Shown piece by piece: positions 1 through 64,000 of a stretch of 64,000 nucleotides of DNA. The translations under genes were made by a program, and so were the position numbers. Under the pieces are notes generated by a model. The model searched no databases and was not told where the DNA came from. It was given only the letters and a program-made list of their open reading frames with translations. Position 1 is the stretch's first letter. Each line of letters opens with the position of its first letter. The stretch comes from Trichoplax adhaerens (lineage: Eukaryota; Animalia; Placozoa): the NCBI RefSeq assembly GCF_000150275.1, contig NW_002060964.1, positions 487,643-551,642 of the forward strand, in the 5' to 3' direction.

Positions 1-425
1 ATGATCTTAGCTTATAACAGAGTACGTCATTATCTGCTTTGGCATGAAATAGTAATCCTATAGAAGACATGTAGTTAATTATTGCTGTCTCGTATATGAA
101 TGTTGATGCAATATTCATGTCATTACTGATAGTAGATAAATCTTAGACCGATAGTTTAAATAATTGAAATTTGAAAGTAACTGAAGTTTTATATCGATGG
201 CCACAGGCTATCATCTGCTCTTAATTACTGCAATGATTATTAAAGGGCTCCTAGCGATAGTTTTTTAATCGAATACACTACAACGAATAGTGTCGCTGTT
301 TTAGTTTTAATTGCAAATCAGTGCCACTTACTATTCGATATTTGATTTTTACTAATCATTCAAGATTAATTTGTAATCTAATTATGTGATTGATCTAGTT
401 CTATTCACACTTTTATTTCATTTAG

Positions 426-537
426 GCATGTTCAAACTCAATTTACTGAATCTGCAGGAGCACTGGCTTACTTTTCCCTCGTGACTGGAATTACTGTTGG
501 TGCAGCTATTTCATTTGGAATAAGCAAGATCATTTAG
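426..537 (+). CDS. ENT/SLC29 paralog A, terminal exon only (TM11); the rest of the gene lies upstream of the window
   Basis: tttag acceptor, then a 112-nt exon reading (K)HVQTQFTESAGALAYFSLVTGITVGAAISFGISKII*. Same length, phase and sequence type as exon 14 of genes B-F; matches the ENT C-terminal motif (hENT1 ETAGAIMAFFLCLGLALGAVFSF). Confidence 0.9.
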
Positions 538-2991
538 TTCAATATTGAATTTAAATTCATTCATGATTACTTCACCTGTAGTACTTTTACCGGAAATATC
601 TATGGTGATATTAAAGTCGGAAGCAATATTTTGCTGTTTTTTTAGATAACTGCTACTGAATTTCAGCATGGAATTTGGGTATCCTATCAATTTTAATTAA
701 ACAAGGCAGTTTGCAGTAATTCTAGCATTTAAAAGATAAAAAAAACGAATAGCTTGCGAGTACTAGGTTGCTTTATTTTGTTGTACTTTTAATCGATCTG
801 ATTATATCGTGAAGTATTTTATGTTGTATCTTGTACTTGTCTAACTGCTTGTATAGTTGAAAAGTTTATTAAAATCCTGTTTGTCACATCAATTTGCTAT
901 TTTCCCGCTCTGCATGTTAATTGTGACTTACTTGTTGCTAATAAGCATGTGTATCGCTGATCTGAACGCTGTGATGTATTCCGCAAAGACTCGGATCTTA
1001 ATCCATCATACTGTAAAAGAGTTAATAATTTATGAATATTAATGTTAATAGCTATTTAAGTTTACTAATCTTGCTAGTGTTACCCATGTGCAGGCCTTTC
1101 TATCTTCTCCAGGTTATAGTCCTCTACGAATTAAGGAAATTAATGACTATTAAACCTTGCCAATCATTTTCCCTCCTACTCTACATTAGATTGGAAGAAG
1201 ATCGCCCAAGATTCAATCTTCGTCCGATAGTTTAGGTTACTAATTATCATGTATGCAATTATACTTAAGACTTGTTACAGATTTCTATTTTATTGAGTAA
1301 TTCGTCCATTCAGATTCGCCATACACGATGGAGCAAAATAATAATATCGTTGATTCTCTTAGAAATTAATTCTATAACGGCTACAAAAACATGTAAATTT
1401 TCCATGGAAACGGACTGATTAGGTAGAGCAAACGTACATTAAGTTTATGAATAATTAACCTTTAAATTTTAATTGGTATAAACTTATATTATTCTGGCTA
1501 CAACTTAAGCAAGTACCATAGTTATGATTAGTGATTGAAATTACTAAGCAGGTAGACGCAAGCGAGAGTAACATTTAAACTCCAAATAAAGATGGATTAA
1601 TATTATCATCACGCACCACCATACTCGCATTACTCCAACCTAGCAGTATTTATTAAAATGCAGTACGTGCATATTTTACTTCAGTTTTTGCAAAAAGAGC
1701 GTAATATCTAATAGTGTATATGCTGCAGCAAAGCTAGATAAAGACTAATTATATAATATTACCGTTAAATTATATATTACCAATTATTAAGCGCATAGTT
1801 ATTGTAGAATCTACAATATAACTGCAACTCATTGGATTCTTGCACGTAAAAAAACAGAAACTGTATCAGCGAGAACCTACTTTTACATATATTTTCCATT
1901 TGATCTTGTTTTATATTATAATTTTGTACCCAAAATGCCTAGAATGATGCTTCTTATAACAGGAATGCAGACGATACAGAAATAATTAGCTAATGCCAGT
2001 AAGATGGTGCTATGTGTAACTTAACTCTAGCGTCATCAATCACTGCAATTTCAGATAAAACATAAAGTACTTAAACTAATTGATTATTACAGATTTATTG
2101 CTATAAGCGAATTATTTTAGTGCAAAGCAACCTAGTTTACTTAAATAAATAGACCAATAGGTATTTTTATTTGCAGTAATATCAGCTAGAATAAAAAATG
2201 ATTGATTTGAAATGAGCATTTCTAAAAATTGCAAGTTTAGAGATCGTTTGGTTTTAATGCTCGCTTAACTTAGATTAAGCCGTTGATAGTGCTAGTGTGT
2301 CTTTCTAGGATCGAGTAGACTGGACAAATTGCAGTGTAAAATTTTAATTCTACTGGATTATAGAAACTCCTTTTGCAAAGAGTAAAGTGGTACTGTATAG
2401 TATTTTTATTTTAATTTATCAACAACTGCATACGTTAGTGTGTTATTCCAGGATAGACCAACCGAAAAAGTGAGTTTAAAACCTGAGTTTCCATTCCGTG
2501 TTTAGACAGCATGGTGATAATTGAAAGCGGTCTTTCCTTAGTCATTCGCAAGGATGACTAAGTAATAATATTGGTCTCCCTTGAGAGCTAATGTAATTGT
2601 TTCGTCTGATGATCACATAATAATACATTAATGAATAGTGCGTTTATGCCAATCGTTGACTAACTAATCATATAATGATATCATATGTTGCATCTTACTA
2701 CGAGAAAATGGTTCATAATGTGTTCACCATTATAATTTATATAAAAGATGAATAAATACTGTTCTCATTCACTATCGAAAAAGCAATTAAACGGTCAAGA
2801 ATTTCGTCAACTACGATTTTCAACGCTAGACACTATATAAAAAGGCCTTGATCACATTCTATATTGGGAAACGAATCTGTTTTTCATTTTATATAGAGAA
2901 TAATTTGCCTACTCGCTTCTTTACTGAACTGGATTGAATTTTCTCCATTAAATATGATATGATATCTAACTGAACCGAAAAATTTTCCATC

Positions 2992-5900
2992 ATGAGTTCA
3001 AAAAGCGTTGGAGCTAAACCGACTGATAGGTAAATGAATCCATGATGATGTAGAAATGGCACTTGTATTGCATTCATACGTAATGCAGGATATAAATTAA
3101 ATTCCCGTATTTCATTTTGTTGCTTTCGAGCTTATTTTGCTTTCACCATCAAATGAGATCTGATCATAACGGATCAGAACAGGATCGTAGAAGTTAATTA
3201 AGTGTTACTTAAAGAAAGAAAAAGTATTTTTATTTCGCTTCTTTTTCGCCTTTCTTTGACAATTGCTTGCGTTTTTTAGCTAATATCACCTTAGTTGACT
3301 TGACTGCTTTTATAACATGATGGCACATGACAGTAGGTTATCCTATTTTTAAATTTCGCCCAATATTTTTCTCAGCATATCACGATCATCCATCCAATAT
3401 ATTGTTATAATATGTGGCTATAACGATACGACATAACGGAGCACTCTCCTATTTTCACCTTTTTTGTTTACTAGTTTTCGTATCTTTACGATTTGTCAAC
3501 CTTATGTGCACATTTTATACGTAAGTTATTTATTCTATATATAGTCATAATGCTTAGATTAAACGATGTCTTGATAATATAACATTTAACCTAGTTAAAT
3601 TTAACGATGATGTCATGCTAGTATACGTTATACTCCATGCTTGCTGCAGATTAATTCTTATTAAAAATCATTCAGCATTACTGCAGTAAATAGATTGGAT
3701 TTAAGCTGTTTATATGGGTGGGCTATAGTTATAGCCGTATTTAGTGCCATTGTACATTTTTAACTTCGTGATCGTCTGCAAAATTACTAAATAGTTATTA
3801 CTTGTGTTTTTCCATTTCTTTTTAGCTTTCTTGATTGCAAATTTCATTGGTTAATGTGTAGTTTGTGCCGTCTTCTCTAATGCTTATTTTATTCTCAGTA
3901 ACAATGAACTTCATATTTGACTAATTGCCACTTCCTTGAAAATAGAATTTTAACTCAGGGATTATAGTTGGATTTAATCTAGATTATATTTCATACATCA
4001 CAATTGGACTTACCCTAGTGGCTGACATTGAGTTTATTTCACCTCCTCTTAGTTTAAACTTATTCCAATTATCGTTTACATTACTTTCATTAATTACTTC
4101 TTTTTTTTATTACATTATTGATCTTACCTCATTTCTTTCATGGTTCAAGTAATTTCCAATTTTAATTTTTAATATTCCTCAAATTATTAAGCTTACCGTT
4201 AGCTAGCAATCCTATGCTTAACCAACTAAAATTGAATTTATTTTACAGATACAATATAATTTACATTGTCTTCATTATCCTGGGAACCGCTAGTACCTTG
4301 CCCGTGCATATTTTTTATACCGCATCTTCGGTAAGAAATACAGCGTCTTGAATGCTGTATCCTTTCCTTTGATCGACATTTATCCTGCTAAATGTGGCAG
4401 TAAACGTTAATTCTTTATTAATGGAATAACTGATTTGGATATCTGGTAGTACTATAAGGCCAAGCTAAAAGGAACACGATATGAGCATGTCATTGAGAAC
4501 TATTTGATGTTGGCTTACAGTTTACCTACCTTATTTATGGGGGTTATCAATCTTATGCTACTGCGATCGTAAGTAGAAATCAGATAAAATTGTCGATATT
4601 CATAATTCTAGTTTAGTCTTTGACCAAGCTAATAAATGATTTGATTTCAATACATTTAATTTTGGTTTAGATTTGATGTCAGAAAACGACTAGCCTTTTC
4701 AGTAATCATGCTTATAATCTTTTTCACAGCTACGGCTATATTGGCAAAATTAGATACAACCAAATGTAAGGCTTTCTCGTTTATAAATTGTATCATGAAT
4801 AGCTTTATTTGTTATCAATAAATGATACCCTACATAGCGCCTATTCTATCGTAAGATCGTTTTTTCCAATTATATGCTAAGTGGTATTTTGTTTCCAGCT
4901 TTTCTATTGGAAATTACTATTTAACATCTGATGGAACGATCAGATTTATTTGTCTAAGCAAATATAGTTACAAATATTTAGTTTGGGGTAGATCGATCTA
5001 AGTGTTCATTGCTGGTATTGAATAAATTTAAAGGTTACGAAAAATTTTACTACAAGTGACGATTTTTTCTTCATTCTAGAACTAATGAAGGTTAATTTTG
5101 TGATTTATTTATTGTAGGGAAAATGACATTTTTTATATTAAGCCTAACAATTATCTCCTTGAACAGCGGTAGGTAAGGCATTGCCCACAAGTTATTTACC
5201 ATCCGTTGCATATACGGGGGTATATATAAAACATTATCCGTTTAATTATTCTAACACAGTTACAAAATATTAATTATGTCTTTAATCATGCAACAAATAT
5301 ATTCAGGAATAAACTGATATTCTTGACAGATAAATGGATGACTAATTACAGCATACTATGCAGTAGTTAAGCTATCAATGGCTCGTAATTCTACGCGCAA
5401 ACTAATTTGTACTAGAATAAAATTGGTAAATCAAAATCATTCTAGTATTAGCTGCTTCTATCCCTACTCTAAGCTAGTCACTCAATAATTTGGCCCCAAT
5501 TGTGGTGACTAAAGTAATTTATGAATAATTATTGTTGAAAAATAGAATAGTAATCGCATAGTTATACAATGTAACTGAGTACATCACCAATCCTAAGACT
5601 ACTCCCCTCTCCAACACCTCACTAATCTTTCTCCAATATGTAACATTCTGGATATTACCAATTGTATTTGGTCATCATTCTAATATTTTCATTGGGATCT
5701 CTATTTCACTATAAAATATATTTTACATCAATTAATCACAAAGTCTTAACGTAATTAAGTAGAGGCTACTTGAAACAACTCGAAAATTTTCAATGCCTCG
5801 CTCATTGAATCTCGTCACAATGTTTCTTATGCCTCAAGTTTAAGAACTAGTCATTTTATTATCATTATTTCTCATTCTAAAATTGGTCATGAGCAAGCAG

Positions 5901-8900
5901 CATATTAAATCGATATTAACGTAAATGTTTATTGCTACCTTTGCAGCATTTTTAGCTGAGGTAAATGTAAAAATTTCACTTTTCTTAATTCCTTCTTGTA
6001 TCTATGTAACAGTGTATTATAATAAATATGCGTATAATTAATTATGCCTGCATTCTTTTTAATTCTTATCTAGTGTTTGGAAGTACTATATATCAAGGAA
6101 GCTTATTTGGATTAGCTAGTATTTTTCCAAAGGAATATGCACAAGCGCTGATCACTGGTCAAGTAAGGGGTTTTATGAGCCAACATTGAATAATACTATT
6201 GCAGAAACTAATTGTTTCATTGATTCTTTTCAGATTAAAGTACTCATATGTAGCATAGATTTGAGTTTATATTTAAAACAGCAGCCTTATTGCGGCTTAA
6301 TTTTATTCACTAGATTTCGAAATTTTTATTAATTAGTTTATTTGATTTCTTTACAGGCTTTAGCTGGTGTTTTTACAGCAATTGTCAACATATTATCATT
6401 AATCGGTATAGTATAGACCTTAATTGTGGATCATCATGTAATTTCCTTATGTTAATGCAATTACTAATGTATGAGTATCTTAAAAACATATTTAACTAGT
6501 AATAAATTTTTCGAATAAATATTTGTATGCTTAAATACCTGTAATATATATGTGATGATATAAAACTGTCATCAGTTACTAGTTAGTAACTAGTTAAATT
6601 GCCCATCTACTAGTTTCTAGACAACTTAACAAGTTTGGATTAGGTAAATAAACATTCGATTAACCTGAGCAATAAATAGTTTATTTAAAGCTAGCTCAAT
6701 CCATTCGCTACACTAGGACGAAAGTTTAATAAACCTAATTTTCCGGCTATGTTAATGCATATTTTGCATATATATATATTTCGAGACCTCGGTGTGATGT
6801 GAATGCAATTGTAATGCACTTGCTTTGTCTATATTTAAATATGCTTAGATCTTTTCGAATAAGGCATCGTACCTGATTAGATTAAGTTAATTTAATGCTG
6901 GTACTAAAAATACCATTAGTTTCCAGAACTTATCACTATTGCAACGCTTCCGAATTCCTTTTTACCATTAATTTGAGATTATAATTATGTACGCATAGTT
7001 GGCGTTCTAGCATTATGTCCATTAGCTAACCCTTGATACTAATGCAAAGATCATGAAATTTTTTGTACTAAACTTAAATATTTTTGCGATGACTTATTGC
7101 AGCTAGCCATTCTGCAAGCCATAGTGGTGTTGCCTACTTTATCTGTGGAATAATTTTACTATTGGTATCCTTAATAATTCAATTATTACTGAAAAAGAAT
7201 GTTAGTATCTCATTCATTTGCTAACGGCTAAAGAATCAACAAAAAGTTTTTGTATAGATATGACAAGCTATTGATATTTTCTTGATGCTGATCAATTCAA
7301 TTTTTTATTCTGTTTCTAGGCTTTTGCAAGATATTATATGGAACTAAATTTAGAATATGGTATATGATCGCCCAGCGATTAGAGTGAAATATTTATCCTG
7401 AACCTCTTATTTGCAAATATGTATAAATTATTTTACGATTCAATTATACAATAGATACCTATCAGAGGAAAAAACTGTTAAGCCATGAAGACGAATTTAG
7501 TGAAACCGATGAAGAACATGAACGTGTTCCAAATGAGGATAGCCGAATATATCGTATTAAGCACATTATAAACAAGGTAATAATGAACAGAAAATTGAAT
7601 ATACCACAGCAGCAACTCGCATTACCGTAGTCCTGGATTTTGAAACAAAGTAACTTCTAAAGGGAAAATATCGATCTTGATTTAAAATCTTAATCCCTAA
7701 ACATCAAATCGAAAATTGCAGTGAATGAAACGTGATACGTCAATTGGCAAATTATTATTAGAAGCAATAATGCAGAGAATGCAGATAATACTTCCTGAAG
7801 TAATTGCACAACAATGTGAAAAATTACTGTTAGCTATATTATAATCGAGTTATAGTAATGCTCTCTTTTTGTAGATATTTTCTCCAGTTTAAATACAATT
7901 TTTCTAGGTGAATTACCTAATTAATTACTTGTTACGCGCTAGTAATTGATAGGACTAAATCTACATAATTATAATGTAAGCCACCTCTGATTAAATTCTA
8001 ATTAAATCACTGCCTCTAGTACAACCATGCCAGTTCAGATCGATTATTTGCTTACAATTCTATTCTAAATTTAGCTTTCAATCCTATCACCAGTGGATGG
8101 TTGAATGTAGTCAGCTCGATTAAGTTAAAAATTTAGCATAAGTAGGATTTAACATTTGTAGCTGTACAGATTCAGTTATTTCGATTTCGTTAGAAATGAA
8201 TGCAAGTAATAAGCAGGACTTAATAAAATTGAAGTCTAAATGAAAACGGTAAATTATAACTCAGATATCCACGAGATTCAGATTAAGAGAAATTTGTGAT
8301 TCATTTGTAAGATGGTTTTTACTGTAATCTAAAAGCTAAGATAAACACAGTTACAAATAGTTAAAAATATTTATGTTATTATTATAGAATTGTCTACTTT
8401 GATTACCTATTGGTAGTAATTTATCTAGTAATTAAATTTATAGAGTATAAATTCTAAAAGATAGCTCTGACGGTAATGAAAAAAAGTGATATGATTATTT
8501 CATAATTTAAAATTCTTTTAATGTTTAACTAAATATAATTCTTGAAACTGGTTGCTCTAGTCAATTTATCTCATTTCAGACATGGCCAGTCGTTTTGGCG
8601 TATTTTTTTTGCCATACAATCACGTTTTGTGTATTTCCTTCCATTTCGTCTCGTGCAGTTTCTATCTACCATCAAAGTCATAGCAAATTAACAGGTGTTT
8701 CTAAGGTTTACGTTTTAATAAGATATGAATAATAGGAATACTTCGTCTACTTTTACGCCTGAAGTTGATGCTATCATTATCAAATGTTCGAATTGTAGTA
8801 ATGGCAAAATAAATTTTTTATGTAACGAATACTATTACAAGTTGGTTAGGCTACTATTTCCTTTAAATTTTTTATTAGTATTGATGATGATTAAATTATG

Positions 8901-10982
8901 AGGCTGAATCGTAATCAGCCTGCAGTTTCTAAGTAAATCTTTGCTCTAATTTAATCTCTGTATTTAAATTTATTGTTTTATGTTCGCTTTCTGTTCTCTA
9001 AATTAGTAATTGAGGCTGAGGAAAATTCTCAGCTAATCAATTAATTAAGCACTGCTAAAAACTATCTTTCGAAGACTAATCTTGATATAATTGAAGATCA
9101 TTTTACTATTCATAACTTAATATACAGGCTATGAACAATATTTTATTTCATAAGCTGCATACTAGAATTTAAAATTGACTGTCATTTAAGAAATATCAAA
9201 ATTAATTTACTCTAGGCATCACCTGCGTGACACTATTTAATATTCATTTTTTTCTAAGGTCCTTTATTTATACCAGTAGCGTGCTTCGTAGTTTTTGCTG
9301 TAGCTGATGTCGTTGGCCGACTTATTTCTAGATGGATATTGATGGTTAGTTCATTCATGCAGACATTTTACTCATTAAAGTGTAAGAAAATCTGAACGTT
9401 AACAAAATAGCAATAGTATGCTTATAAAAAGTCATCAGAGTAATGTCTTATACCTTTTATATTGGTATTATGATTAAACTGTTTACTTAGTCTGTATTTT
9501 CTAGAACAACTGCTTATTTAAAATTTCCTACAACATAAGCATATACTTTTGACATAGTATTTAATGGACCGATGTTGCAGTCACTACTTCAGTGTCTTAA
9601 TTAGAATAGAAATATTAAGAACATCATTTCTAGTTCAAGTGCTTTAGCTTATTTATCTGCACTTAAATCAATAAATTAATAGACTAAATATTCATTCATT
9701 AATATTAGCTAGTATTAAAAAAATGAAATGATAAAATTCTGAAGCATTTTAGATAAGAATAAGGAAAGTAATAATCTTAAGTAAATAGAAATTAGATATT
9801 GTAAATGGCTACCGATTACGATCTAACTTGTCTTATTCTACTTTGCTTTACTCCTTCAATACTAACGGATCTAGCCAAGTCAAAATCAAGGTCTATCTTT
9901 ACTGTTTATGTCTATAAGCAGAATTTCTCTTATTCCACTCTTCCTCTATTGTAACGTCAAACCTCGACAGCATTTACCTGTCAAAATTTACAGCGATATT
10001 GCTTATATCATTCTAATACTACTGCTTGGTATTTCTCATGGATATGTCGGTACACTGTGTGCTATGTATGCACCAAAGTAAGTACTGTCCTAGAAAGAAC
10101 TGAAAATGTATAGTCATAATGACGATATTATTACTTTTTACTTACAATTATTTCTATCAACACTCACCGAGGTAAAAAAAGATCACAATTTTAGCGGATA
10201 AATTAAAAATTTATTACAATTATGGTAAATTCACAAAATATTTAATTATTGATAAATGCTCGACGTAGTTTAGAAATGGATTTTATCTTTTCTGAATTCC
10301 TACACAGAATTATTTATTGATTTCGATAACCAAGATTGCTATTGCTGTAGGCTTTATATCGATTTAATCAACTTTTTCACAATGTTTGGGTAAGAATAAT
10401 CACAGTTATAAGTAGAGCACGGCATTATCTTAGCTGGGAATTAAATAATCCTATAAAAGATACGTAGCTAATAACTGCCACCTGGTATATGAATTATGAT
10501 GTGATAGTCGAATCACAAGTAATAGTCTGACGGAGCTTTGACTGATATGATAATGATTGAAATTCGAGCATAAATGATGATTTACTTTGGTGATCGTAAC
10601 AGGCTACTACATGTTTTTAATCACTATAAGAATTAATGATTATTGCAAATAATTGTGAAATCGAATTCATAAGCAACAAATTATTTTGTCCAGTTTTCAC
10701 TCTTGATGGATGTTCAGGGCTACTTATCTGTTTGGTATTTAATTGCCAATAATTAATGAGTTGAAAATTCTTTTCGCCATCTCCTATTTACTCGCATGTC
10801 ATCCTTTTAGTAGATCCCAATAGTTTAACAAGGTATGATATAGTTATACTTTCATTTTCATTTTATTTAGGCGTGTTCAAGCTCGATTTAGTGAATCTGC
10901 AGGAGCCTTGGCTTACTTTGCTCTCATTGCTGGAGTGGCTACTGGTACGGCAATATCGTTTGGACTCATTGCGATCATTTAG
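2992..10982 (+). CDS. Equilibrative nucleoside transporter family protein, paralog B (14 exons, about 432 aa)
   Basis: Exons 2992-3029, 4249-4330, 4450-4568, 4671-4765, 5118-5168, 6074-6162, 6357-6405, 7103-7200, 7320-7359, 7455-7576, 8580-8694, 9259-9344, 9875-10077, 10871-10982. All introns GT-AG with consistent phases; total 1299 nt open frame. Motifs: MSSKSVGAKPTDRY, IYQGSLFGLASIFP, GQALAG, FIPVACF..ADVVGR, PLFLYCN, SHGY, ESAGA. Confidence 0.92.
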
Positions 10983-11464
10983 CTCATTGATGCAATCCAA
11001 TTAACGCATATTTGCAAAAAACTTACACTGCTAATACTGGGTCGTGGTAAACAATTGCAATAATTAACTGAGTCTAACTGTTGCTATGATTTAGTATCAA
11101 GTTCGGATATCCAGTTAATTTTAAATTGTGATTAGATTCAAAGGGATTAAAGACATTTAATTTAAATACGAATAACTTGGAAAAAGTAGATTAAGTTATT
11201 CCGTTGTTTGCTTCTAGCTGATTTACGAAGTTGTGAATATCGGGGGTGCTAATGAATTGTCCTCAAATCACTATACTTATGCAATTTATTTAACCAATTT
11301 AATGTTTCCACTTGTTATTTTCGTACTTTTGCATGATATGACTAATTGCTGTCAGTGAAGCTTATTGTGATCTGATAGGTATAATTTATTGCACAAAGAT
11401 ACAAATGTTTATCAAAATATGCTGAGAGGAGTCAAAATTTATTGTATGTTAATGATTCGAGGAC

Positions 11465-11578
11465 NNNNNNNNNNNNNNNNNNNNNNNNNNNNNNNNNNNN
11501 NNNNNNNNNNNNNNNNNNNNNNNNNNNNNNNNNNNNNNNNNNNNNNNNNNNNNNNNNNNNNNNNNNNNNNNNNNNNNN
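11465..11578. other. Assembly gap
   Basis: Run of N. Confidence 1.
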
Positions 11579-13324
11579 TTAATTCGTGCTTGTAATGATA
11601 TGCTATATGTAAATTAACTCTAAATTTATCAATTATTGTAATTTCAGGTAAAAATTAAAGTTCATGAAGTAATTGACTATTCTAGATTTATTGCTTTAAG
11701 TCGGGTATATTAATACTGTTTTGTGAAATGGAACAGGATACCATATAAATTTTTACAGTATGAAATATAGCTGTGGTATTAACATGACTATAACCTATAA
11801 CACTGATAACTTTACTCTGAAACTTAATTTAAAAAGTTTAGTTCGATAGGAAACTAGCACAGAGGTAGATGAGCTGAAATTTTTGGCGTTATTAGAAAGT
11901 TGAAATTCTTCGATGTAAATAGTATGCAGATGCATTCAGCAATTAATTCATTATAGCAATAGTAAGCCTTATTTTAATTACATTTTCGCTATGATTTATT
12001 ATTTCCTAGTGCTTCTCAGTTTTACTTCCTTCATTCTGACTAATTTTTTGATTTCAAGAAATCGCCGTCGTTGTGAATAAAAGTTTTTAATTTAGATTTC
12101 AGAAAAAAGTACATTAAAGTCGCTTTATTCCTTACTATTGATTATTATTAGTCTCATCTGTATTATTAATTTCGTACTAGCCGTTTATATTTCGTACTCA
12201 AATGGCGAGTATTGCTAAGCTGAAATTGATCGAGTCTTTTGAGCAAGTAAGGTAATACATTATTTTCCTTTAACCGACGATCTAGTTCCCCAGAGTTTCT
12301 TGCTTTGGAGGTTTATTGCCATATCACTACGAGTTATTTTATTAGCAGATTCTACTTTGCCTTGCCATCAAATAGCGATTCCTTTAGTAAACAGACTATA
12401 CAATATTAAATTTTGACATAACAGTTAACGTATTCAATCTGCTTTTGCCCCATTTTAATCCCAAAATTGGCCTAGCTGCAGCTTCTGTATTGACAAACAT
12501 CTCTTTCTATAGCTAGACGGTCTAGATAAGATTTAAGTGCATTATAGCTACTGATTGATTTTCATTTCATCATAGATATTATTCTACAATTACTGGCATC
12601 ATGTTACCATACCTCTATTGCCCCTTGAACATCTCATTTCACTTCAAATTGCAAACTTCAAAGAATGCGAAGGAAATTAGGATTTCCTTCCACTTGTTGC
12701 TAGCTTGTTTGCTTTTTATCGTGAACAGGAATTAGACATAGAAGTTCCTTTTTTATCCTCATTTACGTCACATTCTATGTTTTTTATCTATTATGCAAAG
12801 CTTAAAATCGATAAGTGCCTTCGTAATAGGTAGGTTTAGATTAAGTTCATTTTAGCATTTAATCCTATTTCTCCTAGGTTCTTTCAGTCATAGATAGAGA
12901 CAATATAATGACTGCGAAGGTGAGATTTTAAAATTGTTTAGCGATTATGTGCAGTAGAAATTTGTTTAACTTGAGCTTATTTTAGATTTTAAAATGTTAT
13001 TTAAATGTTATTTCATTGACGCCTGAAATGAAGGTTAGGGTAAAAGTAGATAGCATCATCTCGGCTAGCTATGCCACTTGCCTACCTGCAATCTACTGAC
13101 AATTGAGTGACAGAGGGATTAAACTTGCATTAATTTCAGATATGTAGTAATTCTTCTAATTTATTTTCCATCTCGTGCTTATAAGAATGTATAAAGCCAC
13201 ACCCGAATACATCATTTCTTGATCAGGACCATAGGACAAGCTTAAAGGAGAGCGGTGACTTTATTAGAATTGATGGCCTTTGAATTTACTTTATATGCGA
13301 TTTAAGCTTGCAATTTATTTTCCT

Positions 13325-13565
13325 AGATGTAGTAAAAGGACTAAAAGTAGAGTCCATTGTAGTTTTTAGTATGTAATTAGTATTATTTTACTATACAAAA
13401 TACCTAGAAAGTGATAGTGTCTTTAAGTTTTACCCTACCAAATCATCATGTCGCCATCTTTTCTTCTTCATTATTTTACAAGGTATTATATAGATTACTA
13501 TAGAAGTAGCCCTATAGAGCAAATGCCTAATCTAAAGAAAGGGCGTTTCATCGTCTATTCAAATT
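13325..13565 (+). repeat. Dispersed repeat of about 240 bp, copy 1 (upstream of gene C; runs into a gap)
   Basis: Aligns with 50605-50845: taagttttaccct.ccaaat...atgtcgccat.ttttcttc...tatagattactatagaa...cctaatctaaagaaag.gcgttt. Confidence 0.85.
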
Positions 13566-13615
13566 NNNNNNNNNNNNNNNNNNNNNNNNNNNNNNNNNNN
13601 NNNNNNNNNNNNNNN
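13566..13615. other. Assembly gap
   Basis: Run of N. Confidence 1.
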
Positions 13616-14347
13616 TCTATATTTCTTTGATGATTTATAGAATCATCAACTAACCTGTGCTTGCTCAGTAATGGTCGTTTTATACAATCGAACACAATTT
13701 CTTTAATGTTTACCAAGCGATGATGTAGAATGACTAAAGGGAGTAACTATACTTCTTTGAAGCAATAGTTAATACTGTAGCTACAAATATAATTATCGGT
13801 ATAACAGTAGTATATTGGACAATTCTTGTGGCGAAATTGTTCATCGCTTTAAATTTAATACAAGGCTAACTACCGTCAACATTGAATTCGATAGCAAACA
13901 GAACTTTTCATAGATTCAACCACTACGTTATTCCCTACGGGTTTTGTACTGATTATAATTGTAATCAATTTAAAGTCCTTAGAGAATAAAGTAGTCGGTG
14001 AATCTAACGTACATATGCACAATAAAAACAAATAGTGAATAGAAGTATAGTGATTCCCTAGAGTCATTCTTTCTTTTCGCTCGATAAATATTGAATTCCA
14101 TTGATGCTGCATTTATTAGCACAAATAGTAGTTACATTATTTTATATTAATTATGCTTATGTGAAGAAAAAAGCTTTAATAAGTGATATGAAACTGCTTA
14201 GAAAGTCAAGTGGAAAGAATAAGAAGTAACGTTTTATCGCAAGTTTTTGATTAAAGTCACTTTTGATTACGTTAGAGCTTCCATTTAATTTAAGATTTGT
14301 CTTTAAATCTGATCTAGTCTAAAAGCTCATTGTTGAATCGTTCTACT

Positions 14348-17300
14348 ATGGTCTCAGATGCTACCAAAACTACACCATCTGATAGGTAAAGCTATTAATA
14401 AGGAAAGAGAAGTAAAATTTTTTTCATTAAGAGAGAGATAAAGTCTTATTTATGTTGTCTTCGATAGAAGAAAGAAGAACTTTAATTTATCTAAATAGTA
14501 AAATTTTTGCTATAATCATTAGTAGCATAAATGCTGATCATTTTATGGAAGCATAATCTACAAATGAGTGTGTNNNNNNNNNNNNNNNNNNNNNNNNNNN
14601 NNNNNNNNNNNNNNNNNNNNNNNNNNNNNNNNNNNNNNNNNNNNNNNNNNNNNNNNNNNNNNNNNNNNNNNNNNNNNNNNNNNNNNNNNNNNNNNNNNNN
14701 NNNNNNNNNNNNNNNNNNNNNNNNNNNNNNNNNNNNNNNNNNNNNNNNNNNNNNNNNNNNNNNNNNNNNNNNNNNNNNNNNNNNNNNNNNNNNNNNNNNN
14801 NNNNNNNNNNNNNNNNNNNNNNNNNNNNNNNNNNNNNNNNNNNNNNNNNNNNNNNNNNNNNNNNNNNNNNNNNNNNNNNNNNNNNNNNNNNNNNNNNNNN
14901 NNNNNNNNNNNNNNNNNNNNNNNNNNNNNNNNNNNNNNNNNNNNNNNNNNNNNNNNNNNNNNNNNNNNNNNNNNNNNNNNNNNNNNNNNNNNNNNNNNNN
15001 NNNNNNNNNNNNNNNNNNNNNNNNNNNNNNNNNNNNNNNNNNNNGAGGCGTTAAAGTCTTTGTGTAGTCTGCTAGTAGAGCAAAAGTGTTTCTGATAGTG
15101 CAGATATCGTTCCTTGATACGTGGTTCAAGGAATTGACTTATTGATCGTACATTACGTTATCTTGTTGCAAAGCTGTTTTGTGACAGAGTGATAGCAACG
15201 TTTCGATAACTCTAAACTAATCTTAGATATTCCCATTTTGCTGATGCTTTTACTTACTGTTACTACTGTAAACTCGTACGCGTAATTTTATTTCATCATC
15301 TTAGGAAAACTGGGGTTTATAAAGCACCATAATCAAGATTAAAATTACTAATTTTCAAGAAATAAAAGTTGTCATACGATTTATTTGAAAGTACTATTTA
15401 AAAGTGGGTTAAAATAACGTTTCGGTAATGCTAATTATATTTCAGATATTACCTTCTGCTGATGTTTTTTAAATACTGTATTATGACTGCTATAGAAATA
15501 TAAGTTTATATCATCATCAAAGTAAATCTGGGGTTTACAAGAATTATAATCAAGATTAAAATTACGACCTACAAATGAATTACATAATATTTTAGTAACA
15601 TTAATTTTACTGAACTTACTACGCTATCCACTAAAGCTCTTTCATATTATGACTGCAACATAAATTTAATTCCATCATCCAAGTTAGACTGAGAGTTTAC
15701 AAGTATGCTATTCACGATGAAACAATCAGAAGGCTACTGTTCACATCATAAAAGAATAAAAGTAGATATAGTATAATTTAAGCAAACTTTTAGTTAGCAA
15801 ATGGGCGTTAGAAAGTCATTCTATAACGTACCTAAATTTGACATCGTCGTGCACGTAGATAAAATTGATGTAAGGTCTAGTTCCAGTATTATCTTTGCTT
15901 TACTCATGCTTTTTATTTTAATGGCTGCTTACGGATTTGGTCCAGTAATTTAAATTCAAATTTCGCTTTACAAGCTTTGTAGTAAAGGCAAATTCTACTT
16001 GTGCTCCATTTTACTAAAAGAATAACGGAAATGTTTCTTAGTAATACATAGCTATAATTTCTCAGAGGCACACATATTCTATGCGATTAAGGGGCAATTA
16101 TTTTTAGGTGTTATTCCTTTATTACGCTGTTTATATTTTTATCAATATGATCTTTGTATAATTTATTCTCTCTTTCGAGCATCGAATATTGTAAACTTAA
16201 CGTAAATTGAGTGCCCAAGTTTAAAAGCTAACATTTTAAGAAGAAAATTGATTTCAGTTTTAGCAATTCTACAAACTTGTTTAATTAAGGTAGCTAATGC
16301 TGATGATCTAAATTTAGTACTACAACATGTCCTACTTATCACTTTCTAAGTAATCACGCAATGTGGATAACCTTCATTTGCTATAGTAACTCTACAGAAT
16401 GTTTAAATTGATCTACTTTTTTATGTGAACTTTAACTTATTCCTTTCTACTTCAAATACTAATCTGTTAATCATTCGGGTATAGATTGAATTTATTTTAA
16501 AAATATTTACAGCACTTTTTCTATCTTTATTGGCTCTGGATTTAATAGTATATGGCTTAATTTAAAAAAGATCAATAGTCTAATAGCGATCTGATGCATT
16601 TAAAACTTTATATTGCAGATATTATATAGTGTATTTCTTATTCGTGATCCTTAGCATTACTTAAGTTGATTAATAGTTTTATAGAAATCAAGTGGATTTA
16701 TAATTTTATGTTTCAGATATCACATCGTGTATATCTTATTCATCATCCTTGGCATCGCAAGCGAAATGCCTTCACGCATCTTTATTACAGCATCAGGGGT
16801 AAAAGAGTTATTTAGTTTAGCGATGCTTCTATATTAATCTTAATTTGCTTTGATAGTCTTAATTTAATATTTTTTAACGAGTTTCAATGAATCAATTAAA
16901 ATATTCTACGTTGCAGTACTTCTCAGCCAAGCTGGAAGAAACGCATATTCAATATATTATAGAGAGTTACTTAATGTTGGCCTATTGGTTTCCGAACTTG
17001 CTTGCAAGCGCAATCAACATTGTTTTGTTGCAATCGTAAGATACCATAGAAATAAAATATCATTTAATATTTATTTTCTAAATGTTTTAAAATTTACTGA
17101 TATGGAAGGTCGTTTGAGCTGTAGTTTATGAATTTATTAATTGCTCTAGGATTGACATCAGAAAGCGGATGACATTTTCCCTATCTGTATTAATATTTTT
17201 TTTAATAGTTACGACTATCTTGGCTAAATTAGATACATCTAGATGTAAGTCACGATTTGATCATGAAGGAATATACAAGCGATTACGGTGTTTAGTAACG

Positions 17301-20300
17301 TCTCGTTATTAGCGCAATGATACAATATTAACCGAGTCAAAATGACCCATAGTAATTTCTATGAATTGACCAACCATTTGCATTTTGTTAGTTAAATTAG
17401 TTACTTAAGTTCCAATTTAAATCTATTACTCACTAGAGCTTAATTTATGCTTAGATAATTTTATTCTAAAATTCAGTAATTGCAGTACATGACTATTCGC
17501 ACATACCCGTATGATAAATATATCAATATAGGTAGGGTTCATTATTATCTTAATCTGAATGGATTAACACATTGGCCTATTTGAGCCTCTATGAAGAAGC
17601 CGATTTAATTTATCATTAATACTTTTTGAATAATCATTTATGATTTTCTACAGTTTTTCGCACTAATTCTGGTTTACTTTTATATATTTAGTATAACAGT
17701 CGATTTATCTATGACATTAGTCCAATCTCCGATTGATAGATGACAATATTCTAGCTTAGGAAGCAGCAATTAGTCTATCACTTATTCAGAATAGATATCA
17801 GTCTAATTTGCTAATAATGATAATTTAAATAAATTCTTAAGCCATTAAATACTTAAACATGGATCCATTTTCGTTCTATTCTATAATTGTAGGGCAAAAA
17901 ATCTTTNNNNNNNNNNNNNNNNNNNNNNNNNNNNNNNNNNNNNNNNNNNNNNNNNNNNNNNNNNNNNNNNNNNNNNNNNNNNNNNNNNNNNNNNNNNNNN
18001 NNNNNNNNNNNNNNNNNNNNNNNNNNNNNNNNNNNNNNNNNNNNNNNNNNNNNNNNNNNNNNNNNNNNNNNNNNNNNNNNNNNNNNNNNNNNNNNNNNNN
18101 NNNNNNNNNNNNNNNNNNNNNNNNNNNNNNNNNNNNNNNNNNNNNNNNNNNNNNNNNNNNNNNNNNNNNNNNNNNNNNNNNNNNNNNNNNNNNNNNNNNN
18201 NNNNNNNNNNNNNNNNNNNNNNNNNNNNNNNNNNNNNNNNNNNNNNNNNNNNNNNNNNNNNNNNNNNNNNNNNNNNNNNNNNNNNNNNNNNNNNNNNNNN
18301 NNNNNNNNNNNNNNNNNNNNNNNNNNNNNNNNNNNNNNNNNNNNNNNNNNNNNNNNNNNNNNNNNNNNNNNNNNNNNNNNNNNNNNNNNNNNNNNNNNNN
18401 NNNNNNNNNNNNNNNNNNNNNNNNNNNNNNNNNNNNNNNNNNNNNNNNNNNNNNNNNNNNNNNNNNNNNNNNNNNNNNNNNNNNNNNNNNNNNNNNNNNN
18501 NNNNNNNNNNNNNNNNNNNNNNNNNNNNNNNNNNNNNNNNNNNNNNNNNNNNNNNNNNNNNNNNNNNNNNNNNNNNNNNNNNNNNNNNNNNNNNNNNNNN
18601 NNNNNNNNNNNNNNNNNNNNNNNNNNNNNNNNNNNNNNNNNNNNNNNNNNNNNNNNNNNNNNNNNNNNNNNNNNNNNNNNNNNNNNNNNNNNNNNNNNNN
18701 NNNNNNNNNNNNNNNNNNNNNNNNNNNNNNNNNNNNNNNNNNNNNNNNNNNNNNNNNNNNNNNNNNNNNNNNNNNNNNNNNNNNNNNNNNNNNNNNNNNN
18801 NNNNNNNNNNNNNNNNNNNNNNNNNNNNNNNNNNNNNNNNNNNNNNNNNNNNNNNGCCTCAAGCTAGCCTTCAATGACAATCTAATACTTTTTCGATTCT
18901 ATCTGTAATCTTTTGGTATGTATTTCGAATATCCATGGAAACTCCTGCGCAGGGCATTTCCGGAATCTTTACTGCATTAGCCAACATCATATCATTAATT
19001 GGTAAGAATAGTCGGCTAGATCCATAAAATATATGAAATCCAGCAATTAACAGATTTGAACTGTGTTATGTACGTATTTTAAGCTATTACGATATTATTT
19101 ATACAACTGCATAGCTGAGATCTCGCATGATAGACACAAAATCATGGATTTCTTACATCGCACAGTAAAACAACGACATTTATTCAATGGTGAACTTGAT
19201 CAGTAAAATTTTGCTACATTAAGAATATTTTTCAATTTAATAATTTTTTATTTTCCGATGCGTGCAATTTGTTTTCTGTAAAAAATTGATGTGCGCATAA
19301 TACGAAAGGCTATTTTCAGGATATTGTACGTACTTACGAGCACATTATCAGTTCGATTTATGTTATAGCCAGAATCATGTAAGCTATCAAATACAAATTT
19401 ACCTAATATTATTAGATCTTATCATTTTGGTTAAATTAAGTTTTGCGTTTTGTACGTCCACTGCCCATCATTGGCTAAGCAAGTTATTGTAACTATTCAA
19501 GTCATGCATGAAAGGGCTACCTTGAATACTAGCTCTCTTATGAATTGGGTTGTAGTTTTACGGAAGCATACTTCGTATTATACCAAAATTCACAACGAAA
19601 GCTCACTTTATTTCTAACTTATATCTTTTTATCCAACATTTTCTCAATTTCACAGTATCCCTTCCTTTAAATAACTCAGACAAAGAAACGTCTCGTCTCA
19701 AATATCTTACTGAATCTAAATTATCTTACGTCATGTCTGTGTATGGTTAAATTGCTTAATTTCAATTAAGCTAAGGATGTGTTATAGATTCATTTGTATA
19801 AAATGTGTAATAAATTCGAACGAACTGAGATACATAAGCCATAATAATCCTTAGAAGTGCAATCAGTTTATCATATTACCAATAATGTAGCGATTTTGTT
19901 AAAAAGGCATTTAATTCTAGTTTTCCACTACTATCCGTGCCATAAATAGCTCTTTAAATTACTTAATCTATCATTTCCACCCCTAACGATAGCTATAAAT
20001 TTTTCTAATCTTCCTACAGCAATAAGGTCTTCCAACCGTAGCGGAATTGCCTATTTTATCAGTGGAATTGCATTACTGGTCCTATGCTTAATCATTCAGC
20101 ACTTACTGGAAAAAAATGTCAGTTTTAGATACCTTATCTAATGAATGCATAAATTTATATTATTTACGATTTCTCCAAGACGTTAATGCTAAGTCCCAAT
20201 TTAGTGCAACGTTTAATATTGAAGGTATTGAGTTAATTAAATTCAATTTATTGTAGGCATTTGCAAGATATTACATGGAAGCTAATTTAGAATATGGTTA

Positions 20301-22430
20301 GGACTTTACTAGATAATATAAATATGATTAGAATATTTAAATCAGTACTTATGATTTATTACGTAATCATCATTTCAAAGACTAGATGACATTATAATAA
20401 ATAATATTTATAATCAAATGATCTTATTTTAAACAGCTATTCAGCAGAAAAAAGCTATAGATGAGGATAATCAAGCTTCTAATGATTCTGATGACGAATA
20501 CGAGCATGTTCCATTTGAAAATAACAGAAAGGAGCGTCTCAAGTACGCTTTCACAAAGGTACGGTAGTTCAGTGCGATGAGAGGATTAATTAGTATTTGA
20601 GTTACTTTTTAAAGGTTATTGACTGATACAATCTATCCATGGCTTACTTTTAGATATGGCCTGTAGTTTGTGCTCAGTTTTTGTGCTTTAGTGTTACGTA
20701 TTCCATTTTTCCTGGTATCACATGCCGCGTTATTTCAGTTCATAAGAGAAATAACAGTATGTTAACAGGTATTGTTGCAAAAATAGTCTAATAATAAAAA
20801 ATCAAGATCATGTACAATTCCTAATTTTAAGTTTACACTAATCAATTGAGATGTTAAAACAAAGTTTATTTATAATGGCTAATGCTATTCAAATTAAAGA
20901 GTCATCGCAAAGCCTTGTTATTTAATTATTCTATGTTAGGTGTCTTATTCGTACCAGTGGCATGCTTTTTGTTATTTGCTATATCCAATTTTGTTGGTCG
21001 ATTTATCTCCAAGTTAATACAATTGGTCAGTAATCCGATGCCTTTATTGTACTATAATCAAGATAAAAATTATATTTTAAAAATCAGTCTATCACAATTG
21101 CGAGCTTTTGTAATAAATGATCAGCACCAAGTTGGTATAAGTAGACTATATTTAAAAAATCTTTATATTTTTACTCATCGGCAAGGAAATATCTAGATCA
21201 AGCAAGCTAATTCATGATATGCCTGACTATTAATGTACATTATGCTTTAATTAGTACTTATCAACTATTAAGGATTAAATGATAGTGAAGTAATTCTCTA
21301 ATAAAAACCAATATAGTTTCAAGCCTAAAGATTATTCTTTCGGTATTAAAACTACTAATTTTATGANNNNNNNNNNNNNNNNNNNNNNNNNNNNNNNNNN
21401 NNNNNNNNNNNNNNNNNNNNNNNNNNNNNNNNNNNNNNNNNNNNNNNNNNNNNNNNNNNNNNNNNNNNNNNNNNNNNNNNNNNNNNNNNNNNNNNNNNNN
21501 NNNNNNNNNNNNNNNNNNNNNNNNNNNNNNNNNNNNNNNNNNNNNNNNNNNNNNNNNNNNNNNNNNNNNNNNNNNNNNNNNNNNNNNNNNNNNNNNNNNN
21601 NNNNNNNNNNNNNNNNNNNNNNNNNNNNNNNNNNNNNNNNNNNNNNNNNNNNNNNNNNNNNNNNNNNNNNNNNNNNNNNTAGTGTAGTAGATTGGCTATA
21701 ATTTACAATTAATTTATTAAATTAAGTACAAACGACTTTTTAATGGCATATCTAAGTAGTACTTCACTTCGTATTGCTATTCTATCATAATTTAAAAACA
21801 CATAACTACTGTATTATTTGCAATCACTGCAGCTATTTTGTAACGTAACACCTAAAACTAAAATCTGAATGATCAGTTGTGTAGATGAAAATGTATTGCT
21901 AGTCAAGTCAATATAGATCCGATGCAACCTAAAGTTATTTCAAAAGAGCTATCATACAAAATATCACGCTTTACTCAGATAAATTAGCTAGTCAAGTATA
22001 CAATATAAGATGTAAGCTTATTTGCTTTTGAAAAGTACTGGTAATTAGGTCGATCTAAAATAAATATAGATCATAAACCTCATTTAACAATAGTGATTAT
22101 AAATGATATTTTGTTTTTGCAGGTAAAAATTTTGCAAACAGTGAGTTAGTTGATGCTTGATCTTCGTATGAATAATATTTAAGCAGATAACCATAACTGA
22201 TACAACTTTGGATATTAATGACAATATCCATCGACACTAGCAGAAAAAATTTTCTGCTATCGCAAAACATCTCATGAAGCTATTAAAGCTAAACTGTATT
22301 TCAATCTATGATCCTTAGACGGGTTCAAGCGCGACTTAGCGAATCGGCAGGAGCAATGACCTATTTCTTCCTTGCTACTGGAGTCAATGTAGGTACAGCG
22401 TTTTCATTTGTTCTAGCTATAATAGTCTAG
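14348..22430 (+). CDS. ENT/SLC29 paralog C (14-exon structure; most of exon 5, exon 6 and exon 13 presumably fall in assembly gaps)
   Basis: Visible exons 14348-14385, 16717-16798, 16917-17035, 17150-17244, 17893-(gap at 17907), 18953-19001, 20020-20117, 20257-20296, 20437-20558, 20654-20768, 20940-21025, 22319-22430. All are in frame and match gene B exon lengths; intactness cannot be confirmed across the gaps. Confidence 0.85.
14574..15044. other. Assembly gap (intron 1 of gene C)
   Basis: Run of N. Confidence 1.
15240..15730 (+). repeat. Degenerate tandem repeat, three units of about 170-215 bp, in intron 1 of gene C
   Basis: Recurring core catcatc...ctggggttta.aa...ataatcaagattaaaattac near 15294, 15512 and 15673 (third unit more diverged). 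Confidence 0.7.
16619..16664 (+). other. Truncated duplicate of ENT exon 2 (pseudo-exon) in intron 1 of gene C
   Basis: tattgcag acceptor, then the same phase as exon 2, reading YYIVYFLFVILSIT*; starts 98 nt upstream of the real exon 2 (YHIVYILFIILGIA...). Confidence 0.75.
17907..18855. other. Assembly gap (expected to hide the end of exon 5 and exon 6 of gene C)
   Basis: Run of N beginning inside exon 5 (WQKIF...). Confidence 1.
21366..21679. other. Assembly gap (expected to hide the 203-nt exon 13 of gene C)
   Basis: Run of N between exons 12 and 14. Confidence 1.
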
Positions 22431-25400
22431 CCTCTAAATATAATCAAATTTGCCATACTGGATAAGCCTTGTCATGGAGAAAGTTTATTAAACACCTTAT
22501 TTATATACAAATACGAAAACGATTGCTGATAAATGAGATAGCTGATGAATTTCAATGCAGAGCTAAATCTTGATTATTATTGCATCGGTATCGAGTAGTA
22601 AATTTAAATTACATATCATTATGACAGTATTTGCTATTTTAAAATAATATAATGCGAAATAATTAAGCCATATCCAATATTATATCTAAAAAATATACTG
22701 TATATTTATCTGGCATAAAACTTGCTAATCATTTCTATCTCAATTCTTGGGATTTAAATTATTTTATATGATACTTTTGCTACAGTAATTATAACAATAT
22801 CCATCCTTACATATTATACGAAATATGATTGAATCTATAAAATTTTCCTCAGTGTATTGCCATTTAGCTCAAATATCTCTAATGTACAGTATATCTTGTA
22901 CTTTAACGTCATATTCCGATGATGTATGTTTAATTTACGTTTTACTTTATGTCAATTCCTTAAATAAAAGCGTTCAAAAGTGTATTCTGTATAGGATGCT
23001 GTCACAAAACAGCTTTCGTGATCGTACCTAAACTAGTCTATCTACTCTTATGATTCTCCGACTAACTCCGGAGATCCTTAGTAAGGGAAACTAACTTATT
23101 CCTATACTATAGTAATCGAGTCAATCGATAGGTTTAGGTTAATAAATATATTTATTACTAGCCCGTTTACGTTTGTCAATTCTATTACCCGTTAGTAATT
23201 ATTTGTGTAGCTGAGAGTTAGATCAGCTGCGATAAGTCTCCTAAGTCAGTTGGGGACAAGAGTACTAATGGCGTTAGTGTTTAAGACCAGTTTACAAAGG
23301 CTTAATTGTAACAAGGAGATAACCAGCATCCTGCACCGAGAACTGAGGGCTTCTTCACATTTATTATTTTCGTTGAAAAGGCCTATTAGCGGCTATAACC
23401 AGAATTCCCCTTTCGTGTGAACTTGTAGTAAAAGTATCCCACAATATCATTCTCTTAGTCAAAAGGGAATCTAAGAAAAGGCTTACAAAATTTTAGAATA
23501 GTAAAGTAATAATCTACTGTAAAGTTTTCCGAGTTCATAGTGAAGTCAAGTCCTATCTAAACTGATCTTTGCATCTCTTAAATACATTTGGTTAATTCCA
23601 TTTACGAATCATAAGCTAAAATCAGACTTATGTCATCAAATAGAATATTTCACCTTAAATAGACCATCACTATCTTCTTCAATTCAAATCATTCTACTTA
23701 AAATATTACTAGTCTTTTCTTAATGTACCACACCTTTCGGTGTTGAGCATCTTCACTTATGCAGTATATAAGGTCACACAAATCTTGTGGTATTGCATCG
23801 TTTCAGCTAGCTAATATTTGTAATCATCAATTCTAATATGTAGTTTGCAAACATCTAACATTAGCATCACAGTAATATCTATTCTTAGAAACCTATCTCT
23901 ATCAAATATTGCCTTTAATATAATCAATTATGGAAAGCATCACAACAGGACTCCATTGCTGCTATGGCATGACCTGTCATGTTGCTGCTTAGTAAATACC
24001 TAGTTCAACCTATTTTCCAGATATGGTTTTCAGTGTTATATAGCTCTGCTCAGAATATCAGCATTTCTACTAAAGACTAGTCATCTATGTAAGCATCATT
24101 GATCGGCGCATTCATGTATAAATTAAATCATAGCGTTTCGTTATTTATTTTAGCCACAGCTCCTAGCTATCGCTAGTTTAAAGGCTAAGTTACTTCAGAG
24201 ATTGGAATACACAAATATGATGACGAGATTGTTCCAAAAGTAATCATAAGCCTTAATAGCAAGAGGGAAATCATACTCAATCAAATGCTGTAGTAAACCG
24301 TGCCTTATGAAGTTAATAACTGTTATGATAATGCATAACCTAATCTTTAATTTCTTAATCCTGGTATTCCAACTTTAGTTTTAAAAATGGCTTGTTTCAG
24401 TTAAAGTTCCCTCATGTGAAGGTATGCTAGCCATGTCTAGTTGAATAACGTCCTTATTTAAGATTAATCTAATTGGATGTTTTAGAGAATCAGCAAGCAA
24501 GACAATAAAATTACAATTAAGGTCAAATTTGATCTTAAAATTCCCAAATTGGTTGAAAGTTAAAATTTCATACACACCGCATTAAGTCGTGGTTTAAAGA
24601 TATTCTTAACAAGCTTCTCTGTACATAACATTCCTGCAGTATCTGGGATTACCTTAATCAAAATTTCAAAGCTTGATTTTACTATTCTTTACCCAATTTT
24701 TATTTTAAAGTTTAGCTTAACAGGATATGCGCATATGTTTAATGCTTATTAAAATCAAAATCAAAAGTTATTATGAAAGGCATTGTCTGCATGCTTTGCC
24801 TTCGAAAGCTATATATGAAATGCGAACTTCAGGATGGAAAATCTAGCAGTAGTTCTATAATTGCCCTTCCTTAGGATATAGATATTTGTAAAATGGGGCA
24901 TAATCAGTATCTTATGACAAGAACTGAAGGCTTCTATACATTTGCTCTTCTTCAGTTATGAGTTTGAAAGCTCAATCACATCAATATATCGACTAATTCA
25001 TCCACTGCTAATATTTTCATACCACTACACGAAGCATCAATCGGAAATAAATATTTCATTAATCGGGGACATTAGTTGATTTTAAATTTAATCTCTATAG
25101 TTGGATATCCAAATGTAGCTTATATATGATAGCAAAAGTGATGGAGGTTCGAAGAGTCAGCGGACGTGGACTTAGCAGCCATTTACAAAATTAAACGAGG
25201 GATTCTGTTAGGAAATTAATACACTATTGTAGATAGTAACAGTTACATGTTGTGAAGTAACGTGCGTGGATACTAATACTCACAACCGAAAGTCACAAAT
25301 CTGAGATAGAAATCATCATTATTTCTAGCCTTTGAGATAAAACACATGTAGAGAACAGGATTTTAGAATTAGATACGACATTTACCATTAGAGACATATG

Positions 25401-27260
25401 TGCTATGCTGTAGGACGCTAGCCATATCTAGTTTAATAGTATTCGTTTGATACTTATTACGTCACTACGTTTCCTAAATTATAGAGTTTAAGAAAGTATT
25501 GTTACTGACAATGTTTTAGTGTTACAGTATAGGAAATGCTAGGATTTATAGCACTTACAAGAGTAGGAATTAATATCCAATAGTAAATCTATATTACTCT
25601 TATTTTTAATAAAAAAGGAAAGCTATGAACGTTATTTGTAATATGATACAGCTATTAGCCAATAAGGCTTGTGATTACGTACGTAATTTAGATAAAATTA
25701 TTCTTTATAAATAAGTTTATCTTTTTATCTAATTACATTATTCAGGTGTATCTGGTATTTTATTGCTAAGATAAACAGTTATTTATGAGTGTATTTATTG
25801 GTTTAAATCAGTTGATTTTTGAGCGAGAACAGCGAGTCGCGAGTTACTGAATAAAGCTCTTTTGTGGATTATAGTACAGCGAGCCTTTTAAAATGGTAGT
25901 TCTTAGGTGTTAAAGTATCAGTACTATATTCTTACTAGATCTTTCGGCAGATCAGTGTAGTAATTTGTAGAAGTAACTCAAAGCAAATGCTTTACGTTAG
26001 ACTAGTAAACTTATCAGGAAGTGATCCGTGACAATACCTCATTATTAATCTAACATGGCGATATTAGATAATTATCAAGCGAGATGATTAAATTCCAGAA
26101 TGGGAAAAAATAGATCTCAAAATTCTCAAATTGACCAATTATTACAATATCATTGCATTGTTATTTAAAGATGTTCTAGACAAACCTGTAATTTAGCAAA
26201 ATGTAACTACTAAAAGGACTTTAGAAGAATGATTGAATCATCTAAAGTTGCCTGCTTACATACTTTTCGTAGCACCTGCATTCAAAATGCAAGAGAATAA
26301 TAACCAGTTTTAGTGCAAATTTAGATGGATGAAGATAGCTATGTTATTGACTTATATCGGTTTTCATGTCAGTGGCAAAAGCATCGCAGGCTGCAGTAAT
26401 TTATAAATAGTAAAAACAATTGTTAAACTAAAATAGTAATCTATATTATTCTATGAAGAAATAGGGTAGTTAAGCCTAATCAGTCCTCTATCATTCCCCT
26501 AGGGACATGGTCACACGGACACACAAAAATTGATAAGATTCTAAGTAAACTATGTCAAGCCAATCCAATTTATACATCAAACATCATTCTCAAACGTTGA
26601 AGATGGATTTTTTTCAAGTATATTGAATCGATATTACACAAATTTAAATTGAATTGCTGTATATAAAATGTTTGTGAGCAAAGACGTCGATCGGGGATGA
26701 GATGATTTCCAGTTTACAAGAGAAATGATCGTCTTACGTATTATAGTAAAGCTGTGGTCATCTATAAATCTACAGCGTTTTGAGAACCAATTTCCCTAGA
26801 GTATTCCATCTCCATAGTCTATATATTCCAAATAATCTGCGTCATTTCCCTTAAGTATAATTTCTTAAGATCTGTATAATAATGAAGTGACAGCCGATTA
26901 CGGCAAGTAGTATTATTCATTCGGAGTAAACTCAATAAAAAATCATTAGTGAAGTGCTTAGCATGGTAATGATGCTTTTATATCGAGTTTACGACAGTTG
27001 ATTTCAAAGATTTGATGATCGAAGATCATGACAGCATGAAATCATTAAGGATGACAGCTTAATAGAGATTTTCCAACTGGAAAATTCCTATTCCGAACCT
27101 TTGCCTGCTAATCTGTGTCAACTTGAATGATAGCCTATTGAACTAGCGATTGATTATTAGCACCGTTTTTGGATCAAAGTATAATATCCAACTGACTTAG
27201 CAAAATCTAATCTAGTTAAGAAGTAGAACTGCCAATCGTTGTACCAAAGCTTCAGAAATT

Positions 27261-30200
27261 ATGGAAACTAAACCACCTGACAGGTAGAACTAGCGATGAT
27301 GATAATACAAAAATAATGTTGGCTTTATTTAGATAAAATATGTCTAACTTCTTCATCTTTGGCAGCGGATAAGATTGAGTTCAATCCTAGCCTTGAGCAA
27401 CGCTTTGTTATTTCTTGATAGACCGGTTAATTCTTCTAATGACTGTTAGGAAATAGAGTCCAATAACCGATTAAATAATTCGCAGATAACGTTCAATTTA
27501 TTCTTTACCTTTGATATAACAGTTGCTATTCTGTGTCTGTTATATCCAATTCTAAGAATGGAATAATCCATTTCCAGTCATAGAACTGTTTGTGATAAAT
27601 ATCCATTGTAGCATATCCTAAAGTCATCTGATTGATTACAGACTAGGGGTATGCTAGTACGAAAATGGAAAAGCAGACAAACCGCAGCTTGTTCTAACTA
27701 TTTAGTATTACCGTCACGGAATAGAAATTCTCTTCTTATGATTTTAATAACATACTATTTCTATTCTAACACTGAAATAGTCAATAATTTATCTCCCAAA
27801 TGTAAAGGATGTAATCGTCTACAGTACAGTATGTATTAATTTTTTGGGTGAATATTACAGTAGCAAACTTAGATTACCTAAACTAGGGACAGCTAGATCT
27901 CAGACTGAACTCCCTCTCGAAGCTATAGTTATCGCTACTAAATTATCTACTAAAACTACTGGACTATTCTAACGACTAAATATGCGAGTAGCATCTTTGA
28001 CGTTAATGATCTCCTGCAGGCTGGTGCCGGTATCTTACTATTGATCATCGAATTTTTCCGTTTTTCCGTTGTCCGCTCGTTATTTTATGATATTTTAATA
28101 ATTTCTATTAGTGTTTGTATTATCCAAATGGCTTGAATTAATTTGAGGGTTTATACTGTAGGCATTTCTGGCCAGTATATAACATAAAAACGATTCGTTT
28201 TTATACCGTAAAATAATAGAAAAGTTTAATCTTACGCCATAGTTTTCTTACCGTATATGCCTATTTCACCTGTAGAAGCTTTATTTACTGAGATTGGAGA
28301 TCAATTTAGTGTTTTCAAGTACATCAATCAAAGATCAACTATCGCAGCTAGTTATTATTCAGATCAAGATAGTGGTGATCACTACTATTAGACCCTCTGT
28401 CGTTTTTCTTCAAGTGTAATAGAACCAGTTCACATGCTCATGGATATAGAGCAAAAATTTTTGATTATTACATACATTAAATGATCTATATGGAGATCTA
28501 AATAAAACACAATCAGTAAAACAGGTGATACACCACTGTCTTAATGTATCGATAAGCTGGATTCGAGTTCCTCTCTAAATCAAATCATCTCGTTTTACTT
28601 TATAAACTACGCTGTTTAATTCATTTCCAAATCCACATTTCTCAACACAGCAGGTGCCTAACTTCATAAAATTCGAACAAAATCGCATAGGTACTAATAC
28701 TATTGGAACTGCTATCTAATATTATTCCTTAGAATAACTTAGTAGCCAATTATAGTTAATACTTATTCAGATATCGCTATACACTACCATCATCTCATGA
28801 ATAATTCATATTATTTCATTATTTCCATTATTATCTATCAATCTTAATTCTCATACCATATTTGTTAAGCATATCTGATTCTAATGAATTAGCCAACAAA
28901 ATTAAAATCATTAACTCCATCTCCAGTGAGTAATATCTATACTCCAATCATAAACGGCATTCAAAAATGATTTTCTTTTGAAACTCATGGAAAACTCGAT
29001 ACTTGGATAAGGATAATCTTAACTAAGAATTTTGATCGTTTTACATAATAGGAGTATTTTCAATCGATTTACAATTTAGTTACTAATTCAATTTTATTTT
29101 TATTTCAGGTACTACATAGTTTATTTCTTATTACTTATTCTTGGGATTACTACTACCTTGCCAATGCACATATTTTATACTGCATCAACGGTAAGGGAAT
29201 ATTCATTATCATTTTTCAATGGATTTGCTCAGCAGTCGGAAATAGTGCTGATTAATGTGATTTACTTCTTCAATTAATTTATGTGAACATCTGCTGACGC
29301 AGTACTTTTCAGCTCAGTTGGAAGGAACACCATATCAGCATGTTATCGAGAATTATATGATGTTAGCTTATAGCTTACCTACTATAATTGTTGGCGCAGT
29401 GAATATTATGCTGCTTCGAAGGTAAGCGGGCTTTGAAATTAATCGCTATCGATTTTGATAATCATAGCTTTAAATCTATCCTATCAGCAAATGATCAACA
29501 GCTAAGGCGCATATAATATATATATTTTATTCTTGCTCTAGAATTGATGTAAGAAAGCGTATTATATTCTCTCTATCAGTTCTCATAGTCTCTTTTATAG
29601 CTACGACTGTCCTGGCCAAATTGAACACATCCAACTGTAAGTGTAGTTAAGCAAAATTCTCACAGTTTACAATCCAATCCAACGGTATTGTTACCACTAT
29701 CAGTGAAAGAACTCTCGAATTACTGAGTGCGCCCGATTATGTATTGTGGTGTATGATTTTCGATAGATAGTCGCGGTAAAGGGTATTAGACATTCAAATA
29801 CTAATTGGGGATTTCACTTCAATTCTAACTGTCAGCAAAGTTGAACGCAAACTTTATTTATAAATCAGTCAATTCAAAGTAATTCCATGCAAACATTAGT
29901 TATCGGTCCATAAATAAAATTATAAAAATTACGCTCGTATCTATTGAAAATATATAAAGCGTCGTAGATAAAGTAATACTAGCACATTTCTAGATTAGTA
30001 ATCTTAAGGAAACCATGTTACGATATCTATGCAAAATTTGCTGCATAACAGGTATATTAATTAGTTTATCTATTGTTTAGAGATGGTTTAGCTCATTTTT
30101 AAATGATTTTTGATAACGCAAGTTGTGATGTAATTGTAATGTCTAGTATGCGGCGATCAGCTTAGGACTGTACTAATAAAATTATCGTATGGTTGATTAG

Positions 30201-33200
30201 GATTATCTTACCCTTGTTATAAATTACTTTAATAATTAGGACAGTAATTTAAACCATTTCATTGGAATAGGTAGACTTTGATTATAACCTTTTCCTACAC
30301 TATAACTTGCGAATTAATTAATTTACGTCGTAAGACTTTAAAATCGTTATTTCTAACCTAAGGTATCCTCTCTCAAATGCATTTTAAACCAGATGGCTAA
30401 AATTTGGATAATACTCATGTTAATAATTCTATAATCGATGCAGTCAGTAATCGTTATAATTTTTCAGCTCGAATCACTGCTTTAATTTGATAATTGCATG
30501 CAATTTCTAAAATGCTGGCATAAAATAACTTTGGTAAAAATTACTCAAGGGATAAATGCCGTATAAACTATAGATCAATTTATTCTTTTTCTACTTGTAT
30601 TACAGGGAAATATACCTTTTTCGTTCTAACTCTAACGATCATCGTCCTGAGCAGCAGTAAGTAGGAAATGAATAATTGAGTAGCATCGACAAATTACCAT
30701 AATGAATAGATATGGTTTCATTAAACCAAATAGATTCGTAGCTTTATAACCATGATTTTCTAAATCAATAAATAAGAGGTAACTAAAATCAATATGTTGC
30801 AATAGCTCATCGAATATGAGCGATAATCCTTAAAATGCTAAAAGATTAAAGTTCTAATACCTTAATCTTGTTACTTTATACGCGATATCAATATAGTTTA
30901 TATATATATTACTTCCTGAATGTATTAATATAGCTTACAAGATAAAACCGTACATATTCACGATTTCACTTTAAACTAAGATTAGAACAAGATTACAGTT
31001 TTGAATGGTACCATTTGACTTCTTACTCTCATCCACTAGTTAATTCTATAGGTAATCATATGTGCCTATAAGATCAACTATTTTAGACTACTCTTGCCTT
31101 ACAGTAGCTTAATCAGTGTGAGGCTGTTAACTGCCTATCAAAACTAAATGCGATAGCATCCTTTAGGACACGACGGTTTAATACGTAATATCTGCTGATT
31201 TTAATCCAGCTAATAGTACCATGTTCTACCTGCAGCACTAAGCAGTTTAGAAAAATCGTGATAGTCTTACATGTAAGTGATAATTCAGTGAGATTATGGC
31301 CTAATGCTCTTCTTCATATTATTTTGTTTGAAAGTGCCGAATAAATATTTCGTTTTCTTCAATTTTAGCCATCATCGATACGTCATAAGAAGTAGTTTAT
31401 CTTGTACATTAATAATAAAAGCTAATAACTGCAAGGTCTTAAGCTCGTGATTGGGAGGATTAATATGCATCTATATTAGGCTTTAAATGTAGATTCCTTC
31501 TTAACCAACATTTGCTGTTCTATTCTCGCTCTATGCTCTTTTCCTGCAAATGAAACCATAAAGCATTTGGGGGTACAATTTATTGTGCAAGCCTTTTCGG
31601 ATTGGTTAGCATTTTTCCTAAAGAATATTCGCAAGCCCTAATTATTGGGAATGTAAGAGATTTAAGACGCTTTAATACTATTATGGAAATAATTTTGTAA
31701 TTAATGAACATTTAAAATTTACTACATTAAATTAGAATAAAGCTTTAATCACAGATTGGTGCTCATTTATTCCCTTTAGTTTGCGGCAGCGTATTAATAA
31801 TAGAATACATTGCTTGAAACTTTCTTGTAGGCTCTATCCGGCATCTTTACTGCGCTAGCCAATATCATGTCTTTAGTCGGTATGATAGAAGTAATTACTG
31901 TCAATGAGGAAAAATATTTTCATCGTTGCAGACTAATATCACTTAATAGTAGTCAAAAGTTTTCTGCATCTATTCTAATACAAACTGCTTTCTAATCATT
32001 CCTTTAGTTACGCATTCTGCCAGGCGCAGCGGAGTGGGCTACTTTATTAGTGGAACTGCAATACTGGTGATAGCCATGATTATTCAACTAGTACTGGAGA
32101 AAAATGTCAGTTTTGAATGTACTATCTAGTCATAAGTTTTAGATAGCAACATGTAGTTTTGTTACGAGAACAAAGCTCAATTATAAAGTCTATAGAGTCG
32201 TAAATTAAATGTCATAAGTGATTTAAGCTTAATTTTCATCTTAGGTCTTCGCAAGATATTATATGAAAGCGCATCTAGAATACGGTCAGGATCTCATCAA
32301 TTAATTTTAATAGGAGTAAAAATTTCGATTGATGATCATTATAATGAGTGGATAGTTATATAGTACAATTATTAAATGGATTCATGATAGATGTGCAGCA
32401 GAAAAAGAAATTGCTGGAAGATGATGAAGCACAACTCAGTGATACTGATGACGAAGATATGTATGTTCCATACGGAAATAATAAATTGAAGCGTCTACAT
32501 TATGTTTTCATGAAGGTAATCCAGTATGCTAGCATAATAAACCGACAACTTTAGATATTGCAGCGGCTTATAATGGAAGAAGAATATTTTACCAATATAA
32601 TCTATACCTTTATTTCTTTCTAGATATGGCCCATTGCATTAGCCGCATTCTGGTGTAATGTGATTTCCTTTTGTGTATTTCCAAGCGTCGTAACTCGTGG
32701 TATTTCTATTTATCGAAAAAGTAACACCTTATTAACAGGTATCTATGTTTATTACTGTAATAATAATGATTCAGTAATAAGACTAAGGTATCGGGCATGA
32801 TATCAATCTTGGACTTTGGTATCTTCATAGAAACGATATAGTTGAGTTACTAGTAAGAGAATTAAATTATAAACAAGCTGCCACCATGGCTTTTGATACC
32901 ATTAATCCCATCCTCTTTAAGGATGGTATCCTTTCCTTTATACTATAAAAGAAAAGAGAGTTTTGCATAGGATGGCTATAGAATCAAAGCAGAAAGGATA
33001 TACCAATAAAGCATTACGTTAATGTGTGTAACTGTTAGTATTGAACGTCATCGTCACATTTAGAACTGCCACGGTCTTGATATTAAAAACTTATTCCATG
33101 AAAACCTCTGAATGCTATACTAAAGTAGTAAATACGCTGCCGTATTGTTTTTGCATGCACAGTGTAATAAATCAGTGCCTCGAAGATTGCGCTACTCTAA

Positions 33201-35111
33201 GATGGTATATGCTGTAATGATATAGCTTGTGATCCAGTTTTAATTGGACATTAAGCTGTTCAATAGTCATTAATATATTCCAGAGATTACGCAAATCTAC
33301 CGCTCTCAATTGTGTCTATGCAATGTTATGTTATTAGCAGTTGATTTTTCGTTTATATTTCTGTCTCTATCATAACATAAGCACTCAGAGAAGTCTTAAT
33401 GAAAGTAAATGTTACGATATCTCTGATCGTACGTGCTGTTTATACAAAGAGCAATACCAAAGCATTCCATAGTCTTACAGAAAACGCAAGGAAGAATTTC
33501 CAACTCTAAAAACACTTAATCGCTTTAAAAAAACACTTAAAATACTACTGTAAATTGCAAGCGACAGGCTCATGAAGCATTTAATACCGGTAATCCTCTG
33601 TATTAACGACATTATCTTATGGCTAAATCAAGCATCTTAGTTTCCGCTTTTGATAACTATCCATACTCAAACAGAAATGCCACTGAAATCTCTAACCCCG
33701 ATACGTTATGAATATTATAAAAGGGATTTTTATTTTAATGTAAATAAAAAATTATATTGCACGTCTGTTAGATACAATATTATAGGTGTCAATCTAACTC
33801 GTATACTGTTGAAGTAATTTTATTTTTTTATTACATTATACCAGGTCCTCTATTTATACCTGTAACATGCTTTCTAATGGATGCTACTGCCGATATTGTT
33901 GGTCGAATTCTCTCCAGATGGATACTATTTGTAAGTTAAGGAATGCATTTATGACATTATTGATAAGGCATGAAAGATTATCCTTTAAAAAATGAGTCTA
34001 ATAACATTGAATTAAAACTGCTTATATACATAATCTAAATTGTAGCAAACAAGTAATTTTCTGCAAATTTATGCTATAATATTTTTTATCAAACGCGCAT
34101 CTTCTTCAAAGCAACAGTTACAATTGTAGATGATGTACTTAATTGATTAATTAATGGTGATTTCATTAGTTAAAACAACTTATTATTAATACATCAATAT
34201 GCACTGATGAGGATGAAATGATACATTTGCAATGAGCTGATAAATTATTTACAAACTAAAATTAGAATTATAACGTTCATTACTAATCGTATAGCAAACT
34301 AGATCAGGCCAGATTTTTCATTGCAGTTCACGTCTTTAAACAATTCTTCCACATTTATGCCATATAATAGAATGAACCTTTATAAGTGTACAATAGCTAA
34401 TATTAGCTAAGTAGCCAATTTGCTCCTTCATTTATTAAAATATATTTTACGATAAAGCTGCCATGATTAGTACCATTGATCAAACTTTAGCACGATATAT
34501 TAGAATTAAGTTTGTATATAAAATTAAATGGCCACAAAAAATGATTTTATCAATTTCTTAATTAATCAGTAAAAGAACTTGATTGTTTTTAATTTCTATT
34601 TCATAACCTGAATGTAAATGGATCTAGCCTAGGCAAAATCAAGGGATATTGTTGCTTTTAATATCCTTATGCAGAGTTATCTTTATCCCACTCTTCCTTT
34701 ATTGTAATATCCATCCACGAAAGCATCTGCCAGTAAAGATCTACAGCGATATCGCTTATATGGTATTGATTATGCTGTGTGGCTTTTCTCATGGGTATAT
34801 AACTACGTTATGTACTATGTATGCGGGAAAGTAAGTTCCATATTTAGCTTAAAGTAGGTTCAACTTTGCATTTATAGCTATTCGTCATTTCACCAAATTT
34901 ATTGATTATAAATGAGAAAATTTTAAAGATATTGCACATAAGATCATACCTTATCGAATTACTTAATCCTATCATGTAATTCTACAATATTATTTTTAGG
35001 CGAGTTCCACCTCAATTTAGCGAATCGGCAGGAGCAATTATCTATTATTTCGTTACTGTTGGGATTGCCGCAGGTACAGCGGCATCATTTGTAGCAGTTT
35101 CAATACTTTAG
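27261..35111 (+). CDS. ENT/SLC29 paralog D (14 exons, about 428 aa)
   Basis: Exons 27261-27283, 29109-29190, 29303-29421, 29542-29636, 30606-30656, 31564-31652, 31831-31879, 32008-32105, 32245-32284, 32391-32515, 32624-32738, 33845-33930, 34628-34830, 35000-35111; total 1287 nt open frame. METKPPDRY...SLFGLVSIFP...ADIVGR...PLFLYCNIHPR...SHGY...ESAGA. Confidence 0.92.
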
Positions 35112-35994
35112 TTTATCGACATTATAGGATGCTAAAGATACTATATTTGATCTGTTGAAAATTTTTGTATTTCGTATTTATTTGAAAACTGAACATTTAC
35201 CATATGAATGATAGAAAACAAGGCATAAGATATGATTACAGATTATGCCATGAAAGATTTCCTTGCATTTATCATAAAATCTATCAATAATTATATCTGA
35301 ACTTTATATGAGAGAAGTAATATACTTTGATTTCAATAAATTTGCAAATATTAACGCAGTTTATAAATATATGATTGATTACTTATTGAGGGATTGATGA
35401 TATCTATGACGACAAAGTTATAGTATCGAATAATAACTGGTTATCAAGATTATCTTACAATTATAAATCTCTACTTCCTGTACTGATGCCAGCCTTTCCT
35501 TCGAATATCTTGACACAGGCATCTGAAGTATGCAATTTCAATGACAACAAATCCTCAATGCCTACCCCATTAAGCAGCAATAGATCATAATCTCAGTATC
35601 ATAACTATAGGTTAAAATAAATTTACAGATAGCTTGATGATTAAGCCTTCAAGGGCGTGAGAAGCCTCAATATATAGCACGTTATGAATGAAGTGGATTC
35701 GAGACATGAACCTCAATATCATCGTAACGAGATCTGTAGATAGCTCAATAACTTCATCTTGAAAGGTACAATAATCCTCAATGCAGATAAAATTCCTGTT
35801 TTCTTCAGGTTAGAGTCTCACTTTTGCTTGAGTGAACTTTTTATCCTATACTATTAGTTATGCTGTCTTGTTTACTACTTACTATACATATTATTTTTCT
35901 TCTCTTCATTTATTAACTAGCTAATTTCCTTATCACAAAATTGATATAGTAAAATTTATCTGAGTATGTTTACTATAGTTCTATGCAAGCCCTT

Positions 35995-36510
35995 AATCTA
36001 GCCGAATGCAACTACTAGAAGAACTTTAGGCGATTGATTAAATCATCTAAAATTGCCAGCTTATATACTTTTCGTAGCATCTGCAGCTGTAAGCACAAAT
36101 TTGTATCAGCCAGTTTTAGGGCAAATTTAGATGAGTAGAAATAGTTAGGTTACTGGCTTTACATCAGTTACTGGGGAAATTGCTTTACAAGACGTTATAG
36201 ATTGTTGATCACAAAGTTACTATGGTGAGATAATCGTTTCTCTTGCAAGCTGAAATTATCTAGTTACAGATCGGCGCCTGTGCTCACAAACATTTTACGA
36301 ATAGCAATATAAATTGAATTTGTGAAGTATAGGTCTAATATCCTTGGAAAAGGTCCATTTTCAACGCGTAAGAATGGTATTCGATCTATAAAAGTGGATT
36401 GATGTGATGTAGTCGACTTACAATCTTAGAAATCTTTGATCGTCTATATCCCTAGGGGAACGACAGAGGATTGATTGCGTTAGGCTAAATTATTTCTTTA
36501 TTGAATCTTG
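35995..36510. repeat. Copy of the gene D upstream region, partly inverted
   Basis: About 35995-36170 matches 26190-26360 directly (aatcatctaaa.ttgcc.gctta.atacttttcgtagca.ctgca). About 36170-36510 matches 26445-26800 as a reverse complement (tgctcacaaacatttta vs taaaatgtttgtgagca; tccctaggggaa vs ttcccctaggga). Confidence 0.85.
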
Positions 36511-36659
36511 CTATAAATCATCGGGGCGTTATTCTAGAACACGTTTCCCGTGACTATTTAGTACTATCAGTTTACATCTCTATATAAAAGGACAATATTA
36601 AATGCCTGGATTTAAGAAATATGCTAGAGTTGCAGTATAATCTAAGTACGCTTCAAATT

Positions 36660-39478
36660 CAACTATAAATAGCTTGCCACCTTGGCTTTCGACACTGTTG
36701 ATTAACCTAGTTTACGTGTGATATTAAAAATGTTTCATTAAATTTCTGATGGTGTATACCGTAATGATATAGTTTGTAATACTGTCTTAATTGGACATAA
36801 TCCAGTCCAAAGTCATTGATACATTTAATAAATTACGCGAATCTACCGTTCTTAATTATATCTATGCGATTTTTATAATTCGCTATCGTGAATGATCTTA
36901 CTGGAGGCAAATATCACTACATCTCTAATTGTATATACTGCCTATACAAAAAGTAATACAAAAGTATACTATGGTCTTACACGAAATGTGAGGAAAAATT
37001 TCCATCTCTAAAATCAGTTTCTCGCTTCTAAATGCATTTAAAGACATTACCATAGCGCCACAGGCAGCAGGATTATAGAGCATTTTATTTGAGCACCTAT
37101 ATATTTAATTACCTTTATAATCCTCTATTTTAGGGGCATTATTTTACGGCTAAATTACATAATTGATTTTCCGCTATTGATAGCTTCATACTCAGAAATA
37201 TCACTTAAATCCCTAACTTCTGATACCTTATAATTATTATAAAACTGATTCTTATTTTACTGTAAATAGAATATTATATTGCACTACTAATAGAAATGAT
37301 ATTACAGATGTCCATCTAGCTCATACGTTGTTGATGTAATAATATTTTTCCACTATGTTATACCAAGTCATCTATTTATACCTGCAGTATGCTTTCTAAT
37401 AGATGCCACATCCGATATTGTTGGTCGATTTCTCTCCAGATGGATACTATTTTTAAGTTTAGGAATCACCTAAGATTAATAAAGCATGATAGACTATCCT
37501 TTAAGAATGAGTCTAACAACATTGCATCGAAACTGATATTATACGTTTTATAAAATATAGCAAATAGGTTATTTTTGCCATTTTAAAGTATAATATTCTT
37601 CTACCTTATTAAAATATTGTGATATATATCCATCACGAAATTCCAAATTTTAGAAAATAAGGGCTTTATTGAATCTTATACAAAGATTAACTACACACAG
37701 CTCTACTCTAGCCGAATACTACTATTAAAGACTTCTAGAACGAACTAACAGAATAATCTAAAGTTGTATGCTTTTATACTTTCCGTAGCATTCGCAGCTA
37801 CAATCCGCATAGCAACCTTTTACCTTATTTTACACATAGTTAAATTATTCTTAGTAAGACTATTCTACTGCGGACCATCATTAATCCAATATGGATACGA
37901 CTACAGTGCTTACGTAGACATTATTCACACCAGCCAAAGTACAATGAATTAACCATATCCTAATATATGATTTACAGTTCTATTTTTACCTATAGCCTTA
38001 TTAGTAACTCAACAGCTTACTGTATATAGTCATCTGTACTCTAGCATAGAGTCTCTACCACTACAGTCTATAGTTATAGCTACCAAATATCTCTTAGGAT
38101 AAATATCTACCGTACATTATACTAAACATGGCTAACAGTCTACAATCACAATACTAAGTTACATTACAAATATATTTTACAGTGAAGTTTGAATCAACAG
38201 TAGCATTAAGATGACTTTAACATGGTATATAAGAATTAAGTTTGTCTATAAAAGTAAATTTTTCCGTAATAAATGATTTTATCGATTTCTTAATTAGTAA
38301 TAGGACTTAAATTTATCCAATCTATTATCTCATAACCTGAATACACATGGATCTAACCTAGGTAAAATCCAGGGAAACTGTTGCTTTTAATATCCTTATC
38401 CCACTCATCCTTTATTGCAATATCCATCCACGAAAGCATCTGCCGGTAAATATCTACAGCGATATCGCTTATATGATATTGGTTATGCTGTGTGGTTTTT
38501 CTCGTGGTTATTTGGTAATATTATGTTCTACGTATGTGGGAAAGTAAGTTCCGTATGTAGTTTACAGTACATTCGAATTTCAGATTCACATTCTATTTAC
38601 CATTTCCACAAATTTAAATGATTATAAATGCGAAATTTTTACAGCTATTACACGTAAGGCCATACATTATCAAATTGATAAATACTATAATGTAATTCTA
38701 CAATATTGTTTTTAGACGTGCTCCACCTCAACTCAGCGAATTGGCAGGAGCAATTGCCTATTATTTCTTCACCGTTGGAATTATTGTAGGTACAGGGGCA
38801 TCATTTGGAGCAGCCGTAATACTTTAATTCATCCACGCTATCGGATGCTAAATACATCCTGATATGGTTACAAATTTCTGTGTATAGTATTTATTTGCAA
38901 ACTGTACGATAACTGTATAAGCGATAGAACATGCGGCATAAGGTTTGCCTATAGCTTATGTCACGAAAGATATCCTTGCATTGATCATGAAGTCTATCAA
39001 TCATTATATCCAAACTTTATAAGACAGCAGTAATCTACTTGATTTCAATAAATTTGCAGATACTAAGGCAGTTTATAGTATAAAAGATTACTTATACATT
39101 GAGAAGCTTATGATATCCATGACAACTAGGTTATAGCATAGCAAAGCAACTGGTTGTCTAGTCTATGATACAAATTTAAATCACTATTTCCAGTGCTGAT
39201 GTTAGTCATTTCCTTAAAGCTTGATACAGACGTCGAAAGTATTCAAATTTCAAAGACATCATAATCCTCAATGCTCAACCCATTAAATAGCAATAGGATA
39301 TGATCTCAGTATTATAGCAATAGGTTAAATTGGACGTGCCGATAGCTTAACAGTTCAGCCCCTAAGGACGTGAGAACCCTCAATGCATAGCACCATACGA
39401 ATAACTTAATTCTAGACATAAACCTCAATATCATGGTAACAAGATCTATATCTAACTCAATAACCTCATCTTGAAAAG
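36660..39478 (+). pseudogene. ENT pseudogene D': degraded duplicate of the 3' part of gene D (intron 11 to 3' flank)
   Basis: Collinear with about 32870-35765. The exon 12 copy (37367-37452) has lost its acceptor (cag to caa) and donor (gt to tt). The exon 13 copy (38357-38543) has lost its acceptor (tag to taa), has TAA at its third codon and an internal deletion. The exon 14 copy (38716-38827) is intact. No copies of exons 1-11 seen. Confidence 0.88.
37705..37800 (+). repeat. Third, more diverged copy of the 26190/35995 segment
   Basis: tagccgaata..actatta..gactt..aatctaaagttg..tgctt.tatactttccgtagcattcgcagct aligns by eye with 35998-36090 and 26200-26280. Confidence 0.65.
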
Positions 39479-40860
39479 TGTTATTATTCTCAATTCATAA
39501 TAACATTATTTATCAGTACCTAAATAATATTAGAAAATGATGAAGTTAAATATTCAAAAATACTTAAGATCCCATAAATAAATTATTAGTTATTCTATCA
39601 ATACATTCCTTTAGAAGTTTTTAAATCAAAATTATATTACCGCTGCTATGAAAAAGTTACTTCTCAACAACAGTATCATCATCCTTGTAGGTAATATCTA
39701 GAAATAGATACCACGTACTTGTACAATTATACCGATCCAATGTACAACTTAAACTATTTTCGTGCAATCTTACAACAATAATTTTAAGCCGTGAGGCTGG
39801 TCTGTGATGATTTTATAATTTATCTTAAATTGTGATGCGTTATGAAATAATAAACAGCTACGTTTGACTTGACCTACTTGCTCCATTTCTCTGAATACAA
39901 TATTATAACATTATGGATGTATTGCAACAAAATTATGTTATAGTAACCCTTAATTTAGCATAAACAATATTCTGCAATTCTACAGTATTTCACGAATGCA
40001 ATAGATAATATCTTAGCACTATCGTAATACATCAAAAAGCATATTATTAACTACAGTACACTATAACTATCATAATTCTAGATGCAATGGATGACACAGT
40101 TAGTCTATAGTTTTAGGTGAATGACATTAAGTCAATCTTCTTTAAAAAATCGAATCATTCTATCACTATCAACTAAAACAGAGCGATTTCACTCTCGGAA
40201 AGTACTTTATTTTGATTTTAAAATCTAGATTACAGTATATTCTAATACCCTACAAAATTGAATTGAGTATAAAACATCTATTTTTATTAAAGTTTAGCAA
40301 TGATCAAGACATTACCAAGCATGAACAATGACGATGGGATAATCAACGCATGTATAGCCATCTTCCCCAACAATTTCCCTAGAGTATTGATTCGCCATGG
40401 TGTAGCATCTTCTTCAAATAATCGGCATCCTACTACTTCGTCCTGCTTTCTTAAAAGTAGAGTTCGTTGTTGTTCATTCAATTTGTGCCCTCTATTATCT
40501 TCATCATAATGGAGCGAATAATTTATGGGATAACAGAGCTCTCTACAAAAGAAACATAATACAAGACAAACAATATACTGAATTTGATAGTAATCATTAC
40601 TTTTGTCTAGAGTCTCATGACTTGTCCCCGAAGATTTTAATGTTGAACACGGTAAGATGCAATTCTATAGGGAATACGATTAACAAGACGAAAAGGATCC
40701 CGATGTCATTCCTTAAATCTAGTATTTTCAGACCGATACAGAGTAGAGAGCTTACAAAGTTTTTCGTAGAGGCTAACCCAGTCAGTAAGATACCGTAATT
40801 ATCCAAGTTTTCTCGTTGAGCCTAGTTGAGTCAGAAAAGGAATCGTTTAATCGTTCTATC

Positions 40861-43800
40861 ATGGCTTCAGAGATCATCAAAACCATTCCTCCCGATAGGT
40901 AAACGTAATCGTGATATGTAGCGATATAAAACTTGTCATAGATTTTAATAGACTTTGAAATACATTCTATCATATCATCTAGAACGGTATAAAAGATTAA
41001 ATTCTATTTGTAAGTTGCAGAAACTTTTAACTTCTTTCTCTTGCAGCATTATTCCTACTAATTTACTAGGAAATATTAACTTCCATGTTTTACGATATTA
41101 AGGCTTGTTTGAACGTCATGTTTTACTGTGTTTTATTAAAGTTTAATTACTTACTCAATTGCATTCTTCGAGGGATCTATCTGATAACTCTACTTTTAGT
41201 AACTTTTCACAGTACTGCAGAATCTTAGGTTAATAGAACTTCGAGGTTTATCAAATCCATCGGTGGCGATATTCATCGTAATGTAGATATCTAAAGCTTC
41301 TTATGACTACTATACCGGACACTTGTTACACCAGCTAGATGCACCAACGTATACGTATTTTATTTCATCATCAAATTTTAAAGCAATTGACTGATCCGTC
41401 TTTAATAGCGCAAGAATCGTTATCGATAATTAAATATAGGTTAACTAATTATTTAAGACAAATTCTGAATCAATTTTGGCCTTTATGCCGCCATTTTGGC
41501 TATTTGATTGGCCTATTCAATTGATTGGACATCGATTAAACGTTGGCAAGTTACGGACTCGCTACTGTACCTAAGGATGTGGAATTTTATACTAGACACT
41601 ATTGAGATATCACCTAAAAAGAGACTGACTGTCCTTCAGACAACGATCAATTAGAGTTAGGAATTTACTCTTCCATTGGCCTTATTTTCTCATACTATTA
41701 TTGAACGCTATGATACTCTAGGATTTAATTGACATTGCACCTAACTCCATTGGAGTTAGATTTTTACCCGTATGCTGGCCTTACTTTATTTCTGTTATTG
41801 ATAACTACGATGCACTATGAGCTCATTGATGTTGTATCTCGCTTCGCAATATCTACGAATTAGATTGCTAAACTACTTTAGCTGATAGATTGAATTAATT
41901 TTAGATAGAATTTAAGGTCATCTTCTTCATTACCCAGGTTATTACACTGTTTCCTTCATATCATACAATATACTAACCTTGATTTAATGAATCAAGGCGT
42001 AATAAATACTCACATACCACATCTAAATTCATCCCGCTTATTATCGGTGAAATATAGCTTCCTTATTTTATAATTAGGCTAACTTTCAGTTAATTAACGA
42101 CTTTAATACAAATCGTTGAACTAATCAACTTTGAAATCAGACTTGCAGATAAAATGAAGCTCATCATCTTCATTACTCATGTTATTGTGCTATTCCTTTC
42201 ATATTATACAACATCTAACCTTAAGCTAATGAATCAAGGCGTAATAAATAGTCGCCTACTACATATTGAACTCTTAGTTATCGGCGAAATATTTCTTCCC
42301 TATTTTATATTTGGGCTAACTTTGAGTCGGTTTATGACTCTGCAGTAAATTATGCAACCTTTAACCTGCAAAATTTTAACTCGATCTTACTACTAAATCG
42401 AGTCTATTTACAGTATATTATTTATATTACAGATATTATATAGTTTGGATATTATTCTTTCTCTTTGGAATCGCCAGTGCCATGCCTGTACATATATTTT
42501 TTACCGCATCAACAGTAAGGAAATATTTAGAATTTTCATCTTTTAGTTGATTCACCTTGGCAAGTGCCAATCATGTTGATTAATGTTATTGACTTCTTTG
42601 ATTAATCAATATGAGCCTCTTGTACTACAGTACTTTTCTGCTAAGCTAGAAGGAACGCCATACCAATATACTGTTGAGAATTACGTGATGCTCGCCCATA
42701 GTCTACCTACACTATTTATTGGTACTGTGAATATTTTGCTACTGCGATCGTAAGTTATGTTGAACAGCCGTCATTGATATTAATGATTGTGACTTTAAAT
42801 CTCTTCTATACTCTAATCGGTTAAAAACGAAAGCTTATTTTACTTTTTGCAATTTTTTAGGGTTGATGTCAGAAAACGTATCATATTTTCCTTGTCTGCT
42901 ATGATATTCTTTTTTATAGTTACAGCTGTCTTGGCCAAAATAGATACTTCTAAATGTAAGCTATTATTATTTGAATGTATAGAATTAATAACTATCCGGA
43001 TTATCGATACAGTTACCGTTAGCATAATGAAGTATTATTACCTGAATTATAGAGAATAATCCAGATCATAAATTAGTTATTACTACTTCAATCGGTTAAC
43101 TTAGTACGAAATTATTTGACCAATATCCTCATTTTTTTTCCCCTATACCCTTATGCTGTATTATATGAGATAGACTACTATACTTGAATAGAGAAAATCC
43201 ATCTGTTCATTCATCTATTATTTACAGCTTTGCGAGTATCTGTGATTTCATGCTAACAATATTTCCAGGCTAGCTCTAATTTAAAATGTAGATTACAATT
43301 ATCAGTCTTATCGTTGGTTTATCGAAATCATTAGATTTCATAAATCATGCTTGACCAAGAAAAGCCAAATATTCTTCTTTAAGATAAATAAATTAGTTTA
43401 TCAATTATTTTATTTGAAGTAATTTGAGCTATTTCAATCTATTTTCGATATTACAAGATCCCATTTACTGATCAGCTTTTAAATGTATTAGAAGTTACTG
43501 TGTCCTATCGTTTTTAGTTATAGTATGGTATAAATTGCTTCAATAACCGCTACATGTGCAATTCAATTAGAGTTTATTAGTTCCATTTTGTCTCTATTTG
43601 CTGTACCATAATAAGTAAGCTTATTATTCTTTAGCAGTTTGCCAGGTTTATTTCTGACTTGCGACATTTTACCGTCATTTTTTTAAATCAAACGGCAAAA
43701 TTTAAATAACATTCTTACACATCGATCCTATCTATTTTACTTTCAACTTTTAAAATCTTTACGACTCATTTCCTCACCACTATGTAGTATTTATCTCTCA

Positions 43801-46800
43801 GTCAGTTTATACCTTTATGTTATTTGAATAAGAATAAACTAGCCACTTTCTTTATAATTTTTTAGCTATAAGTTACTTATCGTGGAACAATTTCTTTATC
43901 TTCTCTTACAGGGAAATTTACGTTTTTCGTTCTAACCTTAACGATTATCATCCTAAACAGTAGTAAGTAAAATAGATTAAATAAATTCGAAAATCTATGT
44001 AGGGTGAAAATAAAATTTTTAATGGTTCAATTCTATCTAACAACTATAGCAGTAGCCAAAGTCATTAAATAAAGCACAGCATAGATTTACCTTATATTTG
44101 CACTATTAACCAAAAAATTAAGACTGAATATTCTATACCATATAGTTACTTACAGCAACTTGAGAGTTCATTTCATCATGCACTTTACACATTACTAGCT
44201 CACTTATGGTTGTTTTTGAAGCCAAGTAAACATTGTCTATGGATAAGTAAATTAATAAGGCATATAGTAGACGGTCATAGTGATTTAATTTTAATCCAAG
44301 ATTAGAATACACCATTTTAATTTACTTATAGCGCTATTCAACAGGTTCCAATAAATTCAACTATTAACTTTCTAAGTAAATTTAAATGTAACCAAGATCA
44401 AGTGAATTGTAACAGAGTTCTCTTCTATTCGCTTCCGTCACTATGGTAGTCAGTAAATTCATCTCAGTCATGATTAATGATGCCAATCAACGAGTATTCG
44501 TTATATTCACGACTATGGATTTTCCGTCAGAACTGGCATACAAACAACCAATACCTTATCTAATTTCTTTCTTTTACTTCTATACCTGTAATGCAAACGA
44601 TACCAAGTGCTTGGCGGCACAATTTATCAAGCAAGTGTATTCGGATTGGTTAGTGTCTTCCCCAAGGAATACGCACAAGCTTTAGTCGCCGGTCAAGTAA
44701 GGAATTTTAAGATTGTGTAATACTGTATCAGAAGTTATCATGTTAATTTAATGATATTCAATATACGTATTAAATAAAAGTTTCGACTGCCTTTAAATCA
44801 AGCCTAATGTTCCATTTGTTTCAACCTAAATTCATTAAGATATATATTTCTTTGCAAATTTTTGCAGGGTATATCCGGTCTCTTTACTGCACTATCCAGT
44901 ATCCTATCACTAATCGGTATGAAACAGAAAATTAGTTGCAATGATAAATAATAGTAAAAGAGAGCACTCAATATTCCTATTCACTTTTTTATGCAATAGT
45001 CTAGTAATTGTTATCGCTATATTAAGATCTTAAAGTATATGAGATCTTGAATTTATCAATTGAATACTCAAGACTGTTCAAGTATAAAGGAACCAAAGCT
45101 TTTTGACTAGTTTAACTCCGTCTATATAACAACTATACAGCAAAATCTAGTCATCACTACCTCAATATCGAGTTCTAAACATTATTAAATCTTGAATTTA
45201 TCGTATTGAATATTCAAGATCGTTTTGGTTAAACTGTAGTGTACGGGTTATTAGCCCTGGGTACTTAATTCGTAAACTCAAAATTCTGAGTTGTTAAAAT
45301 CGAGGAAATCCCTAATGTGACACAAAATAGTCAACACCGAATAATTGACTTATAAAGGTTTAGTTTATTAACGTCCGTGTGTCGTCAGTCAAAGAAGAAT
45401 TCCAATTTCTTCCCTAATAATAACAGTTGAAAATGGCTAAGATAAACCGGATAATCGACTTAGCCTCTACGATAAAAATTCTATACAACTTATACAAATT
45501 ATCATCAATTGCTCCTCTACATAGGAGTCATCAATCACATTAGTACATTGCTTAATAATATTACTTAATATGGCTATCAGCTACGGGCTTATATAGCACG
45601 TACTATATTAAGATATACAGTTCTACACAACATATCATCGCTGTATTACCTACACAAAACTACTGCAATTAGCTGAAATCACTACGTAAGCATGAAGAAG
45701 TTAAGATTTAATAGCTAGTTTAATACCATCTACATAACTACACGGTATAATCTAGTCACTTTTATCACAGTATTGAGATTTTAGACAAAGTTCAAGACTG
45801 TTCAACGTAAGCATGATGACTATATATTGGATTGTAGATGATTAGCTTAGCTTAGAAAAATGCTCTTACTAGACTGTAAATTCAGCGTATGAGCGAGATA
45901 CAACTACTTAGTTTCAATGATCTTAAATAGTATGTATGTTGATTTACTATTAATGGTAGTGATTAATAGTGACGATTAGACCATAGATTTACTAAAATAG
46001 TCGTAATATAGCAAACGAGTAATAATTTCTGTAGAAGTACAATATATTTTACTTTATTAAATTGCAAACAATCAGCCGAAATATAGGTTCCCAATAGTAA
46101 TGCTGTGCTCGTAAAATGAGGTCTTCGTAGGAATTATCGTGTATTCAGCTAGAATAAGTCTGTGTATAATGTCTTGTATGAAGATTCTAATAAATTTCTA
46201 ATTATCTTTGATAAGTAATTGATTCGTGATTTTTTCATCACAGTAGTCGAAATATTACCAATACGTCTGGCAATAACTATAATGTATACTAAATTTTTTT
46301 CTAGTAACGGGATCCGCAAGTCGCAGTGGTTTTGCTTACTTTGCCAGTGGAGTTGGGATACTAGTCTTATGCATGATTATTCACATACTACTGAACAAAA
46401 ATGTCAGTTTTATTTTCATAATATATCGATATTAAGTATATTTGAAATAGTACGGTAGAATATCATTTTGGTAAAGGAAGATAGTTAATAAAGTAAATTT
46501 TATACAGCACTTCCAAACTATAACTTCATTCTATGCCAATTTTTATCTAGGCTTTTGCAAGATATTATATGGAAACACGTTTAGAATACGGTTCTAACCT
46601 TATTGATTAAATACAATACAACTAAAAAATTTCAATCAACATTAGATAGACTATTAACCGTATTCACTTATTAATCGGATAATTGTAAATCATTGAATAC
46701 AATCAAAATAGATGTGCAGCAGAAGAAAAAGCTTCTAGATGACGCAAGACGTTCTAGTGATTCTGACGACGAAGATGATCATGTTCCATACGAAAATAGT

Positions 46801-48307
46801 AAACTGCGGCGCATTAAGTATATTTTTGGAAAGGTAATCAAGAATACTATTAGAATTAGACTTACCAAAGATTGAGAAAAAATGGAAATTTCATTGAATA
46901 ATTTAATTCATACGCTGTTTGATTTTCAGGTATGGCCAGTTGTTGTTGCCCAACTTCTTTGTTGTGGTGTTTCGTATTGTATTGTTCCGAGTATTGCGTC
47001 GCGAGCTATTTCCATCTATCGTGGAAATAACACCCTGTTAACAGGTATTGTTACCATAATTTCAGTAGTTTAAACTCGTTGTCGTATATTGTTTCTATTC
47101 TAGACTTGAGCTCCATCAATTTATGGTTTTTTAACCTAGTTTCGTAGCTGGTAATGCTATCTTAATTTAATGACTGTTATTTAATTCAACCGTAATTTAT
47201 ATACTTCAAATGTTATGCTCATCTGCCATACTCAATTAAGGTCTATAGCATATTATGTACATAGCTATTGCTATCTTGAGTATCATTGCGTTATTATAAC
47301 ACTGTAAGTATATAGAAAGACGATAGTTAAGGTAGATCCAGTATCTTATCAGATAAGAATATTCTTATTTTCCCATGTTCTTAAAGATAAATGATATTTA
47401 AAGTAAATGACTATACTGGCGTCCATAATTACCGGAAATATAACTCACTCATACGCGTCGGATGGCTCTAATTTATGTACTATGGTTCTAGAGTTATCAA
47501 TTCAACTCTTGTATTGCTGAATTAATATTGATTTCCTGATATTTTTTTTATTAGGTCCATTATTTATACCTATAGTATGCTTTCTATTATTTGCCGTAGC
47601 CGATGTGGTCGGCCGACTGACCTCCAGATGGATACTATTGGTCAGTCAAGGAGTATTGTTTAGTTGATAGAATACTTTCTAAACCATTAGTCTACTAAGT
47701 CTTAACTAATTTGATATAAGGCTAACGTATAGCGGATGAGTTATTTATTTACTATAAATATATCAACTATAGCTTGATTTCTTTATGTTTTATTTCATTA
47801 TCTGTATGTATATGGATCTAGCCCGGTCAAAATCAAGGGATATTGTTGCTTATCATATCCATTAGCAGAATTATTTTTATTCCACTTTTCATGTATTGCA
47901 ATGTTCATCCACGAAGGCATCTGCCAGTAAAAATCTATAGTGACATCGTTTATACTATATTAATTGTATTACTTGGCATTTCTCACGGTTACATCAATAC
48001 ATTATGCTCCATGTATGCACCAAAGTAAGTCTTAGCTTTATCAGAGCTTACAGTAGGCCATATTTGAATCAGATACTTACTGATTATTTCCATCAATAAA
48101 TTACACATTATGATGAAGACGCCTTTACAGCTATTGCTAGTGTCTTGTCTAGCTACTCCTGATATTTAATTACAGTTTAAATTAAAATTTTTTAGGCGTG
48201 TTCCACCAAAACTTAGCGAATCAGCAGGAGCAATGGCCTACCTCTTTCTCGTTATTGGGGTTACTGTAGGTACATTAGTATCATTTGGAGTGGTTGCGAT
48301 GCTTTAA
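40861..48307 (+). CDS. ENT/SLC29 paralog E (14 exons, about 432 aa)
   Basis: Exons 40861-40898, 42433-42514, 42631-42749, 42861-42955, 43912-43962, 44608-44696, 44868-44916, 46305-46402, 46551-46590, 46712-46833, 46930-47044, 47555-47640, 47822-48024, 48196-48307. MASEIIKTIPPDRY...IYQASVFGLVSVFP...ADVVGR...PLFMYCNVHPRRHLP...SHGY...ESAGA. Confidence 0.92.
41660..42335 (+). repeat. Two adjacent tandem duplications (about 90 bp x2 and about 240 bp x2) in intron 1 of gene E
   Basis: gagttag...tggcctta.ttt...ttattga near 41665 and 41753; tcatc.tcttcattac.ca.gttatt...taatgaatcaaggcgtaataaata...ttatcgg.gaaatat near 41918 and 42161. Confidence 0.8.
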
Positions 48308-50604
48308 TGCTTAATCGCTAAAGAATAAGCTTAGGCTGGACAAAGGCTTAGCATGATGGATCCTTTCGATGTTTGTTATCTATTTACAAACAGAGCGATG
48401 ATTGCCAAGTGAATGATGAAAATTCTATGATCTTCAACTTTCAACAGAATTTTAATAGTATCGTTTAAATATTTTAAATAGAAATTTAAGAAGCTCATAG
48501 TTTAATTTTCATCATTTCATCGTATTTTATTACTCAGAATTAGTTCATACCTAACCAATACAGCATAAAAACATACCTGCATTTATCAAGTTTAATTTCG
48601 AATTATTTCTCTCTGAACCAACTGAAAGCAATTACTTATTTCGACAAATTGTAAAAATTAAGATAGCATACGGTGGATTACTTTAGAAGTAACATTTAAT
48701 GTCATCCATGATGATTCCATATTATAAGATACCAACTTGATTTCCTATTACTAGTTGAAGTAATCTTCAATTTTGGGAAATTTGTCATTTCTGTAGTCCA
48801 TCTTGGCTCAATATTTTTATTATTAAGCACATGAGAAGCTTTAGTGTAAAATATACTAAATATAAATAGGTATACAAATATAATTTAAATATCAAAGCAT
48901 CGAACTACAGTGCACACCTTTGTAATTTTTAAGATAGCAACAGTTTTTACAATGCAAGACATGTTACAAAACTTTAAAAATATCAATCGATCTATTGAAA
49001 TTTATTACTTTAAAACTTACGAGATTATCATTTTAATTTAACTTTTAATTTCATTTTTTTTGGCCTCAGCTCTTATTTCTTCCGTTTAATATTTTAAAGA
49101 AATTGACAGAGCAGCCTTAAAGTTCAATTTTCAACCGCTTTTTCTGTATCTGCTAGTGTTCTTGATCTATCGCATTTAAAAAAATTGATGGGATAGAATT
49201 GGTTAATAAAGATGAAAGTAAACACATAGAATAGCAATTTGAATTGAAATTTCCGATTCTAATAGTTCTATATGAAATAGATAACTAAATTACTCCGAAA
49301 AGAATGTAGCTCATGTAGTATATAAAGCGATGTATAGGTATTACTGTTCAAGGATATGTGTGGATAAAGCCCTCAACAGCACTACAGACTCAGTAAGTAG
49401 TCTCTTAATATGATAATATTTACTAGTATAGGTCAAAATCAACCAGCTGAAATCACTATTAAGCTTTATTCTCCAATTATGTACATGTCAAACAAAATCA
49501 CTTACAGGTACCACAGCAATCTATTAGACAATAGGAATTTTAAGTAACATTTACTTACTTATCAATAAACTGTAGATTCATTACTAATCATGATCGTCTA
49601 TCATTCAAATAAGAAGGTGAATAGTGTTAACCTCACTTAGCCATGCTGTCCTTGTAGACTATTTCTGATGTTATAATAAAGGCATCAATAACTATAATTA
49701 GGTACTTCTATGTACAGGTACATGATATCTATTGGTTATTGCCAATATTATTATAAATGTTGAGAAAAATTGAATTATAGTAATCTATGGCTACATGGCC
49801 TTCAATCATAATGATAACAATAACATTAACGGTACATGCATGCAGAATTCCATTTTGATACATTTTAGTAGACTAGCTGCTAGAAATAGTCAAGACTAGA
49901 AACATATCTAGTGCTGGAGGATTGGAGTAGAAGTAAAGTATCGTCTACAATTGTATTGTACTTCTCGTTACTTCGTGTTAGTCAGTTTCTTATTCATCAC
50001 AGGTATTTCAACGACTGTTTCGTTCATTCCTATAACCCAAAGAATGACTAGTAGAGTAAAGTACGATAAGCATATAGTTATAGATTACATAGATTCGAAA
50101 CGGTCTACGAGTTAATTAAGTTAGCTTTATATTAACGATCGCTAAGCTCAACGAAATACAAGGCATTCAATTATAAAAATGAAGATCTCTTATTACTGCA
50201 CATGTAGGACTACGGCCTATGCGGTATGAATACTATCCAATGGTTAGCTACATTGGAATAAGATATGTATGACGTTGAACTATGCCCACGCTAGCAACCT
50301 AAACAACGGATGATCTTATCATTAATTCTAACTACAACTTGTCACTTTGCTAAAAACTTTAGAACACTTCACAGACTTGAAGGCATAAGCGACTATCATG
50401 GACTAATGGAGGATGTGGTAGTCTTTACGAGACTGCTAATTAATAATTCAAGAGGATGATTCAATTTTTTCATTCTTCATCTTTTCCTGCCATAAGTACA
50501 TCATTTAGATTACTACATTTATTGAAAACTAGTAAAAGAATATAATCCCTATAGTTATGTAAGGTACCCAAAACACCTATCTCAGTTAGATCTGTTATGC
50601 GTAA

Positions 50605-50845
50605 CATACTGTAGTAAATGACTATAGCAGAGTCCTTTATAGCTTTTAGTTTGTAACTATTGTTACTTTACTATAGAAAATATCGAGAAAGTGGTAGTAT
50701 CTTATAAGTTTTACCCTGCCAAATAAGGATGTCGCCATGTTTTCTTCCTTACTATTTTATAAAGTATTGTATAGATTACTATAGAATTAACCTAAGAGCA
50801 ATCACCTAATCTAAAGAAAGAGCGTTTGGTGGTCTATTAGGATTG
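50605..50845 (+). repeat. Dispersed repeat of about 240 bp, copy 2 (between genes E and F)
   Basis: Direct-orientation match to 13325-13565. Confidence 0.85.
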
Positions 50846-52292
50846 TAAATGAATTTGACTCAGTAACAAAGTCCTATCCACAAAGAAAGAGGATTTATAA
50901 CATGACAGTAAAGTACTGCGATGTAGGTTATAATCGGTCAGCCACCGTACAATTTCACACTAAACATCAACTGTCAATACTAATGTCAGAAAAGTAGTCA
51001 TAGTTGTCACATAAAATTTTTTGATAAGCGATTATGTGATCTTTATAAAATTTAGATTTTTCGGATTCAGAATCCGGAACCGGTCAGATCTATGTCCGAT
51101 ATAATTTTGGGATTCTAATGTTTAGAAAATGTTAGAAGAGTTGATTTTTGAAATTTGAACTTTTTGTTGTGAATTTGAAATTTTGGAATTTTATGAGGAG
51201 AAATGAAAGTTACATTAACAAAGTTTAGTTGAGGAAATAGAAAATAAGATGGCAAGTGGTAGAGGTTGTGTTGATTGCTAAGAAGTTAGACTGTTATTTT
51301 TATGATTTAATCTTTATATTTAAGCTTGATGTATTCTATGGTTAGGCTGTTGGCTTTATAGTGTTTTGTAAAGTAATCATAAGATTAATTGTGTCTGAAC
51401 TTTGAATGATTTTTTTTTTCTTAAGTGGTGCAAAGTAGTTTTCTAAAGTGAATCTTAAGAGAGATTGGTTAATAAATGTTTAGTTTTAAATACCACATAC
51501 GGCTCTGTGAAACCTATAAATGATAGTGGAATTAGAATATTTAGAGTAGAGAGTAAAGAAAGATTCTTTTGAAGAGCTTGTCGAATTTTAAAGACCTTCG
51601 GGGTGGAACTGTTGTAAGTGAAAACATTCTTGTTTTTTTTAGATTGTTTGGTTGTTGACAGTTTCAGTTCTGTCCTTTCTTTTTATTTCGTCACTTATAA
51701 TACTTAGAATTAAGTATTTTAAAGGCNTGTTTGATCGGACTCTCTCACGCTTTCTTAATAAATTGTTGATATTTTATTTCCCAAATATAAATTTGGTGTC
51801 AAAGTTTTGTTAAGTCGACCAGAGTGCAAAGAATGTAGAATTAAAGTTTGTTAGAAGTTTTGTAGCTTGATTTCTACACACTTCATTTCATTGCATTACA
51901 ATCAAACTGCAAACATCACAATCTACAATTTTAGAAAGTATTTTATTACATACATATGATAGCACTTTAAATATCGTTTTCGTTGACATACATGAGGATA
52001 GATTTAGCGTGTACGAATAACAAGTTTTTTCGTACATTAACTGGGCTACCGCTTCGTGCTATTCGAAATTTAACTTATTTTCATTGGGCTATCTGGGAAA
52101 GGCCTAGTTTAATAAATGTATATTAATAAGACAATTGTCCATCTCTCAGGTAAAACAATACCAAACGCTTCATGAACTTTTTGCAGACTTTCACGCTCGA
52201 AACATTAATTTAGAGCCCATATCAACATATTATGCTATACCTAAATTCATTGTTACACCTCATTTACATCGTCTGTCTAAATTTAATATTAT

Positions 52293-55200
52293 TTATAACA
52301 GTGCAACAGTAGCAAACGACAAAGCTGATCCCAAGCCTAATCCCAATATCAGACAAGCAGCCATAATTGCTCCTGTTGATTCTGCATATTTGGCATCAAC
52401 CCTCCTGTGATAGATATTAAGATGACGGTTTCAAGGAGACTCAAAATGTTATCAAATATGACTAAATCAAGCGAAACCGTATTATACAGTTACTCACATT
52501 GGACCATACATCATCGATAACGATATGATGTAGCCATTGGATACACCCAGCAGTGCCAATGATATGACGTACACAATATCACTTGGAATTAAAACTGGTA
52601 GATTACTTCGTGGTTGAACATTCATTAGTAAGAATAAGGGAATAAATCCAATTCTCATAAGGGTCAGGATCAAAAGAGTGATCCCACGTTTATAGTTTGG
52701 CTAAAAGTGATAAAATTGCATTTGTAAGAAAGAATCTTCTATTAATAAACAGGCTGATAAAATAACAAGTCATTCAATCATTATTGCTGCTGCTGTACCT
52801 GCAGCAGCCATAAGGCCAGAAATCTTCCCACAAAATCTGCTACATTAAAAGTCAGAAAGCATGTAACCGGCGTAAAGAATCGATCTGTAAGAATTCAGAT
52901 ACATATTAGCAAGCGTCACTTATAAATTTTTTGAACGATTTGTAAAATTTAGCCTTACTAAGAAAAGTACTATTTGACGCTTTATCAACAGGTTCAATCC
53001 GAGACGCTATTGCCGGATATACCCCCAATGTTATCGTGAAACAGAGTATGCCAGATAATGCAGTGGGCCAAATCTGTTACAAATTGATAAATAGCAGCCT
53101 TAAGAGTTTAAAAGTTGATAGTTTAAGCTACACTTTTTGTTATTCTAATATACTGTATAATACATAAGAATTGAAAGTTATACAGTATTAGTCTCTAACC
53201 TGCTTCCAAATCATGATTAGGTAGCGACCACCATGAACCCACCTACTTACAGTAACAGATATGTCCTTTTCATCAGCGACTCTGGTTTTCTCCATGGCAT
53301 CATTATCAGAAGGAGATTCTTCTTCAGCTAACAGGTATCAAATAAGTAATAAGAGGTATCAAATAGAGATTCTTCTTCAGCTAACAGGTATCAAATAAAG
53401 TGACTTTTATATATTGCACTCGTAGCATATTAAGTAAGTATCGAAACAGTTTACCATCGGTTTTTTCAGCTGATTTATCAAATTCTAATTTCTTCATATG
53501 ATATTTAGCGTACTCCTACGTCAATTCATATGGTAATTTTGATACGATTTAAAAATAATGACGAGTACTTTCATACTACCCAAGTATGCAAGAAACTACA
53601 ACACTTACGATTCTACGAAGCAACGCATACGATATGATGCATACAAGCAAAGCTACAACAGCACTGATAAAATAGAAGACAGCACTTTCGTACGGATCAT
53701 TAGCACCTAAATAAACAATGGGCTTCAGTAAAGGACAATATTCATAAAGTCGAATCCCACTTACTACTTTTGGCGTAATCAAACTCTCCATAAAATAGTT
53801 TATCATACTCCTTACCTAATAGTGAGAGTATACTTGCTGCTGATGTAAAAATTCCAGCTAACGCCTGTAAAAGTACGCAGAATGTTGTGGTTGCTATAGC
53901 AATTTATCCCAAAAATTGATGCGATATTACACTGCGATCTTGGTTTACCTGTCCGCTAACTACGGATTGTGAATATTGCTTGGGGAAGAGACTGGCTAAC
54001 CCGAATAAGCTAGATTGATAGATAGCTGAACCCAAAGCTAACTCAATCAAATAGAAAAAATATTAATAAATTACGAAATACTGTAATCAGTACTTTCTTT
54101 CTCAGTTCCTTGAAACAAGCACAACTATCCTTTCAAGATCACCAATGAAGACAATAGTACTTACAGTTAGATATCACAATGCCAACAATAGTGAGAGTGA
54201 AGAATGTGTCTATCCCTATAAAGAACTTATCAATGGTTAGCTTAAGAAAATAGTGACATACAGAATTTCAGCATAAAACTCGAATGACCAATCCAACAAT
54301 TCTCTAAAAACTTATAATTAAAGGCAATTTTATTGAACCATTTACTAATTTCGAAATTTATAACGCTGCATTCACATTGAGTGTATACTTACATGTCGAC
54401 GTATCGACCTTGACCATGACAGCAGTGAAAATAAATATTATCATCAAGATGACTGGAGAAACTATCATGCGAATCTTTAAGCGAATCCTAAAAATTTTTT
54501 CGAAATATTCCAATGGATATTTTGATTAACAATTATGTAGCATGGTATGAAAGTAATGACTGTAATTGTGTAAATTCACTACAAGTTCGAGATACACTAT
54601 TCAATGATATCATATACGTGAGAGCACAGCTTAGTATCAAAACCTCTCTACATTAAATTACATTATTTATATTGTACGGGTAGCGCTATACTGGAAATGG
54701 TTATTAAGTTTTTTAATATTTATTTATCGATAACAGTAATGAAACAGCCGAATTATTTTATATGCATATATAGAGACTAAATCAAGGAAAATTTTATCTT
54801 ATGCCGAGGCGACCTAAAATATTGAGATCATGCTCATCAAGGATAACGAGGTACATCTTAATAAGTTCGTTTAAGCGTGGATTGCAGGAGAAGACGGCCA
54901 TATGACTTATAGATAAAGACGAGAAGAATACAATAACCAGACTTATAGACGACTATCAAACGTAAAGGAAGTGATGAAAGATTACTAGAACAGGAACGTA
55001 CAGTAAGCAAAACTGAAGACTAGAAAGGCACTATCATAATAAGACTGTTAGGTATGACTAGAAGAATATTAGATTATCTCAAAATTACTTGAAGACGACT
55101 GCCAGTTGGAGAATAAAATAACGGCAAGGTTATTTGTTGACGAATATGGATAGGAAAAGACTAGAAGAAGACTACCATACCTTAGGTAATCTAAACTCTA

Positions 55201-57471
55201 TCTAACCGAAATTACATAAATTTGCCGCTTTAAGATTTGCTTATACTATCTTTCATTCTTACACTCGAAGCATCGGAACAGTCACCGCTGCAGCCACAAT
55301 GGCAGGTACACTATAGGCAACCAAAAAATAATTTTGGTAGGTATATTGCCATCGGGTTCCATTCAGTTTGGCTGAGAAATACTGTAATATTCAAGGAAAA
55401 TCGATTGTCAATCCAAGCACTGACCATTAACCTTAACGGATATGTTGATAGAATAGAATCTTACTGGACTGGCAGTCAGAAACATGTTAAATGGTAGCAG
55501 GGTGCACATACCAAGGAACAGAAATAAAAAGTAAACCATATTATACCTAATACAAGAGAATAAATCAAAGCCCATCAATAGAACCATTAACGAAGCAATT
55601 TTCTCAAGCATTTGATTACCATCAAGATTAGCTAATACCGTCATGACTATTAAGCAATTGCTACACTAGCACTTTGTCCTAACATTAGAAAGCTATCCCT
55701 ATTTGTACGCCTAAAAAAACAGAAGCAATAGGCCAAGTACAGTAGATTATACTATACATGCATACTACTGTACAATTAGAAGCTTACTTGTCAATATTAA
55801 CGATATTTACAGTAGAGAAAATTAAATCACCATATCGCCAATGTACTACAGGTAAGAAGCAGTTGAAAGTATTAAAATGGCTCGATCTATTGCACCGAAA
55901 AAGCTACCAATTTGATGTATATCTTGTCTATTTATTAAAAGCATTACATTCAACCCAAGAAATATGTGAGTCATATCATTGCCTACCGTGGTAATTGTGG
56001 TGATGCTTATTTTAGATTTAAAGTTCATCGTTATGAATTCACGGATCAACATTGACCCGAATTCACTTCTATCCATAATTTTGCTATACGCAAACTAGCT
56101 GATTTATCAGTATCTCAGTTTGGCTAATATAACTTCAGGACTATTGGACAACTTACTATCTAAAATCAATCCTTTCTTCATAATAATACCGTATAATATG
56201 GGTAAGGAAGAATTGCAGTAACGGTAGACATGATCCTTACCAAAATACGACGACAAGTGTAGATTCTGTGCGTTCAATTGAATCTCTAAAGACTCTAGTA
56301 AACTGCAAACAATTCTATAAGAGTCAACTATTATTATCAAAGGTTCCATAAACATAAATGATATTCTATTGACGTAAAAGGTAAAAGATTCAAAACATAG
56401 AAACTGTTGCAAAGTGTTTGGCTGTAATAGCGTAAAACGAATCCCATCTGGCAGCAGGATCGCACTGATTTTCTTTTACTTTTGTTACTAAAATCTCAAA
56501 TTAATTTTTCGCCTTCGATCGTAAAGACAAGTACAAGTCGACTCAAACATTCCCTTGTGACATATCAAAGATGCTGCTGAAACGGCTCGACACCTTCATT
56601 ATACGTGTACTAGTCCAAGCAAACATGCCAAGTTTTAACGAAATGAACTCAGATCTTGACCTTCAAATCTTGATTGATTTTGCTAAGAATTGGCAGATAA
56701 GTTGGGACAAATGCATTGAAATGATATATAGCCGTTTCAGTGGCATTTGTGGATATAGCATAGGGAAATACTACAACATCAGTTAAAATTGGAGATGATG
56801 GAATTAAACTCAATGCGTCCGTACAGGTGAATGACAAACATAAGCACTGTGGAATGGGATCACCTAAAGTATCTCAAAAATCTACTCCATACTCCTCGTA
56901 TCGTAGTCGTCATTATCATTCTACTTTGTCACTATATAGCGGCAATGTGGTGGCGAAGATGGAAAAAAGAATTGATGCTCATGTAGACCCATAGAGATAA
57001 ATAGTAAAATGGCCTACTTCAAAACTGGAGTTGATGCAATAAAGCATCCGCAAAAGCGTATTACTACAACACAATCACAGTTGAATCAATCGAAGATTCT
57101 TGCAGATCGACAGCATGCTTTTTGCATCATTACTATCATCATTCTACTCTGCCATTCTATCTTATAGCATGCAACATTGCTGCGATACCGGAGAGCGATG
57201 ATGATGGAAAAGAATTGATGCTAATAACAGTCTATGATGCAACAATCCATTGAGTAGCATCACTCCTTCAGTTAATGAACTGTAAATAAGCGAATCAAGT
57301 CATCTTTGCGACATTGCTTCCAGCCTCCATTTTATCATCATCAACTTACTTATCCTTTGGCGATTCATCTTTGACGTGTTTACTGCTTATTTCCATACGC
57401 TTTACCGACCGATCCAAGCTATCGGTATCTGGTGACCAGGTGCATGTATCACTAGCTAAAGGTCCGTCCAT
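52293..57471 (-). CDS. Equilibrative nucleoside transporter F, canonical ENT1/2/3-like (14 exons, about 469 aa)
   Basis: Exons on the minus strand: 57471-57350, 55546-55465, 55381-55263, 54487-54393, 54215-54165, 54037-53949, 53864-53816, 53706-53609, 53515-53455, 53327-53200, 53073-52959, 52884-52799, 52700-52498, 52404-52293; total 1410 nt. Motifs close to hENT1: SPKDKY, LGMCTLLPFNMFLTA, IYQSSLFGLASLFP, SGQALAG, CFLTFNVADFVGR, SNGY, ESTGAIMA..LILGLGLG. Exon 1 (41 codons) is the least certain. Confidence 0.9.
53313..53398. repeat. Exact 33-bp direct duplication spanning the intron 9/exon 10 junction of gene F
   Basis: gagattcttcttcagctaacaggtatcaaataa at 53313-53345 and 53366-53398; the 20-nt spacer contains a partial third copy (aggtatcaaata). 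Confidence 0.95.
56905..57230 (+). repeat. Imperfect direct duplication in intron 1 of gene F
   Basis: atcattctact.tg.ca.t...gatggaaaa(aa)gaattgatgct near 56915-56980 and 57138-57221. Confidence 0.7.
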
Positions 57472-59209
57472 TGCGATCAATATTCCTCCTTACCAATCTT
57501 CGACAGCAGGAACTTGAGGAAGAAATGCTTGTTGATCTTTCAAGCCATGCGTTATAGCCGGGAAGTACGCTTGGCCCATTTACGTCTAATGGTACAGTAT
57601 CACTGTTTCGGATATTTAGAGCAGTATACTGCCGTTCTTAGGGGCGAGGCTGGAGGACTGATCCAAGCTGGCAATACTACGCATGTCCAGGCTGCGCTTA
57701 GGTTGACTATAGGGAGTCCAATTCGCTACTAAACAAGATAGTAGTTATACTAAGTTGAAGAGGGAAAAGGAGGAATACTAGCCAGTTGAACTCTTAGCAG
57801 AATCGGTCATGGCCGACATGAGCTCGATAGTTGGACTTTTTTGGACACTTTTCTCAATTGGTTTGACGATGATTTGCTTTGCGTACATAGCATGCACTGC
57901 TAGGATTACATATTGAATTGGTGGGCTGCCTGTTTGCTACACAAGTGATACGAATAGCATGCAATCAGGCTGTACGATGAGCAAGTTGCTCATCGATAGG
58001 CCATGGCAGCAATACATAGGAAGCCGATGAAGAGGTGCTTAACATGTTCATCATGAGTTGATGAACATCACTATTACAAGTGTAGACGAATACGAATAAG
58101 TTTAATCCTTCGTCAATTCAACATTATAGTATTAGAGACTAGCCGATGCAGCATAGCTCTGCGTGCGAAAGCTGATTGGTCTATCCGCAATAAAGCTGCG
58201 GGAAGGTGTAGTTTAGTGCGTTGCAGATTGAGCGAGACGAGTACTTGTCGGTTCTTTTGGAAAAATCACAATATAATTGATTTCAGTTTCTATGTAACCT
58301 TAGCTGACTGCAGGCTACAGAGCATAGTGGCATCCAGATGGATGGGCTGTATCGATAAACATGTTAGCTAGAGCAACAACACATTACATATAACACGATG
58401 CAGTCCAAGGTATGCAAAGCATGTTGAAGAAGAAGCTGCGGTTCATAGCATGACAATAGTGCATAGATATCCATTTTAAAGCAGACGTTGTTTAAGAATG
58501 AAGAGAAAAGAAATTTCTATCTGCATACTGATAGACTTGGGAATGAAAGAATAGAAATGCTAAAGTCCGATCAATAATTTTGCACTTCTTCATCTGTGAT
58601 ATTCAAATTTGCTAACATGAAGAGTCTTTCTTCTTGCGCATACGATGGACAACTATGAGAAGTTATCCAAAGTTTCGAAATACGAGTACAGCCTATGGCC
58701 TATGTTGCAATGATCAACATACGCGTAGACTAGCACACTATTTTAGTTCACGATCGGCAATCTCCTGCGAATGATTGCCAACGGTACACAAGCATAGAGG
58801 ATAAAAACAAACCTTAAACATACAATGCTCCCAGATGCAAATTATTCCTGAACTCGTAGCTTATTGCATAGAATAGGCGATACTAACAACCAATCCAGTA
58901 TGCAAATAGCAAGGACGAATTATCAAAACTGTAAGAGTTTATGTTAACCTTTGATGGCACAGCAGGATATGGCTAAAGTACTGTCTCGAATATTCACTGG
59001 TAATGATGATAATTTACAATCATACGGGACTTTTCTTGATGAAAAATCACTTCAAGTTCATTGGCTTGCTTAGAAAGAAAAATAAATCAATTCACATAAT
59101 AAGAAATTGTCGATTTGCACTGAAAACATATACTTCCCAGCAATTCCATATCTTTCATAACACACCGTTTGAACTGCATTGGATTCTTAAAGGTTATGTA
59201 AAATTCATC

Positions 59210-62200
59210 ATGGCACCCAAACTGCTCACAGTTTTACTTATCGTAGGTAATGTAGAATAGCCCTGATCAAATTCAACGGGAAAACATATGAATATCTTTA
59301 TCCAAACAATATCATTTCATAACGATGATTCTACCTAGACCTTGTCTCCATTTTTCTTCTTCAACACTAGAAAAATAGATGAATAAAATCTTATTTCAAA
59401 ACAATCTTTTAAGGCAAGTTCTTTTTTCTAATTCTTTTAGTTTGCGCTTTCCATTTCATCTATGGAAAGAATGCACTATTTAGTAGTAAATCTTGCACAC
59501 AGGGTCCATCTTATTGGTGCCAATCGCTTAAAACAGCTGCTGAATGTGGTGCAAGTTACCATTGTATGGCACAAGTATGGAGCAAAAATACGGTGAGAAA
59601 TAAAACTCAAGGAGTAAAAGGAATAAGGACTCTATGTAATTGGTCCACACTAGATATAACCAAGATAACGCTAGATTAGCAGTCTTTAACGATATCAATT
59701 AAAATAGATTCGCATTATAATTATTCAGTGAATTAAGCAGTATGAACAAGGCGATTTCGTACTCTCTATATCACCAATGATTATAAAAATTAGTAAACAA
59801 ATTGACATATGTAATAATGCTAATTAGTTATCTGGGAATTACAAGCTCGTTCGTTACGTATCGAAGAGATCCTCTGATTTATGATCTTGCATGAGTACAT
59901 AGATCATATTCATGAAAAAAATTCCCAACTTTTATACCGCAAACTAGATGAATTGAATCGAAGAAATACATCTTCAAAATATCTCTCAAAAATATTAATT
60001 TATTTCTACTTGAATCACACGAGATTTAAACAAGATTCTAAACACATCGTAGATACTATCGTGGCTAAAATTAAATGAAAAGTATTGATTGATATTAAAC
60101 GTATTTTACATGCAGGAGAGCTAATTGACCCATTTTAAATTGCTAGTATTTTTTATCATCCTTATTACGTTCTTTTGATTACTAAAGTTATAACATCGAT
60201 ATTCTTTTCCACCAGTGTGAGATTTACTGTCGTAGCAATCCGCTAATTTTAACTTGGTTGCTACAAATTGAAAATATATCCATAGCTTAAATATTGTGAT
60301 TTGTATTCGTTCAAAGGCTTGCCTTAAATGAAGTATATCAAAATTGAAAGTTTTCTAACGAACACGGAGAACGAATTAACCTACTTTAAAAACCACAATG
60401 TTCTATCGCCGACGATACTATTGCTTGATTAATAGAAATTATAGCATTAATTTTTCTTTCCAACAAGCACCAGATTCATTACTGGTCCGTTTGTATTCCC
60501 CTAAACCTAACTTGATTGCCGAAAATTACGTCTATGACCTAAATGCAACGTTGTATTGTAGCCATTTCATAGCTCTTCCGCGGTATCATTGCTTTGATAC
60601 ACCTGTTATGTATTAATACAATTTTGTTGAACTATTTAAGCATCAAAGTATTATATAACACATCGCATCCAACACCTAACTGTATAAGAATATCCGTCTT
60701 ATAGATGCTTTCTCTAAATACATATTGATCTACGTAATACCATATTAGGCAACAGTGCTGTATTTATATTGGACAATAGCACTACTTATTAATTAAATAT
60801 AAATATGCGCCTATATATGGGTGTAGGTCCAATAACTTATCCAACGACTACACAAAGACACATTAATCACATATATGTAGGCTCTAATGACATTATTCAA
60901 TATGATCAGGTACCTTAAATACGATTGCATGAGCAATGGCATAACTAGAAATAACGAAATGCATAGAACACTGTCAATGCGGTATTCTATATAACTGGTT
61001 GATGTTATAGCAATTGTCTTAACATGTATTAAAGTATTAAATTATGTATTCCAATAGTATAAATTTCAGAACAATATTCTTAACCATAGACGAATTTGTT
61101 TAGAATTTTCTTCAACTTAATATAGCAATTTAAAAACAATTATTCGACGTGGAGTGTTATAGCTTACATTAAGAGTAGAGGCTGATACCTACGCTTAACA
61201 ATCTCAACAACATCTGCAATAATTTATTAATTAAAAATACTTTAACCAGTTCATGCTCTAGTGATTTATTTTACTACAATTATTCGTTTCTATCATTAGC
61301 ATGGATTTTGCAGCGATGCATTTTGCGGCATATGTGAAAAGATGGTCGGCGACTATCTCCATTCTGCCAAACTTCAGGTTTCTCTACTTTTTTTTTTTAC
61401 TGCACCTATTGCATTCACAATCTTAAAATAAGAGCAAAAGGCTATATAAATTCGTAATTTCAAAATTGATTTCGTCTCTTAATCCCCTTTTGTAGGGCAA
61501 GTTGAAAGAATTCCTAACAAACTTTTGCAGAAAGGAACCCAAACTTCTGTGCAAAGCGGTATGACATCAAAAAATAATGAATTAATTAAAACCCTAAGCA
61601 GACATTAGATAAATATCGCCATTTATACTAAAGATGATTAATTTTAAAGATTTATTAACCAATTTTATTGCCAGTGCAAGCACATTGCTATTCACGATTT
61701 ATTGTCATTTATAAACCATCAACTCAAAAAAATTGTAAGTACTGTATACCAATTTATCAAAAATAGTCACTGATTAATTTAGGAGGTGATATTCTTTTTA
61801 GGTGTTAATATTTCTATTCCTGTAAATTAAATGTTATAAATTTTATTTCGGTTTATTACCTATGCAAATCTACATAATAGTATTGCCACTATTCGATTCT
61901 GAGTTCCAAAGTTAAAACGAAGCTTAGATAGTATGCTATTTGTCAACAACAAGTAAACCTGAAACTTATAAGAATTGAATTTTCTTTATTACTGATAGTC
62001 TCCGAAGGATATGTGCAAACTATTTGATTTATGTTCAAAAAGTCTAACGGAAAATGAGTTGAAAAATCGATTAGCTCCTAGTATCATCAAGCATGCACTT
62101 AGTGGTCATGACAAGATTCGAGATAACATAGCTCCTGTTAAGGCCAAAGACTTAGAATTTAAGAATAGAATTAATAATATTTTGTCTCCAGGCGCGGTTA

Positions 62201-63924
62201 GAAATATCAACTTACATAGCAATTTAGGAAAAGCAAAAACTGAAGACGCTGTAAGATACTGTTTAATTAAACAACAATTTTCTATATTCCATATTGTTAC
62301 ATTTTCGACAGGGAGATTCAGTTCTATTAATAATCGTCATGATTCCACTCTGTTTTTAATCTTAGACTTCTTTAAGATGTGTAGTTTGTTCTTTTATTGC
62401 TGGCACAATCGATTCTGTGCTGGGAAATAAAGACATAGAGGTAAATTGCAATAGATATACTAACTTCTTCCGATTGCCTTTGGTTAATATTGATAATCAA
62501 ATAAGGATAGTAAACTTAATTCATTATAATTAGTAGCCATAAACTGGAGGTATTAAACAATGCTATGATCAATTACCTGTAAGCCAATTTTACTATCTTA
62601 AAGTATAAGTTTACTTTGATCATTATAGTACAGCGTTATGCATGAAATCGATCACTTTTGCACCTATATGCCTTTCGATATGAGTAAAGAGGTAAGATAT
62701 TACCTAATTAACTACTGCATAAAAAATTGCTTATAAAGATTAAAAATTCTCTGCCCAGCTGATCGATTATACTTGCGTTTATCGCTATACTTATTACATT
62801 TTTTCAGTGCTACAGCCTTGTCAACAAATTTGAACCTCCAATTTTGCAAGCATTATTACAGTATTTATCAGCTAAGGATGTTTGTTCTTATTACGTTCAT
62901 GCTTGTTCCCAATCCAAGCTCGATCGTGATACCACCGGTAAGTACCTATCATCTCAAAGATACGTTTTTTAGTATTTTTGAAAATTGAAACGATCTACGT
63001 TTTGCAATATAAAAGTTATAAAGCACAAAAACTTAACATTGACAGGATTTAATTTCATACTGACACGATATACTAGGAATGCGAATTATCGCTCCAACTC
63101 AGCTTGCATCTGGCTATTGCGTGTTCTGTGAAATAGCTGTTCGAATTATAGAAAAACTTCTTACAATAAATAAAAGTGAGGTTAGAATTTGATCTGATTG
63201 AAAAGATTAATGGTCGAAATAGCAGTAAACATAACACATTGAATGCAATGGCTAGAGATATTCACGATCATTATACCAATATAAAACGACAATCTATATT
63301 TCTTTGTAAACCAGAGGTATATTATCGGATTTTGGAATAAAATGTGCTATATAGTAGTTCCTACTGGAATTTTACGATATGAAGTAAGTTAGATCCAAGT
63401 CATCGTAGATTTCATAGTAGTCGAATGTTTCATGATTGACTTCAATTATTAACCAACAATCATAAATTTTAGTGCCAGTCACTTCTAGGAAAACTTGAGA
63501 TGATTATTCACCAACTTAACAATAATATTGCTCCATCTAAAGTCTGCCAGGTATAAGCTATCCCTACTTAATCAATATCTCTCCAATTGCTCTACGCATC
63601 AAACAGCAATCTCTGCAGCTCTCTGTTTGATTTTAATTTATGCTTAGTTAATGCGTGCATGTGAAAAGTCTGCAATGGCTCCAAAGAAGTTGGATTTATG
63701 TCGTTTTGGGCCTAAGTTTTGGTGCAGCAGCGATGTAACAGCTTCCATGTGCAAGGTAAAAAAAATTATGATACTTTAGCGACTAAACTTGATCTTTCTG
63801 AAATACTAGATAAACAGCTAAAAGTAATTAACTATTATGATCATACGTAACCAAAAAGTAAAAATATGAAAATTAACAATTGCAGAAACAACATTACTGC
63901 CGAATGGAATATAACGTTAACTAA
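59210..63924 (+). CDS. PSAP: Prosaposin-like protein (signal peptide, SapA, 3 x SapB, SapA; 14 exons, about 435 aa)
   Basis: Exons 59210-59246, 59441-59592, 61300-61377, 61496-61558, 61675-61734, 61999-62250, 62366-62440, 62629-62691, 62808-62937, 63077-63180, 63315-63383, 63473-63550, 63648-63755, 63886-63924; total 1308 nt in frame. Signal peptide MAPKLLTVLLIVVCAF; SapA CTQGPSYWCQSLKTAAECGASYHCMAQVW; SapB domains CGICEKMV...PKDMCKLFDLC, CVVCSFIA...AKDVCSYYVHAC and CVFCEIAV...PSKVCQLMRAC; C-terminal SapA CRFGPKFWCSSDVTASMCKKQHYC. Orthology to PSAP is by architecture only. Confidence 0.9.
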
Positions 63925-64000
63925 AATATCATTTCTACCTGTGATGAATAAGGTCTCCATTTTGGGGCCTATTATTTCAGTATATGTAATATCTAACTTA

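Follow-up and report, generated by a model that had tools for sequence, protein, structure and literature searches.

The locus described here raises the question of what a row of neighboring genes of the equilibrative nucleoside transporter (ENT/SLC29) family carries once several residues lining the permeant cavity have been replaced. ENTs are drug targets as well as drug carriers, and the rules of their selectivity are still being worked out from just two structural templates, hENT1 and PfENT1. The genes belong to Trichoplax adhaerens, one of the placozoans, early-branching animals that feed by external digestion, and were found in and next to a 64-kb stretch of scaffold C1393 (487643-551642), which was analyzed as a whole and is hereafter called the window.

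Organization of the array and gene models

Seven intact ENT genes, here named His-type, are arranged in tandem in an array larger than first described: B, C, D, and E lie within the window (Table 1), and G2, G3, and A precede it. The array is flanked by the canonical ENT genes G1 and F, which lie on the opposite strand, it is adjoined by saposin-like (lysosomal-type) genes, and it contains two decayed 3' fragments (A' and D'). The corrected gene models were built with P0166 as template, a Trichoplax sp. H2 model annotated as 'equilibrative nucleoside transporter 3' that is identical to the product of gene D and has the H2 genome annotation as its sole source in the database searched, where no RNA evidence was seen; TRIADDRAFT_61363 (P0001) is a partial model of the same gene. 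All seven His-type genes showed 14 intact exons, canonical splice sites, and start and stop codons, with exon lengths of 38/23, 82, 119, 95, 51, 89, 49, 98, 40, 122/125, 115, 86, 203, and 109, identical among A, B, and E. The canonical genes F and G1 share the 14-exon structure, most exon lengths, the chromosome region and the placozoan clade with the His-type copies (37-47% identity), and F is the orthologue of H2 RDD43128.1 (P0011), from which it differs by 3 residues.

Table 1. Features of the window and cavity residues of its genes (hENT1 numbering)
Feature	Positions	Strand	Description	Cavity residues
Relic A' (TM11 exon)	426-534	+	GALAY; partial 3' copy downstream of real gene A; TM9-10 exon frameshifted	
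Gene B	2992-10979	+	14 exons, 432 aa; 13/13 introns GT-AG, 0 internal stops, TAG directly after exon 14	T26 V29 H30 Y33 Q158 A338 D341 R345 H407 Y435 V442
Exons of B	2992-3029, 4249-4330, 4450-4568, 4671-4765, 5118-5168, 6074-6162, 6357-6405, 7103-7200, 7320-7359, 7455-7576, 8580-8694, 9259-9344, 9875-10077, 10871-10979	+		
Assembly gaps	11465-11578, 13566-13615		Intergenic, B to C	
Gene C	14348-22427	+	14 exons intact in H2 contig; broken in the window only by two assembly gaps	E26 S29 R30 I33 Q158 A338 N341 R345 Y435 V442; H407 from H2
Visible exons of C	14348-14385, 16717-16798, 16917-17035, 17150-17244, 17893-17906 (enters gap), 18953-19001, 20020-20117, 20257-20296, 20437-20558, 20654-20768, 20940-21025, 22319-22427	+		
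Assembly gap	14574-15044		Intron 1 of gene C	
Assembly gap	17907-18855		Within gene C; 953 bp collinear counterpart in H2 contig	
Assembly gap	21367-21679		Within gene C; 310 bp collinear counterpart in H2 contig	
Gene D	27261-35108	+	14 exons, 428 aa; GT-AG introns, stop right after last exon	T26 M29 H30 Y33 C158 D337 A338 D341 R345 H407 Y435 I442
Exons of D	27261-27283, 29109-29190, 29303-29421, 29542-29636, 30606-30656, 31564-31652, 31831-31879, 32008-32105, 32245-32284, 32391-32515, 32624-32738, 33845-33930, 34628-34830, 35000-35108	+		
Relic D'	37320-38824	+	Partial copy of last three D exons: TM8 exon ~37320-37456 (DATSD); TM9-10 exon 38373-38543 (SRGY), 5'-truncated; TM11 exon 38716-38824	
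Gene E	40861-48304	+	14 exons, 432 aa; GT-AG introns, stop right after last exon	A26 V29 H30 F33 Q158 A338 D341 R345 H407 Y435 V442
Exons of E	40861-40898, 42433-42514, 42631-42749, 42861-42955, 43912-43962, 44608-44696, 44868-44916, 46305-46402, 46551-46590, 46712-46833, 46930-47044, 47555-47640, 47822-48024, 48196-48304	+		
Gene F	52296-57471	-	14 exons, 469 aa; canonical-type comparator	L26 F29 N30 L33 Q158 N338 D341 R345 N407 A435 L442
TM1 motifs	4298-4315 (B), 16766-16783 (C), 29158-29175 (D), 42482-42499 (E)	+	LPVHIF (B), MPSRIF (C), LPMHIF (D), MPVHIF (E)	
TM1 motif of F	55480-55497	-	LPFNMF	
TM8 motifs	9294 (B), 47590 (E), 20975 (C), 33880 (D)	+	FAVAD (B, E), FAISN (C), DATAD (D)	
TM8 motif of F	52835	-	FNVAD	
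TM10 motifs	10034 (B), 34787 (D), 47981 (E)	+	SHGY	
TM10 motif of F	52530	-	SNGY	

The genes had been described beforehand as intact, which stands for B, D, and E, complete in the window, and for C by way of H2, but not for the 'A' placed at 426-534, which is a relic exon. The real gene A, complete with exons 13 and 14 and a stop codon of its own, ends 1817 bases before the window, while the TM9-10 exon of relic A', about 527 to 318 bases upstream of the window start, requires a frameshift. The two gaps within gene C cover exons 6 and 13 together with the last part of exon 5; both are filled collinearly in the Trichoplax sp. H2 contig (99.5% identical), where C is intact and its TM10 reads SHGY, and the exons of B, D, and E are free of the three remaining gaps. 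Upstream exons were looked for in relic D' and none were seen, the start of its TM9-10 exon having been replaced or deleted. Considering these two truncated or frameshifted relics and an additional 163-aa ENT fragment in the H2 annotation, ENT copies do die in this array. No Pfam match was obtained for ten other ORFs of the window.

Family membership, fold and descent

Exon 13 of E alone matched PF01733 (Nucleoside_tran) with 62.9 bits against a cut-off of 29.8, a genome scan with the same family matched exon 13 of B, D, and E, and P0015 and P0166 carry a precomputed match to it. Besides, gene D (P0166) aligned by sequence to 6ob6_A with E = 2e-48. The AlphaFold2 model of P0151, the orthologue of G2 (pLDDT 87.9, pTM 0.87), had hENT1 6ob7 as its best PDB match (TM-score 0.94, rmsd 2.4 A), and its best Foldseek matches were 6ob7, 8tzi, and 6ob6 (TM-scores normalised to the target, 0.93-0.96). 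The His-type proteins, with the fold judged on P0151, are shown to preserve the ENT architecture of 11 helices together with most of their translocation core.

Phylogenetic analysis grouped the His-type genes in one clade (support 100/98) and all placozoan ENTs in one clade (100/99), and the branching order G2, G3, (A,B), (C,(D,E)) tracks the chromosomal order, which confirms the tandemly expanded ENT subfamily proposed in the preliminary description. Support for the deeper nodes of this tree was weak, and its representatives did not include vertebrate ENT3. The likeness to human ENT3 (SLC29A3), which is lysosomal and acid-activated, lies in the NCBI naming of the H2 models after it and, in G2, in an N-terminal EEKILL (residues 13-18) of the endolysosomal sorting type [DE]xxxL[LI]; this motif was not found in G3, A, B, C, D, or E, whose N-terminus has only 7-12 residues before TM1. 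An ENT4/PMAT-like identity of the placozoan genes was rejected, there being no labelled ENT4 in the sample.

Metagenome contigs were searched for related loci and no relative was found. Protein homologue searches returned 3 matches for P0151, 4 for alignment A1 (only P0166 being useful), and none for exon 13 of E, and these searches are insensitive for the family and not evidence of absence. P0002 (Logan runs SRR30664515 and SRR30664516), considered as a lead to another placozoan lineage, was rejected because it carries a G1-type exon (SNGY) and is not His-type. In the literature, no paper describing the His-type ENT array was found.

Residues lining the permeant cavity

All the motifs quoted in the preliminary description were recovered by six-frame translation (Table 1), and TM11 reads GALAY, GAMTY, GAIIY, and GAMAY in the His-type copies vs GAIMA in F. 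Ungapped HMMER alignments to 6ob6_A matched the Val-His pair of E to W29 and N30, the SHGY His to N407, the TM11 Tyr to A435 and the following Val/Ile to L442; exon 12 of E (TM8), searched alone, gave no PDB match, and TM8 was mapped through P0166 instead. Ligand contacts of hENT1 comprise W29, Q158, N338, D341, R345, L26, and L442, and the L442I substitution alters selectivity (PMC10353158), while docking assigned D341, R345, and N407 to ribose recognition and N30, in the extracellular vestibule, contacts dilazep (PMC9168172). In the substrate-bound structure of Plasmodium falciparum ENT1 (PDB 7WN0), W53, Q135, D287, and R291 correspond to hENT1 W29, Q158, D341, and R345, and W53A, Q135A, D287A, and R291A abolish transport (PMC10050424). 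Wide conservation of the pocket residues, as had been claimed, was borne out among 29 outside ENT representatives (0.86 at W29, 0.76 at N30, 0.86 at N338, and 0.93 at N407). Moreover, PfENT1, unlike the His-type genes, has retained Trp-Asn in TM1 and, in TM10, Thr-Asn-Gly-Trp, which indicates that the Asn pair replaced in the His-type clade is ancient.

Of 13 conserved positions that contact ligand in hENT1, six carry other residues in the His-type genes (L26, W29, N30, N338, N407, and L442). The canonical cavity residues W29, N30, N338, N407, and L442 are replaced in 7/7 His-type genes, which makes them a divergent subfamily and not canonical ENTs; compared with human ENT1 (SLC29A1; 6OB6, 6OB7), which has the same fold and about 26-27% identity, L26 and A435 are replaced as well, and N30 and N407 are His. 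Ala at 338 and Tyr at 435 are invariant within the clade, H30 is present in 5/7 and H407 in 6/7 copies, and position 442 is Val or Ile, but Phe in G2 and Tyr in G3. The changes were enriched at ligand-contact positions (6/13 vs 17/102, Fisher p = 0.022), although this p is optimistic because the contact list, taken from two papers, includes N30 and N407, which had already been flagged in the preliminary description.

Despite these replacements, the pocket is better called remodelled than rebuilt, as it had first been termed. P308, F334, and G154, common to human ENT1, are retained in all seven copies, and F307 is present as Phe or Tyr in six and replaced by Val in E. Each residue of the triad Q158, D341, and R345 is retained in most copies, as in human ENT1, and the triad is complete only in B, E, and G2, with C158 in D, L158 in G3, N341 in C, and E341 plus G345 in A. 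Likewise, the shared loss of pocket residues stands with respect to the positions changed but is not confined to the clade, since W29 is also absent from the canonical placozoan genes F and G1 (Phe in both), which retain N30, N338, N407, and L442, and N338Ala is common to the sister gene P0007 (C1414), a member of the same placozoan clade in which I29 and A338 are already present. The only clade-specific changes are N30His, N407His, and Tyr at 435, where hENT1 and F have Ala, G1 has Asn, and P0007 has Phe.

Selection and predicted permeants

We consider it moderately probable that the array represents a placozoan-specific SLC29/ENT clade that arose from an ENT3-like ancestor through successive tandem duplications, and whose members are working facilitative carriers with shifted permeant selectivity. 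The sequences show that W29 and N338 were lost in an earlier step, before the clade stem, where N30 and N407 became His, 435 Tyr, L26 a small or polar residue, and L442 Val/Ile (or Phe and Tyr, as in G2 and G3). Later divergence, copy by copy, comprised His30 to Arg in G3 and C, loss of Q158 in D and G3, change of D341 in A and C, and loss of R345 in A. The predicted selectivity would differ from copy to copy. Given the replacement of several conserved cavity residues, His-type transporters are predicted to carry probably different cargo, and a changed substrate or pH dependence is plausible from the sequences. Since B, E, and G2 retain the base/ribose-recognition triad, they most likely still move nucleoside-like molecules, and A, C, D, and G3 may be further from such permeants. 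By analogy with transporters in which mutation of Q158, D341, or R345 abolishes transport, nucleoside transport may be absent from these 4/7 copies, or they may have lost part of their function.

In a rival reading, the copies would be redundant duplicates drifting to loss of function, the altered pocket being decay and not adaptation. Pocket positions were more conserved than the remainder in outside ENTs (0.665 vs 0.347; 0/1000 random sets as high) and no better conserved than the remainder among the His-type paralogues (0.53 vs 0.557), and this missing extra constraint is also expected under relaxed selection, to which the triad losses and the dying copies may be added. Between T. adhaerens (H1) and H2, nonsynonymous and synonymous differences were 0 and 1 in D, 5 and 2 in E, and 3 and 4 in F; the excess in E points the same way, although it is not significant, and these differences are too few for a dN/dS estimate, while H2, being 99-99.5% identical, says little on long-term conservation. 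Relaxed constraint nonetheless seems very unlikely to us, because the seven genes remained intact despite dS values of 0.75 (A-B), 0.98 (D-E), and up to above 2 (saturated for most pairs), and because NG86 pairwise omega was 0.16-0.30 for all His-type pairs, the same as in comparisons with the canonical F and G1. The new state is itself constrained at 338, 435, 30, and 407, and P308, F334, and G154 persist. Purifying selection has preserved the His-type genes since their ancient duplications (dS at least 0.75), in agreement with the selective maintenance originally proposed for them.

It is also distinctly unlikely that the changes compensate each other structurally and are functionally neutral, with ordinary nucleoside transport like that of F. 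Bulk lost at W29 and L26 does co-occur with bulk gained at 33 (Tyr or Phe) and at 435 (Tyr), and the triad is intact in B, E, and G2; but N30, N338, and N407 are polar and belong to the ligand contacts or the vestibule, not to helix packing, and mutations of W29/W53 and L442 alter affinity or selectivity in hENT1 and PfENT1 (PMC10353158, PMC10050424).

The histidines could, alternatively, signal a new mechanism, in which the proteins are not plain equilibrative nucleoside carriers and are either proton-coupled or sharply pH-gated, or rely on a cationic residue (His or Arg) at position 30 for binding permeants that are anionic or strongly polar, such as urate-like purines or nucleoside derivatives with phosphoryl or carboxyl groups. 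Asn occupies positions 30 and 407 in 76% and 93% of outside ENTs, respectively, and PfENT1 has both; in the His-type clade the two became His on one branch. N407 has been linked with recognition of the ribose, and N30 lies in the extracellular vestibule (PMC9168172). The codon at position 30 went from AAY to CAY, from which the non-sister genes G3 and C derived CGA and CGC, respectively, and in C the Arg is accompanied by E26, one helix turn away, and by D341 to Asn. These two independent changes to Arg hint that position 30 might make use of a side chain that is positive or protonated, which, as a hypothesis, would fit carriers working in a digestive space or an acidic compartment, and the array lies among saposin-like (lysosomal-type) genes; besides, urate transport has been reported for human ENT3 (PMC12752747). 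On the other hand, His to Arg is also a common conservative change, and pH sensing in human ENT3 was assigned by mutagenesis to Asp219 and Glu447, acidic residues in contrast to the clade's histidines at 30 and 407, with a minor role for histidines (PMC5972795), and we regard the new mechanism as rather unlikely. The pH gating, proton coupling, or metal binding suggested for the two His in the preliminary description are conjectural. Similarly doubtful is the wider proposal of an animal ENT clade in which two universally conserved Asn residues of the cavity gave way to titratable or cationic His30 (or Arg) and His407, yielding pH-driven or anion- or polar-permeant-selective carriers with paralogue-specific pockets that serve the extracellular or lysosomal digestion by which placozoans feed.

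Altogether, the array offers seven related pockets under selection that have exchanged the polar cavity residues conserved most strongly elsewhere but preserve the predicted fold and most of the core, and their genome also supplies canonical controls, F and G1. Should new permeants or a pH dependence be demonstrated, the His-type copies would reveal the cavity positions that set selectivity and coupling in SLC29 and would be a pointer to nutritional specialisation of an early-branching animal. Should they act as F does, Asn30 and Asn407, supposed to be essential, would be dispensable, which would also be useful.

Composition and integrity of the tandem ENT array

A genome-wide scan of the 105.6-Mb assembly with the PF01733 profile, completed by examination of the 60 kb before and the 50 kb after the window, found additional ENT exons on scaffold C1393 beyond the window and established the array order as G1, G2, G3, A, relic A', B, C, D, relic D', E and F. 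The interpretation offered in the preliminary description was supported in part, since the tandem arrangement, the intact genes and the selection acting on them stood, but the exon that it had called gene A belongs to relic A', and the real gene A lies upstream. The motifs that it quoted were all present at their places in six-frame translation.

Features of the ENT array and its surroundings (window coordinates unless a scaffold or locus is named)
Feature	Location	Strand	Description
G1	upstream of window	-	canonical; PFN, FNTSD, SNGY
G2 (TRIADDRAFT_61354)	upstream of window		PIH, FATAD, SHGY
G3	upstream of window		PIR, YAIAD, SQGY
A	upstream, ending 1817 bases before window		PIH, YAVAE, Gly at R345, SHGY
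Relic A'	exon 426-534 plus ~530 bases upstream of window		TM9-10 exon frameshifted
Relic D'	37320-38824		last three exons alone, one truncated; SRGY
E	40861-48304		His-type gene
F		-	canonical
ENT gene	C1393:590398-591660 (~window 98800-104500)		PWY / FGLTD..GK / SNGL
ENT gene, P0007-type	C1414:2440440-2449126		PIN / CALGD..GA / SNGY
ENT gene	C1380:172617-173408		very divergent, intron-poor; TM10 STGH
Saposin-domain gene	59041-63924	+	SapB_2 match at 62805-62906
Further SapB_2 matches	C1393:455549, 558869, 574812-576775
Class I SAM-dependent methyltransferase	Trichoplax sp. H2 locus L017:4465-6939		265 aa; Ubie_methyltran / Methyltransf_11 and similar
Gaps	11465-11578, 13566-13615		intergenic
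Gap	14574-15044		intron 1 of gene C
Gaps	17907-18855, 21367-21679		953 bp and 310 bp, respectively, in H2
Single N	51727		intergenic, between E and F
Intergenic stretches	13408-13627 and 50698-50806; 26214-26310 and 36019-36135		mutually similar (69-94% translated); probably copies of a small repeat element

The window (C1393:487643-551642) has 31.6% G+C and six runs of N, and its closest protein matches were TRIADDRAFT_61363 and TRIADDRAFT_61354 of T. adhaerens together with Trichoplax sp. H2 models that NCBI labels 'equilibrative nucleoside transporter 3'. Gene models were built with a purpose-written protein-to-genome spliced aligner, which recovered exactly the 459-aa H2 protein when checked on G2. 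Modelled on the H2 protein P0166, genes B, D and E in the window and gene A before it were each resolved into 14 exons of 38 (D 23), 82, 119, 95, 51, 89, 49, 98, 40, 122 (D 125), 115, 86, 203 and 109 nt, with all 13 introns GT-AG, no internal stops and a stop codon directly after exon 14; the product of gene D is identical to P0166. The first exons have a common 12-codon plan with Pro-x-Asp at its end. By blastn, the window aligned collinearly to the H2 contig NOWV01000043.1 (loci L015 and L016), the blocks being 98.8-99.8% identical. The two gaps that interrupt coding parts of gene C cover exons 6 and 13 and the end of exon 5, and with the H2 sequence placed there C also has 14 exons and is intact. 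Exons of B, D and E are clear of the other three gaps.

Each relic lies directly downstream of an intact gene and is made of the last two or three exons of that gene only, and the H2 annotation holds a 163-aa ENT fragment after G2 that resembles both. Recurrent partial duplication of 3' gene ends seems characteristic of the array.

Saposin-domain genes are interspersed with the ENT genes: five of the eight best SapB_2 matches in the genome lie on C1393 within ~120 kb, and the H2 annotation places SapA/SapB proteins of 492 aa next to F and of 399 aa after G2. The region may represent a co-expanded lysosomal or digestive gene neighbourhood. In addition, G1 and G2 have a methyltransferase gene between them, which in T. 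adhaerens lies ~50 kb before the window. Altogether, the Trichoplax genome encodes about a dozen ENTs, few of which have the canonical cavity.

Origin and maintenance of the His-type genes

Similarity searches for the array genes used single exons, with full-length searches and folding performed on P0166 (gene D) and P0151/P0015 (gene G2), while joined exon sequences entered the alignment, tree and dN/dS estimates. The nine genes of the array and P0007 were placed in a maximum-likelihood tree with 27 outside ENTs, among them vertebrate ENT1 and sequences from amphioxus, sea anemone, molluscs, arthropods, a bryozoan and a fungus. Placozoan ENTs formed a single clade (support 100/99), within which the His-type genes grouped together (100/98) with P0007 as sister, confirming the proposed tandem expansion and enlarging it to seven genes. 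Their branching, G2, G3, (A,B), (C,(D,E)), follows chromosomal order. Amino acid identity was 43-73% among them and 37-47% against F and G1.

The claim that these genes are maintained by selection was likewise borne out, with dN/dS (NG86) of 0.16-0.30 in all pairs with estimable dS, of which A-B (dN 0.153, dS 0.754) and D-E (dN 0.230, dS 0.981) are the youngest; the copies are old duplicates under purifying selection. Between T. adhaerens (H1) and H2, nonsynonymous/synonymous differences were 0/1 in D, 5/2 in E (L23I, M30I, V103I, R234H and R253W) and 3/4 in F, counts too small to inform on selection, and introns differed by 0.6-1.0%.

Remodelling of the substrate cavity

The AlphaFold2 model of P0151, built from a 32-sequence alignment, reached pLDDT 87.9 and pTM 0.87, and its top Foldseek ranks were the hENT1 structures 6ob7, 8tzi and 6ob6 (target-normalised TM-scores 0.93-0.96, rmsd 2.4-2.8 Å). 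Residues were mapped by single-exon HMMER alignments to hENT1 chain 6ob6_A, ungapped in TM1, TM10 and TM11 (index native +1 before the loop deletion and -31 after, verified on L442, D341 and R345), and the full alignment of P0166 to this chain (E = 2e-48) supplied positions in TM2, TM4, TM7 and TM8. Val-His of gene E aligned to W29-N30, the His of SHGY to N407, the new Tyr to A435 and Val/Ile to L442; the orientation of both His is predicted by homology to N30 and N407 only.

An unbiased scan of 115 mapped columns, at least 60% conserved across 29 outside ENTs, found the conserved residue gone from six or all of the seven His-type genes in 23, including L26, W29, N30, F31, N338, N407, M434 and L442. 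Changes affected 6/13 conserved ligand-contact positions (L26, W29, N30, M33, Q158, F307, P308, F334, N338, D341, R345, N407 and L442; PMC10353158, PMC9168172) against 17/102 other conserved positions (odds ratio 4.3, Fisher p = 0.022, which is optimistic because the contact list partly overlaps the positions picked beforehand). Retained residues were P308, F334 and G154 (7/7 each), R345 (6/7), and Q158 and D341 (5/7 each). Pocket conservation in outside ENTs was 0.665 against an average of 0.347, a value reached by none of 1000 random column sets, and among the seven paralogues it showed no excess (0.53 against 0.557). The pocket is diversifying or stripped of extra constraint, with the whole protein still constrained.

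The shared substitutions of the preliminary description were confirmed, and C proved, with the H2 sequence in its gap, to carry SHGY as well, but loss of W29 and N338Ala are not confined to the clade: F and G1 already have Phe in place of W29, and P0007 has Ile there together with N338Ala. Clade-specific changes are N30His, N407His and Tyr at 435, a position occupied by Ala in hENT1 and F, Asn in G1 and Phe in P0007. PfENT1 retains Trp-Asn and Thr-Asn-Gly-Trp, and among the best 150 representatives from 1.84 billion proteins SHGY in TM10 occurred only in the two from Trichoplax. At the codon level, AAY became CAY at positions 30 and 407; position 30 later changed from CAY to CGA in G3 and to CGC in C, and position 407 from CAY to CAA in G3. 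Since G3 and C are not sisters, His30 to Arg arose twice, which suggests a cationic or hydrogen-bond-donor role for this position. In gene C, Arg30 is accompanied by Glu at 26 and Asn at 341.

Predicted transport and localisation

Judging from their retention of Q158, D341 and R345, B, E and G2 probably still bind a permeant of the ribose-base type. At least one of these residues is missing from A, C, D and G3, and in PfENT1 inosine transport is abolished when the corresponding residues are mutated to Ala (PMC10050424); by analogy, these four may now carry other permeants or have impaired function. The proposal of pH gating through the histidines is tempered by human ENT3, in which pH sensing has been attributed to Asp219 and Glu447, with histidines minor (PMC5972795). 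An N-terminal dileucine-type motif was found only in G2, the other His-type genes having very short N-termini; because human ENT3 goes to the cell surface once its N-terminus is removed (PMC5972795), it is conceivable that G3 and A-E are located there.

No paper was found that mentions the gene models of the array or a placozoan ENT expansion, and a 2010 survey of SLC families gives SLC29 gene counts per species in a figure only (PMC3058773). Overall, the His-type genes are intact, under selection and of ENT fold, with a remodelled and paralogue-specific cavity, and their products would be putative carriers of shifted selectivity. Transporter expansions confined to one lineage, with altered pockets, are common.
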